The translations under genes were made by a program, and so were the position numbers. Below, in pieces: positions 1 through 64,000 of a stretch of 64,000 bases of DNA. The notes beneath the pieces were generated by a model, which had not been told where the DNA came from, did no database searches, and was given only the letters and a program-made list of their open reading frames with translations. Source of the DNA: Candidatus Kerfeldbacteria bacterium (GTDB lineage Bacteria; Patescibacteriota; Patescibacteriia; UBA10025; JAHIVO01); the NCBI GenBank assembly GCA_047946875.1, contig CP181398.1:207154-271153 (forward strand), read 5' to 3'. Positions within the stretch are counted from its first letter, which is position 1, and every line of letters starts with the position of its first letter.

Positions 1-1
1 A

Positions 2-325
2 GTAGCGGTGGATGTTTTTAATGCGGTACGTCTTATTGGTTATCCTGAATGCCAGATAAATTTAGCACATGGTGTAGTCTATCTGGCGAAAGCACCAAAG
101 GATAATTCTGCTTATCTTGGATTATTAGCATCAAAAAAAGATGTTAAAGAATCTATGAATGAACCAGTACCATTACATCTTCGTAATGCAGTTACTGATC
201 TTATGAAGGATCTTAACTATGGAAAGGATTATAAGTATTCTCATGATTATGACAAAGAGGATGGTAAGCAAGATTATTTACCAACGAGTTTGAAAGGGAA
301 AAAATATTATAAAGATAAAAAATAA
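2..325 (+). CDS. rarA: Replication-associated recombination protein A (RarA/MgsA), C-terminal fragment; the 5' end lies upstream of the window
   Basis: Translation matches the conserved RarA C-terminus (…YLAKAPKDNSAY… VPLHLRNAVTDLMKDLNYGKDYKYSHD). The ORF runs from the window edge with no upstream stop. Confidence 0.8.
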   Translation, partial: VAVDVFNAVRLIGYPECQINLAHGVVYLAKAPKDNSAYLGLLASKKDVKESMNEPVPLHLRNAVTDLMKDLNYGKDYKYSHDYDKEDGKQDYLPTSLKGKKYYKDKK

Positions 326-326
326 T

Positions 327-887
327 ATGAATTTACCACGTTTCAACGAAGTTAGTTATGCTCATTTTATTACCACCAAGACTTTTGAGAATAAAAAAAT
401 ATTTAGTGATAAAAACTGTTGTGAAATTTTGGTAAGTGATATTGATTTTTATAGTGGTAAGTTAGGTTTTCAATTAATTGGATATTGTATTATGCCTGAT
501 CATCTTCATCTGATAATTTGGTGGGATGTTGAAGGAAATAATGATTTAAATATTTCAAAAGTGATGCATAGAATTAAAGGATTGTCTGCTCAAAATTTAT
601 CACGTTATTTATTGGGTAGTCGAGGCGTTTCTGCCTCGACAGAAAGCCAAGGCACAAAGGCCTTGTCTACCCTTAGCAAAAAACACGTTATGAAAATATG
701 GCAACCGTCATTTTATGACTTTAATATTTATTCTGACAATAAACTGAACGAAAAATTGAATTATATTCATTATAATCCAGTGCGAGCTGGATTATGTGCA
801 GAGCCTGAGGATTGGATATGGTCATCATATAGTTATTATAAATTTGGAAAACAAGGAAAGATAAATATTAACAATATTACTAAATAA
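327..887 (+). CDS. REP-associated tyrosine transposase (RAYT; IS200-like Y1 HUH transposase)
   Basis: HUH motif IMPDHLHLII. C-terminal catalytic Tyr region YIHYNPVRAGL…W.WSS typical of TnpA_REP/Y1_Tnp. Contains an unusual in-frame GC-rich insert at nt 601-680 (see findings). Confidence 0.75.
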   Translation: MNLPRFNEVSYAHFITTKTFENKKIFSDKNCCEILVSDIDFYSGKLGFQLIGYCIMPDHLHLIIWWDVEGNNDLNISKVMHRIKGLSAQNLSRYLLGSRGVSASTESQGTKALSTLSKKHVMKIWQPSFYDFNIYSDNKLNEKLNYIHYNPVRAGLCAEPEDWIWSSYSYYKFGKQGKININNITK

Positions 888-1775
888 ATGAGTATTGGAT
901 TTTTATTAGCATTAGTAGCGGGATTGATTTGGTCGGGGAGTAATGTATTGGATAAACTATTAGCCAGTAAATTAGTTAAGAGTTTATTTTTTATGATGTT
1001 GATTTTTAGTTCAGTATTCTTTATTATTGGAATAATTATATTTTTAATAGAACCAGTTTTTATTTCAGGAAACGGTTTACTATTTACGATTGCTTCCGGA
1101 GTAGCTCAGTTAGCAGGTGTATTTTTTTACCTCAAAGCAATGAAGACACAAGAAGCTTCCAGAGTAGTGCCACTTTTTTCTATTGGTACAATTCTTATAG
1201 TTTTATTTAGTGCAATATTTTTGGGCGAGGTTTTTTCTACAATTCAGTATCTTGGAATTTTTTTAGTTATTGGCGGTGCCGTATTAATATCCTTACATGG
1301 TTCATTAAAATCAATTTTTAAAAGTAAGTTATTAGGACTTATGTCAATGTCTGGATTATTTATGGCAATAAATGCAATTCTCTATAAATATTTACTTGAG
1401 ACTTATAATTACAAACAAATTTTTTCACATGTAAGTATGTCCGCAGGATTGATAGGCATTATAGTACTTACAATTTTATATATTTTTATCAAAGAAAAAT
1501 TGGAAAAGGTTAGCCTGAAACACATTTTGTTAAATTCTTTCTCAAATACATTAGGAGTAATTGGTGAGTTAATTTATGTTATTGCTCTATCTATGTGGTA
1601 TTTAGCTTTGGTTGAAACTATTGCTTCTCTACAATTTGTTTTTATTTTTTTATGGAGTTTATTATTGTCTAGATTCAAACCAGAATTAATGACTGAAAAA
1701 ATTAACCAGAAGATCTTTATTCAAAAGAGTATTTCCATTATACTTATAATAGTAGGAATATATTTAATTACATAA
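888..1775 (+). CDS. DMT/EamA-like integral membrane transporter (about 10 TM)
   Basis: Highly hydrophobic 295-aa protein with two repeated 5-TM halves, characteristic of the drug/metabolite transporter superfamily. Confidence 0.5.
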   Translation: MSIGFLLALVAGLIWSGSNVLDKLLASKLVKSLFFMMLIFSSVFFIIGIIIFLIEPVFISGNGLLFTIASGVAQLAGVFFYLKAMKTQEASRVVPLFSIGTILIVLFSAIFLGEVFSTIQYLGIFLVIGGAVLISLHGSLKSIFKSKLLGLMSMSGLFMAINAILYKYLLETYNYKQIFSHVSMSAGLIGIIVLTILYIFIKEKLEKVSLKHILLNSFSNTLGVIGELIYVIALSMWYLALVETIASLQFVFIFLWSLLLSRFKPELMTEKINQKIFIQKSISIILIIVGIYLIT

Positions 1776-1778
1776 AAT

Positions 1779-2327
1779 ATGAAAACTGATCTAAAGAAGT
1801 GGAAAAAAGTTAAATCAAAAAAAATACTACATAATAAACATGTACAGATGTATCAAGATTTGGTGAAGCTACCTAATGGTAAACTATATGATTATTTTGT
1901 TGTAGGTAAAAGATCTAAAGCCGTATTAATATTGCCTATGGATAAGAAGGGTAGGATATTGATATCAAAGGAATATCGTCATCCACTAGGTAAAGTAATT
2001 TATCAATCCATAGGTGGCTCAGTAGAAAATAATGAGAAACCATTGGTGGCTGCAAAAAGAGAGCTTAAAGAAGAGTCTGGTTATACAGCAAAGAAGTTTC
2101 AATTGTTAGGTAATTTTTATGTTAACCCTTCTTTAGCAACAACAATTTTTTACGCCTATCTAGCAACTGACTTAGTAAAGGGTGTACCAGAACCAGAGCA
2201 AGAAGAGTTTATCGAGAGTGAGTTTGTGACCCAGAAAAAATTTAAGGAGATGATAAGGACAGGGGAGATAATGGAGCCATTTCTTATGGATGCGTTTTTA
2301 TTATATCAATTAAAGTTTAAAAAATGA
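1779..2327 (+). CDS. NUDIX hydrolase (ADP-ribose pyrophosphatase-like)
   Basis: Nudix box GGSVENNEKPLVAAKRELKEESGY (GX5EX7REUXEEXGU). Confidence 0.8.
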   Translation: MKTDLKKWKKVKSKKILHNKHVQMYQDLVKLPNGKLYDYFVVGKRSKAVLILPMDKKGRILISKEYRHPLGKVIYQSIGGSVENNEKPLVAAKRELKEESGYTAKKFQLLGNFYVNPSLATTIFYAYLATDLVKGVPEPEQEEFIESEFVTQKKFKEMIRTGEIMEPFLMDAFLLYQLKFKK

Positions 2328-2743
2328 TTCAAGTAAATTCAGCCGGAGCAATAATATACTATAATGATAATGGAGAATTAAAATTTTTGTTATTACAATA
2401 TATTGGAAAATATTGGGAATATGCCAGAGGGCATGTCGAGTCAGGAGAATCTAAGATTGATACAGCAAGAAGAGAGATTTCTGAAGAAACTGGATTAAAA
2501 AATTTGAATTTTGTTGAAGGTTTTCAAACGAAATCAGTTTTTCAGTATGAGTATAAAAAAAAGAAACATAGTAAGGAAGTAGTCTTATTTCTTGCAGAGT
2601 CCAAAAGTAATAAGGTAAAAATTTCGCATGAACATATTGGATTCGTATGGTTATCTGCAAAAGAGGCATTAAAAAGGATAACCTATGCAAATAGTAAAAA
2701 AGCTTTTAAAGATGCTCTTGATTTTCTAAAAATTAAGTACTAG
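2324..2743 (+). CDS. NUDIX hydrolase
   Basis: Nudix box ARGHVESGESKIDTARREISEETGL. 4-nt ATGA overlap with the upstream NUDIX gene suggests translational coupling. Confidence 0.8.
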   Translation: MIQVNSAGAIIYYNDNGELKFLLLQYIGKYWEYARGHVESGESKIDTARREISEETGLKNLNFVEGFQTKSVFQYEYKKKKHSKEVVLFLAESKSNKVKISHEHIGFVWLSAKEALKRITYANSKKAFKDALDFLKIKY

Positions 2744-2806
2744 ATATATTGACCAATAGCTCAAAATAAGGTATTTTTAATATATATTCATTAAGCAAAA
2801 AAATAT

Positions 2807-3142
2807 ATGCAAGATGAAAGATGGAAAGATATTATTGGTAGAGTGTTGGATGATTTTGACGTACTTGAGCATGAAACAAAAGATTTAGATCCTGGTCCTG
2901 GTGATGTAGAATATATTATTTTTAATGGACCTCTAGGTAAAATGAAGTTAGAGAGAACTAACAAACCAGTGATTTTAGATAAAAAAGGTTTGGGTTCTAG
3001 AAGGATAGGAAGTGAGGTAACAGTCCAATATACATATTCAGATACTGAGAAGGTACATAATTTCAAAGCATATCAATGGAAAGAAGATCGGGATAGTTGG
3101 GTAGAAATGGAAATGGAGGAGAAAGGTATGTTTAGCATGTAA
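2807..3142 (+). CDS. hypothetical protein
   Basis: 111-aa ORF with compact spacing in a co-directional gene array. No recognisable motif. Confidence 0.4.
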   Translation: MQDERWKDIIGRVLDDFDVLEHETKDLDPGPGDVEYIIFNGPLGKMKLERTNKPVILDKKGLGSRRIGSEVTVQYTYSDTEKVHNFKAYQWKEDRDSWVEMEMEEKGMFSM

Positions 3143-3147
3143 ATAGT

Positions 3148-3420
3148 ATGACAAATCCTCTAGATATAAATACAAAAATAGCAAATAATTTCTATCAAAA
3201 ATCAAAAATGCTTTCAGAGAAAGGGGATAAGCATAAATTTCGTGCAATATCATATTACAAAGGAGCTAAGGCTATCGAGCAATTGGACAAAGGTTTAGAT
3301 GAAATTTATCAACATGGTTGGCTAGTGGGATTACAGAAAATAAAAGGTATAGGTAATAGACTGGCTCATGATATAGAGACCGAACTAAAAAAATCAAATT
3401 TAATAAAATCTAAAAAATAA
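3148..3420 (+). CDS. hypothetical protein with helix-hairpin-helix-like motif
   Basis: 90-aa ORF. GIGNRLAHDI resembles an HhH DNA-binding motif. Confidence 0.35.
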   Translation: MTNPLDINTKIANNFYQKSKMLSEKGDKHKFRAISYYKGAKAIEQLDKGLDEIYQHGWLVGLQKIKGIGNRLAHDIETELKKSNLIKSKK

Positions 3421-3434
3421 TCTAATATAAAAGT

Positions 3435-3920
3435 ATGAGAAGGAAAGCATCATTAATAACAATTTTAGTAATTGCGATAGCAGGGATAATATTTTCTGGA
3501 TATCTGTCATACTACACATTATTTGCAGAAGGATGTAGTGAAGCAATCATAAGTTGTGGAGGGTCTGATTCAGTAGAAATTTTTGGACTACCGACGTGTG
3601 TCTATGGTTTTTTTATGTATTTAGTAGTAATTATTCTTACTATCATTACTTTGCTGCGTGATAAAAAAAGATGTTTGCAAAAAGCTATTTTAATAATTGG
3701 TATTGCTGGATTATTATTCTCTGGATATTTATCAGTATATGAGCTATTTTTCCAAAATACAGAATTTACGGAATTACCCGCATGTGTTTATGGTTTTGTG
3801 ATGTATTTAGGAATAGTGATTGTAGCTAGTCTTGGTCTTAGTAAAAAGAATTTAGCTTTAGATAGTCATGTGCAGGAAACTGAGATTACTAAAACTTCTG
3901 AGCAGGACGACAATAATTAA
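3435..3920 (+). CDS. membrane protein with internal duplication (4 TM, two Cys-containing repeats)
   Basis: Two repeats, each …C…(L)P(T/A)CVYGF(F/V)MYL… separated by TM helices. Confidence 0.4.
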   Translation: MRRKASLITILVIAIAGIIFSGYLSYYTLFAEGCSEAIISCGGSDSVEIFGLPTCVYGFFMYLVVIILTIITLLRDKKRCLQKAILIIGIAGLLFSGYLSVYELFFQNTEFTELPACVYGFVMYLGIVIVASLGLSKKNLALDSHVQETEITKTSEQDDNN

Positions 3921-3931
3921 TCATAAGTTTC

Positions 3932-4141
3932 ATGGAATTTTTTCAAGATGCATTTAGAGAAGCGGTTAGTTTTCTCACTAACCCAGATGGGCTAGGTTTT
4001 CCTATTTTGATAGGCTCTGGTTTAGGTATGGTTTTGTATCTGATGAATTATTCAAGTAAGGAATCAAAAAAAGCAGATCAAAAGATTGATGAAAAAAAGG
4101 AAACTTATAATAAAACAATTTACCCACATAAGCCATTTTAA
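3932..4141 (+). CDS. small hypothetical membrane protein
   Basis: 69-aa ORF with one hydrophobic helix, directly upstream of the ABC transporter pair. Confidence 0.3.
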   Translation: MEFFQDAFREAVSFLTNPDGLGFPILIGSGLGMVLYLMNYSSKESKKADQKIDEKKETYNKTIYPHKPF

Positions 4142-4146
4142 ATTTT

Positions 4147-4938
4147 ATGTTAAAGGTTACTAATTTAACAAAGAAGTTTAAAAATTTTACTGCGGTTGAT
4201 GATGTTTCTTTCGAAGCGAAGACGGGTGAGATATTCGGATTACTTGGTCCAAATGGAGCGGGTAAGACAACTACAATTAGAGTTCTGGCGACAGTATTAA
4301 AAGCGACTAGCGGTACGGCAAATATCGCTGGTTTTGATATTAATGATAATTCAGAAGAAGTAAGAAAGAATATTGGAGTGTTAACTGCGGAAATTGGTCT
4401 TTATGATAGATTTACTGCTAGAGAGAATATGAGATATTTTGGGCAGTTGTATGGGATGGGTGGTAAGAAGTTGGAAGAAAGGATAGATGAATTAGTTTAT
4501 GTTTTGCATATGGAAAGATTTGCTGATCGCAGGGCTGGTAAATTTTCTACTGGCATGAAACAGAAAGTTGCTATTAGTCGTTCTATTATTCATGATCCTA
4601 AGGTTATTATTTTTGATGAACCAACAGCCGGATTAGATGTTTTAGCATCACAGACCGTTATTTCATTTATGAAAGAATCAAAAAAGAATGGAAAGTTGGT
4701 AATATTATCAACGCACGACATGAATGATGCAGAAAAGCTATGTGATAATATCGCTATAATACATAGAGCAAAAGTAGTAGCCAAAGGTACAGTCAGTGAG
4801 TTGTTACAGAAAACAAACCAAGATAATCTAGAAGGCGCATTTACAAGTATTGTTGGCACTGAAGCAGCTATAGAGGCAGAAAAATTAGCTGAAGAGAAGC
4901 AGTTATCTGAAATGAGTAAGAAGAAAAAATTTTTATGA
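4147..4938 (+). CDS. ABC transporter ATP-binding protein (ABC-2/NatA-like)
   Basis: Walker A GPNGAGKTTT, ABC signature FSTGMKQKV, Walker B IIFDEPTAGLD. Confidence 0.9.
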   Translation: MLKVTNLTKKFKNFTAVDDVSFEAKTGEIFGLLGPNGAGKTTTIRVLATVLKATSGTANIAGFDINDNSEEVRKNIGVLTAEIGLYDRFTARENMRYFGQLYGMGGKKLEERIDELVYVLHMERFADRRAGKFSTGMKQKVAISRSIIHDPKVIIFDEPTAGLDVLASQTVISFMKESKKNGKLVILSTHDMNDAEKLCDNIAIIHRAKVVAKGTVSELLQKTNQDNLEGAFTSIVGTEAAIEAEKLAEEKQLSEMSKKKKFL

Positions 4939-6125
4939 AAGAGATATTCACAGTCTGGAAAAAAGAATTAATTGATAATTTCAGAGATCGACGTACTTTG
5001 ATAACTGCAATAATGATGCCGATTATATTAATGCCATTGATGTTAATAGGTACTTTTAAATTACAAGAATATCAAGTAAATCAAGCAGAAGAAAAAACTA
5101 CAATAATTGGTATTAATAAACAAGAGTCTGCTCCAAGTCTTATTTCGTATTTGGAAGAACAAGATAAAGTAGAATTGGTATATGGGATTGGTAATTATAA
5201 AAATGATATTGATGATGGGACGATCAATGTATATATTGAAGTAGAAGAAGATTTTGAAACAGTTTTGAGTAGTCAAGGTATTGCTGATGTAAGTTTATAT
5301 TTAAAATCTTCAAATATTGACTCTTCGACAGCGGTCAGCAAAGTTAATTTATTCCTAAATACTTTTAATCAGATAATTGGAGTAAGTCGTTTATCTGAAC
5401 AGGGGATTGATCCAAATATTATTCAAGGTTTAGCAATAAATATAGAAGATATTTCTACCGCTGAAGAACGAGGTGGATTTATTGTGGGACTATTGCTGCC
5501 TATGTTCATAGTAATTTTTGCTATTGTTGGTGGTATGTATATAGCTATCGATGTTTCCGCTGGAGAGAAAGAAAGAAAAACTTTGGAAGCATTATTATTA
5601 GCACCTATATCTAGATTCAAATTGGTTATGGGAAAGTATTTAGCAGTAACTACTATGGCAAGTATTACAATAATTTTGTCACTTATATCTATGAGTGTGG
5701 CATTTTCTGTGTATCCTCCAGATTTAGCAGGTTTAGGAGAGGTTGTTATCAATTTAAATATAACCAGTGTTAGTATAATGCTAATAATTGGAATAATTAT
5801 GGCTTTTATGTTTTCTGGTTTTCTATTGTCTGTAGCTATTTTCGCTAAGAGTTATAAGGAGGCTCAGAATTATATATCCCCATTTTATTTATTGGCAGTG
5901 TTGCCAGTGGCGATAGCAAATTCTTTACCTGGTTTTAAACCAACTATATACTTTTTTGCAATTCCTGGTGTAAATGCTGTATTTGTAATCAAAGAATCGC
6001 TTCTTGGAGTTTATGATTTTACGCATATAATGATCACTATAATTTCATTATTGATTTTTGCTGCTATATCTATTGTTGTGGCTAGTAAAATTTATTCTAA
6101 AGAAGGAATATTATTTCGAGATTAG
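4935..6125 (+). CDS. ABC-2 family transporter permease
   Basis: N-terminal TM, a large extracytoplasmic loop, then 5 C-terminal TMs. 4-nt overlap with the ATPase gene. Confidence 0.6.
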   Translation: MKEIFTVWKKELIDNFRDRRTLITAIMMPIILMPLMLIGTFKLQEYQVNQAEEKTTIIGINKQESAPSLISYLEEQDKVELVYGIGNYKNDIDDGTINVYIEVEEDFETVLSSQGIADVSLYLKSSNIDSSTAVSKVNLFLNTFNQIIGVSRLSEQGIDPNIIQGLAINIEDISTAEERGGFIVGLLLPMFIVIFAIVGGMYIAIDVSAGEKERKTLEALLLAPISRFKLVMGKYLAVTTMASITIILSLISMSVAFSVYPPDLAGLGEVVINLNITSVSIMLIIGIIMAFMFSGFLLSVAIFAKSYKEAQNYISPFYLLAVLPVAIANSLPGFKPTIYFFAIPGVNAVFVIKESLLGVYDFTHIMITIISLLIFAAISIVVASKIYSKEGILFRD

Positions 6126-6189
6126 TAGACCTTTATCAATATCCAAAATGTGCGTATAATAACAGATGATAACAAATTAAAAAGATATT

Positions 6190-6642
6190 ATGCAAGTAGG
6201 TAAAATAATGACAAAAAATCCGGTTACAATACCTGATTCAGCCACTTTATTAAAAACAGCCAAAATATTGAAAGATAATAATATTTCAGGTGCTCCCGTA
6301 GTAAATGAAGATGGAGATTTAGTTGGTATTGTATCTGAGAAAGACGTTTTTAAGGCTTTATACCCATCACATGCTGAGTTTTATGATAGTCCAGGTATTT
6401 GGGTAGATTTAGAATCACTTGAAGAGAAAACAAGAGATGCTATTGATAAACCTGTTCAAGATTTTATGACAAGAGATGTAATAACAGTTAATTCTAATGC
6501 ATCATTAATGCAGGTTGGTTCAATGATGATGGTCCGTGGTATACATCGGATAGTAGTGACTACTCAGGACAATAGGATTGAGGGGATAGTAACCCGTAGA
6601 GATATTTATCAGAATGTACTAAATAAAAGATTAGGGATATAG
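6190..6642 (+). CDS. CBS domain pair protein
   Basis: Two CBS motifs (…IMTKNPVTI…GAPVVNEDGDLVGIVSEKD… and …FMTRDVITV…HRIVVTTQDNRIEGIVTRRD…). Confidence 0.7.
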   Translation: MQVGKIMTKNPVTIPDSATLLKTAKILKDNNISGAPVVNEDGDLVGIVSEKDVFKALYPSHAEFYDSPGIWVDLESLEEKTRDAIDKPVQDFMTRDVITVNSNASLMQVGSMMMVRGIHRIVVTTQDNRIEGIVTRRDIYQNVLNKRLGI

Positions 6643-6645
6643 TAA

Positions 6646-7512
6646 ATGCCAGAATTACCAGAAGTAGAGACTGTAAGGAGTCAGTTAGCTACTGTTTTAA
6701 AAAATAAAAAAATAAACGGATTAGAAATTAGGAAACCAAAACTAATTAAAAGTCCAATTTTTAGTTTCAAAAAAAATGTGGTTGGTGCAAAAGTTACTGG
6801 AGTAAAAAGAAGAGCAAAATTAATAATTATAAATTTATCAAACAGTTACTCGGTATTTATTCATTTAAAAATGACTGGTCAATTGGTATATAGAAATAAG
6901 AAAATATTAAAAGTTGGAGGGCATCCTATCAAGGATGGTGTTAAAGATTTGCCAAATAAATATTCCCATATTATTTTTTCAATGACAGATGGTGGCGAAT
7001 TATTTTTTAATGACCTAAGACAATTTGGTTATTTAAAATTAGTTAAGACTTTAGATATTGATAATATATTTGTTAAATCAAAAATAGGTCCAGAACCACT
7101 TGATAAAGAATTCAGCTTAGATGTTTTTCAGAAACTTCTGAAAAAGAAGCCTAAGTCAAAAATCAAACCGTTATTGATGGATCAGACTTTTGTGGCTGGT
7201 ATAGGTAATATTTATGCGGCTGAGGTTTGTTTTTCTTCCAAAGTTGATCCAAGGAGATTAGTTAATACTTTGAAAGAAAGAGAAATATTTGATATTTATA
7301 AGCATATAGTTAGAATATTAAAACTTGCAGTAAAAAAACAAGGCACTTCATCAAAAAACTATGTTGATGCTTATGGTAATCCTGGTAGCTATGTTCCTAT
7401 GCTAAAAGTTTATGGAAGAAAAGATAAGAATTGTTTTCAATGCAAAACCAAAATTTTATCGATGAAGCTAGCTGGGCGGGGGACAAATTATTGTCCTAAA
7501 TGTCAAAAATAA
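6646..7512 (+). CDS. mutM: Formamidopyrimidine-DNA glycosylase (Fpg/MutM)
   Basis: N-terminal MPELPEVETVR catalytic motif, H2TH region, C-terminal zinc finger CFQC…CPKC. Confidence 0.9.
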   Translation: MPELPEVETVRSQLATVLKNKKINGLEIRKPKLIKSPIFSFKKNVVGAKVTGVKRRAKLIIINLSNSYSVFIHLKMTGQLVYRNKKILKVGGHPIKDGVKDLPNKYSHIIFSMTDGGELFFNDLRQFGYLKLVKTLDIDNIFVKSKIGPEPLDKEFSLDVFQKLLKKKPKSKIKPLLMDQTFVAGIGNIYAAEVCFSSKVDPRRLVNTLKEREIFDIYKHIVRILKLAVKKQGTSSKNYVDAYGNPGSYVPMLKVYGRKDKNCFQCKTKILSMKLAGRGTNYCPKCQK

Positions 7513-7564
7513 AATGACGCTTTAAAGCGTCATCCTGAGGTCATAATAATAACCGAAGGACCTC
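7513..7564. repeat. REP-like hairpin element (AAATGACGC…GCGTCATCCTGAGGTC…GACCTC), a family member
   Basis: Inverted repeats gacgctttaaagcgtc and gaggtc/gacctc. A near-identical copy lies in opposite orientation at 24716-24771. Confidence 0.6.
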
Positions 7565-7578
7565 AATTGTTAATTTAT

Positions 7579-8016
7579 TTAGAATATATAATAAGAGAGA
7601 GCACCTATTGCAAATCCAATTATACCTCCTATTAAAACTTGTAAAGGAGTGTGTTGTAGTTTAGTAGAAACAGGATTTAAACCTTCATTAGCAAGTTCTG
7701 GGTGGTTATCAACTATCATTTTTAGTACTTTACTATTTTCATCTACAAAACCACGAAATTTCATGGCATCGACAATAATTATTGCTGAAAAAATAATTGA
7801 AATTCCGAATGCAATAGAATCTACTCCAGCATAATAACCCACTAATGTAGTTAGAGATGTAACTGTTGCAGTATGTGATGAGGGCATCCCACCGTAAACA
7901 GACAATATTCCTTTAAGATTAAAATTACCCTTAATGCCATCGGTCGTAAGTTTGATTGTTTGTACTACGAGTATAGTAATAATGGCGGTAAGTACTATTT
8001 GTATGGTAATATTCAT
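7579..8016 (-). CDS. DUF212 / divergent PAP2 family membrane protein (acid phosphatase/vanadium haloperoxidase-related)
   Basis: Conserved YGGMPSSHTATV motif of the YuiD/DUF212 family. 4 TM. Confidence 0.6.
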   Translation of the reverse strand: MNITIQIVLTAIITILVVQTIKLTTDGIKGNFNLKGILSVYGGMPSSHTATVTSLTTLVGYYAGVDSIAFGISIIFSAIIIVDAMKFRGFVDENSKVLKMIVDNHPELANEGLNPVSTKLQHTPLQVLIGGIIGFAIGALSYYIF

Positions 8017-8024
8017 AATATACT

Positions 8025-8840
8025 ATGGATTATTTATATTCGACAATTTTAGGATTGATTCAAGGTTTGACTGAGGTGTTTCCGGTGTCTAGTTCTGGAC
8101 ACTTGGTGATTGCCCATGACTTATTAAACTTTGATTTTGTTAGCGATTTAAGTTTTGATGTTGCTTTGCATTTAGGTACACTTTTAGCTCTAGTTGTTTA
8201 TTTTTATAAGGATATTAATAAATATATCGTATCATTCTTTGGTAGTTTTGCCAATTGGGATTTGAAAAATAACTTTGATCAACGGATGGCTTGGTACATA
8301 TTAGTTAGTACTATACCAGCTGGTATAGCTGGCTTTTTTATGGCAGATATTGCAGAAGAATTATTAAGGAATTTATGGTTGGTCGCATCAATGTTAATAA
8401 TATTTGGAATATTTTTTATTGTTTTTGAAAAGATATTTAAAAAAGACAAAGAGTTAGATCAATTAAAATGGTTTGGCGCTATTCATATTGGCGTCGCTCA
8501 GGCCATAGCCTTAATTCCCGGTGTTTCTAGATCAGGTATAACAATAATTACAGGTTTAGCGCAGGGCTTGAAGAGGGAAGCAGCAGCAAGATTTTCTTTT
8601 TTATTATCTATTCCAATAGTGTTCGGAGCAGGTATGAAAAAAATGTATGACGTTAGTCAAACGGGCCTAGAAAATGATCAATGGATTATACTTGGGGTAG
8701 GGTTTGTTGTTTCAGCTGTGGTTGGTTATTTAGCAATCAGATTCTTATTAAAATTCTTACAAAAAAATCCTTTAAATATTTTTGCTTATTATCGTTTTGT
8801 ATTAGCTGGTGTGATTATTATATATTTATTAGTTAGGTAG
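8025..8840 (+). CDS. uppP: Undecaprenyl-diphosphatase (UppP/BacA)
   Basis: N-terminal …GLIQGLTEVFPVSSSGHL… and the C-terminal PGVSRSG motif of the BacA family. Confidence 0.9.
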   Translation: MDYLYSTILGLIQGLTEVFPVSSSGHLVIAHDLLNFDFVSDLSFDVALHLGTLLALVVYFYKDINKYIVSFFGSFANWDLKNNFDQRMAWYILVSTIPAGIAGFFMADIAEELLRNLWLVASMLIIFGIFFIVFEKIFKKDKELDQLKWFGAIHIGVAQAIALIPGVSRSGITIITGLAQGLKREAAARFSFLLSIPIVFGAGMKKMYDVSQTGLENDQWIILGVGFVVSAVVGYLAIRFLLKFLQKNPLNIFAYYRFVLAGVIIIYLLVR

Positions 8841-8854
8841 TTATAATTTGTTCG

Positions 8855-8879
8855 TACTTTCTGTAACCAGAAAGTACCA
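8855..8879. repeat. perfect 10-bp-stem palindrome gtactttctg-taacc-cagaaagtac
   Basis: Seen directly. Lies 15 nt after the uppP stop. Possible terminator hairpin but lacks a T-tract. Confidence 0.5.
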
Positions 8880-9030
8880 AAGAGTTCCGGGGGTCTTCAA
8901 TTCGCTCCCTGGAAATTTTAATATACTATTATTGATTGGCTCAAGAAGACGCCCCGGACCCCCAAAAGTAAAACTTACAACTGTAAAATAAATTTAATTT
9001 ATAAAAGTAAAAATGTAATTATAAAAATAT

Positions 9031-9166
9031 CTTGTCATTCTGAGGAGCCTGAGAGAAACGAAGGGGACGTGAGAATCTCCACGCAAAGCGTGGTAGATAG
9101 CTTTATTAATAGTAAATACACCTGACCAGAGGTCAGGAGATGCTTCGACTTCGCTCAGCATGACAA
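9031..9166. repeat. MITE/REP-like GC-rich element with imperfect TIRs (gtcattctgagg … gctcagcatgac)
   Basis: Its TIRs and inner palindromes (ccacgcaaagcgtgg; cctgaccagaggtcagg) are shared with the element at 52951-53022. Confidence 0.6.
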
Positions 9167-9262
9167 TGGGTGTCAAAAAGTATCATTAATAATAAGTATT
9201 ATTTATAAATAAAAAACCGCCCTATAAAAGAAGACGGTTTTTTTCAATGATTCTATAAATTG

Positions 9263-10396
9263 CTAGAATGGTAATTCGTTACCTGGATTATCTTCAGTCG
9301 GTGTACTAGATCTACCTTTATAATAACCAGTCGTTAGGATACCTATTACTACTAGTATCCATGGCCACCAGAGATATGTCTGAGCACAGAAATATCGGTA
9401 GTAAACTATTAAGCCAATGAAAGTTATTAGCAAAGGGAATATCCACCAGTTTGGTGATTTATGCTTTTTCTCGTAGATAAAATAGATTGCAAGAATCAAA
9501 GCGTAAATAATTAGTAGTGTAAATGTTAAACCGTGAGCGATGTTAATACATTCTTCATCTTCTTCTTTATTATTACCTTCTTCGTTATTATTTTCTTCTT
9601 CTTTATTACTTTCAAGAGTCATAAGTTCAGCTTTTTCAACATCTTCATTTAATGTTTCTTCGTTGATATCTTCATTTGTTTCAGTCAAATCTTCTTCTGT
9701 ATCTACGAGTTCTTCTTCATCTTCAGTTGGGATAATAGGGTCTGCTAGAAGAGTAATTGTATTTTTATGAACAATAATGCCAGGGGACATTTCAATATCT
9801 CCAATACTTGCTGTGACATATCCGATGCCTGCGCTATTTGCGGCTACCAAACCGCTAGTATTTACAGAAGTATAAACTCCGTCGGTAATCCATTTGAATT
9901 CAGCGTCAGTAACTGTATTTCCTGCTGCATCAAAAGCAACGGCAGTAAATTGTTGAGTACCTCCAATATTAATATTAGTAGGTTTATTGTTAGGAGTTAC
10001 GACTATTGAAGTTGCGATTCCTGCTTTTACATTAATTTGCCATACTTGATTGTCGTAGCCATTATTATCATCATTAGCTTCTACGACTATATTGTACATA
10101 CCAACAATATTTGGTTCCCAAGTTATAGTATTATCTACTAAAGTCACTCCTGTAGGTGAGTTTGTTAACTTGAAGCTAATATCATCATCATCACTATCTG
10201 TAGCTGTTAGCGAATACTGATAAGTTTGATCGGTCGTCACGACAAGTGTTGGATTTGATGTGATTACTGGTGCATGATTAATAGTTTGTGCACTAGTAAT
10301 ATTTGGTGTAAAAACCACCAATAAAATTGCAGTTAGACAGATGCTACTGTATATAAATGCCCTCCGCAAGGCTTTTTGCGTCATATTTGTGTACAT
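9263..10396 (-). CDS. cell-surface protein with Big_2 (bacterial Ig-like) domains, acidic linker and C-terminal TM anchor
   Basis: Signal peptide. Big_2-like SVNTSGLVAANSAGIGYVTASIGD. E/D/N-rich low-complexity linker. 3 C-terminal TM helices. Confidence 0.6.
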   Translation of the reverse strand: MYTNMTQKALRRAFIYSSICLTAILLVVFTPNITSAQTINHAPVITSNPTLVVTTDQTYQYSLTATDSDDDDISFKLTNSPTGVTLVDNTITWEPNIVGMYNIVVEANDDNNGYDNQVWQINVKAGIATSIVVTPNNKPTNINIGGTQQFTAVAFDAAGNTVTDAEFKWITDGVYTSVNTSGLVAANSAGIGYVTASIGDIEMSPGIIVHKNTITLLADPIIPTEDEEELVDTEEDLTETNEDINEETLNEDVEKAELMTLESNKEEENNNEEGNNKEEDEECINIAHGLTFTLLIIYALILAIYFIYEKKHKSPNWWIFPLLITFIGLIVYYRYFCAQTYLWWPWILVVIGILTTGYYKGRSSTPTEDNPGNELPF

Positions 10397-10498
10397 TGAT
10401 TAATTAGTTTAAAAATTATATAATTCCTTCATTTTATTAAAAAAAACTGATTTAGTCAAGGGTATTTAACTAAAAACCCCCCTAAATAATAGGAGGGC

Positions 10499-10507
10499 TG
10501 TGGATAA
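10499..10507 (-). promoter_or_regulatory. perfect DnaA-box-like 9-mer TTATCCACA (minus strand), about 100 bp upstream of the 9263-10396 gene
   Basis: Exact match to the DnaA box consensus. One of four co-oriented copies in promoter regions (see findings). Confidence 0.3.
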
Positions 10508-10599
10508 CTCAAATAAAATTATTTAAAAAATTAATGATTTGGTTTGTCCTGAATCTGCCTATCAACAGATAGGCGTAGTGAAGGAATCACGTCCGAAAT

Positions 10600-11568
10600 T
10601 TATATAATTTGGATTACTTTTGGCACTTGTTCTAAGAAGTGAGGGTGTAATAATATTGCAGTACCAGCGATTACTATTACAACAATTGACTGAATTATCA
10701 TATGAGGATGTTGAACTTTGATTTCTACAGCAATATTTATTAGTAGCATGATAACTAAGAACAATATTAATATTAAATAAAATTGCTGAGAATATTCAAT
10801 TAGCGTTGCTACAAATCCTTGAGATTTTTCACCTGCTAATTCTGCTGTACCTAATACATTAGCTGATAAGTCTGACTCAGGTATATTATTTTGTACTGGT
10901 AAAGTTTCTTCAGAGGCAAGCGGTTTTTCTTCTACTAGTGGTGGCTCTTGGTTTGTATTAGTAGGAGTTGTAGAAAGTGGAGTAGTAACTACTTCAACTT
11001 CAGTTTCACTAGATTGTTCAGGAGGAGCGACTACCACAATTGGTAATTCTATTGACCCACCGTCAATCCAGCCATTATTCTCGGAAACTAGGCCAAATGA
11101 TTCTTCAAATGTTCCTGCTTCACTTGGTGCTTCTAATATAAATTCAAATCTTCCTACTTCACCTGATCTAACAACTGATTGTGTTAGGATGGCAGGTCTA
11201 TAGTATTCAACCCAAGTTTCACTTTCAAATTCACTTTCTCGAGCAGTTGGGTTTGTTACATTTAGGGCGACAAAGTAATTACCACTGTTTGTCCAAGTAG
11301 CTGTACCGGTATTTTTGAAATCAACCCAGAAAGATATTTCTTCTAATGTTTTAATACCTAGGTCATTAGCACTTTGGTCAGTAAGTTCTGCCTTATAGTA
11401 AACAGGTTCTGGAGTAGGGGTTGGAGGGTTCAGGGACTGGTGTAGGTGTAGGTTCTGGAGTAGGGGTTGGTGCTGGATCAGGGACTGGTGTAGGTGTAGG
11501 TTCTGGAGTAGGGGTTGGAGTTGGTTCAGGGACAACAACTGGAGCAGGAGCTTCATAAGGAGTACCAA
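10600..11568 (-). CDS. C-terminal portion of a frameshifted CAP-domain surface protein (extracytoplasmic domain plus TM anchor)
   Basis: The frame switches within the PT-linker tandem repeat at 11393-11568. The N-terminal 50 aa of this ORF are an out-of-frame translation of the PT repeat. Confidence 0.5.
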   Translation of the reverse strand: MVLLMKLLLQLLSLNQLQPLLQNLHLHQSLIQHQPLLQNLHLHQSLNPPTPTPEPVYYKAELTDQSANDLGIKTLEEISFWVDFKNTGTATWTNSGNYFVALNVTNPTARESEFESETWVEYYRPAILTQSVVRSGEVGRFEFILEAPSEAGTFEESFGLVSENNGWIDGGSIELPIVVVAPPEQSSETEVEVVTTPLSTTPTNTNQEPPLVEEKPLASEETLPVQNNIPESDLSANVLGTAELAGEKSQGFVATLIEYSQQFYLILILFLVIMLLINIAVEIKVQHPHMIIQSIVVIVIAGTAILLHPHFLEQVPKVIQII

Positions 11569-12226
11569 AATGCTCTACTAGGATCATTGTTTCATGACCT
11601 TCTAATACACCTTCAATGACAGCTATTCCCATCTGAGTATATTTAGTATTCATTATATTTTTTTCATGGGTTGGACTATTCATAAAGGCGACATGAACAG
11701 AGGAAGCGCTGGAAAAATCCATTGCTAAATTTTCACCTGCAGCTGTGTAAGCATAGCCAGCTTCTTTAATAAAATACCACGGCTTTGTTCCGTCAGGAGC
11801 TGTGTGAGCAAAATAATCATTCTCAACCATATGCTGTGCTTTTAATAAAGCAGCTTGGTTTAATTGTGGACTAATAGTTAATGCAGCAACGCCAGCTTCT
11901 GCTCTAGATTGATTGGTTAGACTGAGTATTTCTGCTTCAGTGATTGTGGCGAATTGGCCAGGGGATGGGTATGATAAAAATAAAAAAGTAGTAACAAAAA
12001 CTTTTATACCAATAATGAAGTAAGTATAAATTCGTAGAGCAAGAGGTCTTAAAGCGTGAGGTTTATGACTATTACCTTTGTGAGGTATCAAAAAATGCTT
12101 AGCGTGTTTAGGAACACGTTTAGCATGATGAATCACCTTATGGCGAAGCTTCATTTTATTCTTTTGTTCTTCTTTTTTCTCTGTCATATAACTATAAGTT
12201 ATTATATCAGATACTAATTTCAACAA
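11393..12226 (-). CDS. CAP/SCP/PR-1 (YkwD-like) domain secreted protein, N-terminal portion with PT-rich linker
   Basis: N-terminal TM/signal. CAP motifs …LNQAALLKAQHMVENDYFAHT…GENLA…HVAFMNSPTHEKNIM…YTQMGIAV. Then (PEPTPTP)n. Confidence 0.65.
   Translation of the reverse strand: MLKLVSDIITYSYMTEKKEEQKNKMKLRHKVIHHAKRVPKHAKHFLIPHKGNSHKPHALRPLALRIYTYFIIGIKVFVTTFLFLSYPSPGQFATITEAEILSLTNQSRAEAGVAALTISPQLNQAALLKAQHMVENDYFAHTAPDGTKPWYFIKEAGYAYTAAGENLAMDFSSASSVHVAFMNSPTHEKNIMNTKYTQMGIAVIEGVLEGHETMILVEHFGTPYEAPAPVVVPEPTPTPTPEPTPTPVPDPAPTPTPEPTPTPVPEPSNPYSRTCLL
11400..11540. repeat. 54-bp tandem repeat (about 2.5 copies) encoding a PEPTPTP linker
   Basis: Direct repeat ggttctggagtaggggttgg…tcagggactggtgtaggtgta seen twice in a row. 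Coincides with the frame change. Confidence 0.7.
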
Positions 12227-12396
12227 TCAAGTCTACCATTCTTATTCCGTTTTGTCAAGGGGGTAGGCAGACAGGTTATTTTGGTATTTTGACTACCCGA
12301 TCGCACCTTAGAAAAGGCGCTCTCAATCAAATTTTAATGGATATTCTATTGCTTATAAGAGCATGCTTTTAGCGTGCGACCCCAAAAAACAATAAC

Positions 12397-12428
12397 CAAA
12401 AACAGCCTCTTAGCAGAGGCTGTTTTTG
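12397..12428 (-). terminator. intrinsic terminator hairpin (cagcctct-tagc-agaggctg) flanked by A/T runs
   Basis: 8-bp GC-rich stem followed by a U-run on the minus-strand transcript, immediately after the 12445 stop. Confidence 0.65.
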
Positions 12429-12444
12429 TATTTAAAGTATTCTA

Positions 12445-13911
12445 TTACTTTTTAGCTACAGTTAGTTTCATTGCTACCCCGGAAAAGATTAATAATAATC
12501 CTGCTCCGATAAGATAAGCAAATGTCATAGTTGAGCCACCTGTTACTGGTAGTTCTTCACCAAGTACTACAACTGCTCTTAATTCTACATCAGCAGTATC
12601 AAATACATTAGCTACTCCTTGTGCCCATACTTCGGCAGTATTCCTATAAATACCTGGCTCATTGTCTTTCAAGATAATAACATCGTAAGTAGTAGTTACT
12701 GAGTTACCAGGAGCGATAATGCCTAGCATCCAAGTATGAGTAGGAGCTAATGTGTCTGTGAATTGCATACCAGCAGCAATATGATCTATTAATACTGTAT
12801 CAACTGCCATAGAGTCTCCATCGTTAGTTATTACGATAGTGTAGCTAATAGTATCACCTGGGTTAGCAAATTCAACGCTAGCAGTTTTATCTATAGTTAA
12901 TGAAGGTAATGCTTCTTCACCTAGGACAATAGGGATTAATACTTCTTCTGCTACTGCGGTTGTAGCATCATCTTTGACAGCGGTAAGTCCTACAGCTTCG
13001 ACAGATGCAATATTTGTATAGTCTCTTGTTACAGCATCATCTTCAATGATTACTACGTATTCAATGGTTTTTGATTTATCACGAAGAATTGTGTCTAATT
13101 TCCATTGTTTTGCAGTGGTGCCATCTAGTTGATAGATTAAGCCTTCTGGCAATATATCATCTACTTTTACATCAAAGGCTGTTTGGTCGCCAGTATTTTT
13201 AACAACGATTGTATAATTTAAAGTATCACCAGGGTTTGCTTCTGTAACATCTACACTTTTTTCAATAGTTAAGTCTGGACCATCAGGAATAGAACAAGTA
13301 TCAAGGCTAGCAAAAGAAATAGCTAACTGACCCCAGTCATCACATCCGCCCCAAATTTCATCTGTGGCACGAATTTCAATAGTAAGTACACCTTTCATAC
13401 TTTCATCAAGTGGGAACTTTGCGGTATACCATTCTTCTGTAGAGTCATTTTTATCTGTATACGAATCAATAGGCACTTTATTTATATAAACTTCAAAGCT
13501 GTCATCATTGCTTAAACCGTCAAGATGTCTAACGGTAAGTAATTTAGCACCGTTATCACCAGCGTCTAGAGTAAAGAAGGCTGATTTATCATTATTTTTA
13601 TCACATGTTTTTTCGATCACCATTCTGAAGTTTCCGTCATCACCATATCCATAACTAGAACCGCCACTATGGATTATAGGATCACTCCATCCATATCCTG
13701 ATAAAATATGCCCAATCTCACTGGTAGTATCACCGATGTTTACAGAATCGGTGTTTTGATGATAATCACCACCATTATCACAGGTTAGTGTTGATATGGA
13801 TTGTGCATTTGTTGCTTGTGGTGCCAATAAAATGGCACCAAAAAGTCCAAAAATAGCCACCATTATGACCAAGGTGGATTTCATTTTGAACCTATTCATT
13901 ACATTTTTCAT
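12445..13911 (-). CDS. secreted DUF11-repeat protein with C-terminal LPXTG cell-wall sorting signal
   Basis: Signal peptide. Three DUF11-type repeats (…TIEKSVDVTEANPGDTLNYTIVVKNTGD…). C-terminus LPVTGG, a hydrophobic stretch, then KK. Confidence 0.7.
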   Translation of the reverse strand: MKNVMNRFKMKSTLVIMVAIFGLFGAILLAPQATNAQSISTLTCDNGGDYHQNTDSVNIGDTTSEIGHILSGYGWSDPIIHSGGSSYGYGDDGNFRMVIEKTCDKNNDKSAFFTLDAGDNGAKLLTVRHLDGLSNDDSFEVYINKVPIDSYTDKNDSTEEWYTAKFPLDESMKGVLTIEIRATDEIWGGCDDWGQLAISFASLDTCSIPDGPDLTIEKSVDVTEANPGDTLNYTIVVKNTGDQTAFDVKVDDILPEGLIYQLDGTTAKQWKLDTILRDKSKTIEYVVIIEDDAVTRDYTNIASVEAVGLTAVKDDATTAVAEEVLIPIVLGEEALPSLTIDKTASVEFANPGDTISYTIVITNDGDSMAVDTVLIDHIAAGMQFTDTLAPTHTWMLGIIAPGNSVTTTYDVIILKDNEPGIYRNTAEVWAQGVANVFDTADVELRAVVVLGEELPVTGGSTMTFAYLIGAGLLLIFSGVAMKLTVAKK

Positions 13912-14064
13912 AGATTATATACTTAGTAAATTGTTAGGTTTTTTATTTTTTTTGATATATTTATGTGTGAATTATTATACCACTACTATCGAAAAGAGCC
14001 AACCTTATTTGCTGAATGCTTAATATGTGGTCGGCTTTTCTTTATAGTAGTCTAAAAGTTAATT

Positions 14065-14730
14065 TTAGCTATTATTTTTTGTCTTTGCTATGGTTAGTCT
14101 GAGCACTATAACTGTAACCGTTAGTAGTATTAAAGCTACAATAAATATCAGTAATAATTGTCCTCCTGTTACTGGTAATTCAACCCCTAAAACAATTGGT
14201 TTTTTTGTTTCTATTGGATATTTTATTTCAGTTTCATCACCAAGTATTTTAGGTAGTATATAACCAATTTGAATATTAAATATTGATGATTTTAGTTGAT
14301 AGGGGTTGCCAACGCTAGTTGGAAAATCAGCATTAATAGTTAAAGTTTTAGTTTCAGATTTTTGAATTTTAATTAAACTTATTTCACCTAAGTCTAATAG
14401 ATTTGCTAAACTCTTTGGATCTGAAGAGCCACCATAAATTATATTTCCATTTTCAAAAATTTCAAATAGTATTTGATCATCTAAATCGAAGGTTGAAGTA
14501 CCGATGAATTTAATGCCGATAGTTTTTTCTTCTGTGGAGTTATTAGTAACTGTGATGGTCTCACTGGCCGTGTCTCCTGGCACGATACCTGTTTCAAAAA
14601 ACAGTGGATCGTGAGAAAATACAACGTCGAGGTCTCCGAGCTCAGCTTTGGCAGTTTGAGGGACAAAAATAAGAATAGCAATAATTATTATGCTTATTTG
14701 AAATATTTTTTTGTATAAAGTGTTTTTCAT
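14065..14730 (-). CDS. small secreted LPXTG-anchored protein (candidate fibre anchor, TapA-analogous by position)
   Basis: Signal peptide …QTAKA-ELGD. C-terminal LPVTGG plus TM plus basic tail. Lies directly downstream of the sipW-like gene. Confidence 0.5.
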   Translation of the reverse strand: MKNTLYKKIFQISIIIIAILIFVPQTAKAELGDLDVVFSHDPLFFETGIVPGDTASETITVTNNSTEEKTIGIKFIGTSTFDLDDQILFEIFENGNIIYGGSSDPKSLANLLDLGEISLIKIQKSETKTLTINADFPTSVGNPYQLKSSIFNIQIGYILPKILGDETEIKYPIETKKPIVLGVELPVTGGQLLLIFIVALILLTVTVIVLRLTIAKTKNNS

Positions 14731-14734
14731 ATAA

Positions 14735-16012
14735 TTAATTTGCTGGACACAAGGTTACATTGGGTTCTCCAGGAGAAGGTTCACAATTTTCTACGAAGTC
14801 ACTTGGTTGGTCAGTATCATAACCAACTGGATCTCTAGAAAGTGAATTTCCTTCAGCTACTCCAGGTACTGTTGGATTCCAAAGGTAGGTATTATTTATA
14901 TAACTCATTTGATCTACGATTTCGAACGTTTTATTTTTTAAGATAATGAAGTCACCAGCATTGTCGTATATTTGATAGATTGGAGGACCGCCTTCACCAA
15001 GTTCAATAATTTGAATATTTTCTAGATTTCCAAGATTAGTGAACCCCCAGTACTGAGTCCAGGTATTTGCACTTTTTGATAATAGAGCATAGCCATTGGC
15101 GGGTACATACTTATTTGCGCGGATCAAAAATATTGCTTCGTTATCAGTTAAGGTCCAATTTTTTAGGCTGATGTTAAAATCACAATTATTATAGATTTCA
15201 ACCCACTCATCCGGATTATTATTTTGTGGACCGTTTTGGTCGGGACCGTTCATATCTTCACCATCCAAGCCGTGTTCTTCATCAACGTCATAATATACTT
15301 CATTGATTACCAGACAGTCTGTTTCATCAATCCAGGCTCCAGATATCATAGTATTGTTTTTACTATTCTCAACATCTATAAAATAAGAGTTGGTGGCGAC
15401 GGTAGAAATGCCCAGGACACATAGTATTAAAATTATTATTTTTGTAATATTGACCTGTTCGGTTTTGACTGAGGTTTTTTTCTTTTTCTTTTGGATTTTC
15501 AACCATTCTTTTTTTAGTTTCTTTGATTCTTCCCAAATAATTATCGTGGCCGGAATGACGATCAAAATTATCAATCCTGGTAATGTTTTGGCGTAGCCTA
15601 TTGGGTAGCCGATATAGGGAATATGAAATAACATTTTGCCGATCACTGCAGTTTTTAGGACCGGTGCAGTATCAATATTTTCATTAGCATCACCTTTGGT
15701 TTGGAAGGTACTTTCGGTAATACTTTCAATACGATGAGTTGTAGTTTTTTTATTATTTGCTGAATCATTGAAGGTAATAACATCGCCAGTGCTGTATGTG
15801 TCAGCAGGAAGTACGACTGCCAAGCTACCCGTCTTTATATTTGGTTCCATAGATCCTGATTGCACAGTATATAATTTATACATACCTGGGATCGGTAAGA
15901 CAGAAAGTATAATAGCGATAAAAACGATTCCAAAAATGGAAATAACAATATTACGGAATAATTTTCCGGTTTTAATTTTTTTATTTAATTTTATTAGTTT
16001 GAATGATTTCAT
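14735..16012 (-). CDS. sipW: SipW-type (archaeal/ER-type) signal peptidase I fused to a C-terminal lamin-tail domain (LTD)
   Basis: Box B VQSGSMEPNIKTGS, box D TTHRI, box E KGDAN. A second TM follows. C-terminal LTD signature …VINEV…EWVEIYN…ISLKNWTLTDN…PANGYALL. Confidence 0.7.
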   Translation of the reverse strand: MKSFKLIKLNKKIKTGKLFRNIVISIFGIVFIAIILSVLPIPGMYKLYTVQSGSMEPNIKTGSLAVVLPADTYSTGDVITFNDSANNKKTTTHRIESITESTFQTKGDANENIDTAPVLKTAVIGKMLFHIPYIGYPIGYAKTLPGLIILIVIPATIIIWEESKKLKKEWLKIQKKKKKTSVKTEQVNITKIIILILCVLGISTVATNSYFIDVENSKNNTMISGAWIDETDCLVINEVYYDVDEEHGLDGEDMNGPDQNGPQNNNPDEWVEIYNNCDFNISLKNWTLTDNEAIFLIRANKYVPANGYALLSKSANTWTQYWGFTNLGNLENIQIIELGEGGPPIYQIYDNAGDFIILKNKTFEIVDQMSYINNTYLWNPTVPGVAEGNSLSRDPVGYDTDQPSDFVENCEPSPGEPNVTLCPAN

Positions 16013-16075
16013 AAAACCTTTATTCTCCCGCCCATTTTGAAGATTTGAGCGGGAGAGAAAAGCTTCAATTACTGT

Positions 16076-17242
16076 TTATAGATCAGTGTAGGTAATAAAA
16101 TTCATTTCCATTAAATACTCAGTAGGAGTCCATGGACTAAAGCTTGTACCAGAGGTAGGTACTACCCAGATTTTTGCACCGGATGCGATATTGGCATCTG
16201 CAGCTACTGGAAGACTCATACCTAATTCAACATTACCGTTTACATTTGCATATCCACTAGCATTAGGCATAAATGGAGTACCAATTGCAAAACCATTTGT
16301 GCTTGGCCATGGATCAGCATAATAATACAGTGTGTATTCTGTAGATGGATTTAAGCCCATTACTTCTAATGTGTAGTTAAAAGTATCATTAGAAGTAATA
16401 TAGGTTAGTTCGCCATTAGCATTACCAGTTGGTACCCAAGTACCGTCGTCCAGTTCTACTTTGTTTTCTAATTGCAATACAGTTCTTTCAGATGGGTTTG
16501 GTGCTGGGCAAGTGAATTCTTCATTATTTCTTGCTTGTTCAATATAGAACCAGATGTCAGCTGTTAACTGGTCTGTTTGTGAAGCATTGGTTACAGCGGA
16601 ACCGTTACATGATAGTTCGAAACCATCCATGTCAACAAACATGTCGCCATAGCACCAGTAGATTCCCATGTAAGTTGTCTCTCCACCAGGAAGCATTCCT
16701 AAAGGATACGATCTGCCGTTTAATACATCACTAGCCGGACCATAAGTATTTGAGAATAATGGTAGTTCATCATATTCCCAGATATTATCGCCATCATCAG
16801 CCCAAGCGAAGAAACTGATTTCTTCTGCTAATTCACCATTTCCAATTCCATCAGTTGTATCAACTTTTGCTTCTGGTTCGGTCAAGCCTAAATCATCGTT
16901 AGTCATGTGATCAATCATTAGACAACCATAAGCATCGTTGCTATCAACATGCAAGCTGATTGTATTTTCGCCGAAATCACCCGGTTTTACATCAGTGAAG
17001 TTGAAGAATTTTTCATAGGTGAGATCTGTGGCGTCCCAAGTACCACATTCTGCAGATGCGTCGCCGTTGTAGGTACATTCACTATCCACGGTTAGGTCGA
17101 TGGCGCCTGAGGTAAACTGGTTACCTTCAGAAACTTCTGTGTCGCTAAAGAAAGCGCTTGTACTTGCTACAGCAAATACCGCTACTAAAGCAATAGTACC
17201 CAAGCTAATGAGTACGCGTTTGTTCAAAAAGAATTTTTTCAT
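16076..17242 (-). CDS. TasA/camelysin (peptidase M73)-like secreted protein with SipW-cognate signal peptide
   Basis: N-terminus MKKFF…ALVAVFAVASTSAFFSDTEVSEGNQFTSGAIDL matches the SipW-dependent signal class (A-F-[FN]-[SN]-D … F-x-SG-x-[LI]-DL) as in B. subtilis TasA. Confidence 0.7.
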   Translation of the reverse strand: MKKFFLNKRVLISLGTIALVAVFAVASTSAFFSDTEVSEGNQFTSGAIDLTVDSECTYNGDASAECGTWDATDLTYEKFFNFTDVKPGDFGENTISLHVDSNDAYGCLMIDHMTNDDLGLTEPEAKVDTTDGIGNGELAEEISFFAWADDGDNIWEYDELPLFSNTYGPASDVLNGRSYPLGMLPGGETTYMGIYWCYGDMFVDMDGFELSCNGSAVTNASQTDQLTADIWFYIEQARNNEEFTCPAPNPSERTVLQLENKVELDDGTWVPTGNANGELTYITSNDTFNYTLEVMGLNPSTEYTLYYYADPWPSTNGFAIGTPFMPNASGYANVNGNVELGMSLPVAADANIASGAKIWVVPTSGTSFSPWTPTEYLMEMNFITYTDL

Positions 17243-17348
17243 AATTTTTTTGATTATTAATTAATTTTTTAAATAGGTCTAACAATAAGTAGCCTACTTT
17301 TAAAACAGTTAGCCTCCCAAAAGAAGACTACTTAAACAAAAAGAACAG

Positions 17349-17373
17349 TAATTTAATAAATTACTGTTAGTTC
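17349..17373. promoter_or_regulatory. perfect palindrome aacagtaattta|taaattactgtt upstream of the tasA-like gene (candidate operator)
   Basis: 12-bp half-sites, perfectly symmetric, about 110 bp upstream of the 17242 start codon on the minus strand. Confidence 0.35.
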
Positions 17374-17600
17374 GACCTTTTTTAAATAAAACACCCTGAT
17401 TTTGACAATGATTAATTGGCCAGAGTAGTTTATTTAAAAAAAGTGAATTTAGTCTATACATTGATATAATGTTGCTTTTAAGTATTAGTAAATAGCACTT
17501 CCTCCTAAAGATGTGTTATTGCTGGTATTTTTTTATTTTTTATATTCTTTAACATTATAAGTATTAAGGTAACATCGGTCAAGTTGATAACTCTCACCCT

Positions 17601-17631
17601 AAAAAGCAGGTCCGTAAGGACCTGCTTTTTG
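17601..17631 (-). terminator. intrinsic terminator (gcaggtcc-gtaa-ggacctgc) with flanking A/T runs
   Basis: 8-bp GC stem plus T-run, immediately after the stop of the giant gene. Confidence 0.7.
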
Positions 17632-17644
17632 TTATCAAAATGTG

Positions 17645-20600
17645 TTATTCTTTTTTACTTACAGTTAACTTCAGTGTATATGCAGAGAAGAGTAAGATTA
17701 GAGCTGCTGCAAATATATATAGGAATTGCATAGCTGAACCACCAGTTGTAGGTAATTCTTCACCTAATACTATAGGGGCTCTTACTTCTACATTTGCGAA
17801 GTCTGTTACATTCCCATGATTATCGGCCCAAGCAACTGCAAGGTTTTCATAATCACCAGGTAAGATTGTACCATTGGAGATTGCTGTGTAAGTGATAATT
17901 TTTGATTCACCGTGTAAGATATCTCCTAGGTTAAATGTTTTTGTAACTGTACCGTCTATGAATGTGAAACCAGCAGGTAGTAAGTCTTGTAATTTTACAT
18001 TGATAGCTACAGCTTCAGCTTGAGCATCACCAATGTTAGTAATAACAACAGTGTAAACTACACTATCGCCAGGATTGATAAATTGTTTATCAACTGTTTT
18101 CTCTATTACTAAGACTGGGTCTGCTTCTTCAGATTTTACAGTAGGTATTCTAACTTCTACTGTGGCGATATCATCAATACTTGGATGATTATCAGACCAG
18201 GTAATAGCTAGATTATCATAGAATCCTGCATCTACTTCTGAACCTATTAATACATTATAAGTAGTAGTGATAGAATCACCAACTATCATATCGCCAAGTG
18301 ACCATTCACGAGTTGCTAGACCAGTGTCTTCATAAACGAATCCATCTGGTAAAAGGTCAGAAAGTATAGTGTTGATAGAAGTATCAGTACCGACGTTAGT
18401 AACTACTACAGTGTAGGTTACTAAGTCTCCTCTGTTAACATAAGTAGTTGGTTCTACAGTTTTAACTATTGTTAAGACAGGAGCTGACTTTACAGTTACT
18501 TTTGATTCGTCCTCTAAATATTGTGGATCTGAATTATCAGCAGCAATTTTTGCGATGTTAATAATTTCAGTTCCGTTTGCTACAGGTACATTTAATGTAG
18601 CTGTATAAGTAACGAATCCAGAAGCGTTAGGTTGTTGTGTTCCGAAATCCCAAGTAATAGTTCTAGTTGTATCATCCCATTTTGGAGGAGTGACAGTAGG
18701 AATTGAAGAAGTAATAGATGCTACGTCTAGATTTAATTCAGCAGGGATAATGTCAGTTAAGACAACGTTAGTAGCAATAGAATTTCCAGCTACACTCCAG
18801 TCAATGTGATAAGCAACTGTCTCAGTAGTTTCTAAGATACCGTCGCCACCTTGAGCTACTTCTTGATCATTATATTTATCTAGAGTTAAAGTAATCTTTT
18901 CAGCATTACCGAATTCGAAGTATTCTTCCTGGCTATTGTTATCATAACCTGACATTATGACGATTGGACCGAATACACCGCCTACAGGGGCATATTGATA
19001 CCAACCAGTTTGCATTGTTTCAGATAACCAGTAAGTGCCGGCAACTATTCCGGTGAATTCAAACATTCCGAATTCATTGGTAAGTGTTTGGGCAATGATT
19101 GTTCCAGGTTGACCAGTATTGTCTTCGTGTAGGTTAATTTCCCAACCTTGTAAACCAGTCTCTTGGCCATCCCATTGTCTGTTATTATTAATATCTTCAA
19201 ATTTGTAACCTGTAATTATTCCAAGTTGGAAATTACCGAAGTTGTTGTCTTGACTGTTAGTACCACTTACAACAGTAATTGTTGCTGGGTCAGTAGTCAT
19301 TTGTGTCCAACCTGTTTTTAAGGTTTCAGTTACATTGTAGTCACCAGCTTGTAGGCCAGTGAATGAATAGTAACCGTTTGCGTCAGTAACATCAGATGAA
19401 CCGTTATCAAGATTGATAGTCCAACCAGCTAAAGCAAGTTCTCCAGTATCCCAAGTTTTATTTCCATTTACATCTTCGAATTTATATCCAGAGATTTTAC
19501 CTTTTTTATAATTACCAAAGTCAACATCAGTGATATCTGAACCACTTGTAATTGTAATTGGTGCTGGGTTAGAGGTAGTTCTTATCCAAGCAGTGTTTGA
19601 CTCATCTTCAGTTACTGTCCAGTCACCAGCAGTTAAACCAGTGAATTCATAGGAACCGTCGGTAAGTGTTTGTGTGCTTGTTGCCCAGTTACCGGAGATG
19701 TAGATTGTCCAACCAGCAATAGCAGGTTCTCCAGCATCCCATACTCCGTCACCGTTTAGGTCATTAAATTTATGTCCTGAGATTTTTGTATCTTTGAAAT
19801 TACCGAAATCAATATCATCAACATCTTGGCCACTTACCGCAATAATATCTGCTGGATTTGTAGTTGTTTGTGTCCATCCAGTTTGTTGTACTTCACGCAC
19901 ACGGTATGTACCTGGAGCAAGATCATCAAAACTATATCTTCCAACACCGTTGGTTACAGTGATATCAAGAACATTATTTTGTGCATCACGTAATTCAATC
20001 GTCCATCCTACTAGACCAGTCTCGCCACTATCTTTTGTACCATTGCCGTTTATATCTTCAAATTTTTGTCCTGCGATATAAATATTATCAAAGTTACCGA
20101 AGTTATAACCACTAACATCAGTTCCTGAAGTAACGTCTATTGGTCCTAGAATTTGTCCCTGGCCTGGGAATGTTTGTGTCCAACCGCCCTGTTGTACTTC
20201 ATTGAGGTAGTAGGTTCCTTTTTCTAGACCAGTGAATTCATATCTACCGTTTGAGTCAGTTATATCAGTATCAAGTACCGTGGACATATCATCAGCAAGT
20301 AATTGGATAGTCCATCCTAAGAGTGTAGGTTCTCCTGTATTCCAAATTCCGTCACCATTAAGATCGTTCCATTTTTGTCCGGTGATTTCACCGAGTTTGA
20401 AATTTCCAAACCATACACTTTCTAAATCTCCATTAGTAATTGTAACTGTTTTGGTCAATGTTCCATTTCCCGGTTCTGTGTTTGTCCAACCCGTTTGTTG
20501 GGTTTCAACTACATCATATGAACCAGTTGGAAGATTTCTGATTATAAGGTATGGAGAATCTTGTGGATCTTGACCGGTTGTTCCGGATGCGACTACTGTG

Positions 20601-23600
20601 CTTCCATCTTTTACTTCAAAATACCACCCTGGCATATAAGGTTCATTGGAATCTTTGTCTCCGTCACCATTAAGGTCATTATATTTTTTAATGCGAAGAT
20701 CACCGGTATCAAGTGCATTACAAAGTGTTATTTCAGTAGTGTTGTTTTTACTTACATTAATGTTTATTGGTAGAGTAATTCCTTCAAGATTAGTACAGTT
20801 GAAATTAGCACCTGGAGTGTTTGAGTACCATCCAACAAAGTGATAGTTAGCTACATCACCGTCATTTTCTGTTACATCATATGTGCCTGTAACAACTGTT
20901 TCATTACTGCCCATATCTCGGGCTGGTGTTTCAGAATCAATACCCCAGACAAATCCTAGAGCATTGGCTTCTGTATTTCCACCATCAAAGGTGCCATCAC
21001 CGTTAGTGTCTACTTCTTTATTTACTTTAATATCACCAGTGTCTCTTGTATTACAAAGTGTTATTTCAGTAGTGTCATTTTTAGAAACATTTATATTGGC
21101 TGGTAGTGAATGATAAGTAGTTGTTTCGCAAGTAAAATCTGATCCATTAACATACCATCCAACAAAGTGATAGTTAGCTACATCACCGTCATTTTCTGTT
21201 ACATCATATGTGCCTGTAACAACTGTTTTATTGCTGCCCATTGCACGAGCTGGAGTTTCAGCATTGATTCCCCAAACAAAGCCGAGGTTATTTGCTTCTG
21301 TGTTACCGCTTTCAAATGTACCATCGCCATTGGTATCAATTTCTTTGTTTACTTTAATATCGCCAGTGTCTCTGGTGTTTGTAAATGTGCAATCTACACC
21401 AGATTTGGTTAATTGAATTGTTTTTGTTTCAACAGCTCCGTAGCTGACGCCGTCACATGTTAAATCGGTAACATGATAGTTTGTCATCATATCTTCTGAA
21501 ATTGTATATGAACCTGTTGTTAGAGTTCTTCCTTGGCCTGTTGATATATTCTGTTCACCATTTGCAATATCCCATCTCCATGTATCTACATTATATTCAT
21601 CTACTATTCCGTTACCATCAGTGTCTAAGTTTTTATGGACAATAATTTCACCAGTATCACGATTGTTTCCAAACCATACACTTTTTAAACCTCCATTAGT
21701 AATTGTAACTGTTTTGGTCAATGTTCCATTTCCCGGTTCTGTGTTTGTCCAACCTGTTTGTTGGGTTTCAACTACATCGTATGAACCAGTTGGAAGATTT
21801 CTTATGATAAGGTATGGAGAATCTTGTGGGTCTTGACCGGTTGTTCCTGATGCGACTACTGTGCTTCCATCTTTTACTTCAAAATACCAGCCAGTCATGT
21901 AGTAATCATTACCATTTATGATTCCGTCACCATTAAGATCGTTATATTTTTTGATGCGAAGATCACCAACATTTCTTGTATTAGTGAAAGTACACACAAC
22001 TCCTTGATTAGTAAGGTTTACTTGTACTGACTCATTTGCACCGTAGCTTACACCATTACAAGTAACATCAGTTACATGGTAACCGGTTTTCATATCTTCT
22101 GAAAGAGTATATGTATCAGTTGCAAGTGTTCGTGTTGAACCAGTTGCAATATTCTGTTCGCCGTTTTGGATATCCCAATTCCAGTTAGTTGCACCAAATA
22201 CATCTACTTGTCCATCGCCGTTTGTATCAACATTTTTATAAACTGTTAAATCTCCAGTATCACGAACGTTAGTAAATGTACAGATAGTCGTTCTTCCGTT
22301 AAAAACTTCTGCATTATTGATAGTAGAGCCAGTTCCGTTCCACACTTGAGGAACATCACCGATCAATACACATTCCCAACCACTTACTGTGTATCCTTGA
22401 GGGGAAGTTTCTGTAACTGTGTAAATGTCTGTAGGTATTGTACCTACGTTATATTCTCCGTTTGTTCCTGTCCATCCGTTATCATTGAATTCAGAACCAT
22501 CAACCGTTACATAAACATCTAGCGGAGCGCCTGCCTGATCAACTTTACGAATAATTAAGTCACCAGTATTACGTGTATTTGTAATTGTACATTCTGCAGT
22601 ATTACCTGTAGTTACTGTTACTGAATTGCAAGTTGAATTAGTCAATGAATATCCAGGTATAATTTCTTCTTCAACGGTATAATCGTTAGGTGTTAAATCA
22701 TTAAACATTACATAGTTTGAAGTTGTAGCAGGATAAATGTATGGATTACCTGATCCAACAATTCTAAATCCAAAGTCTTCTGGTAAGGCTGTGCCACCAT
22801 TTACAACTTTGATTACTTTTAAATTACCGTTACAATCCATTTCAACATGGGTATTAACAATATTGCTGTAAATGTCTCCAGTTTCATTACTCCAGATCCA
22901 AGCTTGGTTTGGAATATCAAAATCATCACAGTCTAGCGGCTCAGTTATTACAGCTTGAAATATTACAGCGCCGGATTCTCCAGGGCTTACTACGTGAGCA
23001 TTTGCTACAGGATTTGAGCCATTGAAGTTTCCTTCAAAAGTAATTCCTTGGCCATCAACATCACCGGATATTAATTCTGTATGAATACCGTTGTATGTTA
23101 AACGAGGGTCAAGATTATCAAACAATTGAACTCCACCGCCTGTACAAATTGCTTCGCCGGTATTTATATATTCCAATGTATATTCCAATGTATCACCAAC
23201 TGATGCAGTTGTTTTATCAACAGTTTTTGTAATAACTAAATTACATACACCAGGAACATTTCCGAAATTCACATCTGTTTCATTTTGACCAGCCAAGAGA
23301 GTTACATTGTGCACATTATTAGTTGGATATGTTTGAATCCAATTAGTTTGTTGTGTTTCTGAAACAGTGTAGTTGCCTGGATTTAAATTTACAAAAGAAT
23401 ATAAACCATTTGAATCTGTAGTTGTAGAAGCAGTAGCATCACCACCAAGATTTATTGTCCAGTTAGCTAGTCCTGGCTCAGTTGCCTGCTGCCAAATACC
23501 ATCATTATTAGAATCTTTCCATTTATATCCAGAAATATTTCCTTCTTGTCGGTCATTAGTATAAGTACAAGTAACATTTTCACCTTCTTCAAGGTTAATT

Positions 23601-24655
23601 GATACGGTTGGGATAGTAACTGTTTGATTGCCGCCATTAGAAGTAGTGACAGTACAAGCAATGTTATTTAATGCCCATCCTGCAATTACTGATTCTGTTA
23701 TTGAATAAGTTGTAAAATCAATAATATCATTATAAGTTTTGGTATTAGTTGAAGTTCCATCATCAATCAGTGAAAAAATTGCTGGGGTTAAACCACCAGT
23801 TGTAGTGTAATCGAAACTTTGTGGACCTTCAGGAATAGCATCTTTAATTATTGTAATGGAAGCTGGGTAAATTACCGCTTCGGCTGATAATGATAGATCT
23901 TGACTGCCACCAGATCCGTTAAGTTCGACCAAACTTGAGTGGTAAGGGGAACCAGGAATAGCTATGGCTGAATTTTCATCGCCCCAGTCTTCTCTAGTAG
24001 AAATGTGTCCACCCCAAGCTAGCACTGGATTAGCTACATCAGCGGTAAAAGTTACAGTGATTATTGCTGTTTTATCGCCAACAAAGCCACTACCATCTGG
24101 GTATTCATAATTTCCAACGTTGGTTATGGTTCCACCAAATAAGGTAAATACACCTGGGATTTGTGTTATGCCAGAATTTTGAGGATCATTAGGAATTGGA
24201 TATGTAGTTGGTGTTAATCCAGGAATACCAATATCAGGATCAGCAGTTAAGACAGTTTCATTATAAGTTGTTAGGTAATCTATGGCATGTTTGTCAGCTT
24301 TTGTGGTATCCCATTTAATGGTTATTGTATTATTAGTGGAATCGATTGTTAAACCGCCCATTTCCATTTTATACGGGATAGTATCACCTTCATAATATAC
24401 TGATTTACTAGCTCCAAGGTTTCCTGTTACCCATTCTTTAGCATCTGTAGCGCATCCATCTGTACTTGGGGATGGTGCTGGATCATTAGCACATTGACTT
24501 ATTTTTGCTGATTCAGCAGCTTGAGCCTCATTTGGTGCGATAAATACCCCAATCATGGATGTATTTAAGATAAGTGCTAGAGTTGCAATAATATTAAGAG
24601 TTTTATATAGAACTCTCTTCGTTTTTTGCGGATGTGGTAATAAATTGATTTTCAT
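17645..24655 (-). CDS. giant (2336 aa) LPXTG-anchored surface adhesin with DUF11 and SdrD/CnaB-type B repeats
   Basis: Signal peptide. N- and C-terminal DUF11 repeats. More than 10 SdrD B-like repeats (G(K/Q)K(F/W)xDxNGNGxxDxGE…GW(T/E)I.L…(T/D)(D/T)xxGxYxF.(L/G)..GxY.V.E). C-terminus LPTTGG, a hydrophobic stretch, then KKE. Confidence 0.8.
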   Translation of the reverse strand: MKINLLPHPQKTKRVLYKTLNIIATLALILNTSMIGVFIAPNEAQAAESAKISQCANDPAPSPSTDGCATDAKEWVTGNLGASKSVYYEGDTIPYKMEMGGLTIDSTNNTITIKWDTTKADKHAIDYLTTYNETVLTADPDIGIPGLTPTTYPIPNDPQNSGITQIPGVFTLFGGTITNVGNYEYPDGSGFVGDKTAIITVTFTADVANPVLAWGGHISTREDWGDENSAIAIPGSPYHSSLVELNGSGGSQDLSLSAEAVIYPASITIIKDAIPEGPQSFDYTTTGGLTPAIFSLIDDGTSTNTKTYNDIIDFTTYSITESVIAGWALNNIACTVTTSNGGNQTVTIPTVSINLEEGENVTCTYTNDRQEGNISGYKWKDSNNDGIWQQATEPGLANWTINLGGDATASTTTDSNGLYSFVNLNPGNYTVSETQQTNWIQTYPTNNVHNVTLLAGQNETDVNFGNVPGVCNLVITKTVDKTTASVGDTLEYTLEYINTGEAICTGGGVQLFDNLDPRLTYNGIHTELISGDVDGQGITFEGNFNGSNPVANAHVVSPGESGAVIFQAVITEPLDCDDFDIPNQAWIWSNETGDIYSNIVNTHVEMDCNGNLKVIKVVNGGTALPEDFGFRIVGSGNPYIYPATTSNYVMFNDLTPNDYTVEEEIIPGYSLTNSTCNSVTVTTGNTAECTITNTRNTGDLIIRKVDQAGAPLDVYVTVDGSEFNDNGWTGTNGEYNVGTIPTDIYTVTETSPQGYTVSGWECVLIGDVPQVWNGTGSTINNAEVFNGRTTICTFTNVRDTGDLTVYKNVDTNGDGQVDVFGATNWNWDIQNGEQNIATGSTRTLATDTYTLSEDMKTGYHVTDVTCNGVSYGANESVQVNLTNQGVVCTFTNTRNVGDLRIKKYNDLNGDGIINGNDYYMTGWYFEVKDGSTVVASGTTGQDPQDSPYLIIRNLPTGSYDVVETQQTGWTNTEPGNGTLTKTVTITNGGLKSVWFGNNRDTGEIIVHKNLDTDGNGIVDEYNVDTWRWDIANGEQNISTGQGRTLTTGSYTISEDMMTNYHVTDLTCDGVSYGAVETKTIQLTKSGVDCTFTNTRDTGDIKVNKEIDTNGDGTFESGNTEANNLGFVWGINAETPARAMGSNKTVVTGTYDVTENDGDVANYHFVGWYVNGSDFTCETTTYHSLPANINVSKNDTTEITLCNTRDTGDIKVNKEVDTNGDGTFDGGNTEANALGFVWGIDSETPARDMGSNETVVTGTYDVTENDGDVANYHFVGWYSNTPGANFNCTNLEGITLPININVSKNNTTEITLCNALDTGDLRIKKYNDLNGDGDKDSNEPYMPGWYFEVKDGSTVVASGTTGQDPQDSPYLIIRNLPTGSYDVVETQQTGWTNTEPGNGTLTKTVTITNGDLESVWFGNFKLGEITGQKWNDLNGDGIWNTGEPTLLGWTIQLLADDMSTVLDTDITDSNGRYEFTGLEKGTYYLNEVQQGGWTQTFPGQGQILGPIDVTSGTDVSGYNFGNFDNIYIAGQKFEDINGNGTKDSGETGLVGWTIELRDAQNNVLDITVTNGVGRYSFDDLAPGTYRVREVQQTGWTQTTTNPADIIAVSGQDVDDIDFGNFKDTKISGHKFNDLNGDGVWDAGEPAIAGWTIYISGNWATSTQTLTDGSYEFTGLTAGDWTVTEDESNTAWIRTTSNPAPITITSGSDITDVDFGNYKKGKISGYKFEDVNGNKTWDTGELALAGWTINLDNGSSDVTDANGYYSFTGLQAGDYNVTETLKTGWTQMTTDPATITVVSGTNSQDNNFGNFQLGIITGYKFEDINNNRQWDGQETGLQGWEINLHEDNTGQPGTIIAQTLTNEFGMFEFTGIVAGTYWLSETMQTGWYQYAPVGGVFGPIVIMSGYDNNSQEEYFEFGNAEKITLTLDKYNDQEVAQGGDGILETTETVAYHIDWSVAGNSIATNVVLTDIIPAELNLDVASITSSIPTVTPPKWDDTTRTITWDFGTQQPNASGFVTYTATLNVPVANGTEIINIAKIAADNSDPQYLEDESKVTVKSAPVLTIVKTVEPTTYVNRGDLVTYTVVVTNVGTDTSINTILSDLLPDGFVYEDTGLATREWSLGDMIVGDSITTTYNVLIGSEVDAGFYDNLAITWSDNHPSIDDIATVEVRIPTVKSEEADPVLVIEKTVDKQFINPGDSVVYTVVITNIGDAQAEAVAINVKLQDLLPAGFTFIDGTVTKTFNLGDILHGESKIITYTAISNGTILPGDYENLAVAWADNHGNVTDFANVEVRAPIVLGEELPTTGGSAMQFLYIFAAALILLFSAYTLKLTVSKKE

Positions 24656-24715
24656 ATGTTTTATTTATTCTTTATATAATTAATATATATATAATAAGTT
24701 GTTAATAAGGTAAGT

Positions 24716-24771
24716 GAGGTCCTTCAGCCATATTGGCTTCAGGATGACGCTTTGCGTCATTTTTCTAGGTC
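24716..24771. repeat. REP-like hairpin element, inverted copy of the element at 7513-7564
   Basis: Its reverse complement gacctagaaaaatgacgcaaagcgtcatcctgaag…aaggacctc aligns with 7513-7564. Confidence 0.6.
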
Positions 24772-25133
24772 TTTTTGTTTTTTGGTAACTAAAAAACCAA
24801 CACCAAGTTATAAAGTTTTCAAAAATTGTAAAAAATGCATAAAATAATAGCATTTTTAACTAATTTTTTTGCGTTTTTAAACTAAATTTGTTTTTTGTTA
24901 GGTTTATAACCTAATGTTGGTCTTATAAGTCCTCCTATACTTATGTCCAAAGAGCATATCCCCCCGTTTGTTGTGATTAATGAGCAATTTTAATATTTGA
25001 TGATATAACACTTTTGTTTTTTTGTCAAGTCCTTTTGTATTTATTTCGGTCTCTATATCTTACCCCTATCTAAGTATATGTCAATGAATTTTTTATCATT
25101 TTTTGATCTTAAAATTAGGACAAAAATGAGGGT

Positions 25134-25193
25134 TGTGGATAAACTAAAACGAGCAATATTTTTTGTTTCTTGATTATATGTGAATAATCCACA
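25134..25193 (-). promoter_or_regulatory. pair of DnaA-box-like motifs (TTATCCACA perfect; TAATCCACA one mismatch) in opposite orientation, each followed by CTAAAACGNGCAA
   Basis: Seen directly in the 650-bp AT-rich region upstream of the giant adhesin gene. Confidence 0.3.
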
Positions 25194-25304
25194 AATGCTA
25201 AAACGCGCAAGTTTTTTGAAAATAAATAAGACCTAAAAACAGTCTGTCTTCCGACTGATAAGATAGGGATATTTTTGACAATTCAGCCAAATATGTTGTA
25301 ATAG

Positions 25305-26069
25305 CTACTTTTTGCTATTTTCAGGTCTTAGTAATAATAAGGAGAGACTTAGGGGTAAAAATGAAATTATTGCCAATATTAAGAAATATTGACTAATGTT
25401 TAAGTTATTACTTTCTGGAGTTAAATTATGTCTATAAGTAGTTCCTAAAACTTGTTTATTCTCTGATTCCTCATTTTTTGTTATAATAGTTAGTACAGTT
25501 TGTTCATTTTTTATTGAATCTTCATCAATATTAGGTGTAATATCATTATTGATGTTATTTGCTCTAACGGCAGGTAAAATTGTGGTTGGGGATAGTTGTT
25601 GTAGGCCGAACAATTGCACTACTATAGTATGTGAATTATTGGATATTATGGCAATTCCTGTTTCATTAAATTTGTTATTTAATATGTTATCTCGGTGAGC
25701 ATTGCTATTCATCCAAGCATTTATTGCTTCTTCAGTCTGTACCCAGTCTAAAGCTAGATTTTCACCGATTATTTGATAATTATAGTTTTCTCTTATTGCA
25801 TAATCCCATGGCATAAGACCATTTGGATCTTTATGATCAAAATAATCATTATTGATCATGTCATTCGCTCGAATTTCTGCAATATGAGTTAAAACGTTAT
25901 TTAATACTAATTCTGGAATTTGTTGATTTTGCCGTTCAATATTTATCTCTTTAAAGACACTTTCAACAGAAATCTCAGATGCTAATGCGTGATTAGGTAA
26001 TAAAAAAAATAGGCAAAAAATAAAGCCTACTCCAATTACAAATTGTATATTGTTATTAAATCGTTTCAT
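25305..26069 (-). CDS. CAP/SCP (YkwD-like) domain protein with signal peptide and C-terminal TM anchor
   Basis: CAP motifs …HIAEIRANDMINNDYFDHKDPNG…GENLA…AWMNSNAHRDNIL…ETGIAI. Second CAP paralog in the island. Confidence 0.65.
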   Translation of the reverse strand: MKRFNNNIQFVIGVGFIFCLFFLLPNHALASEISVESVFKEINIERQNQQIPELVLNNVLTHIAEIRANDMINNDYFDHKDPNGLMPWDYAIRENYNYQIIGENLALDWVQTEEAINAWMNSNAHRDNILNNKFNETGIAIISNNSHTIVVQLFGLQQLSPTTILPAVRANNINNDITPNIDEDSIKNEQTVLTIITKNEESENKQVLGTTYRHNLTPESNNLNISQYFLILAIISFLPLSLSLLLLRPENSKK

Positions 26070-26131
26070 TTTTAGCTTTTTATTTTTATTTTTCTAATTT
26101 CATTATATCACATTTTAATCAAAAAATCAAT

Positions 26132-26764
26132 ATGGAGGACCTAATTAACAAATTAATAGAAGAGGAATATTTAAAAACGCCTCGTATCATAAAAGCCTTT
26201 AAAAAAATTCAAAGGGCAGATTTTTTAACAGAAGATCAGAAAGAATATGCTGGTCATGATCGACCAATTAGCACAAGTCATGGTCAAACAAATTCACAAC
26301 CATTAACTGTGGCTTTTATGTTAGAATTACTTCAACCAAGGGAGGGTGATATAGTTTTGGATATTGGATCTGGTTCTGGTTGGCAAACAGCTCTGCTGGC
26401 AGAGATAGTTGGTGAGGATGGTAGAGTTTTTGGCATTGAAAGAATTCCTGATTTAAAAACTCATGGAGAAGAAAATATTTTAAAATATAATTTTAAGAAT
26501 GTAGAATTTATCTGCGCAGATGGAACGAAGGGATATAAAAATGAAGCCCCTTATGATAAAATAATAGTAGCTGCAGCATCTGGAATTGGTATACCTGATA
26601 TTTTTTTACAACAGTTGAGAGTAGATGGTCGCTTAGTGATTCCTGTTGGTAAATATGAACAAGATATGGTTTTAGTAAAAAAAGTTGGTAAAGATGATTA
26701 TCAAGAGGAACGATACCATGGTTTTCAATTTGTTCCGTTAATAACTAAGGGGTGGGGAGAGTAA
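26132..26764 (+). CDS. pcm: Protein-L-isoaspartate O-methyltransferase
   Basis: SAM-binding VLDIGSGSGWQTALLAEIVGEDGRVFGIE and overall PCMT architecture. Confidence 0.85.
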   Translation: MEDLINKLIEEEYLKTPRIIKAFKKIQRADFLTEDQKEYAGHDRPISTSHGQTNSQPLTVAFMLELLQPREGDIVLDIGSGSGWQTALLAEIVGEDGRVFGIERIPDLKTHGEENILKYNFKNVEFICADGTKGYKNEAPYDKIIVAAASGIGIPDIFLQQLRVDGRLVIPVGKYEQDMVLVKKVGKDDYQEERYHGFQFVPLITKGWGE

Positions 26765-26768
26765 GTAG

Positions 26769-26847
26769 ATTGTCATCGCGAGAAGTGTAGCGACGAAGCG
26801 ATCTAAGATTGCCACGTCACTCATTTCATTCGTTCCTCGCAATGAGT
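26769..26847. repeat. REP/MITE-like element, GTCATCGCGAG subfamily (TIRs tgtcatcgcgag / cctcgcaatgag)
   Basis: GC-rich in an AT-rich background. Shares halves with the composite element at 56905-57035. Confidence 0.6.
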
Positions 26848-26878
26848 AAAAATATTTAATAATATTAAGATATAATTT

Positions 26879-27955
26879 ATGAAGATTGTAATATTAGCTG
26901 GTGGTGGGGGAACTAGATTATGGCCAGTCTCTAGAAAGAGTAAGCCAAAACAAATACAACCTTTTATTGGTAGTAAAACTTTATTACAAAAAACTTATGA
27001 CCGTGTAAAAAGTGGTTATAAGACTAAAGATATTTTAGTTTCTACAAATTATAAACAATATCCATTAATCAGTAAACAATTAACAAAAATTCCGCGAGAG
27101 AATTATATTCTTGAAACGGAAAAAAAAGATACCGCTGCCGCAATTGGGTTAGCGGCGATTTATATTGCAAAAGATAATCCTAAAGAAGTTATGATGTTGA
27201 CTGCGTCAGATCATTATATAAAAAATGAAAAAGAATTCATTAGAATTACTAAACTAGCTGAGAAAATAATCAAAGAAGACTATAAACAATCGGTAGTGAT
27301 TGGTTTAAGACCAACATATCCAGAGACTGGTTATGGTTATATAAAAATGAATAAGTTATATAAGCAGTATGGTAATGATGAAGTGTTTCATGTACAAAAG
27401 TTCGTAGAAAAACCAGATTTATTTACTGCTCAGAAGTATCTAAAAAGTTGGGATTATCTTTGGAATGCTTCTATGTTTGGTTGGAGAGCTGATTATATAT
27501 TAAGTTTGTTTAAGAAATTTTTGCCAGAGCATTACAAAATATTGATGAGAATCCAGCCAGCTCTAGGGACTAAAAATGAAAAAAAGGTTGTAGAAAAGGA
27601 ATACAAAAAAATGAAGTCCATATCTATTGATTATGGTATAATGGAACGAACTAAAAAGATTGTAGTGATACCTGCAAGTTTTGATTGGGCTGATGTAGGC
27701 CATTGGCGAGCAGTGCAGGAGATATTATCAAAACAACCAACAGATAATGTAGTTAGAGGTAAGCATGTAGATTTTGGGTCAGAAGGTAGTCTTATTTACA
27801 GTTATACTGGTAAATTAGTTGCTACAGCTGGCTTAAAAGATATGGTTGTTATTGATACGGAAGATTGTATATTGGTTTGTTCAAAAGATAAAGCTCAGGA
27901 TGTTAAAAAGATTGTAGATCAATTGAACAAGAAAAACATGAAGAAATATTTGTAA
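26879..27955 (+). CDS. mannose-1-phosphate guanylyltransferase-like sugar nucleotidyltransferase
   Basis: N-terminal ILAGGGGTRLWP (G-x-G-T-R) nucleotidyltransferase motif. Length and layout as for ManC/CpsB N-terminal domains. Confidence 0.7.
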   Translation: MKIVILAGGGGTRLWPVSRKSKPKQIQPFIGSKTLLQKTYDRVKSGYKTKDILVSTNYKQYPLISKQLTKIPRENYILETEKKDTAAAIGLAAIYIAKDNPKEVMMLTASDHYIKNEKEFIRITKLAEKIIKEDYKQSVVIGLRPTYPETGYGYIKMNKLYKQYGNDEVFHVQKFVEKPDLFTAQKYLKSWDYLWNASMFGWRADYILSLFKKFLPEHYKILMRIQPALGTKNEKKVVEKEYKKMKSISIDYGIMERTKKIVVIPASFDWADVGHWRAVQEILSKQPTDNVVRGKHVDFGSEGSLIYSYTGKLVATAGLKDMVVIDTEDCILVCSKDKAQDVKKIVDQLNKKNMKKYL

Positions 27956-27961
27956 AAAATT

Positions 27962-28993
27962 ATGGTAAAGAAAATATTATTATTTATATTCAGTATTGGG
28001 TTAATTGTAGCAATTAGCTTGGTAGGTTTGTATTTTACAAAAATTAATTCTTCTGTTTCTGATAGTGAAGAAATAAAAATATTTTCTGTAAAATCTGGAG
28101 AGGGCGTTAAAGTTATTTCAGCAAATCTTAAAGATGAAGAAATAATTAACAGTAGTTATATTTTTGAATGGTATGTATATCTCGGAGGATCAGAGAGTAA
28201 ATTCTTAGCTGGAGATTATGAATTAATGGCAAGTCTGAATATTAAAGAGGTTGTTGAAATTATGACATTAGGACAATCTCAGGCAGAAATAGAAATTACT
28301 ATTATAGAGGGTTGGAAGAGTGATGAGATAGATAAGTATTTAGCGTCCCAAGATATTATTGAGAGAGGGGCATTTATTGCCAAATCAAACATTATTGATA
28401 CTAGAACAATCATCGTAGATAAAGAATATAGCTTTCTTGATGGCAAACCTAGTAATCAAGGATTAGAAGGATATTTATTTCCAGATACATATCGAATTTT
28501 TAAAGATTCAACATCAGTAGATATTATAAAACGTATGTTAAATAATTTTGAAACTAAGTTTACAGATCAGATGAAACAAGACTCAGAAATTGGCAATATG
28601 ACTGTATATGAAATAATAACACTTGCTTCAATTATTGAGAAAGAAGTATCCAATGATGAAGATAGAAAAAATGTCGCTAGTGTTTTTTATAATCGTCTAA
28701 ATAATGGCATGGGGTTGCAATCTGATGCCACCGTTAATTATGTTACTAAGGAGGATAGACCACAACCGACACTAGAAGATTTAGAAGTTGATAGTCCATA
28801 TAATACTTATATGTATCGAGACTTACCACCAGGTCCGATAAGTAATCCTTCCTTGTCTTCAATTATGGCAGCAATCTATCCTGCAGATACAAATTATTTT
28901 TATTTCTTAAATAAAATTAACGATGATGGTAGCACAGTATTTAGTAATACTTATGATGAGCATCTTAATAATAAAGCTAAATATTTAAACTAA
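27962..28993 (+). CDS. mltG: Endolytic murein transglycosylase MltG (YceG family)
   Basis: N-terminal TM. YceG motifs TIIEGW, LASIIEKE, LQSDATVNYV, YNTYMYRDLPPGPISNPS. Confidence 0.8.
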   Translation: MVKKILLFIFSIGLIVAISLVGLYFTKINSSVSDSEEIKIFSVKSGEGVKVISANLKDEEIINSSYIFEWYVYLGGSESKFLAGDYELMASLNIKEVVEIMTLGQSQAEIEITIIEGWKSDEIDKYLASQDIIERGAFIAKSNIIDTRTIIVDKEYSFLDGKPSNQGLEGYLFPDTYRIFKDSTSVDIIKRMLNNFETKFTDQMKQDSEIGNMTVYEIITLASIIEKEVSNDEDRKNVASVFYNRLNNGMGLQSDATVNYVTKEDRPQPTLEDLEVDSPYNTYMYRDLPPGPISNPSLSSIMAAIYPADTNYFYFLNKINDDGSTVFSNTYDEHLNNKAKYLN

Positions 28994-28994
28994 C

Positions 28995-29681
28995 ATGAAA
29001 AATAAAGAAACATTTGTAATTTCTTTAGGAGGTTCACTCATCGTGCCAAATGCAATTGATATTATTTTTCTAAAGAAATTTAGAAAAATAATAATTGATA
29101 AAATAAAAAAGGGTCATCGATTTATTATAGTAACTGGAGGAGGGGATGCTGCAAGAAAATATCAAAATGCAGCAAAAAAAATTGCAAAAGTATCTACTAA
29201 AGATTTAGATTGGGTTGGTATAGCCGCTACAAAAATTAATGCTGAGCTTGTAAGAGTAATTTTTAATGACTATGCGTATAAAGAAATACTATCAAATCCT
29301 AATATCCATATTAAAACAAACAAAAAAATACTTATTGGCTCAGGTTGGGTACCTGGGTTTTCTTCAGATAAGGACGCAGTATTACTGGCTAAAACATATG
29401 GTGCAAAAACGGTTATAAATATGAGCAATATTTCATATGTATATACGGCTGATCCAAAGAAAGTAAAATCAGCAAAACCAATCAAAAGCATGTCTTGGAA
29501 GGAATTCCTTGATTTAACTGGAAGAAAATGGAATCCAGGAGCACATGTACCATTTGACCCTGAAGCTTCTAAATTTGCTCAAAAGAATAAAATGAAAGTG
29601 ATTATTACAAAAGGAACTGATATAGTGAATTTATTAAAAATTTTGGCCAATAAAAGAGCAAAAGGAACGGTTATTGAATAA
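28995..29681 (+). CDS. pyrH: UMP kinase, archaeal type
   Basis: Amino-acid-kinase fold with VTGGGDAARKY, GWVPGFSSDKDAVLLA and ISYVYTADPKK, closely matching archaeal PyrH. Confidence 0.75.
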   Translation: MKNKETFVISLGGSLIVPNAIDIIFLKKFRKIIIDKIKKGHRFIIVTGGGDAARKYQNAAKKIAKVSTKDLDWVGIAATKINAELVRVIFNDYAYKEILSNPNIHIKTNKKILIGSGWVPGFSSDKDAVLLAKTYGAKTVINMSNISYVYTADPKKVKSAKPIKSMSWKEFLDLTGRKWNPGAHVPFDPEASKFAQKNKMKVIITKGTDIVNLLKILANKRAKGTVIE

Positions 29682-29685
29682 AGCT

Positions 29686-29714
29686 TGACACATTTATTAG
29701 TACTGCTATACTAT
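29686..29714 (+). promoter_or_regulatory. sigma70-type promoter TTGACA-N16/17-TATACT for the rplJ-rplL operon
   Basis: Near-consensus -35 and -10 hexamers. The downstream ~140-nt GC-richer leader (…ccacagacagtaggtggcgagatc…acctgccgaggtg…) is consistent with an L10 autoregulatory leader. Confidence 0.55.
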
Positions 29715-29857
29715 CCATAACATAAATAAATACCACAGACAGTAGGTGGCGAGATCTTGAAAAAAGTTCAGGACAAGCATAAAACCTGCCGAGGTGTAAT
29801 AATAAATTTTTATTATCTGTGGTGTCTACACAGATTTTTTTATTAAACAATAATAAT

Positions 29858-30379
29858 ATGCCAAAAACTAAGCAGCAAAAAGAAGAAACAGTCAAAGACT
29901 TAGCAGAAAAATTATCAAAAACCAAAACTGTGATATTTACTAATTTTGATGGTTTGAATGTAACAGATACAACAGAGCTAAGAAATTTACTACGAGAAAA
30001 TAATATAGATTATGCAGTAACTAAGAGAACATTAATAAAGTTAGCATTAGCTGATGCAGATCTAAAAGATATTGATGTTTCCCAGTTAGAAGGTGGATTA
30101 GGAGTAGCCTTAGGATATGATGACGAAATACTTCCAGCAAAAATATTAGGTCAGTTTGCAAAGAAACATGATAAATTGATTATGGCTGGTGGAATTTTTG
30201 ATGGTAAATTTATTGATGCCAAGCAGGTAGTTGAACTATCTAAGATGGCAGGCAAAGATGAGCTAAGAGGTAAATTGGTTTGGTTACTAAATTATCCTGC
30301 TAGTGGATTCGTTAATGCACTTGCTGGTAATATAAAGAATTTAGTTTATGCCTTACAGGCAATAAAAGATAAAAAATAA
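29858..30379 (+). CDS. rplJ: 50S ribosomal protein L10
   Basis: MPKTKQQKEETVKDLAEKL… typical L10 N-terminus. The ORF-track start at 29819 is a spurious 5' extension. Confidence 0.85.
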   Translation: MPKTKQQKEETVKDLAEKLSKTKTVIFTNFDGLNVTDTTELRNLLRENNIDYAVTKRTLIKLALADADLKDIDVSQLEGGLGVALGYDDEILPAKILGQFAKKHDKLIMAGGIFDGKFIDAKQVVELSKMAGKDELRGKLVWLLNYPASGFVNALAGNIKNLVYALQAIKDKK

Positions 30380-30402
30380 TAATTAATAAAGGATAAAATA
30401 TT

Positions 30403-30819
30403 ATGACAGAAGAAAAAAAAGAGGAAAAAGCAGTCGAGGTTCCAGAAAAATTTAAAAGTATGGTAACTGAGATTGAAAAGCTAACTGTAATGGAGTTAGC
30501 AGAGTTAGTAAAAGTTTTAGAAGAGAAATTTGGTGTTTCAGCTCAAGCTCCTGTAGCTGTAGCTGGTGCTGCTCCTGCCGGTGAAGCAGAAGGTGAAGCA
30601 GAAGAAAAATCAAGTTTTGATGTTGAGCTTACTGCAGCAGGTGGAACAAAGATTGCAGTTATCAAAGCTGTTAGAGAAATTACAGAGCAAGGTTTGAAAG
30701 AGGCTAAAGATATGGTAGATGCTGCTCCAAAAGTTATTAAAAAAGGAGTTGCTAAAGAAGAAGCAGAAGAGTTAAAGAAAACATTAGAAGAAGCTGGCGC
30801 AACAGTTACTTTAAAATAA
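30403..30819 (+). CDS. rplL: 50S ribosomal protein L7/L12
   Basis: N-terminal dimerisation helix, an Ala/Glu-rich hinge, and a C-terminal domain …[37 protein letters not shown]. Confidence 0.9.
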
Positions 30820-30830
30820 ACATTTTAAAT

Positions 30831-30866
30831 AAAAAATCCTCAAGTATAATACTAGAGGATTTTTTA
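30831..30866 (+). terminator. intrinsic terminator (atcctc…gaggat plus T5)
   Basis: Hairpin followed by a T-run 12 nt after the rplL stop. Confidence 0.65.
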
Positions 30867-30882
30867 TTTACTTAAATTTTTT

Positions 30883-33189
30883 TTAATTTAATATATCAAT
30901 AGCTAGAATAGAATTACCGTTTAATATATATGTCTTTTTGTTCTTCCAGTCAGTAGATATGCTTTTCATATTATTAAATGAATCTGAAACATATTGGTTA
31001 ACAAGTTTTCCGTCTTTAGTAAATTCTATAATCCTATTACCTTTAGTATCTAAGACGAAAATATTATCTGTATCTGAATTAGTCCAGATCTGGTTAGCAG
31101 ATTCTAGTAGAGGATCGATTTTTGCTAATGCCCATTCTTGTTTTGCTCCTTGGAATAATCTTAATACTTGTCCATTACTTAGGGAGACATAAACATTACC
31201 GTCAATTGCAATAGATAATCCATTACGCAGATCAGAACTGTCTTGAAGCCATTCACTTGCCTGGTTGTAACCATTGCTAGTTCTTGTCGATCTATAAATT
31301 TGGCCTTTGTTAATATCTAGAAAATATACTCTATTCTCATAACTATTCATATCAATAATATTAACGTCGTCAGTAGGTAGGTTAAATTGTAATGAGGATA
31401 TTGTATTGCTTTGAGAGTTAAATTCGTCTAACCCATTAGCATTATTAAATAAGACTAAATTATTATTATACTCTGTAGAATATTGAAAAGTATTTTCTAT
31501 TTCTTCTTGAGGGTATGATTTTATCTCACCTGATTCAATGTCTGCAGAATAAATAGTTTTCTTACTAGAATCATAAGCATAAATTATATCATCAATGACA
31601 GTAAAGTTATTAATACTTGCTGTAGAGTCCACTGTAGAAAAATCAACTATATTGGTGGCTGCCATATTTGCTATATGTCTTGTTTTCTCTAATTGAATAG
31701 CTATATCTGATTGTAACTCAGTAATCTTGATTTGATCATTTTTATCGTTTTTTGCAAGCTCTGTTAGAATATCTTGTGCTTCGAATAGTAAATCTTTTGC
31801 TCCATCTTCATTGCCATATGAAAGTGCAGCTTCAGCTTTTAGAATATTTTGTGATATTTGTGATATCGATCTATCGAATTCAATACTTTCTTCTTGATTC
31901 TGTTGTGACATCGCTGAGCTAAATATACTTTGAGCAAGTACAAATGCTATTACTATAGCAGAGAGAAGTAATATTTTACTTATGTTAGGAAGTTTAATAA
32001 ATTTATTAATTATATTGGATATTTTTTGAGAAAAAGTTTTAGGACTTGATACAATACTAGATGCTATTTTATCGCGTTTCCTAAATATTCCAACAATCAC
32101 GTGAAGTAATTTTATTAATGCTTGACCAAGAATTTTAATTAAATTTCCAATCGATTTTAATAAAGTTGATTCTCTTTTTTCTTTATTACTATATTGTTTT
32201 TGAGTGCTTGTATCAGCTGGTCTGTAATCTTTTGTTTCTTTTTCGAATCTTAGTCTACGAGGAGATTGTTTTAATAATTTTAGTTTAATGAAATCGCCTA
32301 ACTTTAAAAATATTCCCCCAAATAAATTACTCATATGTCTACTTAGAGATGGTTTGAGTATTTGATTTGTAGAATTTTTTTTATCTAAAAGATTTTCCAT
32401 GGAAGATTGTGAAGAAAAATGATTAACTGCGTTAGCTACGTTGGCTGGGGGAGTCACGACATCAGAATCTGGCTGCTTATATTCTGTTGCAGTTTTAACT
32501 TCTTTAATTTCTGTTTTAATTGAGAGAGCAGCAAAAGCTGTATTAGTTGAGTTTTCAGCTAGTAGATTTTCTAGAATATGTACTGATCTTTGAGGTGAAT
32601 TTTCTTGAATTGTTCGTTTTATTTTTTCTGGTGATAGATAATCTAGTAAATTGGAATTACAAAATAAGAGTGCATCGTCAGAAGCAAGTTCACCGCTTAC
32701 GATATTTGAAAAAGCTTTTAGAGGATTAATTTTGTCACCCAACTCATTTGCTTCTTCAGTCGTTTCAATAATGTTAGTAATTTTATTGTTTCTGACCATG
32801 AATGCATAAAGCTTACCAACTTGACTAAAGTACAGTGTATTGTCTTTTACTATTACAGCAATAATATTTAATTTATCTAGCCAATTTGTATCATAGTCAC
32901 CAACCATATCAGCAATTCGTTGATTTACATTTTCGAGAGCTTGTTCGAAAGCTGATTCTATTTGTAAATCATCTGTATTATAATAGCTTGTAGTAAAAGT
33001 ATCCTGAATAGTTTGGATAATATCAAGATTTATTTTGTCGTCTGAGTTAATTTCTGCAACTAGAAAAAGTTTACCCAGATTCTTCTCTTCAATAGGGGAT
33101 TGTTTGGATGCAAAAACATGGCAGGTTGACCTGCTTGTGTCTGGATCAAATATTAATAATTTGTCAAAAATTAGTGCAAAATTAGCCAT
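30883..33189 (-). CDS. large membrane protein: cytoplasmic N-terminal domain, single TM, extracytoplasmic beta-propeller-like repeat domain
   Basis: 768 aa. A central TM (…ILLLSAIVIAFVLAQSIFSSA…). The C-terminus has repeated …Y(V/F)LD..G.RI…DGK… blade-like segments. No confident family assignment. Confidence 0.45.
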   Translation of the reverse strand: MANFALIFDKLLIFDPDTSRSTCHVFASKQSPIEEKNLGKLFLVAEINSDDKINLDIIQTIQDTFTTSYYNTDDLQIESAFEQALENVNQRIADMVGDYDTNWLDKLNIIAVIVKDNTLYFSQVGKLYAFMVRNNKITNIIETTEEANELGDKINPLKAFSNIVSGELASDDALLFCNSNLLDYLSPEKIKRTIQENSPQRSVHILENLLAENSTNTAFAALSIKTEIKEVKTATEYKQPDSDVVTPPANVANAVNHFSSQSSMENLLDKKNSTNQILKPSLSRHMSNLFGGIFLKLGDFIKLKLLKQSPRRLRFEKETKDYRPADTSTQKQYSNKEKRESTLLKSIGNLIKILGQALIKLLHVIVGIFRKRDKIASSIVSSPKTFSQKISNIINKFIKLPNISKILLLSAIVIAFVLAQSIFSSAMSQQNQEESIEFDRSISQISQNILKAEAALSYGNEDGAKDLLFEAQDILTELAKNDKNDQIKITELQSDIAIQLEKTRHIANMAATNIVDFSTVDSTASINNFTVIDDIIYAYDSSKKTIYSADIESGEIKSYPQEEIENTFQYSTEYNNNLVLFNNANGLDEFNSQSNTISSLQFNLPTDDVNIIDMNSYENRVYFLDINKGQIYRSTRTSNGYNQASEWLQDSSDLRNGLSIAIDGNVYVSLSNGQVLRLFQGAKQEWALAKIDPLLESANQIWTNSDTDNIFVLDTKGNRIIEFTKDGKLVNQYVSDSFNNMKSISTDWKNKKTYILNGNSILAIDILN

Positions 33190-33298
33190 TTCAGTATTAT
33201 TTCTTGCTAGTTTTTTATAGGCATATTATAATACAGTCATAACAATTAGTAAATAGTCATTACATTCAGCTGTGTTGTGATTAATAAAGGAAAAAAGT

Positions 33299-33862
33299 AT
33301 GCTTGAACACCTATTTAGTTCACGAACTAGGGTAAAATTACTAAAAATATTCTTAAGTAATCCAGATAAAGATTATTTTGTAAGAGAACTAACCAGAAAA
33401 ATTAAGGAGAGAATAAACTCAGTTCGTAGGGAACTAGAGAATCTTGAAAGACTTGGGTTAATTGTGGCAGAAACCTCTGGTCAAAAGAAATTTTATCGTG
33501 TTGATAGTAATTTCATCTTATATCCTGAAATGCGTGCTTTAATACTTAAGTCTCAAATGACTGTAGAAAGAGATTTCGCAAAAAATATTGGACAAGTTGG
33601 TCAAATATCATATTTAGTTTTGACTGGTATCTTTACAGGTATCGAAGATTCACAGACAGATATATTGATTGTTGGTAAAGTAAATAGAACCAAATTAACA
33701 AGATTGATAAATAAATTTAGAAAAGAACTTGATAAACAGATTAGATTTACAGTTATGACCAAAAAAGAATTTGAATATCGGAATGATCTGACAGATAAAT
33801 TTTTGTATCATATTTTAGAAAATAAAAAAATCGTTATCACTGATAAAATATTTGATAAATAG
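33299..33862 (+). CDS. putative winged-helix transcriptional regulator
   Basis: N-terminal …SRTRVKLLKIFLSNPDKDYFVRELTRKI…LERLGLIV resembles a wHTH. Confidence 0.35.
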   Translation: MLEHLFSSRTRVKLLKIFLSNPDKDYFVRELTRKIKERINSVRRELENLERLGLIVAETSGQKKFYRVDSNFILYPEMRALILKSQMTVERDFAKNIGQVGQISYLVLTGIFTGIEDSQTDILIVGKVNRTKLTRLINKFRKELDKQIRFTVMTKKEFEYRNDLTDKFLYHILENKKIVITDKIFDK

Positions 33863-33865
33863 ATA

Positions 33866-34303
33866 ATGATATTAATAATAAATACAGCCGTTGAGGATAT
33901 ATTCCAGATCGCTTTAGCTGATAAGGACGGTGTTTTGTTGGCACAAAAAAATGTGCGCGGCAAGTATGTACAAGCTGAAAAGTTGTTACCGACCATTGTG
34001 AAACTAATGGAAGTAAATAAAATTAAACAAAAAGATCTAAAGGGGATTGTAGTTGTTAAAGGACCGGGCGGTTTTACTTCGATAAGAATTGGAGTTATTA
34101 CGGCGAATACTTTTTCATTCGCACTTAACTTACCAATTATTGATTTCAAATTGAACGAATTTAGTGATTTTGGTGATTTAGCAAAGAAATCAGTAAGAAA
34201 ATTTAGAAAGAAAGTTAATAAAAAATTAGTAATTCCATTTTATGGGCGCGAGCCAAATATAACAAAATCTAATAAAAATATTTTTGATTCACTTAAAATT
34301 TAA
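33866..34303 (+). CDS. tsaB: tRNA threonylcarbamoyladenosine biosynthesis protein TsaB (YeaZ)
   Basis: Short Kae1/YgjD-like N-terminal domain with GPGGFTSIRIGV. Confidence 0.65.
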   Translation: MILIINTAVEDIFQIALADKDGVLLAQKNVRGKYVQAEKLLPTIVKLMEVNKIKQKDLKGIVVVKGPGGFTSIRIGVITANTFSFALNLPIIDFKLNEFSDFGDLAKKSVRKFRKKVNKKLVIPFYGREPNITKSNKNIFDSLKI

Positions 34304-35508
34304 TAAGTTACAGGGTTACTTGGTTTTAGTTGGTACGCTGATTTAAATCCAAATTTATTACTCAGAATGTCTATAGCATTCTGTATTTTTTTAATTTTGA
34401 AAAATGATTTTTCAAAAATACTTTGAATTGGTTCATAACTTAAGAGGTCATGAATAGTAGCTGATACAGAAATTATTTTAGTGCTCAATGGTAAAATTTC
34501 ATTTAGTAATTGATTTGCCAAAGGAGCTAAGTCATTATAATTATTTAAAGGCATATTAAATTGTTTCCTTTTTGTTTTGATACTATGTTTATTAAACGTG
34601 ATTTTAATAGAAAGAACGTTCCCAGTTTTCTTCTGAGATTTGAGAGAATTACAAATTATTTTTATTTGATCAAGCAAAGAATCAAATATAAGATTTTGGT
34701 CGTTGGTAGCAAATTCAAAGCTATTTGATCTAGTGATTGATTTTTTTATTCCAACTGAATACACTTCACGGTCATCGAGAGCATTTGCCATTTTCCAAAT
34801 TTGTAATCCATTATTACCGAATGTTTGAACAAGCTGTGCTTGAGGCATATTTGCTAGATGTCCAATGGTATGTATATTGAGAGATTTTAGAGCAATTTCT
34901 GTCCTTGGGCCTATGGCTGGTAAATATTTTATAGGTAATCCTGAGATGAATTCTTTTTCTTGTCCCCAGGGTACATAAGTTATTGCATTTGGTTTTTGTG
35001 ACTGGCAAGCGATCCGAGCACATATTTTGTTGCTAGCTATTCCTACAGAAGAAGTTATTTCAAGTTCTGAATATAATTTATTTCTAATATCATTTGCAGC
35101 TTGTTCTGGTGATATCCATTTTTCTTCAAAGCCTGATATATCAATATACGCCTCATCTAGTGAGATTGGTTCAATTTTTTTACTATATTGTGAAATTATT
35201 TTGAAAAATTGTTGAGAAAATAATTCATATTGTTCAAATGAGCCGGCAATATATTTAGCTTGTGGGGCTATCTCATATGCTTTTGATAAAGTCATTATTT
35301 TATTAATACCTAAATTTCTTGCTTCATAACTGGAGCAAGCCACAAGACTATTGGGTTTGATGTTATTACTTATTATGACTGGTTGGTTTCGTAGTTCTGG
35401 ATGTAGAGCTTTTTCTACTGAAGTAAAAAAAGAATCTAGACTTATATATAGTATTGTTTTTCCGGCATAGCCGGATCCGCCTTTGGAGGAGAATTTATTT
35501 TTTTTCAT
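34300..35508 (-). CDS. dinB: DNA polymerase IV (Y-family, DinB)
   Basis: …ILYISLDSFFTSVE…, SLDEAYIDIS and a little-finger domain. The N-terminal ~17 aa, encoded by a GC-rich repeat, are probably not native, so the start is uncertain. Confidence 0.8.
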   Translation of the reverse strand: MKKNKFSSKGGSGYAGKTILYISLDSFFTSVEKALHPELRNQPVIISNNIKPNSLVACSSYEARNLGINKIMTLSKAYEIAPQAKYIAGSFEQYELFSQQFFKIISQYSKKIEPISLDEAYIDISGFEEKWISPEQAANDIRNKLYSELEITSSVGIASNKICARIACQSQKPNAITYVPWGQEKEFISGLPIKYLPAIGPRTEIALKSLNIHTIGHLANMPQAQLVQTFGNNGLQIWKMANALDDREVYSVGIKKSITRSNSFEFATNDQNLIFDSLLDQIKIICNSLKSQKKTGNVLSIKITFNKHSIKTKRKQFNMPLNNYNDLAPLANQLLNEILPLSTKIISVSATIHDLLSYEPIQSIFEKSFFKIKKIQNAIDILSNKFGFKSAYQLKPSNPVTY

Positions 35509-35722
35509 ATTAGATTTATAAGTTTCCGGCGGGGCCGGATCCGGCTTTGCCTGAATTAGTTAGTTATTTTAATTTATAAAGAGGGAAGTGATGAGCCGAA
35601 TAAAAACCGAAAATAAATAACAAATTTATTTTCGTCCTGAAAGATTTTGAAGGACCTAAGTTTTTTGGCTCACTAAACAATATATGTCTTTGAGTAAATT
35701 ATTTTATTTGGTTAAAAAAGGT

Positions 35723-36349
35723 TTATGAAAAATTTCTAATTATTCCTAGTACTCTCCCTTGGACGATAATATTTTTTTCGTAACGCGGTTTATATTTTTT
35801 ATTAGCAGGTTGTAATCTAATAAAGTTTTTTGTACGAAAAAATTTCTTTAGAGTTGCACTTCCGTCTTCAAGTAGGGCAACGACGGTATCACCATTTTTT
35901 GCATATTCAGTTTTTTCACAAACAACATAATCACCATCAGCGATAAGACTTTCGATCATAGAGTCACCCTTAACTTTAAGAATGTATGAATTCTTTTGAC
36001 CGATCATTTCTTTAGGAACTGGTATTTTAGAATCTCGATTTTCTAAAGCCTCTATTGGTTCTCCGGCAGTGATAAGACCGACTACAGGAAGTAGAATTGA
36101 GTTATTATCTGAGACGGGGGATGATTCAATCTCATCTTCTATGATTGTTATGCCTCTAGCAGTATCTTTATCTCTTTGAATAAAATTATGTTCTTCAAGA
36201 AACTTGATATGTTCATGAACCGTAGCTAGTGATGACAAGTTAAACTCTTTTGCAATTTCAGTAAGTGTAGGTGCATAATTATTTTCTTTGATATAACCTT
36301 TTAAAAATTGAAAAATCTTTTGTTTTTTGTTTGGTAATATAGTTACCAT
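35723..36349 (-). CDS. lexA: LexA repressor
   Basis: N-terminal wHTH …PTLTEIAKEFNLSS…VHEHIKFLE. C-terminal S24 peptidase with VKGDSM (Ser) and K in …GDTVVALLEDGSATLKKF. Confidence 0.85.
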   Translation of the reverse strand: MVTILPNKKQKIFQFLKGYIKENNYAPTLTEIAKEFNLSSLATVHEHIKFLEEHNFIQRDKDTARGITIIEDEIESSPVSDNNSILLPVVGLITAGEPIEALENRDSKIPVPKEMIGQKNSYILKVKGDSMIESLIADGDYVVCEKTEYAKNGDTVVALLEDGSATLKKFFRTKNFIRLQPANKKYKPRYEKNIIVQGRVLGIIRNFS

Positions 36350-36390
36350 ATATTTGTAAGTTAGTATATAATGAATTTAGAATAATATTT

Positions 36391-37185
36391 TTGAATATGA
36401 CAGGAATAATTAATATATTTTTACCATTGTTTGTGCAGATACTAGTACTGTATCTTCTTTCTCGTCTTTTGAATAAAGTGATTATGAGGCAGTTGGGGAA
36501 GAAATGGTATTTAGCGACGATGTGGCCTGGTGTCATGATTCATGAACTATCACATGTGATCGGGTGTATAATTACTTTTACAAAAGTTTATAAAGTTAAT
36601 TTGTTTACACCAACAGGGGATTCTTTAGGGTCTGTAGAACATGCAAAGACAAGTAATCCAATATCGAATATTATTATTTCAATTGCGCCATTGTTTGGGG
36701 GGACTGCAGTTATTTGGTTGCTGACCTACTTGTTCTTCCCCGAAATATATAAGGTTCAGTTAGATAGTGTTAATCTTGCAGTAGGTGATCTGAATAATTT
36801 TCAAAACTTTTTTAATTTTACAGTAAATTATTTTCAGTTGTATTGGGATTATTTTGTTCAACTATTTCAGAATATGAATTTTGGATCCTGGCAAACTTAT
36901 TTATTTATCTATTTAATGTTATCTCTTAGCTCTCATGTTGCACCATCTAAAAAGGATTTAAGCTATACCTATGTAGGAGTTATTGGATTAATACTCTTCT
37001 TTGCTCTTATTTTCTTTTTAGATTCGTGGTTACAGGTTCCAATAACATGGAGTATTATTCAATGGTTAACTAAACCTCTGTTTTTAACTGCCAATTTTTT
37101 AATTTACGGCATCATTTTTACAGTATTTAGTTTATTTGTTATGCAGTTGATTGCTTTGATTAAGCGCCTTTTTGTAAGGGGATAA
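36391..37185 (+). CDS. polytopic membrane protein with HExxH motif (putative membrane metalloprotease), divergent from lexA
   Basis: MIHELSHVIG lies between TM helices. About 7 TM. Confidence 0.4.
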   Translation: MNMTGIINIFLPLFVQILVLYLLSRLLNKVIMRQLGKKWYLATMWPGVMIHELSHVIGCIITFTKVYKVNLFTPTGDSLGSVEHAKTSNPISNIIISIAPLFGGTAVIWLLTYLFFPEIYKVQLDSVNLAVGDLNNFQNFFNFTVNYFQLYWDYFVQLFQNMNFGSWQTYLFIYLMLSLSSHVAPSKKDLSYTYVGVIGLILFFALIFFLDSWLQVPITWSIIQWLTKPLFLTANFLIYGIIFTVFSLFVMQLIALIKRLFVRG

Positions 37186-37233
37186 TCGAATACATTAAAT
37201 ATAGCCGAATAAAAACCGAAAGTCAATACATAG

Positions 37234-37242
37234 TTATCCACA
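37234..37242 (+). promoter_or_regulatory. perfect DnaA-box-like TTATCCACA upstream of the mra/dcw operon
   Basis: Exact 9-mer, plus strand, about 330 bp upstream of mraZ. Confidence 0.3.
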
Positions 37243-37447
37243 GAAATAAATTTTCAAATAGGCTGAGGTATATAATATTTGATCACATAACCATCAATTA
37301 AATAGCTATTGATATTCATAGCTATTTTTTAATTACTATATCTTGTGGTCACTCACTATCAGGGCATACCACAAGTTGTAATTTTTTTCATTGGTAATCT
37401 TGACGAATATTTTGAATTATATTGTGGTGAATATTATTGCAAAGGCT

Positions 37448-37476
37448 TTGACTTTTTGCTAAAAATGGGGTAGAAT
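37448..37476 (+). promoter_or_regulatory. Pmra-like sigma70 promoter TTGACT-N17-TAGAAT, followed by TGGGG/TGGAT direct repeats (candidate MraZ operator)
   Basis: Consensus-like hexamers. Repeats TGGGG(37466), TGGAT(37475), TGGAT(37497), TGGGG(37506) at roughly 10-bp phasing in the leader. Confidence 0.5.
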
Positions 37477-37573
37477 GGATGTATTAGGTAGCGAAGTGGA
37501 TAATTGTGGGGATAAGCTCACTTATCTGTGGACAAGCCGTAAATTTTATTACTTAAATTACATATCTAAATCA

Positions 37574-38005
37574 ATGTTTATAGGAGAATATCAACATAAT
37601 ATAGATGAGAAGGGTCGGTTGGCAGTGCCGGTTAAATTTCGTGGTGATTTAAGTAAAGGAGCTGTAGTAACTAGAGGATTAGATAACTGTTTATTTTTAT
37701 ATCCTCAGAAAGATTGGGAAGAATTAGCTAAGAAATTATCACAATTACCAATATCCAAAGCAAATACAAGAGCATTCGGCAGATTGATGTTAGCTGGAGC
37801 TATGGATTGTGAGGTAGATAAACAAGGAAGAATCATATTACCTGATTATTTAAGAAAGTATGCAGCGATCTCAAAGAAAGTTGTAGTAGCTGGATTATAT
37901 AATAGATTAGAGATTTGGGATGAAGATGCTTGGGAAAAGTATAAAGCAGGGACTGAGAAAAATAGCGGAGATATTGCTGAAGCGCTTGGAGAGATAGGCG
38001 TTTAA
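37574..38005 (+). CDS. mraZ: Transcriptional regulator MraZ
   Basis: MFIGEYQHNIDEKGRLAVP… duplicated MraZ/SpoVT-AbrB halves. The ORF-track start at 37475 is an upstream extension. Confidence 0.85.
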   Translation: MFIGEYQHNIDEKGRLAVPVKFRGDLSKGAVVTRGLDNCLFLYPQKDWEELAKKLSQLPISKANTRAFGRLMLAGAMDCEVDKQGRIILPDYLRKYAAISKKVVVAGLYNRLEIWDEDAWEKYKAGTEKNSGDIAEALGEIGV

Positions 38006-38013
38006 TTTAGTTT

Positions 38014-38973
38014 ATGCCAAATACGCACATACCAGTACTTCAAAAAGAAGTTATAGATAATTTACAACCAAGTTCAGGTAATAATTTCATAGACGGAACT
38101 CTTGGAGGAGGTGGACATGCTAAAGAAATATTAAAGTTAACTGGACCAGATGGAAAACTACTAGCACTTGATCTGAATAATGATACATTCGTCGTAGCAA
38201 AAGAAAATTTAAAAGAATTTAATAATAGAGTTACATACGTACAAGAAAATTTCTCAAAAATAAAACAAATATACAATGAACAGTTCTCAATATATAAAAT
38301 TAACGGTATTCTACTTGACCTTGGTTTCTCTTCTCTTGAGCTCGAAGGTGAGGATAGAGGATTTTCTTTTAAAATAGATAGTCCACTAGATATGCGGTAC
38401 GACCAACGACAGTCGCTGACCGCAGCAGAAATAGTTAATACATGGTCGTTTGACAATTTAAAAAAAGTGATTCAGGAGTATGGTCAAGAACGTTTAGCGC
38501 AAGCGATTGCCAAAAAAATAATAGATTCGCGTCTAAACAAAAATATAACAAAAACAAAAAATCTTGTTGAGGTCATACTCCTGGCCTTTAGAGAAAAATT
38601 AGGTACGGATAAGGAAATTCCATGGATAGGTGGTATTCATCCAGCTACTCGAACTTTTCAAGCATTGCGTATTGCAGTAAACGATGAAATTAACAATTTA
38701 AAAAAAGTTCTACCACAATCAATAGACTTATTAGAAAGTGGAGGTAGGCTAGCGATCATTTCTTTTCATTCTTTAGAAGATAGAATAGTAAAACATTATT
38801 TTCGTAAAGAATCAATAGATTGTATATGTCCTCCAGAGATTCCTGATTGTAGATGTGATCATCATGCTAAAATAAAATTAATAACTAAAAAACCAATTAA
38901 ACCTTCTGAGGAAGAAATAAAAATAAACCCTCGTTCCCGTAGCGCACTATTACGCGTCGTGGAAAAAATATAA
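38014..38973 (+). CDS. rsmH: 16S rRNA (cytosine1402-N4)-methyltransferase RsmH (MraW)
   Basis: HIPVL…DGTLGGGGHA…LDLGFSS… RsmH motifs. Confidence 0.9.
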   Translation: MPNTHIPVLQKEVIDNLQPSSGNNFIDGTLGGGGHAKEILKLTGPDGKLLALDLNNDTFVVAKENLKEFNNRVTYVQENFSKIKQIYNEQFSIYKINGILLDLGFSSLELEGEDRGFSFKIDSPLDMRYDQRQSLTAAEIVNTWSFDNLKKVIQEYGQERLAQAIAKKIIDSRLNKNITKTKNLVEVILLAFREKLGTDKEIPWIGGIHPATRTFQALRIAVNDEINNLKKVLPQSIDLLESGGRLAIISFHSLEDRIVKHYFRKESIDCICPPEIPDCRCDHHAKIKLITKKPIKPSEEEIKINPRSRSALLRVVEKI

Positions 38974-38978
38974 ACAAA

Positions 38979-39332
38979 ATGACAAAAATGGCAAGAAAAT
39001 TTAATAAAAAAAATAATTTTGTAAATCCAGTAAAACAAAGAAATTTAAATTTAGGTAAAAATAGTTTAGGTATCATGCTATTTGCTCTAATAGTTTTTGT
39101 TGGACTATCCTATCTATATTATATAAATCAAACAGCAACTGGTGGTTTTGATATAAAAGGTATGGAAAACCAAATTACTGAACTATCAAAAGATAATAGG
39201 CAATTAGAAATTAAAACAGCGGAGATGCAATCTCTTAGTATAATCGAAGAAGCAGGAAATAATCTAGAAATGGTAGCAACAACATCCATTGAATATTTAC
39301 CGGCAGTTGGTTCAGCAGTGGCCGTCAGGTAA
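38979..39332 (+). CDS. ftsL: cell division protein FtsL-like (small bitopic coiled-coil protein)
   Basis: 117 aa, one TM, then a coiled-coil segment. Positioned between rsmH and ftsI as in dcw clusters. Confidence 0.45.
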   Translation: MTKMARKFNKKNNFVNPVKQRNLNLGKNSLGIMLFALIVFVGLSYLYYINQTATGGFDIKGMENQITELSKDNRQLEIKTAEMQSLSIIEEAGNNLEMVATTSIEYLPAVGSAVAVR

Positions 39333-39399
39333 AATATATATAATCATATTGAAATAATAGGTGTACTGCTAATAAGTAAATGTTTCAATTAATTTTTAT

Positions 39400-41166
39400 A
39401 TGGTAATAAAATCGCGTCATAAAAGAAATAATAAACCAAAATCTCGTGACCGCATTGATATAGTATTTGCGGTTATTTTTGTGTTTGCTGCAATTATTAT
39501 AGTGCGATTAGCCGATATCCAGATATTTCAACATTCTTTTTACGAGGCATTAGCAGCGGATCAGCATGAGTTGCATGAAAAATTATCACCAGAGCGAGGT
39601 GATATATTGGTTCGGGATAAAGATGATTCAGAAAAATTATTTCCTTTAGCAACAAACAAAACATTATATTTTGTTTATGCCGAGCCAAAACGTATTGAAG
39701 ACCCTGATGATGTAGCTGACAAATTATTTACATTATTAGAGATAGAAGAAGATGAAGAGAAAGAGGAAATATTGAATAGGTTAAAAAAAGAAGATGATCT
39801 GTATGAACCAATCAAACGACAAGTGACTGAAGAAGTAATTTTGGAATTAGATAAATTGGAGATGACTGGTATAAAATATCAGGAAGAATATGAACGATTA
39901 TATCCTGAGAATAACTTCGGTTCTCATATTTTAGGATTTTTGGGAAATAGTGGTGATGCGAAAATTGGTCAATATGGGCTAGAAGAATATTGGGAAACAG
40001 AGCTAGCTGGCGAAGCAGGTTATTTACAAGCTGAGAAAGATGCACGGGGAAGATGGATTACTTTTGGTACAAAATTATTAGAAGAAGCAAAAGATGGCGA
40101 TGATCTTGTTTTAACTATTGATAGATCTGTCCAATACGAAGCTTGTAAACAGTTAAATGAAACTGTATCTAGGCATGGAGCAGATGGCGGTAGTGTCGTA
40201 ATTATAGATCCAAGTACTGGTGGGATACTGGCTATGTGTGGGGCTCCTGACTTTGATCCGAATAATTATGGTGAAGTAGAAGATGCAAATACATATATTA
40301 ATCCCGCAACTTTCTATATTTATGAGCCTGGTTCTATTTTTAAATCTATAACTATGGCCGCGGCATTAGATCAAGGAGCTGTCACTCCAACAACTACTTA
40401 TAATGACACGGGGAGTGTAGAGATCGGTAAGTATACAATTAGAAATTCTGACGGAAAAGCAAATGGAATAAATACAATGACCGAGGTATTAGAAAAGTCT
40501 CTAAATACAGGAGTAATATTTGCTGTTCGTACAATCGGTCCTGAAATTTTTGAAGATTATGTAAAAAGATTTGGCTTTGGTCAGAAGTATGGAATAGAAT
40601 TAAATTCGGAAGCTCAAGGTAATATAAAAAATTTAGCAAAGCATCAAGATATATATATGGCTACTGGATCTTATGGTCAGGGGCTGTCAGTAACACCATT
40701 GCAGATGACCAATGCTTATGCTGCGATTGCTAACGGTGGTAGATTGATGGAACCATTTATAGTTGACGAAGTTATTAATAGTGATGGGTTTAGTACTAAG
40801 ACAGAACCAAAAGTTATTAGACAGGTTATCAAAGAGCAGACTGCTACTACACTTGGGGCGATGCTAGTAAATGTGGTTCGTAATGGACATGGTGGACGAG
40901 CCGGTGTTGATGGATATTATGTAGCAGGTAAGACAGGTACTGCTCAAATACCAAGTCAGACAGGACCGGGCTATGATCCTGATTTTACAATTGGTAGTTT
41001 TTGTGGTTTTGCGCCTGTTGATAATCCTATATTTGCTATGTGTGTAAAAATCGATAAACCAAGAACAGTACAATGGGCCGAATCTACGGCTGCACCATTA
41101 TTTGGAGAACTTGCACAGTTTATGTTGAATTACTATGGTGTTCCACCAGAAGAAACGGTAAAATAA
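39400..41166 (+). CDS. ftsI: Penicillin-binding protein 2/3 (FtsI-like peptidoglycan D,D-transpeptidase)
   Basis: N-terminal TM. SXXK (SIFK), SXN (SLN), KTGT present. Confidence 0.85.
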   Translation: MVIKSRHKRNNKPKSRDRIDIVFAVIFVFAAIIIVRLADIQIFQHSFYEALAADQHELHEKLSPERGDILVRDKDDSEKLFPLATNKTLYFVYAEPKRIEDPDDVADKLFTLLEIEEDEEKEEILNRLKKEDDLYEPIKRQVTEEVILELDKLEMTGIKYQEEYERLYPENNFGSHILGFLGNSGDAKIGQYGLEEYWETELAGEAGYLQAEKDARGRWITFGTKLLEEAKDGDDLVLTIDRSVQYEACKQLNETVSRHGADGGSVVIIDPSTGGILAMCGAPDFDPNNYGEVEDANTYINPATFYIYEPGSIFKSITMAAALDQGAVTPTTTYNDTGSVEIGKYTIRNSDGKANGINTMTEVLEKSLNTGVIFAVRTIGPEIFEDYVKRFGFGQKYGIELNSEAQGNIKNLAKHQDIYMATGSYGQGLSVTPLQMTNAYAAIANGGRLMEPFIVDEVINSDGFSTKTEPKVIRQVIKEQTATTLGAMLVNVVRNGHGGRAGVDGYYVAGKTGTAQIPSQTGPGYDPDFTIGSFCGFAPVDNPIFAMCVKIDKPRTVQWAESTAAPLFGELAQFMLNYYGVPPEETVK

Positions 41167-41170
41167 AGGT

Positions 41171-41830
41171 ATGAATAGACCAGAAAATATCAATTCACCA
41201 GAAGTACAAAAAGAATGTTTATTAGAGATTGCAGAAAAATTATATAGTCCTGAAATGCCGTATCATAATTTTGAACATGCTAAAGATACTATCGAAGCTG
41301 CAAAGAAAATTATCGAACGTTGTAAAGAAGAAGGTTTAGAGTTAGATGAGGAAGTTGTCTATTATGCTATGTTATTTCATGATGCAGGATATCATGAGAA
41401 TCATGAAAAATTAGGTTTTAGAAGTAAAGAAGAATATTCGGCACATTTAGCTGATCAAGAAATGACTAAAGTAAAAATTCCTGATGAAAAAATCAAAGAA
41501 GTGGTCAAAACAATTCTAGCTACTCACAGTCAAGCTCCATTTGTCACAGTCGAACAGAAAATAGCGAGAGCAGCTGATCTATCGGGGATGGCAGCTGAGT
41601 ACGAGTTATTTGTAGAAAATAATATTAAACTAAAAAAAGAACAAGAGTTAATCGATGGTAAAGAAATAAGTTTAGAAGCATGGAAACAAAAAACTAAGGA
41701 AGTGATCGAGTTCTATCTATCACAAGATATTCATTTAACAGATGGGTATCAAGATGAGGAAGGGAATTCAATCTTTCATAATAAAGTGAAGGAGAATTTA
41801 GCAAGATTTTTAAAAGAAGAAGAAATTTAA
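41171..41830 (+). CDS. HD-domain phosphohydrolase
   Basis: H…HD metal-binding pair (YHNFEHAKD … LFHDAGY). Confidence 0.5.
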   Translation: MNRPENINSPEVQKECLLEIAEKLYSPEMPYHNFEHAKDTIEAAKKIIERCKEEGLELDEEVVYYAMLFHDAGYHENHEKLGFRSKEEYSAHLADQEMTKVKIPDEKIKEVVKTILATHSQAPFVTVEQKIARAADLSGMAAEYELFVENNIKLKKEQELIDGKEISLEAWKQKTKEVIEFYLSQDIHLTDGYQDEEGNSIFHNKVKENLARFLKEEEI

Positions 41831-41834
41831 AATA

Positions 41835-43133
41835 ATGAATATTATAAAGAAAATAATAGAATGGGAATTGCGAGTGTTAGCTGGCTTGGTTTTGAGTAGA
41901 TACAAACCTAAGGTTATTGGTCTGACTGGTAGTGTAGGTAAGACATCTACCAAAGAAGCGATATATAAAGTATTGGATCCTAATTTCAAAACTTGGAAGA
42001 ATATAAAAAATTATAATAATGAGATTGGTGTTCCATTATCGATCTTGGGTATGGAATCAGCAAACAGAAATCCGTTTATGTGGGGTTGGGTATTTTTTAA
42101 GGCAATTGGAATATTGATTGTGCGAAATAAAAAATATCCCGAAATGTTGATATTAGAAATGGGAGCAGATAAGCCAGGGGATATCAAATACTTAGTTGAT
42201 TTTGCAAAATGTCATGTGGGAGTAGTTACGGCGATCGGAGCAGCTCATTTAGAATTATTTGGTAGCGTAGAGAAAGTTGCAAGAGAGAAGCAAAATATAG
42301 TTTCACATCTTAAGGTAGGAGATTATGCGGTTTTAAATATTGATGATGAGATGGTGATGAAGATGAAAGAAAAAACTAGGGCTCAAGTAATTACTTATGG
42401 TTTTGATGATGAGGCAGACATTCGGGCTAGTGGTTTGGATATATCAGCTGGACCATCATCAGATCCTTGGATTGATATGCAGATAAAAGGAATTAGTTTC
42501 AAATTACATTACAAGGGCGCTATCGCTCCAGTATTTTTACCAAAGACTTTGGGTAAGCATCAAGTATATAGTGCATTGGCAGCAGCAGCAGTGGGAGTAT
42601 CACAAGGGATAAATATTGTAGATATTGCAGAGTCTTTACGAGAGTCATATCCACCAGCCGGGCGGATGAGGTTAATAGCTGGGATAAAACATACTTCAAT
42701 AATTGATGATACTTATAACTCATCACCTTTGGCTTCTAAAGCAGCTTTGAATGTTTTGCATGAAATAAAAGTTTCCGGTAGAAAAATTGTAGCGATGGGA
42801 GATATGTTGGAGCTTGGAGATTATACCGAGCAGGGGCATAGAGATGTTGGTATGTATGTTGCAGAAGCAGCCGATATATTGGTTACTTCGGGAGAAAGTG
42901 GAAAAATAATTGCTAAGGCAGCTATAGAAAGTGGTATGTTAGTAGATAATGTATTTACTTTCCCTGATCCAGAATCTGCTGGTAGGTTTATCCAAGATAA
43001 AATTAAAAAAGGTGATATAATATTAGTGAAGGGTTCACAGGGAGCTAGGATGGAAAAAGTAGTAAAGGAGCTGATGGCAGAGCCACAAAAAGCTGAAGAA
43101 CTATTGGTAAGACAAATAAAAGAATGGCAATAG
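41835..43133 (+). CDS. murF: UDP-N-acetylmuramoyl-tripeptide--D-alanyl-D-alanine ligase MurF
   Basis: Mur ligase P-loop GLTGSVGKTSTKE and a C-terminal Mur ligase domain. Confidence 0.8.
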   Translation: MNIIKKIIEWELRVLAGLVLSRYKPKVIGLTGSVGKTSTKEAIYKVLDPNFKTWKNIKNYNNEIGVPLSILGMESANRNPFMWGWVFFKAIGILIVRNKKYPEMLILEMGADKPGDIKYLVDFAKCHVGVVTAIGAAHLELFGSVEKVAREKQNIVSHLKVGDYAVLNIDDEMVMKMKEKTRAQVITYGFDDEADIRASGLDISAGPSSDPWIDMQIKGISFKLHYKGAIAPVFLPKTLGKHQVYSALAAAAVGVSQGINIVDIAESLRESYPPAGRMRLIAGIKHTSIIDDTYNSSPLASKAALNVLHEIKVSGRKIVAMGDMLELGDYTEQGHRDVGMYVAEAADILVTSGESGKIIAKAAIESGMLVDNVFTFPDPESAGRFIQDKIKKGDIILVKGSQGARMEKVVKELMAEPQKAEELLVRQIKEWQ

Positions 43134-43162
43134 CTATATATAAATTATTAATATAAAATAGT

Positions 43163-45754
43163 ATGGGAAAAAATTTTTATATTATTACAGCAATAACACT
43201 TGTTGTAATTTTATGTGTGACTGGATTTATTTTTAAAGATCAACTTTTTGGAGATGATGAGGGGAATCGTGTATTGCCGGTCATCGCTACATTAAGTGAT
43301 AATGAGTTTACCTTTAAAGCAGATAATTATGATTCTATGGGGGTGCATCCGGGTACAAGTTTTACTTTGACATCCAAGAATCAAGTTGAGAAAACAAGTA
43401 TTGAAGGTAATCTTGTAGTTGATCCGACATTCAAATATAAAGTAGAATCGTCAGATAGCAATGAATTCTCTATTGTTCCGGAAGAAACTCTGAAAGACAA
43501 TACTATATATAAATTTTCTATAGTGGGGCAGCAAGAAGGTGATGATAGTGTCAAAGAATACCAATGGGCATATCAGACTAAAAGCACTTTTAAAATAAAG
43601 GGTAGTTTACCAGCTGATGAAACTGCTTATGTGCCAGTTAATAGTGGTATCGAAATTATTTTTTCTCATGAGAATTATATAGATTATGAGGATTATTTTT
43701 CAATAAGTCCTGAAGCAGATGGTGCTTTTGAAAAACATAGGAAAACTTTGGTATTTGTTCCTGATGGATTGGAAAAAAGTACATTATATACTGTAACTAT
43801 TGATAGCGGATTACCACTTGAGGGAAGTGATTTGGTGTTGGATATGGATTATATATTTCAATTCGAAACAGAAGCGGATAGCTATGATAGTGGGAATGTT
43901 ACATTCGCTGATAATTTTTTTGAATACCCATCTACACAAGCGCCGGTACTTTCTATTAACGAATATAATTCTGGCTTAATCAGTTTAAATATAGAAGTAT
44001 ATGGATTTAATAGTTTTGATGATTTTACAGCTGCAGTGGATACATTAAATAATTATCCACATTGGGCGGGTTATTCAAATTTAAAGAATACTTATCCGAC
44101 AGATGGTTTAGATTTAATTATTAATTTCGATGCAGATATAATTGATGATAATTATTCAAAATTAATAGAGTTCCCAGAAAGTTTGAGTACGGGCTATTAT
44201 CTTGTTCAGATTTATAATTCGAGTGGTGTTTCCCAGACTTATTTACAGATAAGCGACTTGATAGCGAGTTATCAAGGCACAGATTCGAATTCATTCATTT
44301 GGGCTCATGATTTAAATACATCTTTACCGTTGAATAATGCAATCATAGGATTTTCACACGATACTGATTTTAGCGCGACAACAAATACAAAAGGCTTGGC
44401 AGAATTTAACACACCAAGTCAAATTGCGACTGATCAGCAATATAAAATTACCAACATATCTTATTACACAGTAAATTATAATAATGTGAATTTATTAATT
44501 CCCATAGAGAGACATTATGAAATGGGTGGTTGGATGATGAACAGTGGTAATAGGAATTATTGGACATATTTATATACCAACCGCACAATTTATTCCCGAA
44601 CTGATAGTATAAAATATTGGGGTGTATTAAAAAGTAGGGTAGGAGATCAGGTACCACAAGCCACTGTAAAATTTGTTAAGAGTGGTGGTGGATATATGGG
44701 TGCGAGTGATACAGTATTACAAGAAAGTGATATTAATATTGGATCTTACGGAACTTATGAAGGTAGTTTTGATTATACGAATCTGGGTGTTGGAGCCTAT
44801 TATCTAAAAATTTATGTAGGGGATGAATTAATACATACTAAGTATATTAATATTACTACATATGTTAAGCCAAGTTTTAAGATTGAAGTTAACACGGATA
44901 AGAAGGCATATTTTGAAGGTGAAGATATTATCTATAATATTAAGTCTGTATATTATGATGGTACTCCGATAGGTAATATAGAACTAGAATATTATGCGGA
45001 CGGCAACAATACTATAACGACAGATGCCAGTGGAGAGGCAACAATTACTAGATCGACATCATATAGTAGTGATGGATATTATCCAAATTCGGAATATTTT
45101 TCCATCCATCCAACATTAGCAGCTACATCTGATCTATATACAGATAATAATGTATATTTATTCGGACCTTCAATGGATTTGAAAGCCAGTCTAGACGAAA
45201 ATAATGTTATTAATGGAAACGTATTCGAAGTTGATTTAAGTACAATAAATGATGAAGGAAATGATTTTGCTTGGAATTTCGAAGGCGATCCAATACCAGG
45301 AATTAATGTAACCGCTAAGGTGTATCATCAATATTATACCAAGACAGAAACAGGGACGAGGTATGATTATATAAACAAGAAGACATATAAAACTTATGAT
45401 TATGATTTCAATTCTGATTTAGAAGATGAAGTTATAGCTATTACAAGTGCAGATGGAAAATATTTGGTAAATTATAATTATCAAGATGGTAAAAAATATA
45501 AAATTGAATTAGGTATTACTGATAGTGCTGGCAGGACAGCCACAAAGAATGTTTATAAATATTCCGGATATAATGGTTATAACTATTATGCTAATCAAGG
45601 CTATGACTATTATAATTTGGTAACTGAAGGTGGATCAGATGAAACATCAATAATATTTTTCAACCTGGCGAAACTATTGATGTTTCATTTTATGAAAATG
45701 AAGATTTATTGTCTGGAACGAGCAATGAAGACTTTGTATATTTCAAAGGAATGA
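43163..45754 (+). CDS. alpha-2-macroglobulin-like large surface protein, N-terminal part (membrane-anchored). It forms one gene with 45709-48429 via a frameshift
   Basis: N-terminal TM. Long beta-rich repeat domains. The frame ends in junk after a T5 run at 45656-45660 while the next ORF's frame is open from 45643. Confidence 0.5.
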   Translation: MGKNFYIITAITLVVILCVTGFIFKDQLFGDDEGNRVLPVIATLSDNEFTFKADNYDSMGVHPGTSFTLTSKNQVEKTSIEGNLVVDPTFKYKVESSDSNEFSIVPEETLKDNTIYKFSIVGQQEGDDSVKEYQWAYQTKSTFKIKGSLPADETAYVPVNSGIEIIFSHENYIDYEDYFSISPEADGAFEKHRKTLVFVPDGLEKSTLYTVTIDSGLPLEGSDLVLDMDYIFQFETEADSYDSGNVTFADNFFEYPSTQAPVLSINEYNSGLISLNIEVYGFNSFDDFTAAVDTLNNYPHWAGYSNLKNTYPTDGLDLIINFDADIIDDNYSKLIEFPESLSTGYYLVQIYNSSGVSQTYLQISDLIASYQGTDSNSFIWAHDLNTSLPLNNAIIGFSHDTDFSATTNTKGLAEFNTPSQIATDQQYKITNISYYTVNYNNVNLLIPIERHYEMGGWMMNSGNRNYWTYLYTNRTIYSRTDSIKYWGVLKSRVGDQVPQATVKFVKSGGGYMGASDTVLQESDINIGSYGTYEGSFDYTNLGVGAYYLKIYVGDELIHTKYINITTYVKPSFKIEVNTDKKAYFEGEDIIYNIKSVYYDGTPIGNIELEYYADGNNTITTDASGEATITRSTSYSSDGYYPNSEYFSIHPTLAATSDLYTDNNVYLFGPSMDLKASLDENNVINGNVFEVDLSTINDEGNDFAWNFEGDPIPGINVTAKVYHQYYTKTETGTRYDYINKKTYKTYDYDFNSDLEDEVIAITSADGKYLVNYNYQDGKKYKIELGITDSAGRTATKNVYKYSGYNGYNYYANQGYDYYNLVTEGGSDETSIIFFNLAKLLMFHFMKMKIYCLERAMKTLYISKE

Positions 45755-48429
45755 CAGGCATCTTTGATATTATTTCAAGTAATAAATCAAATTTCTCATT
45801 TGAGTTCGACGAGACATATGCGCCGAACATCTATGTTTATGGAATATATTTTGATGGTCGAAGTTATCATCTCACTGAATCATTAAGATTGGATTATGAT
45901 ACTACCATCCAGAAATTAAATATAGATATTGATCAGGATAAGATTAATTATGGACCGGGCGAGGAAGTAAACTTGGAAATTACAGTTACTGATATAAATG
46001 ACAATCCGGTAAAAGCAGAAGTTAATGTATCGGCGATTGATGAAGCTTTGACCGCTTTACAATGGAACAATGATGCAAGTTTCTTTTCAACTTTATATAC
46101 CACACTTCCTCTTACTCTAGAATATTCATATCAAAGTCATAAGGATTTGGCTGCACCGATGGCTGAAGGTGGAGGATGCTTTACGGGTGATACGAATATT
46201 TTGATGAGCGACGGAAGTAGTAAACAAATATCTGATGTTCGGATAGGTGATGAAGTTCTTACCAAGATCGATGATGAATCTAATGATTTGGTCACGGCCA
46301 AGGTTTTAAATACGGTGAAACATTTGGTTAATGGATATTTGATAATAAATGAAGATCTACAAGTAACGGATAAACATATAATATATCTGAATGGGGAGTG
46401 GAGTATTGCTGGTGATGCTAAAGAGGGAGATTATTTAACCAATTCTTCAGGTGAAGAAGTAATTATCAATAGTATTATCGAAACAAAAAAACCAAGCAAA
46501 GTATACAATCTTCACATTGAAAATCTAAATACTTTCATTGCTGATGATATTTATGTGCATAACAGTAAAGGTGGTCTCAGAGAAGATTTTCAAGATATCG
46601 CTTTCTTTGGTAGTGTAGAGACCAATGGACAAGGGCAGGCAACTTTATCATTTGAATTACCTGATAATATTACATCTTGGGCGACCACTGTTCATGCGCT
46701 AACCAAAGATTTAAAGGCTGAATCAACACAATCAGCCGTGATTGCTACTTTACCATTCTTTGTAGATGTTGCAGTGGCCGAGAATTACATAGTGGGTGAT
46801 AAACCAGTAGTTAATATTAGATCTTTTGGGATAGAACTAGATACTGATGCTCAAGTGGAATATACAATTTCTTACCCTGGTTATAATGAAGATGAGATTG
46901 TAATGACTGCCAATGCTAGTGAAGCGGTTGAAATAACTTTACCTGAATTTGGTGCTGGAGAGTTTTCTATTCAAGTCATTGCTAAGCAGGGGAACTATAA
47001 TGATGCGGTAAAGAAAAGTTTTGATTTTTATCAGTCAAATTTATTAGAAGGAAATTCTACATTTTATGATTTGATTCAAGGTGTGGATATTACTGGGAGT
47101 GAGGATAGTTATACGAATCTTACATTTACTAACAAAGAAAGAGGGCAATATTATAATCTATTAAAAAGATCAATGTGGAGCTACGGCGACAGAGTTGAGC
47201 AAAAAGTTTCAAGATACTATGCTGATAAATTATTAATGGATTATTTTGATGAGCCAATGACCGGTGATAATGATTTTGATTTTACTGCTTTCCAGCAAAG
47301 TGACGGTGGAATTTCCTTATTACCTTATTCATCTTCTGATATATTATTAACCGCTAAGGTTATGGAAGTAGCTGGTAGTAAATTTGATGCAATTTCAGCC
47401 AAAAGTTATTTTGAGGCAATATTAGCTAATAAAGACAACAACTTGGATGAAATTGTCTATGCATTATTAGGTATGTCTAATATAGGTGAACCTGTTTTAA
47501 CTGAAATAAATATTTTGATGGACAGTAACGAAATTCCAGATATTTTGAAATTATATCTATCCAGAGCTCTGTCCAACTTGGGAGCTACGGAATACGCTAC
47601 TACATTGGTCCAGACAATATTAGACAATTATGGTGATGAAACAGATAACTATATCAAACTTGCATTGGGAGAAGATCAGGATGAATACACTGAATATACA
47701 TACCAAGCAGCTATTGTTTTAGCTCAAGCGTCAACTGATATTGCAAGTAAATTATTTGATTACGCTTATGCTAATCCAGCTAAAGAACAATTGAATAATC
47801 TAGAACAATTAGCCTACGTTCAATATGCACTACCTCTATTATCTGGGGATCCTGTTAGTTTTAGCTATATTTTGAACGGTAAAACAGAGTCAGTAAGTTT
47901 GGCAAATAATGAGAAACTTTCATTATTATTAACTAGTACTGAATTGGGAGATATAGCTTATAGTAATATCGTGGGAGCTGTAGGAATGGTATCAAGCTAT
48001 CAAGTGCCTGTGGATCTGGCTAATGTGGAGGTAGATCCTGATATTAGTGTGACTAGGGAATATACCGTTGATGGTACGTCGACTGTTAACTTTCAAGAAA
48101 ATGATGTTGTTAAGATAACATTATCTCCAAATATTAGTGATGGGGCAATAGATAATGAATATCAATTAACTGATTATCTGCCATCAGGATTAAAAATGTT
48201 GAGTAATCTACATGCCTGGAGTATTGGTTGGACTAGTGACACTAGATATCCTTATGAGATTGATGGTCAGGCAGTGAAATTTTGGACTAGCAGAACAACG
48301 GAACCATTTCACTATTATGCTATAGTTATTAGTAAAGGTGATTATATAGCTGAGCAAACTATTCTTCAGGGTTTTGTAGCCAAAGATAGTATTAATTATG
48401 GTGTGCAATCTGCCATCAATATTCAATAA
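45709..48429 (+). CDS. alpha-2-macroglobulin-like protein, C-terminal part, containing an inserted Hint (mini-intein/BIL) domain
   Basis: A2M-like …LPDNITSWATTVHALTKD… (cf. LPDSITTW). Hint domain at 46177-46563. Confidence 0.5.
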   Translation: MSGTSNEDFVYFKGMTGIFDIISSNKSNFSFEFDETYAPNIYVYGIYFDGRSYHLTESLRLDYDTTIQKLNIDIDQDKINYGPGEEVNLEITVTDINDNPVKAEVNVSAIDEALTALQWNNDASFFSTLYTTLPLTLEYSYQSHKDLAAPMAEGGGCFTGDTNILMSDGSSKQISDVRIGDEVLTKIDDESNDLVTAKVLNTVKHLVNGYLIINEDLQVTDKHIIYLNGEWSIAGDAKEGDYLTNSSGEEVIINSIIETKKPSKVYNLHIENLNTFIADDIYVHNSKGGLREDFQDIAFFGSVETNGQGQATLSFELPDNITSWATTVHALTKDLKAESTQSAVIATLPFFVDVAVAENYIVGDKPVVNIRSFGIELDTDAQVEYTISYPGYNEDEIVMTANASEAVEITLPEFGAGEFSIQVIAKQGNYNDAVKKSFDFYQSNLLEGNSTFYDLIQGVDITGSEDSYTNLTFTNKERGQYYNLLKRSMWSYGDRVEQKVSRYYADKLLMDYFDEPMTGDNDFDFTAFQQSDGGISLLPYSSSDILLTAKVMEVAGSKFDAISAKSYFEAILANKDNNLDEIVYALLGMSNIGEPVLTEINILMDSNEIPDILKLYLSRALSNLGATEYATTLVQTILDNYGDETDNYIKLALGEDQDEYTEYTYQAAIVLAQASTDIASKLFDYAYANPAKEQLNNLEQLAYVQYALPLLSGDPVSFSYILNGKTESVSLANNEKLSLLLTSTELGDIAYSNIVGAVGMVSSYQVPVDLANVEVDPDISVTREYTVDGTSTVNFQENDVVKITLSPNISDGAIDNEYQLTDYLPSGLKMLSNLHAWSIGWTSDTRYPYEIDGQAVKFWTSRTTEPFHYYAIVISKGDYIAEQTILQGFVAKDSINYGVQSAINIQ
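46177..46563 (+). other. 129-aa Hint domain (mini-intein or bacterial intein-like domain): CFTGDT…TDKH…VHN followed by Ser
   Basis: N-terminal Cys (block A), TxxH block B (TDKH), C-terminal HN and a +1 Ser. No endonuclease domain. Confidence 0.65.
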
Positions 48430-48432
48430 ACT

Positions 48433-49350
48433 GTGAAGAAAATATTTTTCATTATTGTTTTTGTTTTAGCCTTCATTGGTATTTCTTTTGCAATTGGTCA
48501 TGTAGTTACAGGGAGTAATGATAATGAAATTACAGAAGTTGCTAATGTCTCCAATTCACGTAGTGAGATTATGATGGATAAGTATTTTTATCCGAATAAT
48601 TTTTATAACTCCGTTGAGCAAGCCACTGTTTCCGATGTTAAATTTCAGACAGATATTGTTAGAGCTGGTATAATTCCTCATGATATTACTCAGGGTCAGA
48701 TGATTGCACATTTTTTTCAAGGATTAATAAATCAAAATCCTAAAAGAATAATATTACTTGGCCCAAATCATTACGAGGTAGGTAATAGTAAATTTATTAC
48801 AACTACCGCTGATTGGGAGACTGAGTTTGGAATAGTTAAGACTGATGATAGGGTAGTTGAAAATTTATTAGTTAATTATCAATTTTCTGAGAATAGTAAG
48901 ATTATAGAAAATGAGCATTCTGTATCTGCGATTGTTCCTTATATATCTAATTATCTTCCTAACACACAAGTAGTGCCAATAATTTTTAAAGCTGATATAA
49001 GAGAGAATGAGATTGAAGCTGTTATTAAAATTATAGATGATTATATTGATGATGAAACAGTTGTGGTTGCCGCGGTGGATTTTTCTCATTATCTAACTAA
49101 AGCACAAGCTTCGATTAATGACGAAAAAACAAAAAATTATTTAGAGAATTTAGATTATCAAAGTATACTTAACTTAGGTGGAAATTTTAATGACTACCTT
49201 GATTCACCGGCCGTAATTGGGTTATTATTAAAGTGGTTGGATAATAAGGGGTATATAAATAGTCAGTTTTTAAGCCATGTTAATTCCGCTGATGAAGCAA
49301 ATGATCCAAATATCCAAACCACCAGTTATTTTGAATTAATTTATTACTAA
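48433..49350 (+). CDS. Memo1-family protein (AmmeMemoRadiSam system protein B-like) with N-terminal membrane anchor
   Basis: …GIIPHDITQGQ…ILLGPNH…IVPYISN… resembles MEMO/extradiol-dioxygenase class III. GTG start. Confidence 0.5.
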   Translation: MKKIFFIIVFVLAFIGISFAIGHVVTGSNDNEITEVANVSNSRSEIMMDKYFYPNNFYNSVEQATVSDVKFQTDIVRAGIIPHDITQGQMIAHFFQGLINQNPKRIILLGPNHYEVGNSKFITTTADWETEFGIVKTDDRVVENLLVNYQFSENSKIIENEHSVSAIVPYISNYLPNTQVVPIIFKADIRENEIEAVIKIIDDYIDDETVVVAAVDFSHYLTKAQASINDEKTKNYLENLDYQSILNLGGNFNDYLDSPAVIGLLLKWLDNKGYINSQFLSHVNSADEANDPNIQTTSYFELIYY

Positions 49351-49362
49351 TCAATTAAATAT

Positions 49363-50085
49363 ATGAAAAAAAGTATTATTTATTCATTATTAATCGCAGG
49401 TTTAGTATTGGTACCAGGACTCGTATTTGGTATGGAAGAGGTAGAGGTAGATACTACTACGATTACTGACCAGACTGATGAAGTGAGTAAGCTGGTAAAA
49501 GAAATTGAAGATGAGTTAGAAGATCCAGGGGTTTTACCTGATTCACCATTCTATTTTGTTAAAGAATGGTCAGAAGGGATTCAAGAATTTTTTACATTTG
49601 ATAATGAAAAAAAAGCAGAGTTACAATATAGATTTGCAATGAGACGAGTAGCTGAGGTAAATAAATTAGTATCCAAAGGAAAACTAGAAAAAGCTCAAGA
49701 ACATATGGATAAGTATGATTCGCATTTAGAGAAATTTTCTGAGAAGGTCGTTAAGCTAAAAGAAAAAGATGCCGACAAGGCAGAGGCATTAACAGACAAG
49801 TTAGAGATAATGCAAGTAAAACAGCAGAGTGTTTTAGCTGATGTTTATGATAAAGTTCCTGAAGAAGCAAAGGAAGGGATATTGAACGCAATGGAAAATT
49901 CTTCAAAAGGATTGGAAAATGCTATAGAGAAAATTGAAGGAAAAGAAAAGTTGGATTCTTTTAAAGAAAGATTTCGAAATAGAATCGAAGAGGAGTATCA
50001 AGATAAAAGTGATGAAGTGCAAGATAGTTTGAAAAAAAGAGCAAAGGAAATGGTAGATGATGCATTGGAAGGGGAGGATGAGTAA
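49363..50085 (+). CDS. secreted coiled-coil/charged protein
   Basis: Signal peptide, then a highly charged KE-rich helical sequence. Confidence 0.4.
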   Translation: MKKSIIYSLLIAGLVLVPGLVFGMEEVEVDTTTITDQTDEVSKLVKEIEDELEDPGVLPDSPFYFVKEWSEGIQEFFTFDNEKKAELQYRFAMRRVAEVNKLVSKGKLEKAQEHMDKYDSHLEKFSEKVVKLKEKDADKAEALTDKLEIMQVKQQSVLADVYDKVPEEAKEGILNAMENSSKGLENAIEKIEGKEKLDSFKERFRNRIEEEYQDKSDEVQDSLKKRAKEMVDDALEGEDE

Positions 50086-50159
50086 GTTGATGATAATAAT
50101 TAATAAAAAAAAGCGCTTTGATATTATCTTAGCGCTTTATGGTAGAAAGCAAATGCTTT

Positions 50160-50960
50160 TTAGGCTATAGTAGTTTCCGGTTCTTTAGAAACTACGTCTT
50201 CGTGTTCGTCCTGCTTTATACGGCGGCACATGATTGTTACTTGGTGCATACCATCTACAACACTGTTATTCATCACTTGGTAAATTTCCCATCCATCCTC
50301 GGAAAGTTTTTGGACAGTAGTCTTGTATAGATTGGTGTTTATAGGATTGGAACCAGCAATGGTATTTGCTGGAATATTATTTACAACCTCTTGGTGGTAG
50401 TCCCATGCCATTTGAGCACCCGATGAGATATGTTTATATCCCATTTTTTGCAGGAGTACGAGAGCACCAACGACGGATTTACCGGCAGTTTTGAGGATTA
50501 ATCCTCGTACAGAATTCCGGCTTATGCCAAGTATTTTGGACAACTTAACTTGATTATGTGTTATAGAAGTTAGTGCATTGCTCATTTGATTGCCAATGGA
50601 AAGTTCATTAGCAGTAAGATCAATGACAGGCATGCCATTTTCATCTTTCATAGGTAATTCACTGGTAGTATCGTCAGTCGTCGGACGTATAAAATAGTTC
50701 CCATCAATCTGGGATGGAAAACCAGGAACTACATACATGAATCCAAGGGATTGAAGATATCCAAGAAGCAACAGTATAGAGTTGTTTGAACCTTCTTCCA
50801 TTTGGATAATCAATCTTTTACTGAGTCCGGACTTTCCCATAGCCATTTCAATGTTCATTCCAGCAGTAATTCTTGCAAAGTGAAGTTGAGCCCCAATGGT
50901 TTTCGGGACATCTGATAGATTGACTATAGGTAATCGTTGGTCTTTCTTATCCTTGGCCAT
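50160..50960 (-). CDS. transcriptional regulator with two XRE-type HTH domains
   Basis: Two copies of an HTH_XRE-like segment (…IGAQLHFARITAGMNIEMAMGKSGLSKRLIIQMEEG… and …KLSKILGISRNSVRGLIL…). AAGGAGG RBS precedes the ATG at 50960. Confidence 0.45.
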   Translation of the reverse strand: MAKDKKDQRLPIVNLSDVPKTIGAQLHFARITAGMNIEMAMGKSGLSKRLIIQMEEGSNNSILLLLGYLQSLGFMYVVPGFPSQIDGNYFIRPTTDDTTSELPMKDENGMPVIDLTANELSIGNQMSNALTSITHNQVKLSKILGISRNSVRGLILKTAGKSVVGALVLLQKMGYKHISSGAQMAWDYHQEVVNNIPANTIAGSNPINTNLYKTTVQKLSEDGWEIYQVMNNSVVDGMHQVTIMCRRIKQDEHEDVVSKEPETTIA

Positions 50961-51183
50961 AAAAACCCTCCTTGTTTTATTAAAGTACATATGATATTTA
51001 AATTACCTTAATAAAATAAACAACTGTTGTCAAGCGACTTAACATCAATTTTGGTGTGAGGTTTAACAAAAAATTAAATAATTTATAACAAAAAATGAAC
51101 AACCATCGTGGGCCGATGGTCGTTCACATAATTATTCTATAATAGGATTTGATATTAATCAAGTCCTTTTTGTGCAAAAAAAA

Positions 51184-51221
51184 TAACCCTGTTAACTATT
51201 CTAGAAAAATTAACAGGGTTG
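51184..51221. promoter_or_regulatory. perfect 11-bp inverted repeat aaccctgttaa-N14-ttaacagggtt in the divergent regulator/sensor intergenic region
   Basis: Seen directly. Candidate operator or bidirectional terminator. Confidence 0.35.
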
Positions 51222-51401
51222 GCGTGGGACTCGTGGCGAGAGTCAGGTAGATATGCATCATTGCGATCGGATCAAACCAAATACTAGGAGAAGTATCAGA
51301 ATTTCTGTCGAAAATTTGTATTGAATGAGCAACTATGCTAAATATATTTTAATTATATATTATATAGAATATAAGTCAATTAATATAATATGAGAATATA
51401 T

Positions 51402-51410
51402 TTATCCACA
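51402..51410 (+). promoter_or_regulatory. perfect DnaA-box-like TTATCCACA about 100 bp upstream of sensor paralog 1
   Basis: Exact 9-mer. Confidence 0.3.
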
Positions 51411-51511
51411 GGTATGATATTTAGTTAATTTGACATAGATTGAGTGGGGTAGTAGGGTAATAGTGAGACGGCTTAATTATTAGCGACGGCGCATACTTAA
51501 TAGAAAATATT

Positions 51512-52921
51512 ATGTTAAAAGTAATATTATACCTATTCTCGGCCTTTAACCTTATTGTATATATATACTTGTTATTCGCAATAGGTAAGAGAATTACATA
51601 TAGTAAAGCACATAGGAGTTTTTTTATACTGATGATATTCACTATATTATGGATTTTTGTCAGGTTGCTTGAAAATACATTTGAGCGGTATTGGGAATTA
51701 TATATTAATTTAGATTTTGCAATAGCAGCACTAATTGGTTATGCATTAGTAATTTTTGCTTTACATTATCCAAAAGAAAATAAGAACCTCTCTCCAATTA
51801 AAGAAATATATATTTTAATGCCAATTGCAATTTTAGCAATCCTGTCATTTTTTAATGTTTATTATGAGATTTTTTCCTATAGAGTAATTGAATATTCTTA
51901 TAATTATATAATATATATTTTAATACTAATTATATATTTTCTTGGGATTGGAGGAACGCTATTTATAAAAAAATTAATAAAGAGTAAGGGTATAGAAAGA
52001 GTACAACTAAAATATATAAGTTTTGGATATATATCTTCAATTTCTGTATTGTTATTTGATAGTATTTATACAGCTTATGAAGGGGCAAGAACTGAGAATT
52101 GGGATTTCATTTTTTTTAATTTTACTATTATATTCGCAATAATAATTACTTACGCCATGTTACGTTATCGTTTTATGGACATACGAGTTATAGTGAGAAA
52201 AAGTATTGTCTATGGATTTTCATTAATTATAGTTTTGGGAGTTTTTGCATATTTCGTTTTGACTTTTAAACAGACAATTGAAGAGTCATGGAATTTGAAT
52301 ACTTCATGGACAGCGGGAATATTAATAATTATTGTAGCAGTAGGATTTCCTTCATTGAAAACTTTTGTGGAGAAGGTGGTTAATAAAATATTTCAAGATG
52401 AAAAAAGTATTGATTTGGCTGTAGCCGAAGTGAAAGAAAAATTATCACATGAAACTGATTTTGATAATTTGATTCATATTATTAAAAAAGAAATTAAAGA
52501 ATATCTTCAAGTTGAAAATATTCAACTTTTTGTATTGGATAAGGTTAATCATAATTTTAAAGGTAAGGATAATGAAGTAGGTAAAAGCATCCCACAAAAA
52601 AGTGATTTGATTAAATATTTTGAAAAGTATGATGATGTTCTTATAACGGAAGAGATTCCGCATTTACAGAATGAGCGTTCAGGTAAATTTGAAATAGAAA
52701 TGTTGAAACAAGCGGATAAGGAAATAAAGAAATATAATTTTAGATTGGCAATGCCAGTGATAGCAGATAAGGAAATTATTGCTGTACTTGGTTTTTCTGG
52801 GATCGGAAAAAGTTTTACAGTTCAGGATATAGATTACCTAAATAAACTAAGAGAACAAATAGCTTTCGCTATAGCTAACGCCTTACTTTATAAAGAGGCT
52901 ATAGATAGGATTAAGAAATAA
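51512..52921 (+). CDS. 7TM-sensor protein paralog 1 (HisKA_7TM-like membrane domain plus GAF-like cytoplasmic domain, no kinase)
   Basis: 7-8 TM. Conserved …MLRYRFMDIRVIVRKS… after the last TM. Paralogous to 55152-56585 and to the N-terminus of the HK at 59994. Confidence 0.55.
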   Translation: MLKVILYLFSAFNLIVYIYLLFAIGKRITYSKAHRSFFILMIFTILWIFVRLLENTFERYWELYINLDFAIAALIGYALVIFALHYPKENKNLSPIKEIYILMPIAILAILSFFNVYYEIFSYRVIEYSYNYIIYILILIIYFLGIGGTLFIKKLIKSKGIERVQLKYISFGYISSISVLLFDSIYTAYEGARTENWDFIFFNFTIIFAIIITYAMLRYRFMDIRVIVRKSIVYGFSLIIVLGVFAYFVLTFKQTIEESWNLNTSWTAGILIIIVAVGFPSLKTFVEKVVNKIFQDEKSIDLAVAEVKEKLSHETDFDNLIHIIKKEIKEYLQVENIQLFVLDKVNHNFKGKDNEVGKSIPQKSDLIKYFEKYDDVLITEEIPHLQNERSGKFEIEMLKQADKEIKKYNFRLAMPVIADKEIIAVLGFSGIGKSFTVQDIDYLNKLREQIAFAIANALLYKEAIDRIKK

Positions 52922-52950
52922 ATTGAAATTGAATAAAAAATTACTAAATA

Positions 52951-53022
52951 TGTCTTCCTGAGCTTTGCGAAGGAACTCCTGACCGTAGGTCAGGGGACTC
53001 TTCACTCCGTTCAGAGTGACAG
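52951..53022. repeat. MITE/REP-like element (tgtcttcctgagc … cctgaccgtaggtcagg … gttcagagtgaca)
   Basis: Same family as 9031-9166 (shared central palindrome and TIRs). Confidence 0.6.
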
Positions 53023-53031
53023 AATAAAATA

Positions 53032-54027
53032 ATGACAACTAATAAACCAAAAATTGCATTACTGTTTTGTGGGGGGTCTGCACTTGTTGCGGGAGAAAAA
53101 GTAATCTCTGTAAAAAAAGAAAGTGATATGAAAGCTTGGGTTGATGCTATCCCAGAAATAAATTTGATTGCAGATATTGAGTCGGTTTTCGTGTTTGGTG
53201 GCGATGCTTCAGAAATGAAACCTAAGTTGTGGAGTAATCTCATCAAAGAAATATATAAAAGAATTGGTGAGTATGATGGATTTGTAGTAACGCATGGTAT
53301 AGATACTATGTTATTTACTTCGGCAATGACAACATTCATGCTACAGTCTCTGAATAAGCCAATTATTTTTACAGGTTCTCCATTGTCAGCAGAAGTTACA
53401 GAAAGTGATAAACAAGATTTGTCAGGGTTGATTTCAAATTATAAATCGTTGGGAGTTAAAGCGAATATTATAAATGCGATTCAGGTAGCCACAATGGATA
53501 TCGCTGAAGTAGGAATAATGTTTGGTAATAAATTGATCAAGGCTACTAAGGCAGTGAAAAGTGATACACCGACGTTCAATTTTTTTGATGCGCATCAAGA
53601 CGGTTTGCTTGGTAAGGTAGATTTTGGGATAAAAATTTTGGACAAAACTAAAAAGAGGCATAAAGATAAAGTTCGGTTGATGGATACTATGGAAGAGAAT
53701 ATTTGTTTGTTGCAACTTTATCCTGGAGCCCCAGTAGAATTATTACAACAAATGATAGATAAAGATTGTCAGGGGATTATAGTAAGGAGTTTTAATACGA
53801 ACTTATTTCCTGATAGTTATCGTAGTCTGCTAGAACAAGCTTATAAAAAGAAGATACCGATTGTCGCACATAATCAGTCAGCTCTTGATATTAAGAAAAA
53901 AAAGAAAGAATATATTTTGGTTAATGACCAAACCTTTGAGACGACGTTTGTGAAATTCATGTGGGCTTTGGGGCAAACAAGAGATTTGGGTAAATTAAGA
54001 ATTATTATGTGGGAGAATGGAATTTAA
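53032..54027 (+). CDS. L-asparaginase family protein (type I asparaginase/GatD-like)
   Basis: …IALLFCGGS… N-terminal motif and VVTHGIDTMLFTSAMTTFML…NKPIIFTGS matching asparaginase N-terminal domain motifs. Confidence 0.6.
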   Translation: MTTNKPKIALLFCGGSALVAGEKVISVKKESDMKAWVDAIPEINLIADIESVFVFGGDASEMKPKLWSNLIKEIYKRIGEYDGFVVTHGIDTMLFTSAMTTFMLQSLNKPIIFTGSPLSAEVTESDKQDLSGLISNYKSLGVKANIINAIQVATMDIAEVGIMFGNKLIKATKAVKSDTPTFNFFDAHQDGLLGKVDFGIKILDKTKKRHKDKVRLMDTMEENICLLQLYPGAPVELLQQMIDKDCQGIIVRSFNTNLFPDSYRSLLEQAYKKKIPIVAHNQSALDIKKKKKEYILVNDQTFETTFVKFMWALGQTRDLGKLRIIMWENGI

Positions 54028-54326
54028 TGAAGGAAGAGAAAATATACTACGTCTATATAATAACTAATAAATACGATAAGGTTTTATATATCGGTACCAC
54101 TAGGAATCTAGAGAATAGGATAAGACAACACAAAAATAAAGAATTAACGGGATTTTCTGAAAAATATAATTTGAATAAGCTTGTATATTATGAAGAATTT
54201 GAAATGGCAATAGAAGCTTTTGATAGAGAGAAACAACTTAAGAATTGGCACAGGGAATGGAAAATTAATTTAATCAAAACTATGAATATAGAATTTAAAG
54301 ATTTAGCCAAAGAGTGGTATGAATGA
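54027..54326 (+). CDS. GIY-YIG nuclease family protein (small stand-alone)
   Basis: IYYVYII…VLYIGTTRNLENRIRQH…YYEEF. ATG overlaps the TAA of the upstream gene (TAATG). Confidence 0.75.
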   Translation: MKEEKIYYVYIITNKYDKVLYIGTTRNLENRIRQHKNKELTGFSEKYNLNKLVYYEEFEMAIEAFDREKQLKNWHREWKINLIKTMNIEFKDLAKEWYE

Positions 54327-54477
54327 GATCCTGAAACTAGTTCAGGATGAGGGAATAAAAAAATGTTAATAATCAACCTTCTCCTCATTCTGAATTTATT
54401 TCAGAATATCAATACTAAAAATATTTTCATCAATAAGTAATAAAAAATGAGTATATCAAACTACAAATTAGAAAATT
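54028..54477 (+). mobile_element. putative GIY-YIG insertion cassette bounded by synonymously recoded direct repeats of the host gene's 3' end (53951-54027 and 54478-54556)
   Basis: Both repeats encode the identical peptide VKFMWALGQTRDLGKLRIIMWENGI* but differ at many synonymous positions. Confidence 0.45.
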
Positions 54478-54556
54478 GTGAAATTCATGTGGGCTCTAGG
54501 ACAGACTAGAGACCTTGGTAAACTAAGAATAATTATGTGGGAGAATGGAATTTAAT

Positions 54557-55147
54557 ATGAGAACATACTTTTTTTCACCATTAATATCTACTGACACTCT
54601 GGATAAAAACTATAAGCTTATTATAGAAATTCTAAAAAAAGCTGGTGTGTTCGTCGTGGCCGCGACTGATGAAAATAATACTGATTTCAAAAAAGAAGAA
54701 TTAGAAAATATGCAGGAGTCAGGGGAGATATTGTTAGATAAAATGGATTGTATAATTATCGAAGCTTCCCAGACTGATCAGGAGATAGGATATCTATTAG
54801 CTTATGCAATTTCACAGAAAAAACCATTATTATATTTGTATAAAGTGGGTACCCCAGAAAAAGTTTCATTTGGATATCTTAACAAAAAAAATACTCCCGA
54901 CTTTGTTCGTATGGCTTCATACACTATTAAAGACTTGGAGCAAAAAGTATTGCAGTTTATCGATGAAGTTGGTATGGGCAAGGGGATTAAGGAAAAACCA
55001 ACAATTAAATTTACTCTTCGGATTACTTCTCAAATGGAAAGATATTTGGACTGGAAATCCAAACGTAAGAAAGTTTCTAAGGCAGATTTCTTACGCAAGA
55101 TCTTAGAAAGAATGATTGAGGAGGACGGGGATTTTAGAGGAAAATAA
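54557..55147 (+). CDS. hypothetical protein: Rossmann-like (nucleoside 2-deoxyribosyltransferase-like) N-domain plus C-terminal ribbon-helix-helix motif
   Basis: …DCIIIEASQTDQEIGYLLAYAISQKKPLLYLY… and C-terminal …KFTLRITSQMERYLDWKSKRKKVSKADFLRKILERM. Confidence 0.35.
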   Translation: MRTYFFSPLISTDTLDKNYKLIIEILKKAGVFVVAATDENNTDFKKEELENMQESGEILLDKMDCIIIEASQTDQEIGYLLAYAISQKKPLLYLYKVGTPEKVSFGYLNKKNTPDFVRMASYTIKDLEQKVLQFIDEVGMGKGIKEKPTIKFTLRITSQMERYLDWKSKRKKVSKADFLRKILERMIEEDGDFRGK

Positions 55148-55151
55148 TTTT

Positions 55152-56585
55152 ATGACTTTGATAACCATATCTACAATTATTGCAGTTCTGTCTAATGTTA
55201 TTCTAGGTTTATTTATAATAATGAAAGATAGATACAGTAAAACTAATCAATTACTAAGTGCTTATTGTTTTTTTATATCAATATGGGCAATTTCAAATTA
55301 TTTTTCACTTTCTCTTATTGAAAAAGGGGATATATTACTTTCAATGAGAGCAGTAATGTCATTTGCTACAGCTCAATCAATTGCTATATTATTATTTGTA
55401 ATTAATTATCCAAAAAGATCTTTTGATATAAAAGATAAGTGGAAATTGCCAATTATATTTTCAGGGTTAATAGTATTTATTTTGAGTTATACACCTTTTA
55501 TATTTTCTGATGTAATTATTTTCCAAGATGGTAGAACGCATTTACCTGTTGTTGAACCAGGAATTATGTTATTTGCTCTTGTTACTCTTGGTTCAATTTT
55601 CTTATCAATAATTATATTATTAAGAAGGGTAAAAAAAGAAGTTGGTTTATTAAAGTTACAATTAAAATATGTGCTTTATGGTTTAATGGTTATGTATTTT
55701 GGAATAATAGTTTTCTCTTTTGTATTTGTTGTAATTTTTAATAATTCAGATTATGTACATCTTAGTTCATTTTTGACACTGCCTTTTATAATACTAACTA
55801 CTTATTCAATTTTGAAATATCGTTTGATGGATATAAAGGTTGTAATGAAGAAAGGACTAGCTTATTTTATTTCAGTATTAATTTTGTTGTTTGGATATAT
55901 ATATTTACTATTTGTTTCGAAAGACTATCTTGTAAATGAGTATGGATATTCTGAGCAAACAATCTTGATTATATTAATATTAGTAATTGTTTTAACGTTT
56001 GAGCCATTGAGAAGATGTATTATTAAGCTTGTAGATAAAGTACTATTTTCTCAAGTTGAAGAGGAGAAAATACAAACTGATAAATTACGCATAACTCTCA
56101 GCTCTACAATGCAGTTTGATCAGTTGATAAATAAAATAGAGTCATTCTTAAAATATTTCTTAAATATTGAGGAGACGAATTTTATATGGCTAAATAAAGA
56201 GACTGGTAAGTTACAAAATTATAATAAGAGTAAAAAAATAGTTTTGGAAACTACTGGACCAGTTTTTCAATATTTGAAAAATAATACGGAAATTTTGGTA
56301 ACGGAAGAGATCCCATATTTGATAGAACAGATGAGTAACGGGGAGAGGGAGTTGCTAGTTAAAGTGGAAAAGAAGCTCAAGGATTTAAATGTCTACATGG
56401 TTATGCCAGTTGGTGAACCAGGGGAGTTGATGGGGATCTTTCTATTAACCCAAAAGAAAAATAAAGAAGCATTTACGACATATGATGTTGAGTATCTTAT
56501 TAAGTTGCAACCGCAAATGACAGGGGCGATTGCCAATGCGATATTTTATAAGCAGGCGGTGGAGAGGATTGGTAGGACGGAATAA
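55152..56585 (+). CDS. 7TM-sensor protein paralog 2 (no kinase domain)
   Basis: Same architecture and conserved segments as 51512-52921 (…ILKYRLMDIKVVMKKG… ; …IFYKQAVERIGRTE). Confidence 0.55.
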   Translation: MTLITISTIIAVLSNVILGLFIIMKDRYSKTNQLLSAYCFFISIWAISNYFSLSLIEKGDILLSMRAVMSFATAQSIAILLFVINYPKRSFDIKDKWKLPIIFSGLIVFILSYTPFIFSDVIIFQDGRTHLPVVEPGIMLFALVTLGSIFLSIIILLRRVKKEVGLLKLQLKYVLYGLMVMYFGIIVFSFVFVVIFNNSDYVHLSSFLTLPFIILTTYSILKYRLMDIKVVMKKGLAYFISVLILLFGYIYLLFVSKDYLVNEYGYSEQTILIILILVIVLTFEPLRRCIIKLVDKVLFSQVEEEKIQTDKLRITLSSTMQFDQLINKIESFLKYFLNIEETNFIWLNKETGKLQNYNKSKKIVLETTGPVFQYLKNNTEILVTEEIPYLIEQMSNGERELLVKVEKKLKDLNVYMVMPVGEPGELMGIFLLTQKKNKEAFTTYDVEYLIKLQPQMTGAIANAIFYKQAVERIGRTE

Positions 56586-56620
56586 TTTAATAATTAGTAA
56601 AAAACTTCCCCGAGAAATTT

Positions 56621-56911
56621 ATGAGGAAGTTTTTTGTTTATATTATGGCAAACAGGAATAATAACGTGTTATATGTTGGAGTGACGCGTGATTTGGAATA
56701 TAGGATTTGGGAGCATAAGAATAAAGTACACAAAGGTTTTACCAGTAAGTATAATGTGAATAAGTTGGTTTATTATGAGGAGTTTGATAGTGCATATGAA
56801 GCGATTATGCGGTAGAAGCAGTTGAAAGGTGGATCTAGACTTAAGAAAGTATTATTAATTGAAAGTATGAATAAAGATTGGATTGATTTATCAGCTGAGT
56901 GGTATTATTGA
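56621..56911 (+). pseudogene. GIY-YIG nuclease paralog disrupted by an in-frame TAG (GAG to TAG)
   Basis: FVYIMANRNNNVLYVGVTRDLEYRIWEH…YYEEF then TAG. The downstream frame continues KQLKGGSRLKK…AEWYY, which aligns to the intact paralog. Confidence 0.6.
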
Positions 56912-57035
56912 GATCGCTTCATTTTATTCGCGATGACAGAACTTTTTTATTCTTGTCATTGCGAGGAATGGAATGACGAAGCAATCTTAGCGTCTAAATT
57001 CAGGATGACCATCCTCCTGTCATTTCGGACTTGCT
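56905..57035. repeat. composite REP/MITE-like repeat cluster (gatcgcttc…tcgcgatgacag; cttgtcattgcgaggaatggaatgacgaagcaatcttagcg; caggatgaccatcctcctgtcat)
   Basis: Segments match both halves of the 26769-26847 element in reverse orientation. Confidence 0.55.
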
Positions 57036-57127
57036 TGTCCGCCTCTGGTGGGATCCAGAATCTCTATTGACTATTAGGCTTATTTTTGGTAAACAGAACA
57101 AAAGAAAACAAAAACATTGGAGGTTAC

Positions 57128-58201
57128 ATGAAAAAGCTCTTTGTCATATCGTTTTGCTTACTACTAGTTATTGGCTGTGGTAAACCGAAACATGATATTA
57201 TTCAGCCAGAAGTTTATACCAAGGCCGAAGTTGATTCATTATTGATTGTTCTTAGAAATAATACCAAACAATCAGTTGATCTATTAGTAGACAAACAAAT
57301 ACAAAATGATTCTTTGATTGTTGAAAATAGTTTGGAATTTAACAATTATCGCAAAAATATAACTGCGATTCAAATTCCTGATGAGGTTACTTTTTGTGGT
57401 CAGGTAATACCACTTGATCGCCCCGATGTCCGTCAGCGTTTTGAAAAGATTCTATATTTTTATACTGATAATCAACCTCAATTAATGTTGTACAAACAGC
57501 GTAGTAATCTTTTCTTTCATGTTATGGATAGTATGCTGATTGAAGCTGGACTATCGACAGATATCAAATACATTGCTGTGATCGAGTCAGCTCTTAGACC
57601 GAGTGCTCTATCAAGAGCTGGTGCTAAAGGTTTTTGGCAATTTATGTATTGGACTGCGGATGCACATGAGATTACTAATAATCACTCTGTTGATATGCGG
57701 AATAATTTAATTGCTTCAACAGCTGGTGCAATCTTATACTTAAAAAGTTTGTACGAAAAGTTTCATGATTGGTTTCTGGCTTTTGCTGGTTACAATCGTG
57801 GTGAGAATGGTTTAGCTAGGGACATTAAAGAGCAAGGAACAAGAGATTACTTTGAAATTATTTTCCCCCAGCGGGAAACTGAAGAGTATGTTCTTAGAGC
57901 TGCAGCAGTGAAGTTAATCCTTGAAGATCCTGATCGCTTTGGTATACCACAAGAGGAAATTATTCCTTGGGTAGCTCCGAAGAAGGAGATTGTTACGGTC
58001 CGTGTAAGAAATCGATTAAGAGTTCGTTGGGTAGCAGACTGGTGCGAGACCACTTATCGTCAGATCAAACTTTTTAACCCTGAGTTAAAAGGTGATAAAT
58101 GGGGACCGGGAAAGTATGAAATTTCCATCCCAGCTGGTCAAAGCGATCATTTTTATCAGGGCTTGAAAGATATTAAGTCTGGTAAATATAAAATACCTTA
58201 G
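57128..58201 (+). CDS. lytic transglycosylase (SLT domain) lipoprotein
   Basis: Lipobox LLLVIGC. SLT motifs …AVIESALRPSALSRAGAKGFWQFM… and …AGYNRGENG…. GGAGG RBS precedes the ATG at 57128. Confidence 0.7.
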   Translation: MKKLFVISFCLLLVIGCGKPKHDIIQPEVYTKAEVDSLLIVLRNNTKQSVDLLVDKQIQNDSLIVENSLEFNNYRKNITAIQIPDEVTFCGQVIPLDRPDVRQRFEKILYFYTDNQPQLMLYKQRSNLFFHVMDSMLIEAGLSTDIKYIAVIESALRPSALSRAGAKGFWQFMYWTADAHEITNNHSVDMRNNLIASTAGAILYLKSLYEKFHDWFLAFAGYNRGENGLARDIKEQGTRDYFEIIFPQRETEEYVLRAAAVKLILEDPDRFGIPQEEIIPWVAPKKEIVTVRVRNRLRVRWVADWCETTYRQIKLFNPELKGDKWGPGKYEISIPAGQSDHFYQGLKDIKSGKYKIP

Positions 58202-58212
58202 ATATTAAGACA

Positions 58213-58243
58213 AACGTCGGACAATTAAGTTCGGCGTTTTTTT
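58213..58243 (+). terminator. intrinsic terminator (acgtcgga…ttcggcgt plus T7)
   Basis: Hairpin with G-U pairs plus a T-run after the SLT gene. A paralogous copy with compensatory changes lies at 59135-59165. Confidence 0.55.
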
Positions 58244-58276
58244 ATTGTGTAAATTTTTTATAGAAGTAAGTAAAAA

Positions 58277-58285
58277 TGGTATAAT
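58277..58285 (+). promoter_or_regulatory. extended -10 promoter element TGgTATAAT
   Basis: Seen directly. Followed by a ~140-nt leader ending in a hairpin plus T-run (58358-58424) before the gene at 58486. Confidence 0.45.
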
Positions 58286-58485
58286 GTATATATAAGGTTA
58301 GCATTGTACTAATTTTATAGCCGTCACATTAAATTAAAAATTTAATAATTCAATAGTAACCTTCCCTATAAAGTATGCGCCGTCTTATTTTTAAGCCGTC
58401 GCAGAAATATGTGGAAGGTTTTTTATTTTGGAAAAATAAAAAATAAATTGATAAATAAACATTGAACTTTAAAAAGGAGAATCTA

Positions 58486-58935
58486 ATGCACCGATTTAAA
58501 ATCAAAACCTCACCAACAAGTAGAGGTGAATGGAAAGCAACTGCAATGAAAGGTCATAAAGAAGTTGCGGTATCTTATGGTATATCAAGACAGAAAGCGA
58601 TTGACGAGGTAATAAAGAAAATGCCTGAAGACAAACGCTTTAAAACTACAACTGGTCGAACGCCAAATGGTGCGGGATGTTTTGCAACTGTAAAGGATTA
58701 TCAAACCGGTGAGAGTTGGACGGGTAATCATTCATATGATACGGGTACAGCATTAAAAGAGATTGAACCATTATTACCAAAAGAATATTTCTTTCAAAAG
58801 AATGGTTCAGAGTATAGGATGAATGGTAGAAATGAGTGGGCTAGTCATCATGGTTGGAAAGCATTTGGAATTCCAGTAATCATAATGTGTGTAATTGTAG
58901 TTATTATTATGGTCTTAATTGGTAATCTACCATGA
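58486..58935 (+). CDS. hypothetical protein with C-terminal TM helix
   Basis: AAAGGAG RBS 7 nt upstream of the ATG at 58486. C-terminal hydrophobic IPVIIMCVIVVIIMVLIG. Confidence 0.45.
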   Translation: MHRFKIKTSPTSRGEWKATAMKGHKEVAVSYGISRQKAIDEVIKKMPEDKRFKTTTGRTPNGAGCFATVKDYQTGESWTGNHSYDTGTALKEIEPLLPKEYFFQKNGSEYRMNGRNEWASHHGWKAFGIPVIIMCVIVVIIMVLIGNLP

Positions 58936-59134
58936 TTAAATTGGGGATTATAGTTATTAATACTATTTTCCCCAATAAAAAAACTGGGCTAAATCCTGAC
59001 TAAGGCGAACATCCACATTTTACTTTTCAGTCAAGTCTTTGTCCCAGTAATACAGCTAAAAGAACTACTTATATTATATAGCTTTGTAGATTGATAGTCA
59101 ATGCGACTTGTACACAGGCGAATTAATGAATTTA

Positions 59135-59165
59135 ACATCGGACAATTGAGTTCGACGTTTTTTTA
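59135..59165 (+). terminator. intrinsic terminator, paralog of 58213-58243
   Basis: acatcgga-caattgag-ttcgacgt plus T7. Confidence 0.5.
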
Positions 59166-59291
59166 TGCTAAAATTAGGATATAAGAAAAATAAAAATAAA
59201 AGAGATCATATGAAAAATAATTTAATGAATAACCCAATATTTAAGGAGGGGATTTTTTGTATGGGCCAAAAACCTTTACAAAAGTCTATTT

Positions 59292-59972
59292 TTGTGGTAT
59301 GATAAAGGTATGAAAATAATAAATTCAATAAAAACATTTTTTTTAAAATATAAAATTAAGACACAGAATAATGGGATTGAATTTAGAATTGCACAAACGC
59401 AAGATGAAAAAGACGAAGTATATAAATTAAGATATAGTGTTTACTGCGAAGAAAAAAAATATTTAAAAGTAAGTGATTATCCAGATGGATTAGAGTTTGA
59501 TAAATATGATCCAATTTCTGATCATTTTATTGCTTTAAATAAAATAGGTAAAATTGTTGGAACATTAAGGTTGGTTCCAAGAGATAATAATTTATTTAAT
59601 GAAAAGAGAATTCCTTTAGAATATTATACCGATATAGAAAATCATATAAACAGTAAAAGCGTTGTTAGTGAATTGTCAAGATTTACTATAGATAAGAATT
59701 ATAGAACTAAATACTCAATTAATTTTGGATTGATAAAAAGGGCAACACTTTTTGCTTTAGCTGAAGGTATTACTCATTTTGCCATATCAACTTCTGTAAA
59801 TAGCAAAAATTATTTTGAAAGATTTGGATTTCATCAAATTGGAGAATCTTATATATATCAAAAATTACAATATAAATTACCTTCAATAACTATGATAACG
59901 AGTATACAAAAAGGATTAAAGAAGATGAGAGATTCAAATATAGGTTTTTATGATTATTTTATTTCTAAATAA
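59292..59972 (+). CDS. GNAT-fold N-acyltransferase of the LuxI/FeeM (autoinducer synthase / N-acyl amino acid synthase) type
   Basis: …VYKLRYSVYCEEKKYL…DHFIALNKIGKIVGTLRLVP…ELSRFTIDKNYR… resembles N-acyl amino acid synthase signatures. An alternative start is at 59310. Confidence 0.5.
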   Translation: MWYDKGMKIINSIKTFFLKYKIKTQNNGIEFRIAQTQDEKDEVYKLRYSVYCEEKKYLKVSDYPDGLEFDKYDPISDHFIALNKIGKIVGTLRLVPRDNNLFNEKRIPLEYYTDIENHINSKSVVSELSRFTIDKNYRTKYSINFGLIKRATLFALAEGITHFAISTSVNSKNYFERFGFHQIGESYIYQKLQYKLPSITMITSIQKGLKKMRDSNIGFYDYFISK

Positions 59973-59993
59973 ATTACTAAATAATTTTCTTAG

Positions 59994-62852
59994 ATGACAT
60001 TTACAAATTTAATATTATTATTTGCTGTATTAATAAATTTAATTATTGGAATAATAATATTTTTTAAAAATAATAAAAATCAAGTTAATCGGTCATTTTT
60101 ATTATTTATTATTGGAATTGTTGGTTGGATTTTAACTATTTTCTTTATTCAATATAATCAAAGTCTATTATTAGGTAAATTAGCTTTTGTATTTTCATCT
60201 TTAATGACTGCAAGTTTTTTATTTTTTTGTATTACATTTAAATCAAAGAGAAAAAAAATAAAATTTGTTTATTTATTACTTGTTTATTTGCCGGTCATTA
60301 TTTTTATTGTTAGTTTACCAACAAATTTTTTAGTTAAAGAAATTATTGATGTACACGGTATTCAAATTGAAGGGGTGAGGGGAATAGGTTATCCAATATT
60401 TTCAATTACTTTTTTTCTAGAATTATTGATGGGTTTCTATTTTTTGATTAAAAATTTTAAAGAATCAAGTGGAGTTTTTAAGATTCAATTAAGATACGTA
60501 TTTTTTGGAACTATACTTTTTGCATTTTTTGGTTCAATGACAAATATCATATTGCCATTACTTGGTTTGTCTCAATTTAATGGAATTGGTCCTTCATTTT
60601 CTGTTTTTATGGTAATTTTTATTGCTTATGCAATTGTAAAACATAAATTACTTGACATAAGGTTAATCGTACTGAGAACAATTTCTTATTCGTTAATTGT
60701 GTTATTCATTTCATCAGCAGTAGTTGGATTAGCAATATTATTACCAGAGGCAGTTGACGCAAATAATGTGGTGAAATCTTTAATAGCAATTGTTGTGTCA
60801 GTATTAATTGTACTTATTTTAGACCCTCTCAAAAAGGGTATCGCAAGAATAACTGATAGGTTATTTTTTAAAGCAAGTGTAGATTATAAAAAATTATTAG
60901 CAGATCTATCTCAAATTATAAATCGTGAGATTGATATGGATAGGTTACTTTTTTTAATGTCCAAGAAACTTGAAAAAGAGATAAAATTAAAGAATGTGAG
61001 TATTTATTTAGTTGGTAGTATTGGAGGGGCTTTTTATAAACGTAAAGGTAGGGTTGATAAAGATGGTAAGAAAATAACATTAGGTAATACTCATGAAATG
61101 AATGACACTGATGAGCATGATTTTAAGAGTAGAATTTCACATGATAATCCTTTGATAGAATATTTAAATGAATCGCAGGATATTATTGTACTTGAAGCAC
61201 TGGAAAGAAAAATAGAAGATACTCAAGATGACAAGCATAGAAAAAAGTTAGAATTATCAAAGAAATCACTAGATGAGTTAGATGCTGGAGTAGTCGCCCC
61301 AGTAAATGTTGGTAATAGTCTTAATGCTATTATGGTCTTCGGACCGAAACTTTCTGGTGATCCGTTTGGTAGTGAAGATATAGAATTATTTAAACTAATC
61401 GGACCACAGTTATCTTCAGCATTAGAGAAATCACGTCTGTATGATGAAGCGAAACAATTTACAGAAAGATTAAAAAAAGAAGTTGCTTTGGCTACAGAGC
61501 ATATGCGCAGTACCAATGTCCAACTCCAAGAACGTAATAGATTTTTATCAGCTTTACAAAAAGTTACATCTTTAATGACTCAGACTTTGGATTTCAATAA
61601 AGTTACGCAATCAATCGCTGATAGTATCTCTACCGAGCTTGGATATCTTGGAGGGATAGTTATGTTCCTAGGTAAAGATAGACATAAATTATTTCCTGAT
61701 GCGGTTACTGAGACGCCAATGATTAAAAAAGCTTTGAAATTATTACCAAAACCTTATACAGAATTTTATGGTGATTATCGTAAAGACAAAAGTAGGACTA
61801 TCACCGCTATTAAAGATGGTAAAGTGCAGATAGGACATGATCTTAATGATTTTATCGGTCCTGCTGTGCCTAAGTTAGTTAGTAAAGCTATCCAAAAATT
61901 AGTTGGTGTTAAAACAATAGTTGCAATACCAATTTTCTCTGAGAAGAAAGCAATTGGTGTAATAGATTTTTTACTTAAAGATGAAGCTGATGAAATAAGA
62001 GAAACGGATTTATCAATCATGAAAGCCTTAGCTAATCAAACGGGGATTGTGTCTAGAAATATTGAATTATACAAACAGGTTCAAGACTCGAACAAAGAAT
62101 TAGCTGAAGCTAATGTTCACTTGCAACAGCTAGATCAATCTAAGTCAGAATTTGTATCTATCACTTCTCATCAATTACGTACACCGATGACAGGAATAAT
62201 GGGTTATCTGTCTATGATTTTGCAAGGGGACTTCGGTAAGGTACCAAAAGAACAAAATGAGGTTTTGACAAATCTATTAGAAGAATCACAACGCATGATT
62301 AGAATTATTAATTTATTCCTAAATGTTAGTAAGATTGAATCAGGTAAAATGGAATTAAATCTAGAAGAAGTTCAGATAGAGGACGTAGTAACAAAAGTTA
62401 TTGCCATGGTCCAACAACCTGCTGATGAAAAAGGATTGAAATTAATTTATAATAAACCGGCGAAACCATTAGCTAAAGTCTGGGGAGACAAAGATAAGCT
62501 TGGTGATATTGTTTTAAACTTTACTGATAATGCTATCAAATATACTGAGAAGGGAACTATTACTCTGACTACGAAGGTAGAAGGAGATTATATGCATTTT
62601 GCAGTTAAGGATACTGGTCGTGGTCTTGATAAAGCAGAAGCAAAGAAATTGTTTACAAAGTTTGTTCGTGGTTATGGTATTGCTCAAGTTAATCCAGATG
62701 GATCAGGATTGGGTTTGTATGTAGCTAGAAGGTTGGCAGAAGCTCACAAAGGAGAAATTTGGGTAGAATCAGACGGCGTTGGTAAAGGTTCAATTTTTCA
62801 AGTGAAAATACCATTGGCTAATGGTCAAAAGGTAGTAAAACCGAAAAAATAA
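59994..62852 (+). CDS. sensor histidine kinase: N-terminal 7TM sensor domain, GAF-like regions, HisKA and HATPase_c
   Basis: 7TM N-terminus paralogous to the two orphan sensors. H-box ITSHQLRTPMTGIMGY. G-boxes DTGRGLD and GSGLGLYVARRL. Confidence 0.8.
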   Translation: MTFTNLILLFAVLINLIIGIIIFFKNNKNQVNRSFLLFIIGIVGWILTIFFIQYNQSLLLGKLAFVFSSLMTASFLFFCITFKSKRKKIKFVYLLLVYLPVIIFIVSLPTNFLVKEIIDVHGIQIEGVRGIGYPIFSITFFLELLMGFYFLIKNFKESSGVFKIQLRYVFFGTILFAFFGSMTNIILPLLGLSQFNGIGPSFSVFMVIFIAYAIVKHKLLDIRLIVLRTISYSLIVLFISSAVVGLAILLPEAVDANNVVKSLIAIVVSVLIVLILDPLKKGIARITDRLFFKASVDYKKLLADLSQIINREIDMDRLLFLMSKKLEKEIKLKNVSIYLVGSIGGAFYKRKGRVDKDGKKITLGNTHEMNDTDEHDFKSRISHDNPLIEYLNESQDIIVLEALERKIEDTQDDKHRKKLELSKKSLDELDAGVVAPVNVGNSLNAIMVFGPKLSGDPFGSEDIELFKLIGPQLSSALEKSRLYDEAKQFTERLKKEVALATEHMRSTNVQLQERNRFLSALQKVTSLMTQTLDFNKVTQSIADSISTELGYLGGIVMFLGKDRHKLFPDAVTETPMIKKALKLLPKPYTEFYGDYRKDKSRTITAIKDGKVQIGHDLNDFIGPAVPKLVSKAIQKLVGVKTIVAIPIFSEKKAIGVIDFLLKDEADEIRETDLSIMKALANQTGIVSRNIELYKQVQDSNKELAEANVHLQQLDQSKSEFVSITSHQLRTPMTGIMGYLSMILQGDFGKVPKEQNEVLTNLLEESQRMIRIINLFLNVSKIESGKMELNLEEVQIEDVVTKVIAMVQQPADEKGLKLIYNKPAKPLAKVWGDKDKLGDIVLNFTDNAIKYTEKGTITLTTKVEGDYMHFAVKDTGRGLDKAEAKKLFTKFVRGYGIAQVNPDGSGLGLYVARRLAEAHKGEIWVESDGVGKGSIFQVKIPLANGQKVVKPKK

Positions 62853-63000
62853 GTTTAGTAATATCTAGAATTTTAATTCAAGTAGTTTTTTGGTATATAT
62901 AATAAGTAGTTATTGACATTTGTTTAAGTAGATGGTAAATTATTTAGAAAATTAGCTCTTTGAAAATTAAATATGATATATAAAGAAATGAGGAATAATT

Positions 63001-64000
63001 ATGTCACTTCGAGTCGCAGCAATAGCTGCACCAGGTTATCTGAGAGGACGACCTGCGGGTACCACATTAGCCAGTAAAGATCCAGCAAGTCTATATAATG
63101 CTTGTCGGTATGCTGCTCATTTAGCAGATAATAGTACTGGTTTATGGGGAGATAGTAATTGGGCAGACGGCAGAAAGTCGAGACGCTCATCAGTGCTATT
63201 ATTAAATTCTTTGCAGGAAGATATGCAGGAATTTGAAGAAATGTTATTACGTGTTAAGCCTAATTTGCTTTTGATCGGTTCGATGACTTTATGTCTTCTT
63301 GGAGCGGTTGAATGTGCAAAAAAAGCTAGAGAAATGTTTGGCGATCAGATATGTATAGTTCTTGGTGGTAAGCATGTTAATGAGTCAGTTTATATTGATC
63401 AAGGAACTGGTCAGATTACTCATCATGTTAGCTCACCATTACGTTTGGTGGCTGATGGTCATATAGATAATATTTTTGATCTTGTAATTGCTGGTGAAGG
63501 GGAATATGTAATTGCTAAAATTGGAATGGTTGTCAGCATGCTTGATAAAAGAAAATCATCATTAGCTGATATAAAAAAATCATTATATTATCTTTCTCAA
63601 GCTCAAGGTAATTATATTATTGGCACGGTTGTTAATAATGATATAAGAGTTGTCCAGAGTAGAGGATTACCAATTGATAGAAACACATTACCGTCACCAA
63701 GTAGTATGTTTGGTATACAAACATCGTTTGATATATACCCTGGCACCAAAACTGCTCATGTTTTTAGTGATACTGGTGGTGGATGTGTTTTGAATTGTGA
63801 TTGGTGTAGTGAGTGCCTTTTGGTAAATGGTTCACTCAAGCAAGTGAACACTAGTGCTAATCGGTTGTATAGGCAATTGCAAAGTGCGATAGAAGTAGTT
63901 AGTCATGATAGTCCTGGTTATAAAACTAGTGCATTTGTTGAAGACTCAATAATGTTGGCTTCAAGTCCCAGACAGTTAAAGATGTTTTCGACTTTATTAG
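63001..64000 (+). CDS. B12-binding-domain radical SAM protein (partial; continues beyond the window end)
   Basis: Own translation, frame open to the window end. N-terminal Rossmann-like B12-binding-type region (…LLLIGSMTLCLLGAVECAKKAREMFGDQICIVLGGKHV…) then the CxxxCxxC radical SAM motif (CVLNCDWC). Confidence 0.6.
   Translation, partial: MSLRVAAIAAPGYLRGRPAGTTLASKDPASLYNACRYAAHLADNSTGLWGDSNWADGRKSRRSSVLLLNSLQEDMQEFEEMLLRVKPNLLLIGSMTLCLLGAVECAKKAREMFGDQICIVLGGKHVNESVYIDQGTGQITHHVSSPLRLVADGHIDNIFDLVIAGEGEYVIAKIGMVVSMLDKRKSSLADIKKSLYYLSQAQGNYIIGTVVNNDIRVVQSRGLPIDRNTLPSPSSMFGIQTSFDIYPGTKTAHVFSDTGGGCVLNCDWCSECLLVNGSLKQVNTSANRLYRQLQSAIEVVSHDSPGYKTSAFVEDSIMLASSPRQLKMFSTLL

Follow-up and report, generated by a model that had tools for sequence, protein, structure and literature searches.

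REP-like hairpins within the reading frame of a predicted RAYT transposase gene from Candidatus Kerfeldbacteria: a putative cis site of the encoded enzyme

Introduction

RAYT transposases behave much like housekeeping genes, and what they do for their hosts has long been debated. To our knowledge, REPs are the only substrates known for them. In an ultra-small bacterium of Candidatus Kerfeldbacteria, a gene of this kind carries two GC-rich hairpins inside its own reading frame. The gene lies near one end of the stretch of DNA analysed here, 64,000 nucleotides of contig CP181398.1 (positions 207,154 to 271,153), which we call the window. The locus raises three questions: what the hairpins are, how long they have been part of the gene, and whether it is the DNA, the RNA or the protein that keeps them there. 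The reading that we favour, at a probability of about 60%, is that the in-frame doublet formed by the two hairpins would be the enzyme's own putative cis substrate or binding site, old and selected as nucleic acid.

Results

The host gene

The ORF at 327-887 is predicted to encode a RAYT, an assignment that had been made in an earlier note on this DNA and that the profile matches bear out. It scores 111.9 bits on the NCBIfam model NF047646 'REP-associated tyrosine transposase' (cutoff 80) and has a Pfam Y1_Tnp match; the IS200 model NF033573 gives 19.7 bits, below its cutoff of 55. The closest PDB sequence match is 4ER8, E. coli TnpA_REP (profile, E 8e-17), which is also the top fold match when the AF2 model is searched with Foldseek (4er8_A, E 3e-8, TM 0.63/0.70). 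In 4ER8, E. coli TnpA_REP is in complex with a REP hairpin. Cleavage and rejoining of single-stranded REP DNA by the Kerfeldbacteria protein are predicted only. The landmarks of the gene are as follows.

327..887, + strand: ORF of the RAYT, a TnpA_REP-type Y1 (HUH) transposase of 186 aa with NF047646, Y1_Tnp and 4ER8 matches
501..509, + strand: HUH motif codons H59-L60-H61 (context MPDHLHL), read from the sequence; H59 and H61 at least 90% conserved in the homologue alignment
699..704, + strand: W125-Q126, start of strand beta4 and end of the variable loop; W125 invariant, Q126 at least 90% conserved
762..779, + strand: tyrosine motif Y146-I-H-Y-N150-P151 (Y---NP); N150 invariant, Y146 and P151 at least 90% conserved

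The Y---NP form of the tyrosine motif is the signature of class 2 TnpA_Y1 (PMC6006769, Table 1). The gene has no intergenic flanks because it is packed between its neighbours (325/327, 887/888), a MgsA/RarA-type ATPase gene that ends at 325 and an EamA transporter gene that starts at 888; it abuts both, and no flanking REP copies are found around it. A single RAYT copy is present in 74 kb, about 6% of the ~1.3-Mb genome. The same context, MgsA ... RAYT ... EamA-NUDIX, is found again at three related loci (L083, L084 and L210), of which L084 has three RAYT copies or fragments.

The doublet

The element at 614-672 resembles a REPIN or BIME: it is a doublet of REP-like units, each tagged with GTAG and set in inverted orientation to the other, with the following parts.

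614..672, no strand assigned: whole 59-nt REP-like doublet, in the order foot, palindrome, linker, inverted palindrome, foot; defined by sequence, folding, GC content and homologues
614..619, + strand: 5' foot of unit 1, GGGTAG, which contains GTAG; read xxG GGT AGx, that is, Gly-Ser/Arg
620..639, + strand: palindrome of unit 1, stem TCGAGGC (620-626) / GCCTCGA (633-639) and loop GTTTCT (627-632); defined by sequence and covariation
640..647, no strand assigned: linker between the units (CAGAAAGC), 8 nt; its length and sequence vary among homologues
648..665, - strand: palindrome of unit 2, inverted, stem CAAGGC (648-653) / GCCTTG (660-665) and loop 654-659; defined by sequence and homologues
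667..672, - strand: foot of unit 2, CTACCC on the + strand and GGGTAG on the - strand; pairs with 614-619 in the folded single strand

The doublet overlaps codons 96-116, and residues G97-T115 come from it. An eighth pair is possible in the stem of unit 1, between G619 and C640, so that hairpin 1 reads GTCGAGGC/GTTTCT/GCCTCGAC at 619-640; hairpin 2 reads CAAGGC/ACAAAG/GCCTTG on the + strand at 648-665. Both in-frame hairpins of the earlier note are confirmed exactly, at these positions. Each unit can be read from its own foot, as GGGTAG-TCGAGGC-GTTTCT-GCCTCGA on the + strand and as GGGTAG-A-CAAGGC-CTTTGT-GCCTTG on the - strand, and one unit underlies both hairpins, as inverted copies that have since diverged, with AGGC-xTTTxT-GCCT in common when unit 2 is taken as its reverse complement. 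A GGGTAG foot on a short palindrome, present as an inverted pair, is the architecture of GTAG-REPs, BIMEs and REPINs, and GTAG at the foot of a short palindrome is what TnpA_REP enzymes recognise (PMC8266576; PMC3733652). The foot of unit 2 lies in codon frame 1 in the window gene and in frame 0 in the class-B homologues. Neither the GGGTAG/CTACCC bracketing nor the inverted-copy relation of the hairpins is mentioned in the earlier note.

The description of the hairpins as GC-rich islands in an AT-rich gene was accurate: the doublet has 58% GC versus 27% in the rest of the RAYT gene, and in 60-nt segments the GC fraction is 0.50-0.53 at the doublet versus about 0.2-0.3 in the neighbouring ones. 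A 71-nt stretch outfolds its shuffles on both strands (z = -4.3 and -5.0) and adopts a Y shape.

Distribution among homologues

A protein search returned 117 homologues. Most come from Patescibacteria MAGs, with some Dehalococcoidia among the rest. The loop between helix alphaC and strand beta4 carries additional residues in about 80 homologues, from Patescibacteria, Dehalococcoidia and Cloacimonadota, and in these the distance from HUH to W is 59-84 residues, versus ~35 in distant relatives that lack an insert; at outgroup RAYT loci the HUH-to-W spacer, counted from four residues further upstream, is 44-50 aa. When genome contigs were searched for related loci, the matches listed comprised six close relatives and, for the most part, distant RAYTs without the insert.

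For a comparison at the DNA level, 20 genes were picked from the best protein matches. The element is present in 19/20, as a full doublet in 16 and as a single or 'double-foot' unit in three; single units occur in either orientation (L006, L007). A full doublet consists of an [AG]GGT[AG]G foot, a perfect stem of 7-8 bp, a loop of 4-6 nt, a linker, an inverted unit and a CTACCC-type foot. The encoded peptides fall into classes (GSRGVSAST..SQGTKALST; GRQGFYALP..RGIKASAT; GRRKPSLSPY..SEGSRLP; GRRGPLTSP..GQGTRAT) that as peptides seem unrelated to one another, and the REP class tracks protein similarity among the homologues. Unit number differs between close homologues (P0005, P0010, P0058, P0063, P0086). 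In syntenic orthologues the element sits at the same codon position, with 86-98% nucleotide identity.

The doublet therefore appears, from these comparisons, to be an old, inherited part of a RAYT clade rather than a recent or private insertion. Read as a recent event, the suggestion that the transposase had been hit by an insertion finds no support, as the insert is shared by ~80 homologues across phyla and by the syntenic orthologues.

Constraint on the nucleic acid

Selection probably acts on the nucleic acid, with the foot fixed and the stems kept paired by compensatory changes. To define units without alignment fitting, we took 26 nt from each foot onward, which gave 33 distinct units. 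Across them, 99.1% of the stem cells are standard pairs, and all seven of the seven stem pairs have compensatory changes, altered on both sides (92 cells). None of 500 shuffles matched the observed stem covariation, and pairing falls to 27-49% in a control in which the partner was slid by 1-3 columns. T4 and G6 of the foot are invariant in the same 33 units, and G1-G3 and A5 are at least 90% conserved; it is through a constant tag on stems that covary that TnpA_REP recognises GTAG-REPs (PMC8266576). With four non-Watson-Crick cells in 231, mismatches (G-T versus A-C) are too few to give a signal for the strand of action, and no conserved CT cleavage dinucleotide is evident beside the feet among the homologues.

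Codon frame leads in the same direction. The 5' foot has an identical frame in 17/18 genes that have unit 1, and the insert classes begin with Gly-Ser/Arg because this foot is read xxG-GGT-AGx. The 3' foot, however, is read NCT-ACC in some classes and CTA-CCN in others (frame 0 or 1), and a motif retained in different reading frames is therefore likely to be retained as nucleic acid. The doublet is also the most conserved nucleotide stretch of the RAYT gene: identity between orthologues is 0.63-0.98 in the element, 0.52-0.82 in the 5' coding part with the catalytic HUH and 0.38-0.62 at third codon positions, the corresponding values for the window gene against L083 being 0.93, 0.74 and 0.56. 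A counter-example envisaged at the outset, homologues that write the same segment in ordinary AT-rich codons, did not appear, as all 15 of the 15 homologues measured have 57-71% GC in the element and 27-50% in the rest of the gene. Because the two units within one gene share their loop or apex sequence (CCTT, CCTC, ATCC, TTTTAT, and others) and clades differ in it, the pair seems to evolve in concert and with the protein. The idea that loss of the first HUH histidine is followed by REP decay was unsupported; L213, which has DYVH, keeps both hairpins, with one foot reading CTACTC.

A constrained nucleic acid could be the mRNA. The Y-shaped, GC-rich fold might act at the RNA level only, independently of recognition by the RAYT, by slowing ribosomes, by offering an RNase III/E site or by stabilising the message, and would thereby keep transposase output low, with the feet serving as a closing helix. 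The sense strand folds strongly, as do the RNAs of homologues, and the few changes that the outer helix shows leave a G-T wobble on the sense strand (GGGTGG/CTACCC in L003 and L212, GGGTAG/CTATCC in L150). Units found upstream of some of the genes (-61 to -86) could sit in a 5' UTR, many REPs have been argued to act as RNA (Di Nocera et al., PMC3733652), and the hairpins are present in the mRNA as well, so that the data fit a DNA or an RNA role. However, a closing helix would be expected to covary, and this one is instead near-invariant across phyla and equal to the exact RAYT tag. An arrangement with one unit per strand is needless for an RNA function, and single units exist in either orientation. 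The element is also without an Rfam match: at 300-900, Rfam 15 gives chance-level matches only (E 0.26-9, far below the gathering scores), the one match at a gathering threshold is an L10 leader elsewhere, and no tRNA or tmRNA was found. A hammerhead-like three-way junction, considered for the Y shape and for the GAAA that follows hairpin 1, was rejected, as inspection by eye shows no CUGANGA core separating the outer helix from hairpin 1. An RNA-only role is the main rival, but the lack of covariation in an outer helix that spells the RAYT tag, together with the strand symmetry of the element, leads us to rank it below that of a cis site for the enzyme and to regard it as unlikely.

Copies outside the reading frame

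If the hairpins belonged to an active REP/RAYT system with a dispersed repeat family, as the earlier note had supposed, further copies should be near at hand. The check for further hairpin copies that it had proposed found none in 74 kb of the genome: with up to 3 mismatches allowed, the 64-kb window has no other copy of either hairpin, and no GGT[AG]G followed by a GC-rich hairpin lies outside the RAYT gene in the window plus 10 kb upstream (~6% of the ~1.3-Mb genome). The window does have other GC-rich repeats.

7516-7565, 9033-9165, 24715-24765, 26775-26850, 52951-53021 and 56954-57070: other GC-rich intergenic repeats, with different ends

As candidate REPs of this RAYT they were ruled out by their TGTCATYCTGAG-type inverted ends, which come without a GTAG foot, and they form a different family. 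The supposed dispersed system accordingly found no backing, the element recurring nowhere in 74 kb and the other repeats lacking GTAG. With no other copy present in 74 kb, it is the architecture and the host gene that connect the element to REP biology, and because dispersed extragenic copies were not found, we call the element REP-like in build and not a demonstrated member of a REP family.

Relatives of the gene give a similar picture. Across ~340 kb around 19 related genes, family-type units outside ORFs are found only adjoining RAYT genes, and the rest are at chance level. A metagenome-wide scan with the pattern GGTAGTCGAGGC-N4-8-GCCTCGA returned at least 80 loci; 79 of the listed 80 are chance matches in high-GC coding DNA, and the remaining one is a new RAYT homologue (L150). 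Extra units lie upstream, 61-86 nt before the start codon, in L083, L005 and L006. The upstream element of L083 is a whole second doublet, preceded by the apparent remains, now decayed, of the end of a further RAYT 5' half. In L084, a RAYT truncated to its 5' half (9638-9994) stops ~5 nt past its doublet, and a full-length RAYT with a different REP class begins at an ATG 17 nt further on. A sister group (L215, L216) has GGGTAG units both in the beta3-alphaC loop (four) and immediately downstream of the gene (another four); with units in another loop and downstream in this sister group, insertions into RAYT genes appear to have happened more than once. That REP units cluster on RAYT genes, vary in number and coincide with breakpoints argues that their DNA form is, or was, a substrate.

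A dispersed, active REP/REPIN population might still account for the doublet, if it had inserted the copy recently or kept gene-converting it, the copy surviving since it is in frame. The varying number of units between close homologues and the sister clade with its four units in the other loop and four downstream would suit such a history, and in-frame REPs are known in many genes (PMC3733652). A recent or continually replaced copy is, however, difficult to reconcile with an element that keeps its codon position in syntenic orthologues at 86-98% nucleotide identity and whose class tracks protein similarity. Its source is also missing from the 74 kb covered, where the other GC-rich repeats end differently and lack the GTAG foot, and the ~340 kb around 19 relatives hold only RAYT-adjoining copies. 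We therefore consider this explanation quite improbable.

The loop that hosts the insert

The extra 19-codon segment described in the earlier note is recovered in the NF047646 match, which takes in 163 residues versus 144 model positions, that is, ~19 extra. The alignment that it had proposed, carried out against NF047646 and 4ER8, places the extra residues at the alphaC-beta4 loop, where ~35 profile positions face five residues of 4ER8. Its question of whether the insert sits in a surface loop is answered by the AF2 model (mean pLDDT 86.6): helix 76-96 is followed by disordered coil (residues 101-120, pLDDT ~46-53) and then by beta4. The translated doublet is thus predicted to be a floppy surface loop that the protein tolerates.

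The alphaC-beta4 region lies near the part of the protein that reads the REP hairpin (Quentin et al., PMC6006769), and the inserts contain many G, R, K and S residues. The Gly/Arg/Ser-rich loop might be kept for its peptide, perhaps as an arm that contacts DNA, with the hairpins incidental, and some subclades do have conserved peptide motifs 3' of the 3' foot (YPxRRMSEQ, YxWxxRGxVHTP). Against this, the peptide is unconserved between classes and its 3' half is read in differing frames, the nucleotide identity of the element exceeds that of the catalytic half with synonymous sites included, the stems covary (99.1% paired) and AF2 assigns no structure to the segment, which together make selection on the peptide very improbable. 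No more credible is a neutral relic, an old in-frame insertion that only an exact deletion could remove and that persists without function: a disordered loop would tolerate it, and L006 and L007 have one unit, but a relic should have diverged at least as much as third codon positions, and the doublet is instead the gene's most conserved stretch, its stems kept by double substitutions.

Discussion

A doublet inside the frame of its own enzyme, conserved above the level of the gene and apparently without dispersed REPs, suggests that enzyme and gene interact in cis. We favour the doublet as the RAYT's own putative substrate or binding site, and a simple scheme can be drawn from this. When either strand of the gene becomes single-stranded, during replication or transcription, one unit would present its GTAG foot and hairpin in the orientation read by RAYTs. 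The encoded RAYT may then bind its own gene, and perhaps nick and rejoin it. Enzyme and substrate would form one unit, inseparable by recombination or transfer. The role of the doublet could be that of an inbuilt 'home copy' of the REP, that of a cis site through which the enzyme limits its own expression, or both.

For subclass 2.4 of TnpA_Y1 (RAYT group 4), REPs that lie in frame within tnpA_REP genes have been documented (Quentin, Siguier, Chandler & Fichant, 2018, BMC Genomics 19:475, PMC6006769). Intragenic REPs were there called unique to this subclass, which has the motifs NH[IFV]H and YIxNNP, an insert in the beta3-alphaC loop and hosts among Cyanobacteria and Bacteroidetes (PMC6006769). 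As in subclass 2.4, the REP-like units described here keep the frame, map to a peripheral loop and may also flank the gene. However, the motifs of the present clade are DHLH / WQ / YIHYNP, and its insert lies not in beta3-alphaC but after helix 76-96 (alphaC) and before beta4. The insert of subclass 2.4 is highly variable, whereas here a fixed doublet is conserved across the clade, and the hosts, Patescibacteria, Dehalococcoidia and Cloacimonadota, are lineages absent from the survey of Quentin et al. It is the sister group (L215, L216) that shares the beta3-alphaC loop with subclass 2.4. By motifs, loop and hosts, the present clade stands outside subclass 2.4, yet exhibits the same phenomenon. 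What is new here is a second RAYT lineage and a second loop with intragenic REP-like units and, apparently, an ancient intragenic doublet with nucleotide constraint greater than that of the surrounding gene and a dispersed population that is seemingly absent. The top-ranked full-text results of a literature search on RAYT and Patescibacteria/CPR included no paper that mentions RAYTs.

The closest parallel in architecture is the REPIN/RAYT or REPtron/BIME system, in which foot and hairpin are the recognition determinants and REP type co-varies with RAYT type (Bertels and Rainey, 2011, PMC3116915; Ton-Hoang et al., 2012, PMC3333891; Corneloup et al., 2021, PMC8266576). Those systems likewise join a single RAYT gene to inverted pairs of GTAG-tagged palindromes, and Group 3 REPs are short perfect palindromes, as are the units here. 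Classical REPINs are, however, extragenic, flank the RAYT and number tens to hundreds per genome, whereas the present pair lies inside the ORF. Elsewhere, in-frame REP/RPE dimers encode ~20-30 residues in unrelated genes, Rickettsia RPEs being the cited case (Di Nocera et al., 2013, PMC3733652). They too add residues at tolerated positions of functional proteins, but they come from abundant dispersed families, in assorted genes and often in a single species; the doublet lies in the gene of its cognate enzyme and is conserved across phyla.

IS200/IS605 elements have subterminal hairpins with 5' guide tetranucleotides that are read by a Y1 HUH enzyme. A folded single-strand hairpin with an adjacent tetranucleotide is common to those elements and to the doublet, as is the enzyme fold. 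IS200/IS605 ends, however, flank the transposase gene and exist in many identical copies, whereas here there is no element boundary and synteny is conserved.

A bolder and doubtful extension, which we offer tentatively, is that the RAYT of this clade has no REPs beyond those that lie within its own gene or adjoin it, which would make the locus a self-contained 'REPtron in an ORF' under purifying selection across Patescibacteria, Dehalococcoidia and Cloacimonadota. If true, the RAYT-REP interaction would be maintained for a function in cis and not for the spreading of REPs. Candidates for such a function would be self-regulation, or a transaction linked to the replication fork that involves the neighbouring RarA, UvrD or ComM-type ATPases.

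For annotation, the Gly/Arg/Ser/Thr-rich 'low-complexity' loops in many CPR 'transposase' proteins would be translated REPs rather than protein motifs. For experiment, the locus offers a compact pair, one 186-aa protein and one 59-nt element, and, should the extension hold, these streamlined genomes would provide a minimal system for testing the host function of domesticated RAYTs.

RAYT copies, relics and variants

At one homologous locus (L084), three RAYT genes or fragments lie inside 3 kb, and the inverted pair of REP-like units that marks the window gene (the doublet) recurs in them in two classes, A and B, which differ in translated insert and 3' foot frame:

L084 9638-9994: 5' half of a RAYT gene, REP class A, ending about 5 nt past its own doublet
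L084 10001-10597: full RAYT gene, class B, starting 17 nt past the doublet of the class-A 5' half
L084 11855-12455: second class-B RAYT copy, with a TAG stop six codons past its own doublet

A relic resembling these is found at the homologous locus L083, where a second doublet (1576-1636) stands 20 nt before the ATG.

Two homologues, P0072 of locus L213 (DYVH) and P0022 (DYLH), carry a tyrosine in place of the first HUH histidine but are otherwise intact. The L213 gene retains both hairpins, with one foot altered to CTACTC. At L088, the RAYT homologue is preceded, 1.7 kb upstream, by a second Y1 gene (7687-8265) of the NHVH / YIANNP type, which is subclass 2.4-like, so that two RAYT types coexist at one locus.

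In a sister group of RAYTs, at about 31% identity, four GGGTAG-foot units occupy the other variable loop, beta3-alphaC:

L215 3127-4177: sister-group RAYT locus
L216 10001-11051: sister-group RAYT locus

The adjacent downstream 109-aa "ORF" at both loci contains four further GGGTAG-foot units and may be nothing but translated REPs.

Other repeats and RNA features of the window

A family of GC-rich intergenic elements, separate from the RAYT doublet, is set in the AT-rich genome:

7516-7565, GC-rich intergenic element
9033-9165, same family
24715-24765, same family
26775-26850, same family
52951-53021, same family
56954-57070, same family

Their inverted ends are of the TGTCATYCTGAG...CTCAGRATGACA type and enclose inner hairpins (e.g., CCTGACC-N3-GGTCAGG at 9121 and 52978). 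The GTAG foot is absent from these elements of the window, and they have no match in Rfam. They are probably the dispersed hairpin family meant in the earlier note. Elsewhere, TCCGGC-N3-GCCGGATCCG occurs twice in intergenic DNA (35461-35475 and 35525-35539), at a spacing of 64 nt.

Two coding repeats are unrelated to the intragenic doublet, the first probably encoding a large surface protein with repeated domains:

19263-22613 (- strand coding): tandem repeats of about 280-330 nt each
11398-11552: short GTAGG/GTTGG-rich coding repeat, Gly/Ser/Thr/Val-type

The sole curated RNA family detected in the window with Rfam is a ribosomal protein L10 leader (29715-29849, + strand; RF00557, 52.7 bits), and no tRNA genes were found across the 64 kb.

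ATPase neighbours of RAYT genes

RarA, UvrD and ComM are ATPases acting on replication forks or single-stranded DNA. Their genes repeatedly adjoin the RAYT genes of this clade, directly or within about 1-3 kb:

window 8-325: MgsA/RarA C-terminus, neighbour of the window RAYT
L084 7419-8708 and L210 7812-9098: MgsA genes near RAYT
L086 7947-9983: UvrD gene, neighbour of RAYT
L212 10599-12122 and L213 8484-9995: ComM/Mg-chelatase-like genes near RAYT

This proximity possibly reflects a functional link between RAYTs and fork or single-stranded DNA ATPases.

Follow-up and report, generated by a model that had tools for sequence, protein, structure and literature searches.

A putative TasA-type fibre operon with a SipW-lamin-tail fusion in an inherited cell-surface locus of Candidatus Kerfeldbacteria

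The core of the locus described here (12445-17242) appears, on sequence grounds, to be a CPR version of the fibre operons of the tapA-sipW-tasA or sipW-bsa type. It lies within 9263-26069 of the window (the whole stretch of 64,000 nucleotides analysed), where eight consecutive genes, all on the minus strand, encode secreted or anchored products. ORF coordinates and strands bear out this run as the first-pass annotation had described it, and Pfam/TIGRFAM scores together with the protein tails agree with its gene-by-gene assignment of domains, LPXTG signals, SipW-LTD and TasA-like proteins. What that reading overlooked is that, across CPR genomes, the genes for the TasA-like, SipW-LTD and small LPVTG proteins recur widely as one module; the TasA fold of the small LPVTG protein escaped it as well. 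We favour, with a probability of about 0.6, a model in which this inherited locus encodes a TasA-like fibre built by donor-strand exchange, anchored to the wall through the sortase-linked small protein and accompanied by adhesins. A terminator-like hairpin on the minus strand (12397-12428; 14-bp stem followed by a T run), 3' of the DUF11 gene, probably marks where the core transcription unit ends.

The TasA-like, SipW-LTD and small LPVTG proteins

The 388-aa product of 16076-17242 (minus strand), the putative major fibre subunit, is by its sequence a member of the TasA/camelysin family carrying a SipW-type signal (22.6 bits with TIGR04088, the SipW-cognate signal model, whose cut-off is 19). 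Its N-terminus consists of this signal, ending in ASTSA, followed by a donor-strand segment, FFSDTEVSEGNQFTSGAIDL. The profile of the TasA-like family (A4) matches two TasA structures from B. subtilis, 5OF1 (E=3e-4) and 8AUR (E=6e-4), along almost the whole length, and PF12389 is matched by 26 of its 28 members, the window's own protein falling just under the cut-off (18.5-22.0 versus 22.5 bits). An additional C-terminal domain of about 150 aa has no assigned fold.

Downstream, the gene at 14735-16012 (minus strand; TIGR02228 and PF00932) encodes an ER-type signal peptidase, a second, internal TasA-type signal peptide and a lamin-tail (LTD) domain in one polypeptide, for which the AF2 model predicts the order TM1, peptidase domain, TM2, K-rich loop, TM3, disordered motif and LTD. 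The SipW domain (aa 1-180; 15473-16012, minus strand), comprising TM1, an ER/archaeal-type signal peptidase I domain, TM2 and the K-rich loop, scores 90.3 bits with TIGR02228 against a cut-off of 51.85. Its residues S54, H93, D108 and D114 do not vary among 23 homologues; it is modelled with pLDDT >90, and Foldseek matches the model to human SEC11 (7P2Q, E=1.6e-5) and S. pyogenes SipA. The LTD, an Ig-like domain (14738-15325, minus strand; PF00932, 38.8 bits against 34.3), is likewise confidently modelled (pLDDT ~90) and matches the lamin A/C tail (3GEF, E=6.6e-6, TM 0.64).

Between these two domains, aa 186-227 (15332-15457, minus strand) hold the internal TasA-type signal peptide and a donor-strand-like segment, reading IIILILCVLGISTVATN followed by SYFIDVENSKNNTMISGAW. 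A non-iterated HMM built from bona fide TasA-like N-termini matches aa 194-226 (E=4.4e-8), the motif is kept in all 23 aligned SipW-LTD proteins, and aa 204-227 are disordered in the AF2 model (pLDDT <50). In lineages with SipW and LTD as separate genes, the LTD gene opens with the same TasA-type signal, the strict N-terminal TasA HMM being significant for only about half (29/57) of the SipW-adjacent LTD proteins. We propose that cleavage by SipW releases the LTD domain outside the cell.

The 221-aa protein encoded at 14065-14730 (minus strand) has, by sequence comparison, a TasA fold that lacks the N-terminal donor-strand segment, and it terminates in a complete LPXTG sorting signal (LPVTG, 14164-14178). 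It has an ordinary signal peptide and no Pfam match; the fold was assigned with hhalign, which aligns the small family with the TasA-like family at a probability of 97.3% (E=1.8e-11), the alignment beginning past the donor-strand region. The small protein starts at the equivalent of TasA 'GTLDL' and has no counterpart of TasA residues 28-41, the TasA donor strand being residues 28-38 (PMC9674648); nor does the TasA N-terminal HMM match any of the small-family proteins. The most conserved part of the family is a C-terminal strand, YQxKxxxFD, aligning with TasA residues 220-230, which form the donor-strand partner strand (PMC10151520). No sequence match was obtained for the small-family profile in the PDB. 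The AF2 model, derived from a 9-sequence alignment, is of low confidence (mean pLDDT 62.7). At TM-scores of only ~0.3-0.4, its Foldseek matches include donor-strand filament subunits: the TasA fibre 8AUR in second place, 7UEG (an archaeal bundling pilus), FimG and the pilin domain of PapG.

Adhesins, sorting signals and the sortase

Two further LPXTG proteins accompany the module. The larger, of 2336 aa (17645-24655, minus strand), has a signal peptide, SpaA/SpaA_2/SpaA_4, SdrD_B, CarboxypepD_reg and DUF11/CLIPPER domains by Pfam (SdrD_B x6, SpaA x7, DUF11 x4) and LPTTG at 17741-17755; a repeat search within the gene found internal 300-nt repeats of 91% identity. Its last 282 aa are 41% identical to the 488-aa protein (12445-13911, minus strand), which combines a signal peptide, an N-terminal domain without family, two DUF11/CLIPPER domains (PF01345 98.7 bits, DUF7507 60.6 bits) and LPVTG at 12538-12552. 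The related locus L075 has a counterpart of the giant protein (2088 aa, LPETG, 33% identity), and L001 an orthologue of the smaller one (70% identity). Both proteins resemble MSCRAMM SdrD-type and CLIPPER/DUF11 stalk adhesins (PMC12617251) in having a signal peptide, a putative adhesive head, tandem SdrD_B/SpaA/CLIPPER stalk domains and LPXTG; they differ in that no serine-aspartate repeat region is seen, the sortase is unlinked and the host is a CPR bacterium. We infer that they are independent sortase-anchored fibrillar adhesins.

Alternatively, the three LPXTG proteins could be the pilins of a sortase-polymerised SpaA-type pilus whose class C sortase lies elsewhere, as their clustering and the SpaA-type and CnaB/CnaA-like (CLIPPER) domains of the giant protein might suggest. 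We regard this as extremely improbable: neither the locus nor the window contains a class C sortase, a YPKN-type pilin motif is missing from the DUF11, small and TasA-like proteins (the giant has only a chance 'YKKG'), and the two repeat-stalk proteins look like fibrillar adhesins, not pilins (PMC12617251).

The three canonical LPXTG signals of the first-pass annotation are complete. Each LP(V/T)TG precedes a hydrophobic stretch of ~24 residues and then a K/R tail, the extended motif (V/I)VLG(E/V)ELPxTGG is common to all three, and L, P, T and G are invariant among nine orthologues of the small protein that are 51-77% identical to the query, at a mean column identity of 64%. The signals are therefore not fortuitous.

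That the 64-kb window holds no sortase gene was confirmed in three ways. PF04203 matched none of the 58 scanned ORFs of at least 100 aa (the two ORFs left out of the Pfam scan, 5423-5752 minus and 54804-55106 plus, lie inside longer ORFs). The TLxTC motif was absent from the window apart from a chance 'SLDTC' within the DUF11 gene, and an iterated search starting from S. aureus SrtA retrieved none of the window's ORFs of 60 aa or more, although it did retrieve 10 true sortases in related loci. For LPXTG substrates a sortase encoded elsewhere in the genome is normal, so that its absence from the window is no anomaly. Were the genome to have no sortase at all, the LPXTG, TM and basic tails would act as membrane anchors only, or be processed by another enzyme. 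The empty window would fit this, as would a sortase-profile search in which none of the best 120 of 442 matches came from this contig, and the plain TM anchor of many small-family members. We nevertheless find it quite improbable, considering the invariance of the motif in the orthologues, the recurrence of the extended motif on three unrelated proteins, and the peptidoglycan machinery encoded in the window (PBP, Mur ligase, BacA, YceG and SLT). Moreover, sortases are common in related CPR loci, ten of which carry a PF04203 gene within 10 kb, inside or beside the module; the 442 CPR-type matches include the Falkowbacteria phylum.

Inheritance of the locus and its accessory proteins

The region had been described as an island. 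Several features would agree with a horizontally acquired, strain-variable adhesion island whose cognate sortase was left behind or sits on another element: GC is 0.35-0.39 in the region and ~0.31 in the flanks, the RSCU distance between the region and the rest (0.82) exceeds all 500 random gene partitions, protein identity to L001 is lower in the region (69-85%) than in the flanks (79-94%), and the adhesin complement varies among relatives. However, GC3 is the same in the eight-gene region (0.232) and in the rest of the window (0.224; p=0.58); the GC excess is located at codon position 2 and therefore reflects amino-acid composition. The codon-usage shift, for its part, is a lagging-strand effect: GC3 skew is -0.33 for the genes of the region, -0.25 for the other minus-strand genes and +0.40 for the plus-strand genes, and the RSCU distance from the plus-strand genes is 0.897 for the region and 0.903 for the remaining minus-strand genes. 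The flanks are also kept. L001 retains BacA/DUF212/Fpg/CBS next to the locus, and L075 retains PCMT/ManC/YceG/L10/L12, even though its L10 is only 53% identical. We found no tRNA gene in the window and saw no integrase family in the Pfam scans of its ORFs. Acquisition as an island is thus largely refuted and highly improbable; with its uniform composition at GC3 and flanking housekeeping genes that relatives share, the region is a cell-surface locus that Candidatus Kerfeldbacteria (CPR/Patescibacteria) inherited vertically, not a mobile island.

The locus also encodes conserved accessory surface proteins, namely two CAP proteins and one Ig-like membrane protein. CAP1 (10600-12226, minus strand; PF00188, 64.8 bits) is a membrane-anchored CAP protein with the PT-rich linker reported earlier, a beta-rich domain without family and a C-terminal TM region. 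It is not the single intact gene assumed at first: a +1 frameshift (1 nt) at about 11408-11430 splits it into two overlapping ORFs, the sequence gaaccctccaacc having one surplus base relative to the repeat register. The CAP1 of L001 (an 85%-related locus) is a single ORF of 535 aa; in tblastn its residues 1-285 map to 12226-11408 in frame -1 and residues 275-548 to 11424-10603 in frame -2. The true start is probably the ATG at 12187, and the frameshift may mean that at least one component is inactive, or may be an assembly error.

CAP2 (25305-26069, minus strand; PF00188 68.4 bits, TIGR02909 95.4 bits) is a secreted CAP/SCP protein (YkwD-like) with a signal peptide and a C-terminal TM plus basic tail; its C-terminus contains no LPXTG. 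An orthologue (39% identity) lies at the same position beside PCMT in L075. Both CAP genes are present as annotated, but they bracket the region loosely, CAP1 being the second-to-last gene, and the two proteins are just 29% identical. The last gene (9263-10396, minus strand) encodes a 377-aa Ig-like surface protein that has a signal peptide, an acidic linker and, at its C-terminus, three to four TM helices; the gene stands, but its Big_2 label is below threshold, Big_9 (21.5 bits) and Big_2 (19.8 bits) both scoring slightly under the Pfam cut-offs. The L001 orthologue (69% identity) has a weak He_PIG annotation.

Conservation and proposed assembly of the module

Across 53 related loci, nearly all labelled CPR, the module reads TasA-like gene(s), SipW, LTD with a TasA-type N-terminus, and a small TasA-fold protein without that strand. 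SipW and LTD are fused in 20 of the 53 loci and separate in 33. The small-family gene lies immediately 3' of LTD in 37/53 modules, a TasA-like gene lies upstream in 38 of the 39 with enough upstream sequence, and a CAP gene occurs in 16/53. Three further proteins of the protein-representative library (P0052, P0253 and P0256) have SipW fused directly to the small protein. The present locus has the fused SipW-LTD arrangement, and its small protein terminates in LPVTG.

According to the favoured model, SipW would cleave the TasA-like precursor and also cut off its own C-terminal LTD moiety, after VATN, near N208/S209. The mature LTD would bring a donor strand only, as does TapA in Bacillus, where it provides the first donor strand to TasA (PMC9674648, PMC10151520). 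It would thereby prime donor-strand-exchange polymerisation of the TasA-like subunits and finish at the distal tip, while the last free donor strand would go into the donor-less small protein, proposed here as cell-wall-anchored acceptor and fibre base. A sortase encoded outside the window would join this protein covalently to peptidoglycan, and the fibre would thus be wall-anchored. The donor/acceptor pairing is suggested by the complementary segments; fibre polarity and the assignment of tip and base are conjectural.

The same genes might instead specify merely co-located surface proteins with no physical coupling, namely free TasA-like matrix fibres of the Bacillus kind, LTD as one more matrix protein secreted through SipW, a monomeric small wall protein and lone adhesins. 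Each component has its own export signal, and there are perhaps several transcription units: terminator-like sites are enriched across the region (22 versus 8.7 +/- 3.6 in shuffles), with hairpins 3' of the DUF11, CAP1 and Big genes, and the giant gene is set apart by 400-650 nt on either side. In B. cereus, TasA/CalY filaments do not depend on a sortase (PMC13082335). In addition, although a C-terminal anchor (LPXTG-like or TM) is found in about three quarters of small-family members, those of Microgenomates-type loci end in GxGxDxL repeats with no anchor, so that anchoring is not a universal role of the family. We judge the absence of coupling to be unlikely, though a serious contender, given that the order TasA-like, SipW, LTD, small is strictly kept across very divergent CPR lineages, that both SipW-LTD and SipW-small fusions exist, and that the complementarity is exact, the LTD protein having the donor segment only and the small protein lacking just that segment. 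Furthermore, in L026 and L027 a sortase gene lies directly 3' of the small gene, the small protein there terminating in LVATG or LAATG.

Known systems offer parallels to the anchored-fibre model. Like B. subtilis tapA-sipW-tasA, the locus encodes a dedicated ER-type signal peptidase beside its substrates, a TasA/camelysin-family major subunit with an N-terminal A-F-x-D donor strand, and a second SipW substrate in which a TasA-like N-terminus precedes an unrelated complete Ig-like domain, TapA there and LTD here (PMC9674648, PMC10151520). Here, however, SipW and the TapA-like substrate form one polypeptide, a lamin tail takes the place of the TapA fold as accessory domain, an LPXTG signal is borne by a third protein of TasA fold that has no donor strand, CAP proteins and giant LPXTG adhesins share the locus, and the host is a CPR bacterium. 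TasA-family operons often contain LPxTG, SpaA and sortase genes, and a BsaB homologue of the TasA family that carries LPXTG adjoins srtB in most strains of C. perfringens (PMC11580942). The sipW-bsaA-bsaB-bsaC locus with srtB is similar in pairing SipW with several TasA-family paralogues, one of them LPXTG-bearing (PMC11580942, PMC7395162); in contrast, no sortase adjoins the present locus, its anchored paralogue has no donor segment, a vWA protein is absent, and the LTD fusion is not found in Clostridium.

The archaeal bundling pili AbpA/AbpB of Pyrobaculum also polymerise a TasA-fold subunit via donor strands, with a TapA-like minor component proposed as fibre initiator and adhesin, and PF12389 homologues occur in Patescibacteria (PMC9245690). 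The low-confidence model of the small protein matches 7UEG, but the archaeal locus has neither a dedicated signal peptidase gene nor sortase signals. Chaperone-usher pili (Fim/Pap) follow the same donor-strand fibre logic, with one non-donating and one non-accepting end subunit, and the same model matches FimG and the PapG pilin domain; there is, however, no evolutionary relationship and no chaperone or usher, and the anchoring proposed here is by sortase to peptidoglycan.

Taken as a whole, the locus resembles known fibre operons, with the SipW-LTD fusion and the LPVTG-ended, donor-less TasA-fold protein as its local differences. Its products probably make TasA-type protein fibres and long adhesive stalks fixed to the cell wall, and likely serve to attach the cell to surfaces or to host cells, or to form a matrix.

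Gene content and chromosomal setting of the locus

At a GC of about 0.31 the window is AT-rich, and its genes lie nearly all on the plus strand, except for a 17-kb minus-strand block at 9263–26069, whose gene products were assigned with Pfam and NCBIfam scans. Read from its upper end, the block encodes CAP2, a secreted CAP/YkwD protein (25305–26069); a 2336-aa protein with SpaA-type, SdrD_B and four DUF11 domains (17645–24655); a 388-aa protein with a SipW-cognate signal (TIGR04088 above cut-off) and a weak camelysin match (16076–17242); an archaeal/ER-type signal peptidase I fused to a lamin-tail domain (LTD; 14735–16012); a 221-aa protein without a Pfam family (14065–14730); a 488-aa protein with two DUF11 domains (12445–13911); CAP1, which joins a CAP domain to a PT linker (10600–12226); and a 377-aa Ig-like membrane protein (9263–10396), for which Big_9 and Big_2 both score slightly below threshold. 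Terminator-like hairpins 3′ of the DUF11 gene (12397–12428), of CAP1 and of the Big gene suggest several transcription units. Promoter-like sites are not enriched (72 vs 72.1 in shuffles), and since they are as frequent in shuffled sequence no promoter is claimed. Neither Rfam families nor tRNAs were found within the block, and its 400–650-nt gaps hold no credible small ORFs.

Both CAP proteins belong to the CAP/SCP superfamily, with PF00188 scores of 64.8 bits in CAP1 (11431–12226) and 68.4 bits in CAP2 (25305–26069) at a cut-off of 21.1. CAP1 consists of two overlapping ORFs, separated by a single-base frameshift in the PT-repeat linker (window 11408–11430, minus strand), where the repeat DNA 'gaaccctccaacc' holds one surplus base for the repeat register. 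The counterpart in L001, an 85%-related locus, is a single 535-aa gene, and in tblastn the halves of its product align to window frames -1 and -2, with the switch at 11408–11424. The frameshift is either a homopolymer assembly error or the mark of a recent pseudogene. The first-pass annotation had this pair of paralogues bracketing the block: two CAP genes are indeed present, but CAP1 is not the terminal gene and the two proteins are only 29% identical.

The block had also been called an island, a term that implies horizontally acquired DNA. Its GC content is higher (0.35–0.39), with the excess at codon position 2 (0.371 vs 0.307, p=0.002), and comparison with the rest of the window reveals no deviant synonymous composition (GC3 of 0.232 vs 0.224, p=0.58). 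The RSCU distance between the block and the rest (0.82) exceeds that of all random gene partitions; however, a foreign origin on this ground was rejected, because the five other minus-strand genes are equally far from the plus-strand genes (0.903, against 0.897 for the block). GC3 skew follows the same division: -0.33 in the block and -0.25 in the five other minus-strand genes, as against +0.40 in 40 plus-strand genes. The RSCU shift is a strand effect. Third-position strand asymmetry is very strong throughout the window. From the monotonic climb of cumulative GC skew, the window falls entirely within one replichore, which makes the locus a 17-kb block on the lagging strand.

The flanks point the same way. 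On one side lie housekeeping genes for an ABC transporter, a CBS protein, Fpg, DUF212 and BacA; on the other, those for PCMT, ManC, YceG, an amino-acid kinase and an L10 leader with L10 and L12, followed by the mraZ-mraW-PBP-Mur division and cell-wall cluster. L001 retains the BacA/DUF212/Fpg/CBS flank. L075, a locus on a 58.8-kb metagenome contig with only 53% identity to the window in L10, retains L12, L10, kinase, YceG, ManC and PCMT adjoining a CAP gene, after which come two TasA-like genes, SipW-LTD, a small LPITG protein and a 2088-aa LPETG adhesin. Neither flank differs in L001 or L075. Between the window and L001 the surface proteins are 69–85% identical and the flanks 79–94%. The supposed island is core genome: an old, chromosomal and vertically inherited locus in which adhesin complement and divergence rate vary. 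By composition, the sole candidate for foreign DNA in the window is a minus-strand gene at 50160–50990, which encodes a 276-aa protein with two helix-turn-helix-like repeats and no Pfam family and has the highest GC3 (0.354).

No tRNA genes were found in the window. An IS200-like Y1 transposase gene (327–887, plus) lies 8 kb from the block, and a distant homologue (28% identity) is found at L075 18887–19492, directly following the giant adhesin gene. A small GIY-YIG endonuclease gene (54009–54326, plus) has a 59%-identical homologue at L001 4631–4933, which sits in the surface locus between the DUF11 and CAP genes. That site is empty in the window, and this difference in insertion suggests a mobile homing-type element. 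Two large overlapping plus-strand ORFs, 43163–45754 and 45709–48429 (Big_5, bMG3, A2M_BRD, A2M), look like one alpha-2-macroglobulin-like protein; the second carries an intein-like Hint/PT-HINT/Vint domain at aa 149–302. A Hint-domain protein is also encoded directly upstream of the TasA-like genes in the related locus L002 (6008–7150). HisKA_7TM sensor domains occur in the products of 51512–52921, 55116–56585 and 59994–62852, with a kinase core in the last only; beside them a gene of very low GC (0.235; 59292–59972) encodes a FeeM/autoinducer-synthase-like N-acyl amino acid synthase. Finally, a 264-aa polytopic membrane protein with a HELSH (HExxH-like) motif and no Pfam family is encoded between lexA and mraZ (36391–37185, plus), and a 768-aa protein (30883–33189, minus) has no Pfam match above threshold (DUF6923 weak), a central TM segment and a C-terminal region resembling a beta-propeller.

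Adhesins, sorting signals and sortases

DUF11 domains, recently renamed CLIPPER, have been shown to form stalks in fibrillar adhesins, stabilised by isopeptide bonds (PMC12617251). A cassette of two CLIPPER domains plus signal (41% identical) is common to the 488-aa and 2336-aa proteins, and we infer that these two are separate sortase-anchored fibrillar adhesins. A class C sortase for a SpaA-type pilus is absent from the locus, as there is no PF04203 match in the window. YPKN-like pilin lysine motifs, sought by regular expression as a crude test, are absent from the DUF11 and small proteins; the giant protein has a lone chance match, 'YKKG'. Within the giant gene, 20403–21965 holds direct repeats of 300 nt (91% identity, 1263 nt apart) and 236 nt (83%), a possible source of length variation or of assembly collapse.

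Three proteins of the locus had been described as carrying LPXTG signals, and this description holds. The C-termini of the 488-aa, 221-aa and 2336-aa proteins read ...VLG(E/V)ELP(V/T)TGG, with some 24 hydrophobic residues and then a K/R-rich tail behind the motif, and all three proteins also have an N-terminal signal peptide; to judge from their sequences, the signals are of the canonical tripartite sortase type. Across nine orthologues of the 221-aa protein (51–77% identical) the L, P, T and G of the motif are invariant at a mean column identity of 64%, which argues that the sorting signal is under selection. The peptide VLGEELPVTGGS would be a candidate substrate for a sortase. An (I/V)LG-E-E element precedes every LPXTG (12445–13911, 14065–14730 and 17645–24655). 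Further copies lie between CLIPPER domains ('IPIVLGEEALPSL') and in an earlier part of the small protein ('KILGDETEI'), and the element may serve in recognition or as a linker peculiar to this lineage.

The observation that the window holds no sortase proved correct, since Pfam, motif and iterated searches agree. PF04203 has no match in 58 of the 60 window ORFs of at least 100 aa; the two ORFs outside the Pfam scan (5423–5752, minus, and 54804–55106, plus) both lie within longer ORFs. The TLxTC motif, searched in six frames of the window, gave a sole match by chance within the DUF11 gene. An iterated search seeded with S. aureus SrtA covered the window and 94 related loci down to ORFs of 60 aa; sortases turned up in related loci only, and Pfam confirmed ten of them. 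Five FtsX-like proteins (about 300 aa) had been drawn into the iterated profile and were discarded, which reduced the sortase-bearing loci from 13 to 10. Among the best 120 of 442 matches of a CPR (candidate-phyla bacteria, Patescibacteria) sortase profile, none came from the source contig. We nevertheless consider it very probable that this genome encodes a sortase, because the signals are conserved, related loci carry sortases and peptidoglycan genes are present in the window. It is normal for a sortase gene to lie apart from those of its LPXTG substrates, and the absence from the window is mundane.

The TasA-like, SipW, LTD and small-protein module

Related loci were collected by a scan of a genome collection and a metagenome scan using SipW-LTD alignments, with ORFs called locally; nearly all are labelled as CPR bacteria. 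The metagenome scan gave 20 loci with the SipW-LTD alignment and none with a single protein. In all, 53 modules (the window locus plus 52 related ones) share one order: 1–3 TasA-like genes, SipW, an LTD protein, a homologue of the small protein and often a CAP gene (16 loci), a repeated linkage that suggests an accessory function for CAP. Of the 39 modules whose sequence extends 1.5 kb or more upstream, 38 have a TasA-like gene there by a strict, non-iterated criterion. SipW and LTD form a single ORF in 20 modules and neighbouring ORFs in 33.

The earlier assignment of the 388-aa protein (16076–17242) as TasA-like is borne out both by the SipW-cognate N-terminal signal (TIGR04088, 22.6 bits vs a cut-off of 19, residues 16–47) and by structure matches of its family. 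A profile of 28 family members matches B. subtilis TasA (5OF1, E=3e-4; fibre structure 8AUR, E=6e-4), its positions 35–250 aligning with TasA 5–210, almost end to end across the jelly-roll core; TasA was reached by the family profile only, a PDB sequence search with the single protein giving nothing useful. PF12389 scores 18.5–22.0 bits against a cut-off of 22.5 in the window protein, at the N-terminus only, and is matched by 26 of 28 close family members (best E-value 1.1e-12). The mature N-terminus FFSDTEVSEGNQFTSGAIDL is the counterpart of TasA AFNDIKSKDATFASGTLDL; TasA residues 28–38 form the donor strand that drives fibre assembly (PMC9674648).

The SipW-LTD protein (14735–16012), also recognised earlier, scores above the cut-offs for both of its parts: 90.3 bits for TIGR02228 in the peptidase domain (15473–16012; cut-off 51.85) and 38.8 bits for PF00932 in the LTD (14738–15325; cut-off 34.3). 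In Foldseek the predicted peptidase fold matches human SEC11 (SEC11A/C) and S. pyogenes SipA, and the LTD matches lamin A/C tails (3GEF, 1IFR and 3JT0, TM 0.62–0.64). S54, H93, D108 and D114 of the peptidase domain are invariant in 23 sequences; SipW reportedly uses Ser/His. The equivalog model of Bacillus SipW (NF046067) gives 104.8 bits, below its cut-off of 190, and the peptidase is a SipW-like enzyme, not the Bacillus equivalog.

The AlphaFold model (mean pLDDT 83) places TM1, peptidase, TM2, a lysine-rich loop, TM3, a disordered stretch (204–227) and a confident LTD in succession. In topology the lysine-rich loop corresponds to an n-region and TM3 to an h-region, and TM3 with the disordered stretch (ILILCVLGISTVATN|SYFIDVENSKNNTMISGA) is matched by an HMM of bona fide TasA-like N-termini at E=4.4e-8. 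This HMM was not iterated, an iterated 'TasA' jackhmmer search having taken in LTD sequence. The equivalent position is matched in 29 of 57 SipW-fused or SipW-adjacent LTD proteins, and the motif is visible by eye in most of the remainder; separate LTD genes start with the same TasA-type signal. Since this signal occurs both within the fusion and at the start of the separate genes, the fusion would join an enzyme to its own putative substrate. Once cleaved, as predicted between N208 and S209, the LTD would carry a TasA-type donor segment directly on a complete Ig-like domain, the arrangement described for Bacillus TapA, whose N-terminus AFHDI gives TasA its first donor strand (PMC9674648, PMC10151520). 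A literature search found no report linking lamin-tail domains with SipW or TasA, an absence that is not proof.

The small protein (14065–14730) is homologous to the TasA-like core. In hhalign, 31 small-family and 29 TasA-like sequences align over the jelly-roll core from residue 40 (97.3% probability, E=1.8e-11). Its mature N-terminus (ELGDLDVVF...) begins at the equivalent of TasA G42-TLDL, so exactly the donor segment is missing, and the HMM of TasA N-termini (A-F-x-D-x-E donor segment) has no matches among small-family proteins. The family is thus best described as a donor-less subclass, that is, one without the TasA-type N-terminal donor strand. Its best-conserved motif, N-x-YQ-x-K-x-x-x-F-D-h-x-h-G, aligns with TasA 'NKYQGNSIKLQFSFEATQ', in the region (residues 220–230) of the strand that pairs with the incoming donor strand (PMC10151520). 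The AlphaFold model is of low confidence (pLDDT 62.7); its best Foldseek matches, at TM-scores of only 0.3–0.4, are all donor-strand filament subunits (the TasA fibre, archaeal bundling pilus, FimG, the PapG pilin domain and archaeal threads). A PDB sequence search with the family profile gave nothing useful.

No Pfam model covers the family, which comprises 1199 representative clusters at E up to 1e-3. Most C-termini are anchors, LPXTG-like in 9 cases and a TM helix with a basic tail in about 17–20; another 7 have GxGxDxL repeats. The last, from Microgenomates-type loci, combine these RTX-like repeats with a conserved terminal tripeptide C-E-L and have no anchor (L007 7078–8229, L008 2421–3614, L030 11188–12447, L037 11127–12137, L043 5487–6626, L085 2002–3231 and L020 5544–6353). 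The small genes of L026 and L027, whose products have LVATG or LAATG at their ends, are each followed directly by a sortase gene. Three protein representatives (P0052, P0253 and P0256) lack an LTD and join SipW straight to a small LPXTG protein, which gives the module a second type of peptidase-partner fusion.

A proposed wall-anchored fibre

We propose, at a probability of roughly 30%, that the module encodes a widespread, undescribed CPR organelle: a TasA-type donor-strand fibre capped at both ends, in which a fusion of a peptidase to its own substrate launches a distal, donor-only LTD cap and a donor-less TasA-fold base is covalently linked to peptidoglycan by sortase. In the model that we favour for the locus itself, SipW would process the TasA-like precursor and free the LTD, which, having a donor strand only, would prime TasA-like subunits that polymerise by donor-strand exchange. 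Elongation would stop when the final donor strand is taken up by the donor-less small protein, which sortase would fasten to peptidoglycan.

Elements of such a system have been described. TasA homologues were already noted in Patescibacteria (PMC9245690). In a C. perfringens study, LPxTG, SpaA and sortase genes were often found in TasA-family operons, and most C. perfringens strains have a BsaB paralogue with LPXTG beside srtB (PMC11580942); B. cereus has a sortase-independent variant with CapP (PMC13082335). What appears to be new here is the SipW-substrate fusion, the LTD cap, the donor-less anchored subunit as a defined family and the conservation across CPR.

CPR bacteria are abundant and for the most part uncultured. 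Their presumed way of life is attachment to other cells, yet little is known about the structures involved. Should the model hold, they would possess a conserved fibre system with a testable architecture of initiator or tip, polymer and wall anchor. It would give SipW-linked bacterial lamin-tail domains their first functional context, describe a peptidase-substrate gene fusion and add a Pfam-less, donor-less TasA-fold family of about 1200 representative clusters. Such a fibre would merge two Gram-positive principles of fibre building, donor-strand exchange and sortase anchoring, and could be the device by which these episymbionts attach to hosts or surfaces.

What the first reader, a model, noticed from the sequence alone, without database searches (positions are those of the whole stretch)
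14065..17242. tasA-like / sipW-LTD fusion / LPXTG-anchor module: candidate fibre or matrix assembly system
Three adjacent minus-strand genes recapitulate the B. subtilis tapA-sipW-tasA logic in a different order and with novel fusions. (1) A TasA/camelysin-like protein whose N-terminus carries the SipW-cognate AFFSD signal. (2) A SipW-type ER/archaeal signal peptidase (SGSMEP, THRI and GDAN boxes) extended by a second TM and a C-terminal lamin-tail domain. (3) A small secreted LPVTG protein positioned where an anchor or nucleator would sit. A palindromic candidate operator (17349-17373) lies upstream. The surrounding island is full of LPXTG proteins. I do not recall an LTD fused to SipW as a described architecture. 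This could be the apparatus that attaches this small-genome organism to a host cell or surface.
Basis: partly seen in the sequence, partly recalled or inferred. Interest (0 to 1): 0.75.

Follow-up and report, generated by a model that had tools for sequence, protein, structure and literature searches.

The report
TasA-like fibre operon with peptidase–substrate fusion
Three adjacent genes in this ultra-small (CPR) bacterium most likely build a TasA-type surface fibre, and the dedicated signal peptidase is fused in one reading frame to what looks like one of its own secreted substrates, a variant that I could not find described in the papers searched.

Summary
All three minus-strand genes are real and lie at the stated coordinates. 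The organism is a Candidatus Kerfeldbacteria MAG (CPR).

- **388-aa protein:** it carries a SipW-cognate signal (TIGR04088 above cut-off). Its AF2 model matches the TasA fibre 8AUR best. Behind the TasA-like domain sits a histidine-free SOD-like domain.
- **425-aa protein:** it is a complete SipW-type peptidase (TIGR02228 above cut-off; SGSMEP, THRI and GDAN boxes; two TMs) joined to a complete SipW-type preprotein. That preprotein has a K-rich loop, a third hydrophobic segment, the motif [AS][YF]FxDxExSxxNxF, and then an LTD (PF00932 above cut-off). The motif is the same as the mature N-terminus of the TasA-like subunits, which in B. subtilis TasA is the donor strand.

In related loci, nearly all labelled CPR, the order TasA-like → SipW → donor-motif LTD protein → donor-less subunit recurs. 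SipW and the LTD protein are fused in 8 loci and separate in 24.

Best model (inferred, not shown): the LTD module is cleaved off and acts as a TapA-like nucleator or tip, the 388-aa protein forms the shaft, and the LPVTG protein terminates the fibre and anchors it to the wall.

The upstream palindrome is real (17344-17368). It behaves like a terminator-type RNA hairpin in a conserved leader, not like an operator. I rate this a new variant of a known kind.

The parts
16076..17242 (-). Gene for the 388-aa TasA-like major (shaft) subunit
17156..17242 (-). SipW-type signal peptide of the 388-aa protein (aa 1-29)
   Evidence: TIGR04088 match at aa 16-47. The register is inferred from TasA, which is cut before A28-F29 (PMC9674648).
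17114..17155 (-). Predicted donor strand AFFSDTEVSEGNQF (aa 30-43)
   Evidence: Disordered in the monomer model (pLDDT 31). It corresponds to the TasA donor strand aa 28-38. F32, D34 and E36 are invariant in 74 homologues.
16508..17113 (-). TasA-like jelly-roll core (aa 44-245)
16079..16507 (-). C-terminal Cu/Zn-SOD-like beta-barrel decorating domain (aa 246-388), non-enzymatic
14735..16012 (-). Gene for the 425-aa SipW-LTD fusion protein
15455..16012 (-). Complete SipW-type signal peptidase (aa 1-186: TM1, catalytic domain with S54/H93/D108, TM2)
   Evidence: TIGR02228 90.3 > 51.85. NF046067 aligns aa 45-186 to profile positions 38-185 of 189. H93 and D108 are invariant and S54 is >=90% conserved in 60 homologues. 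Hydrophobic segments at 15-48 and 138-163.
15389..15523 (-). Internal signal peptide: K-rich n-region (aa 164-186, 11 K/R) and h-region (aa ~187-208)
   Evidence: Weak TIGR04088 hit at aa 193-219 (13.3 bits, below cut-off). An HMM built only from TasA-like N-termini hits aa 193-226 with E 2e-6.
15335..15388 (-). Donor-strand-like motif SYFIDVENSKNNTMISGA (aa 209-226)
   Evidence: Family consensus AYFxDxExSxxNxFxAA, with F211 >=90% conserved. 41 of 60 match by regex. 36 of 60 match a donor-only HMM at E<0.01, always at aa 166-271. The window copy itself is weak, E 0.012.
14765..15316 (-). Lamin-tail domain (aa 233-416)
   Evidence: PF00932 38.8 > 34.3. My own LTD HMM gives E 6e-62. VINEV at aa 235 and EWVEIYN at aa 269.
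14065..14730 (-). Gene for the 221-aa donor-less TasA-fold protein with LPVTG anchor (proposed terminator/anchor)
14638..14730 (-). Ordinary AxA-type signal peptide (aa 1-31, ...TAKA|ELGD)
   Evidence: Read directly from the sequence. None of the 150 best family representatives has an A[FY]FxD motif in the first 60 aa.
14260..14637 (-). TasA-like core of the cap, starting directly at the first core strand (aa 32-157)
   Evidence: 'third' HMM E 3e-41. First model strand is aa 34-38, against aa 50-58 in the 388-aa model.
14068..14178 (-). Sortase sorting signal: LPVTG, hydrophobic segment, basic tail (aa 185-221)
   Evidence: L185, P186, T188 and G189 are invariant in 9 homologues.
17243..17460 (-). 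Structured 5' leader of the operon
   Evidence: RNA fold z -5.08, with 0 of 200 shuffles as stable. Conserved blocks and hairpins in L004, L001 and L087. No Rfam family matches.
17344..17368 (-).
   Evidence: A hairpin plus U-run sits in the same register with a different stem sequence in 3 relatives.
17554..17582 (-). Best promoter-like site, TTGACC-17-TATAAT (11 of 12)
   Evidence: This is a consensus match only, and the number of such sites in the region is not above the shuffle expectation.
12445..13911 (-). Context: 488-aa DUF11 surface protein with the same extended sorting signal VLGEELPVTGG
17645..24655 (-). Context: 2336-aa SdrD_B/SpaA/DUF11 adhesin with the sorting signal VLGEELPTTGG and its own terminator at 17601-17630
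   Evidence: Similar giant DUF11/SpaA proteins flank the cassette in L001, L005, L006 and L087.

Best explanation
The three genes form an operon for a SipW-dependent, TasA-type fibre that assembles by donor-strand exchange.

Shown by profile and structure comparisons:
- The 388-aa protein is a TasA-superfamily subunit with a SipW-class signal.
- The 425-aa protein is a complete SipW-type Ser/His signal peptidase fused to an LTD.
- The 221-aa protein appears to be a TasA-fold domain (medium-confidence model) with an ordinary signal peptide and an LPVTG sorting signal.

Shown by comparative sequence analysis:
- The linker between SipW and the LTD is a complete SipW-type signal peptide (K-rich n-region plus h-region).
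- It is followed by the motif that forms the mature N-terminus of the TasA-like subunits.
- In most related loci the LTD protein is a separate gene just downstream of sipW and carries this signal at its own N-terminus.

Inferred:
1. SipW, acting in trans or in cis, cuts the fusion before S209. This releases a protein made of a donor strand and an Ig-fold LTD. That is the architecture of B. subtilis TapA.
2. The donor strand of this protein complements the first 388-aa subunit and so nucleates polymerisation.
3. Each shaft subunit, once cut before A30, donates its AFFSDTE... strand to the next subunit.
4. The 221-aa protein can accept a strand but has none to give, so it ends the chain. Sortase, encoded outside the window, then links it to the cell wall.
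5. The LTD would therefore sit at the distal end and the LPVTG protein at the base.

Fusing the nucleator to the peptidase would fix their ratio at 1:1 and start fibres beside the processing enzyme.
For: Domain identities.

Internal signal and donor motif:
- Consensus AYFxDxExSxxNxFxAA after the third hydrophobic segment in 60 fused homologues.
- 41 of 60 match by regex.
- 11 of 60 reach TIGR04088 at E<0.01.
- An HMM built only from TasA-like N-termini hits the internal segment of every fused protein except L011: window 2e-6, L004 7e-8, L006 5e-8. It never hits the ordinary signal peptides of the cap proteins encoded downstream of sipW.
- A donor-only HMM without the h-region hits 36 of 60 fusions, always at aa 166-271. 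Among 2796 ORFs it hits almost only TasA-like proteins and LTD proteins.

Unfused state: among 37 SipW genes, 8 are fused to the LTD protein and 24 have it as the next gene, mostly overlapping by 1-77 nt. 20 of 32 LTD modules carry the SipW-type signal. 27 of 37 have a TasA-like gene upstream and 27 of 37 have a donor-less subunit downstream.

Second kind of fusion: P0052, P0253 and P0256 join SipW to the LPXTG cap through an internal signal that keeps a small-x-A (AxA-type) cleavage site. That argues that internal signals in SipW fusions are cleaved.

Donor-less cap: the mature N-terminus ELGDLDVVFS begins at the first core strand. 0 of 150 representatives carry the donor motif. The same core type occurs with a donor motif in subunits encoded upstream of sipW in L017, L033 and L035.

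Precedent in the literature:
- The TasA donor strand is aa 28-38, directly after the SipW cut. The TapA N-terminus mimics it and nucleates fibres (PMC9674648).
- TapA has a complete Ig fold and an unstructured donor N-terminus, and tapA and sipW are translationally coupled (PMC10151520).
- LPXTG-bearing TasA-family paralogues have been proposed as anchors in Clostridium (PMC11580942; AbpX preprint).

Sortase genes adjoin the cassette in L002 and L006.
Against: - No complex prediction or experiment supports strand donation by the LTD module or strand acceptance by the cap.
- The window's own internal motif is divergent: TIGR04088 gives 13.3 bits against a cut-off of 19, and the donor-only HMM gives E 0.012.
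- The residue at -1 of the presumed cut (N208) is unusual for SPase I. The bona fide TasA-like subunits show the same oddity, with N, Q or R at -1.
- The 221-aa model has only medium confidence (pLDDT 62.5). Its sequence link to the TasA-like family is modest (hhalign probability 40%).
- Only 9 of the 150 best cap representatives carry LPXTG. Most carry FN3-like, RTX or LTD domains instead. The roles of base and tip may therefore differ between lineages, and the polarity I propose is specific to this clade.
- No sortase gene lies in the 64-kb window.
- The locus survey was ascertained through LTD motifs, so the SipW-LTD adjacency counts are biased upwards.
Confidence: 0.55

Rival explanations
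1. Same fibre system, but the fusion is not cleaved. The third hydrophobic segment is a permanent TM, so the donor-like motif and the LTD stay tethered to SipW in the membrane. The fusion then acts as a membrane-anchored nucleator or anchor, as TapA is proposed to act at the B. subtilis cell surface. Alternatively the LTD is an accessory domain that positions the peptidase.
For: - TapA is reported to co-localise with the membrane and is thought to anchor TasA.
- In most lineages the cap carries adhesin-like domains rather than LPXTG, which fits a proximal LTD and a distal cap.
- The -1 residue N208 is a poor SPase I site.
- The window's internal signal scores below the TIGR04088 cut-off.
Against: - The unfused LTD proteins carry the same signal at their N-terminus like ordinary secreted preproteins.
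- The h-region is about 17 residues long, which is signal-peptide length.
- SipW-cap fusions keep AxA-type cleavage sites.
- With an LPVTG-anchored cap, an uncleaved nucleator would tie both fibre ends to the cell.
Confidence: 0.25
2. A loose matrix system without ordered ends. The 388-aa protein forms TasA-like matrix fibres processed by SipW. The LTD is simply another SipW substrate or domain with an unrelated binding role. The LPVTG protein is an independent wall-anchored adhesin that happens to have a beta-sandwich fold.
For: - The window's 221-aa protein has no Pfam hit.
- The PDB sequence search finds no TasA.
- The first hhalign run was weak, probability 1.3%.
- Neighbouring genes are generic LPXTG adhesins.
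Against: - Gene order is conserved in many lineages, with a 4-nt gap here.
- The cap-type core also occurs with a donor motif in the shaft position.
- The cap family consistently lacks the donor segment.
- The donor-like motif on LTD modules extends well beyond what a cleavage site needs.
Confidence: 0.15
3. The 388-aa protein is a camelysin-type (Peptidase_M73) secreted metalloprotease rather than a fibre subunit.
For: The family name of PF12389. There is a weak PF12389 hit.
Against: - The PF12389 match covers only the signal and N-terminus and is below cut-off.
- There is no HExxH motif, and the whole protein has only 2 His.
- The best structural match is the polymerised TasA fibre.
- The predicted donor segment is disordered in the monomer model.
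Confidence: 0.03

Closest known systems
Bacillus subtilis tapA-sipW-tasA operon (TasA fibres; Boehning et al. 2022, PMC9674648; Roske et al. 2023, PMC10151520)
   Same: - A dedicated ER/archaeal-type signal peptidase is encoded with its substrates.
- The major subunit has a SipW-class signal, and its mature N-terminus is the donor strand.
- A minor substrate (TapA) consists of a SipW signal, a donor-like N-terminus and a complete Ig-type fold.
- The peptidase gene and the nucleator gene are tightly coupled.
   Different: - The gene order here is tasA-like, sipW::nucleator, cap.
- The nucleator candidate is an LTD with no homology to TapA, and it is fused in frame to SipW.
- The shaft subunit carries an extra SOD-like domain.
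- A donor-less, sortase-anchored TasA-fold subunit is present.
- The host is a CPR bacterium.
- NF046067 (the Bacillus SipW equivalog) and NF046066 (TasA) are not reached.
Clostridium perfringens sipW-bsaA-bsaB-bsaC with adjacent srtB (PMC11580942)
   Same: A TasA-family polymer is encoded with SipW. In most strains a TasA-family paralogue carries LPXTG and is proposed to anchor the polymer to peptidoglycan. That paper notes TasA-family operons with LPxTG, SpaA, signal peptidase and sortase genes.
   Different: - There is no SipW fusion and no LTD.
- BsaA is cross-linked by intermolecular isopeptide bonds.
- The anchoring role there is speculative as well.
Archaeal TasA-superfamily fibres: ABP (AbpA/AbpB, PMC9245690), Tat-fimbriae and AbpX loci (10.64898/2026.01.04.697558)
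   Same: - Donor-strand-complemented jelly-roll subunits.
- A minor protein proposed to supply the first complementing strand and to carry distal adhesin domains.
- Loci with predicted tip and anchor components.
- LPXTG anchors in bacterial abpX loci predicted by AF3 to join by donor-strand complementation.
- PMC9245690 lists Patescibacteria among the phyla with PF12389 homologues.
   Different: - ABP uses the generic signal peptidase.
- The AbpX-linked SPase has ten TMs.
- None is reported with the peptidase fused to a substrate or with an LTD.
Chaperone-usher and sortase-assembled pili (functional analogy only)
   Same: The logic of tip first, shaft next, and a terminator/anchor last. In chaperone-usher pili the subunits are held by donor-strand exchange. 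In sortase pili the basal subunit is joined to the wall through LPXTG.
   Different: There is no homology. This system has no usher or chaperone, and no pilin-motif lysine or pilus-specific sortase is evident.

Membership tests
ER/archaeal (SipW-type) signal peptidase I, TIGR02228 | Profile score above the curated cut-off | tested here: met
   90.3 bits against 51.85, aa 21-162. All 60 fused homologues match.
ER/archaeal (SipW-type) signal peptidase I, TIGR02228 | Ser/His(/Asp) catalytic residues instead of the Ser/Lys dyad. That SipW uses Ser, His and Asp is from my own knowledge of Tjalsma et al. 2000. | tested here: met
   S54 in SGSMEP, H93 in THRI and D108 in GDAN. H93 and D108 are invariant and S54 is >=90% conserved in 60 sequences.
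Bacillus SipW equivalog, NF046067 | Equivalog-level score (190 bits) | tested here: not met
   104.8 bits. The alignment spans profile positions 38-185 of 189. This is the same architecture but not an ortholog-level member.
SipW-cognate signal peptide class, TIGR04088 | Profile score above cut-off at the N-terminus of the 388-aa protein | tested here: met
   22.6 bits against 19, aa 16-47.
SipW-cognate signal peptide class, TIGR04088 | The same signal inside the 425-aa fusion (aa ~187-226) | tested here: inconclusive
   13.3 bits against 19 for the window copy. 11 of 60 homologues reach E<0.01. My own HMM from TasA-like N-termini gives E 2e-6. The donor-only HMM gives E 0.012 here and matches 36 of 60 in the family.
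SipW-cognate signal peptide class, TIGR04088 | Actual cleavage by the adjacent SipW | not testable with these tools
   Needs N-terminal sequencing or MS of the mature proteins.
TasA/camelysin family, PF12389 (Peptidase_M73) | Pfam gathering score | tested here: not met
   18.5 bits against 22.5, covering only aa 7-56. Many homologues at 40-66% identity do carry precomputed PF12389 hits.
TasA superfamily (fold level) | Jelly-roll/Ig-like core that superposes on TasA or other donor-strand fibres | tested here: met
   [not shown]
TasA superfamily (fold level) | Polymerisation by N-terminal donor-strand exchange | not testable with these tools
   Indirect evidence only: the conserved AFFSDTE segment is disordered in the monomer model. 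A multimer prediction or EM is needed.
Lamin-tail domain, PF00932 | Pfam gathering score | tested here: met
   38.8 bits against 34.3.
TapA (B. subtilis) | Sequence homology to TapA | tested here: not met
   The NCBIfam and Pfam scans of the 425-aa and 221-aa proteins returned no TapA-named family. I did not check that those libraries contain a TapA model. I claim only a functional analogy: SipW signal, donor-like N-terminus and Ig-type fold.
Sortase-anchored (LPXTG) surface proteins | C-terminal LPXTG, hydrophobic segment and positively charged tail | tested here: met
   ELPVTGG-QLLLIFIVALILLTVTVIVL-RLTIAKTK. The motif is invariant in 9 homologues. PF00746 itself was not hit.
Sortase-anchored (LPXTG) surface proteins | A sortase encoded in the genome | tested here: inconclusive
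   tblastn with two cassette-linked sortases found none in the 64-kb window. The rest of the 1.31-Mb contig was not available. Sortase genes are adjacent in L002 and L006.

The most novel reading that the evidence does not exclude
CPR bacteria carry a widespread, undescribed cassette for a three-part donor-strand-exchange pilus.
- A nucleator or tip made of a donor strand and an LTD.
- TasA-like shaft subunits with variable decorating domains.
- A donor-less terminator subunit carrying an anchor or an adhesin.

In several lineages, including this one, the dedicated signal peptidase is made as a self-processing polyprotein with its own substrate, either the LTD nucleator or the LPXTG cap. The resulting fibre would be a second candidate apparatus for host or surface attachment in these episymbionts, alongside type IV pili, which are the main candidate to my knowledge.
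Probability: 0.35. Interest if true: 0.75.

Novelty: new variant of a known kind. Interest (0 to 1): 0.55.

Why it matters
How CPR/Patescibacteria attach to hosts or surfaces is largely unknown, and very few members can be cultured. This locus gives a concrete model that can be tested by sequence, structure and biochemistry. It names candidate initiator, shaft and terminator components for a TasA-type fibre.

It also shows an unusual arrangement, a signal peptidase translated as one polypeptide with a substrate that keeps its own signal peptide. If the fusion is cleaved, it would be an unusual enzyme-substrate polyprotein on the outer face of the membrane, and a simple way to couple fibre nucleation to processing.

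The donor-less 'cap' domain has about 1200 cluster representatives and, for most members, no Pfam model. It would gain a functional hypothesis.

Tried and rejected
- **PDB sequence searches.** Profile searches against PDB sequences with the 221-aa family (A1, A5) and the TasA-like family (A2) found no TasA, only chance-level hits.
- **First profile comparison.** It reached E 2.9e-4 and probability 40% only with a diverse 74-sequence alignment.
- **Locus scan.** The search for related loci with the 60-sequence alignment failed for lack of a conserved stretch. The 15-sequence version worked, but it used LTD motifs as patterns, so it also returned many unrelated LTD giants from Chloroflexota and Thermoplasmatota that have no SipW context.
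- **Sortase.** None was found in the window.
- **Operator reading of the palindrome.** Rejected, because the sequence is not conserved in L004, L001 or L087 while a hairpin plus U-run is kept in register.
- **Small leader ORF.** I considered a coding ORF in the leader (17309-17461, 50 aa), because all four window/L004 differences in the conserved block fall on third-codon positions. I rejected it by reading the L004 sequence printed: L004 has a stop codon and no start codon in that frame. At least one of the changes is compensatory in the long hairpin.
- **Leader scan.** A metagenome scan for the leader box found nothing.
- **Rfam.** It gave only sub-threshold hits, on the upstream gene's terminator and adjacent sequence.
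- **Metalloprotease reading.** The camelysin interpretation was rejected (no HExxH).
- **SOD reading.** An enzymatic role for the C-terminal domain was rejected (0 His).
- **Literature.** Searches for SipW with lamin tail, and for TasA, SipW or camelysin with CPR terms, found no description of the fusion or the cassette. The only link was a survey note that Patescibacteria have PF12389 homologues.

Full report
**Observation.** They are separated by 63 nt and 4 nt. All three proteins have 100%-identical database entries from a Candidatus Kerfeldbacteria MAG with a 1.31-Mb contig, so the organism is a CPR/Patescibacteria bacterium.

| Protein | Profile | Score vs cut-off | Region |
|---|---|---|---|
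| 425 aa | TIGR02228 (archaeal/SipW-type SPase I) | 90.3 vs 51.85 | aa 21-162 |
| 425 aa | PF00932 (LTD) | 38.8 vs 34.3 | aa 255-372 |
| 388 aa | TIGR04088 (cognate_SipW) | 22.6 vs 19 | aa 16-47 |
| 388 aa | PF12389 (camelysin/TasA) | 18.5 vs 22.5 | aa 7-56 only |

The SGSMEP, THRI and GDAN boxes lie at aa 52, 92 and 107. The 221-aa protein ends in ELPVTGG, a hydrophobic stretch and a basic tail.

**The 388-aa protein.** It belongs to a family of more than 1500 proteins. The members that carry source names come from CPR lineages, and some are named 'TasA family' or 'SipW-dependent-type signal peptide-containing'. Many members hit PF12389.
- An AF2 model built on 74 homologues is confident (pLDDT 87). 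The exception is aa 30-43 (AFFSDTEVSEGNQF), which is disordered (pLDDT 31).
- The only Foldseek PDB hit below E 1e-3 is the TasA fibre 8AUR.
- The protein has no HExxH motif, which argues against a camelysin-type protease.

**The 425-aa protein.** It has three hydrophobic segments, not two: aa 15-48, 138-163 and 184-212.
- The Bacillus SipW profile aligns through aa 186, which is profile position 185 of 189. The first two segments and the catalytic domain therefore make a complete SipW.
- Next comes a loop with 11 Lys/Arg in 23 residues, then the third hydrophobic segment, then SYFIDVENSKNNTMISGA, then the LTD.
- In an alignment of 60 fused homologues the consensus after the third segment is AYFxDxExSxxNxFxAA, and the Phe is at least 90% conserved. 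This is the motif of the mature N-terminus of the TasA-like subunits.
- An HMM built only from TasA-like N-termini hits this internal region in the window (E 2e-6) and in all but one of the other fused proteins found. It does not hit the ordinary signal peptides of the cap proteins encoded downstream of sipW.
- A 21-position HMM of the mature segment alone, without the hydrophobic region, hits 36 of the 60 fusions, always at aa 166-271. Among 2796 ORFs it picks out almost only TasA-like proteins and LTD proteins. The window's own copy is a weak match (E 0.012).
- TIGR04088 itself reaches E<0.01 in 11 of 60 fusions. It scores 13.3 bits, below cut-off, in the window.

**Why that motif matters.** In B. 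subtilis, the mature TasA N-terminus created by SipW (aa 28-38, with F29, I32 and F39) is the donor strand that completes the next subunit. TapA carries a similar N-terminus and is thought to supply the first strand (PMC9674648). TapA has a complete Ig-type fold with an unstructured donor N-terminus, and tapA and sipW are translationally coupled (PMC10151520). The C-terminal half of the 425-aa protein has the same layout: a SipW-type signal, a donor-like segment and an Ig-fold domain (the LTD).

**The 221-aa protein.** The word-indexed search found only nine close homologues. A full profile search of 1.84 billion cluster representatives found 1199 relatives, 349 of them below E 1e-10.
- The conserved part is an N-terminal ~125-residue domain with the consensus LxVxFxxxPLFxExNxxPGD...NxYQxKxxxFD. 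For most members no Pfam model covers it.
- A 74-sequence profile of this family aligns with the TasA-like family at E 2.9e-4, probability 40%. The alignment covers the PGD...TI...VxN and ELxxxLxF motifs.
- Every one of the 150 best representatives starts with an ordinary signal peptide placed directly before the first core strand. None has the A[FY]FxD motif. The mature window protein (ELGDLDVVFS...) therefore starts where the core of the 388-aa subunit starts (aa ~48) and lacks the donor segment.
- The same core type does occur with a donor motif in subunits encoded upstream of sipW in some loci (L017, L033, L035). That ties it to the fibre-subunit family.

**Conservation of the system.** I called ORFs in 86 related loci and scanned them with HMMs made from my own alignments. 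One order recurs: one to four TasA-like genes, then sipW, then a donor-motif LTD protein, then a donor-less subunit. Counts among 37 non-duplicate SipW genes:

| Feature | Count |
|---|---|
| SipW fused to the LTD protein | 8 |
| LTD protein as the next gene, mostly overlapping by 1-77 nt | 24 |
| LTD modules carrying the SipW-type signal | 20 of 32 |
| TasA-like gene upstream | 27 |
| Donor-less subunit downstream | 27 |

- The sample was ascertained through LTD motifs, so the adjacency counts are biased upwards.
- Record titles name Chisholm-, Gottesman-, Curtiss-, Roizman-, Vogel- and Portnoybacteria, CPR3, 'Saccharibacteria' and the Patescibacteria group. A few TPA MAGs are labelled Gammaproteobacteria, which I could not verify.
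- A second kind of fusion exists. P0052, P0253 and P0256 are SipW joined to the LPXTG cap through an internal signal peptide that keeps a small-x-A (AxA-type) site. It is hard to see why such a site would be kept unless it is cut.
- The C-terminus of the cap varies: LPXTG in this clade and a few others, otherwise FN3-like, RTX, DUF11 or LTD domains.
- Sortase genes adjoin the cassette in L002 and L006, but none lies in this window.

**Mechanism.** The domain identities, the internal signal with its donor-like motif, the donor-less cap and the conserved gene order are shown. The rest is inferred.
- SipW cuts the fusion before about S209 and releases a TapA-like protein made of a donor strand and the LTD. 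This protein nucleates polymerisation of the 388-aa subunit.
- The chain grows by donor-strand exchange.
- The chain ends when a strand enters the donor-less 221-aa protein, which sortase then links to the wall. The LTD would be at the distal end.
- The main rival is that the fusion stays intact and acts as a membrane-bound nucleator or anchor. That would fit lineages whose caps carry adhesin-like domains. In this organism it would tether both fibre ends.
The polarity and the cleavage remain hypotheses.

**Upstream region.** The perfect 12-1-12 palindrome is at 17344-17368 and is unique in the window.
- It lies inside a strongly structured leader, with z -5.08 for 17243-17460.
- Four relatives (window, L004, L001, L087) share a box AAAGGUCGRACUA. 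In each, a 9-11-bp hairpin follows in exactly the same register, its stem sequence differs, and a U-run follows the hairpin.
- A further hairpin about 40 nt before the start codon has two compensatory pairs among its ten consensus pairs.
- This is the signature of an RNA terminator/attenuator-like element, not of a protein operator.
- No Rfam family matches.
- The best promoter-like site is TTGACC-17-TATAAT at 17582-17554, just after the terminator of the upstream adhesin gene at 17601-17630.

**Comparison and novelty.** The system works like tapA-sipW-tasA.
- At fold level the 388-aa protein is a member of the TasA superfamily, and at profile level the peptidase is a member of the SipW-type peptidases.
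- The system does not reach the Bacillus equivalog thresholds. The LTD module is only an analogue of TapA.
- Published work already notes TasA homologues in Patescibacteria (PMC9245690).
- Published work also notes TasA-family operons with LPXTG proteins, SpaA domains, signal peptidases and sortases, with an LPXTG paralogue proposed as an anchor (PMC11580942).
- Tip and anchor components have been described in archaeal and bacterial TasA-like loci.
- I found nothing on a SipW-LTD fusion, on an internal SipW-type signal in a peptidase, or on this cassette in CPR.
- I therefore rate it a new variant of a known kind, of moderate to good interest.

Noticed in passing
window 17243-17460 (minus strand); L004 4465-4645; L001 5450-5654; L087 2806-3000: The leader upstream of the TasA-like gene is conserved and structured. 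It has the box AAAGGUCGRACUA, then a hairpin with a variable stem sequence followed by a U-run (terminator/attenuator-like), then a second hairpin with compensatory changes. No Rfam family matches. It could be an undescribed cis-regulatory RNA or a small-RNA terminator.
   Followed up: partly
window 10600-12226 (minus strand): The CAP-domain surface protein gene is split between two reading frames inside its Pro/Thr-rich repeat. The intact 535-aa homologue from L003 matches 12187-11555 (frame -1, aa 1-211) and 11424-10603 (frame -2, aa 262-535). This is either a true frameshift or pseudogene, or an assembly error in the repeat.
   Followed up: partly
window 12445-13911, 14065-14730, 17645-24655: All three LPXTG proteins share an extended sorting signal, (I/V)VLGEELP(V/T)TGG. 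A VLGEE-like motif is repeated about 25 residues upstream in the 221-aa family and also occurs mid-protein in the 488-aa DUF11 protein. Its meaning is unknown.
   Followed up: no
proteins P0052, P0253, P0256 (relatives, not in the window): In these relatives SipW is fused to the donor-less LPXTG cap subunit instead of to an LTD. The junction is an internal ordinary signal peptide with a small-x-A (AxA-type) cleavage site. This is a second type of peptidase-substrate fusion.
   Followed up: partly
[not shown]
   Followed up: partly
window 11393-12226 and 25305-26069; L002 11225-12211; L003 5063-6670: CAP (cysteine-rich secretory protein) domain proteins flank the surface-protein island. They recur near the cassette in relatives, next to the sortase in L002.
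   Followed up: no
window ~10000-24000: The minus-strand surface-protein island has a higher G+C content (0.36-0.38) than most of the rest of the window (mostly 0.28-0.33), and its GC skew is reversed. This may reflect gene orientation and composition, or a separate origin.
   Followed up: no
L005 9734-10279: Downstream of an unfused 242-aa SipW lies a short ORF with a donor-like motif (NAIFVDKEKSSENFFIAS) and an acidic low-complexity tail but no LTD. This may be a minimal nucleator consisting of a donor strand only.
   Followed up: no
window 29715-29849 (+): Ribosomal protein L10 leader (RF00557, 52.7 bits against a gathering score of 44). This is ordinary.
   Followed up: no
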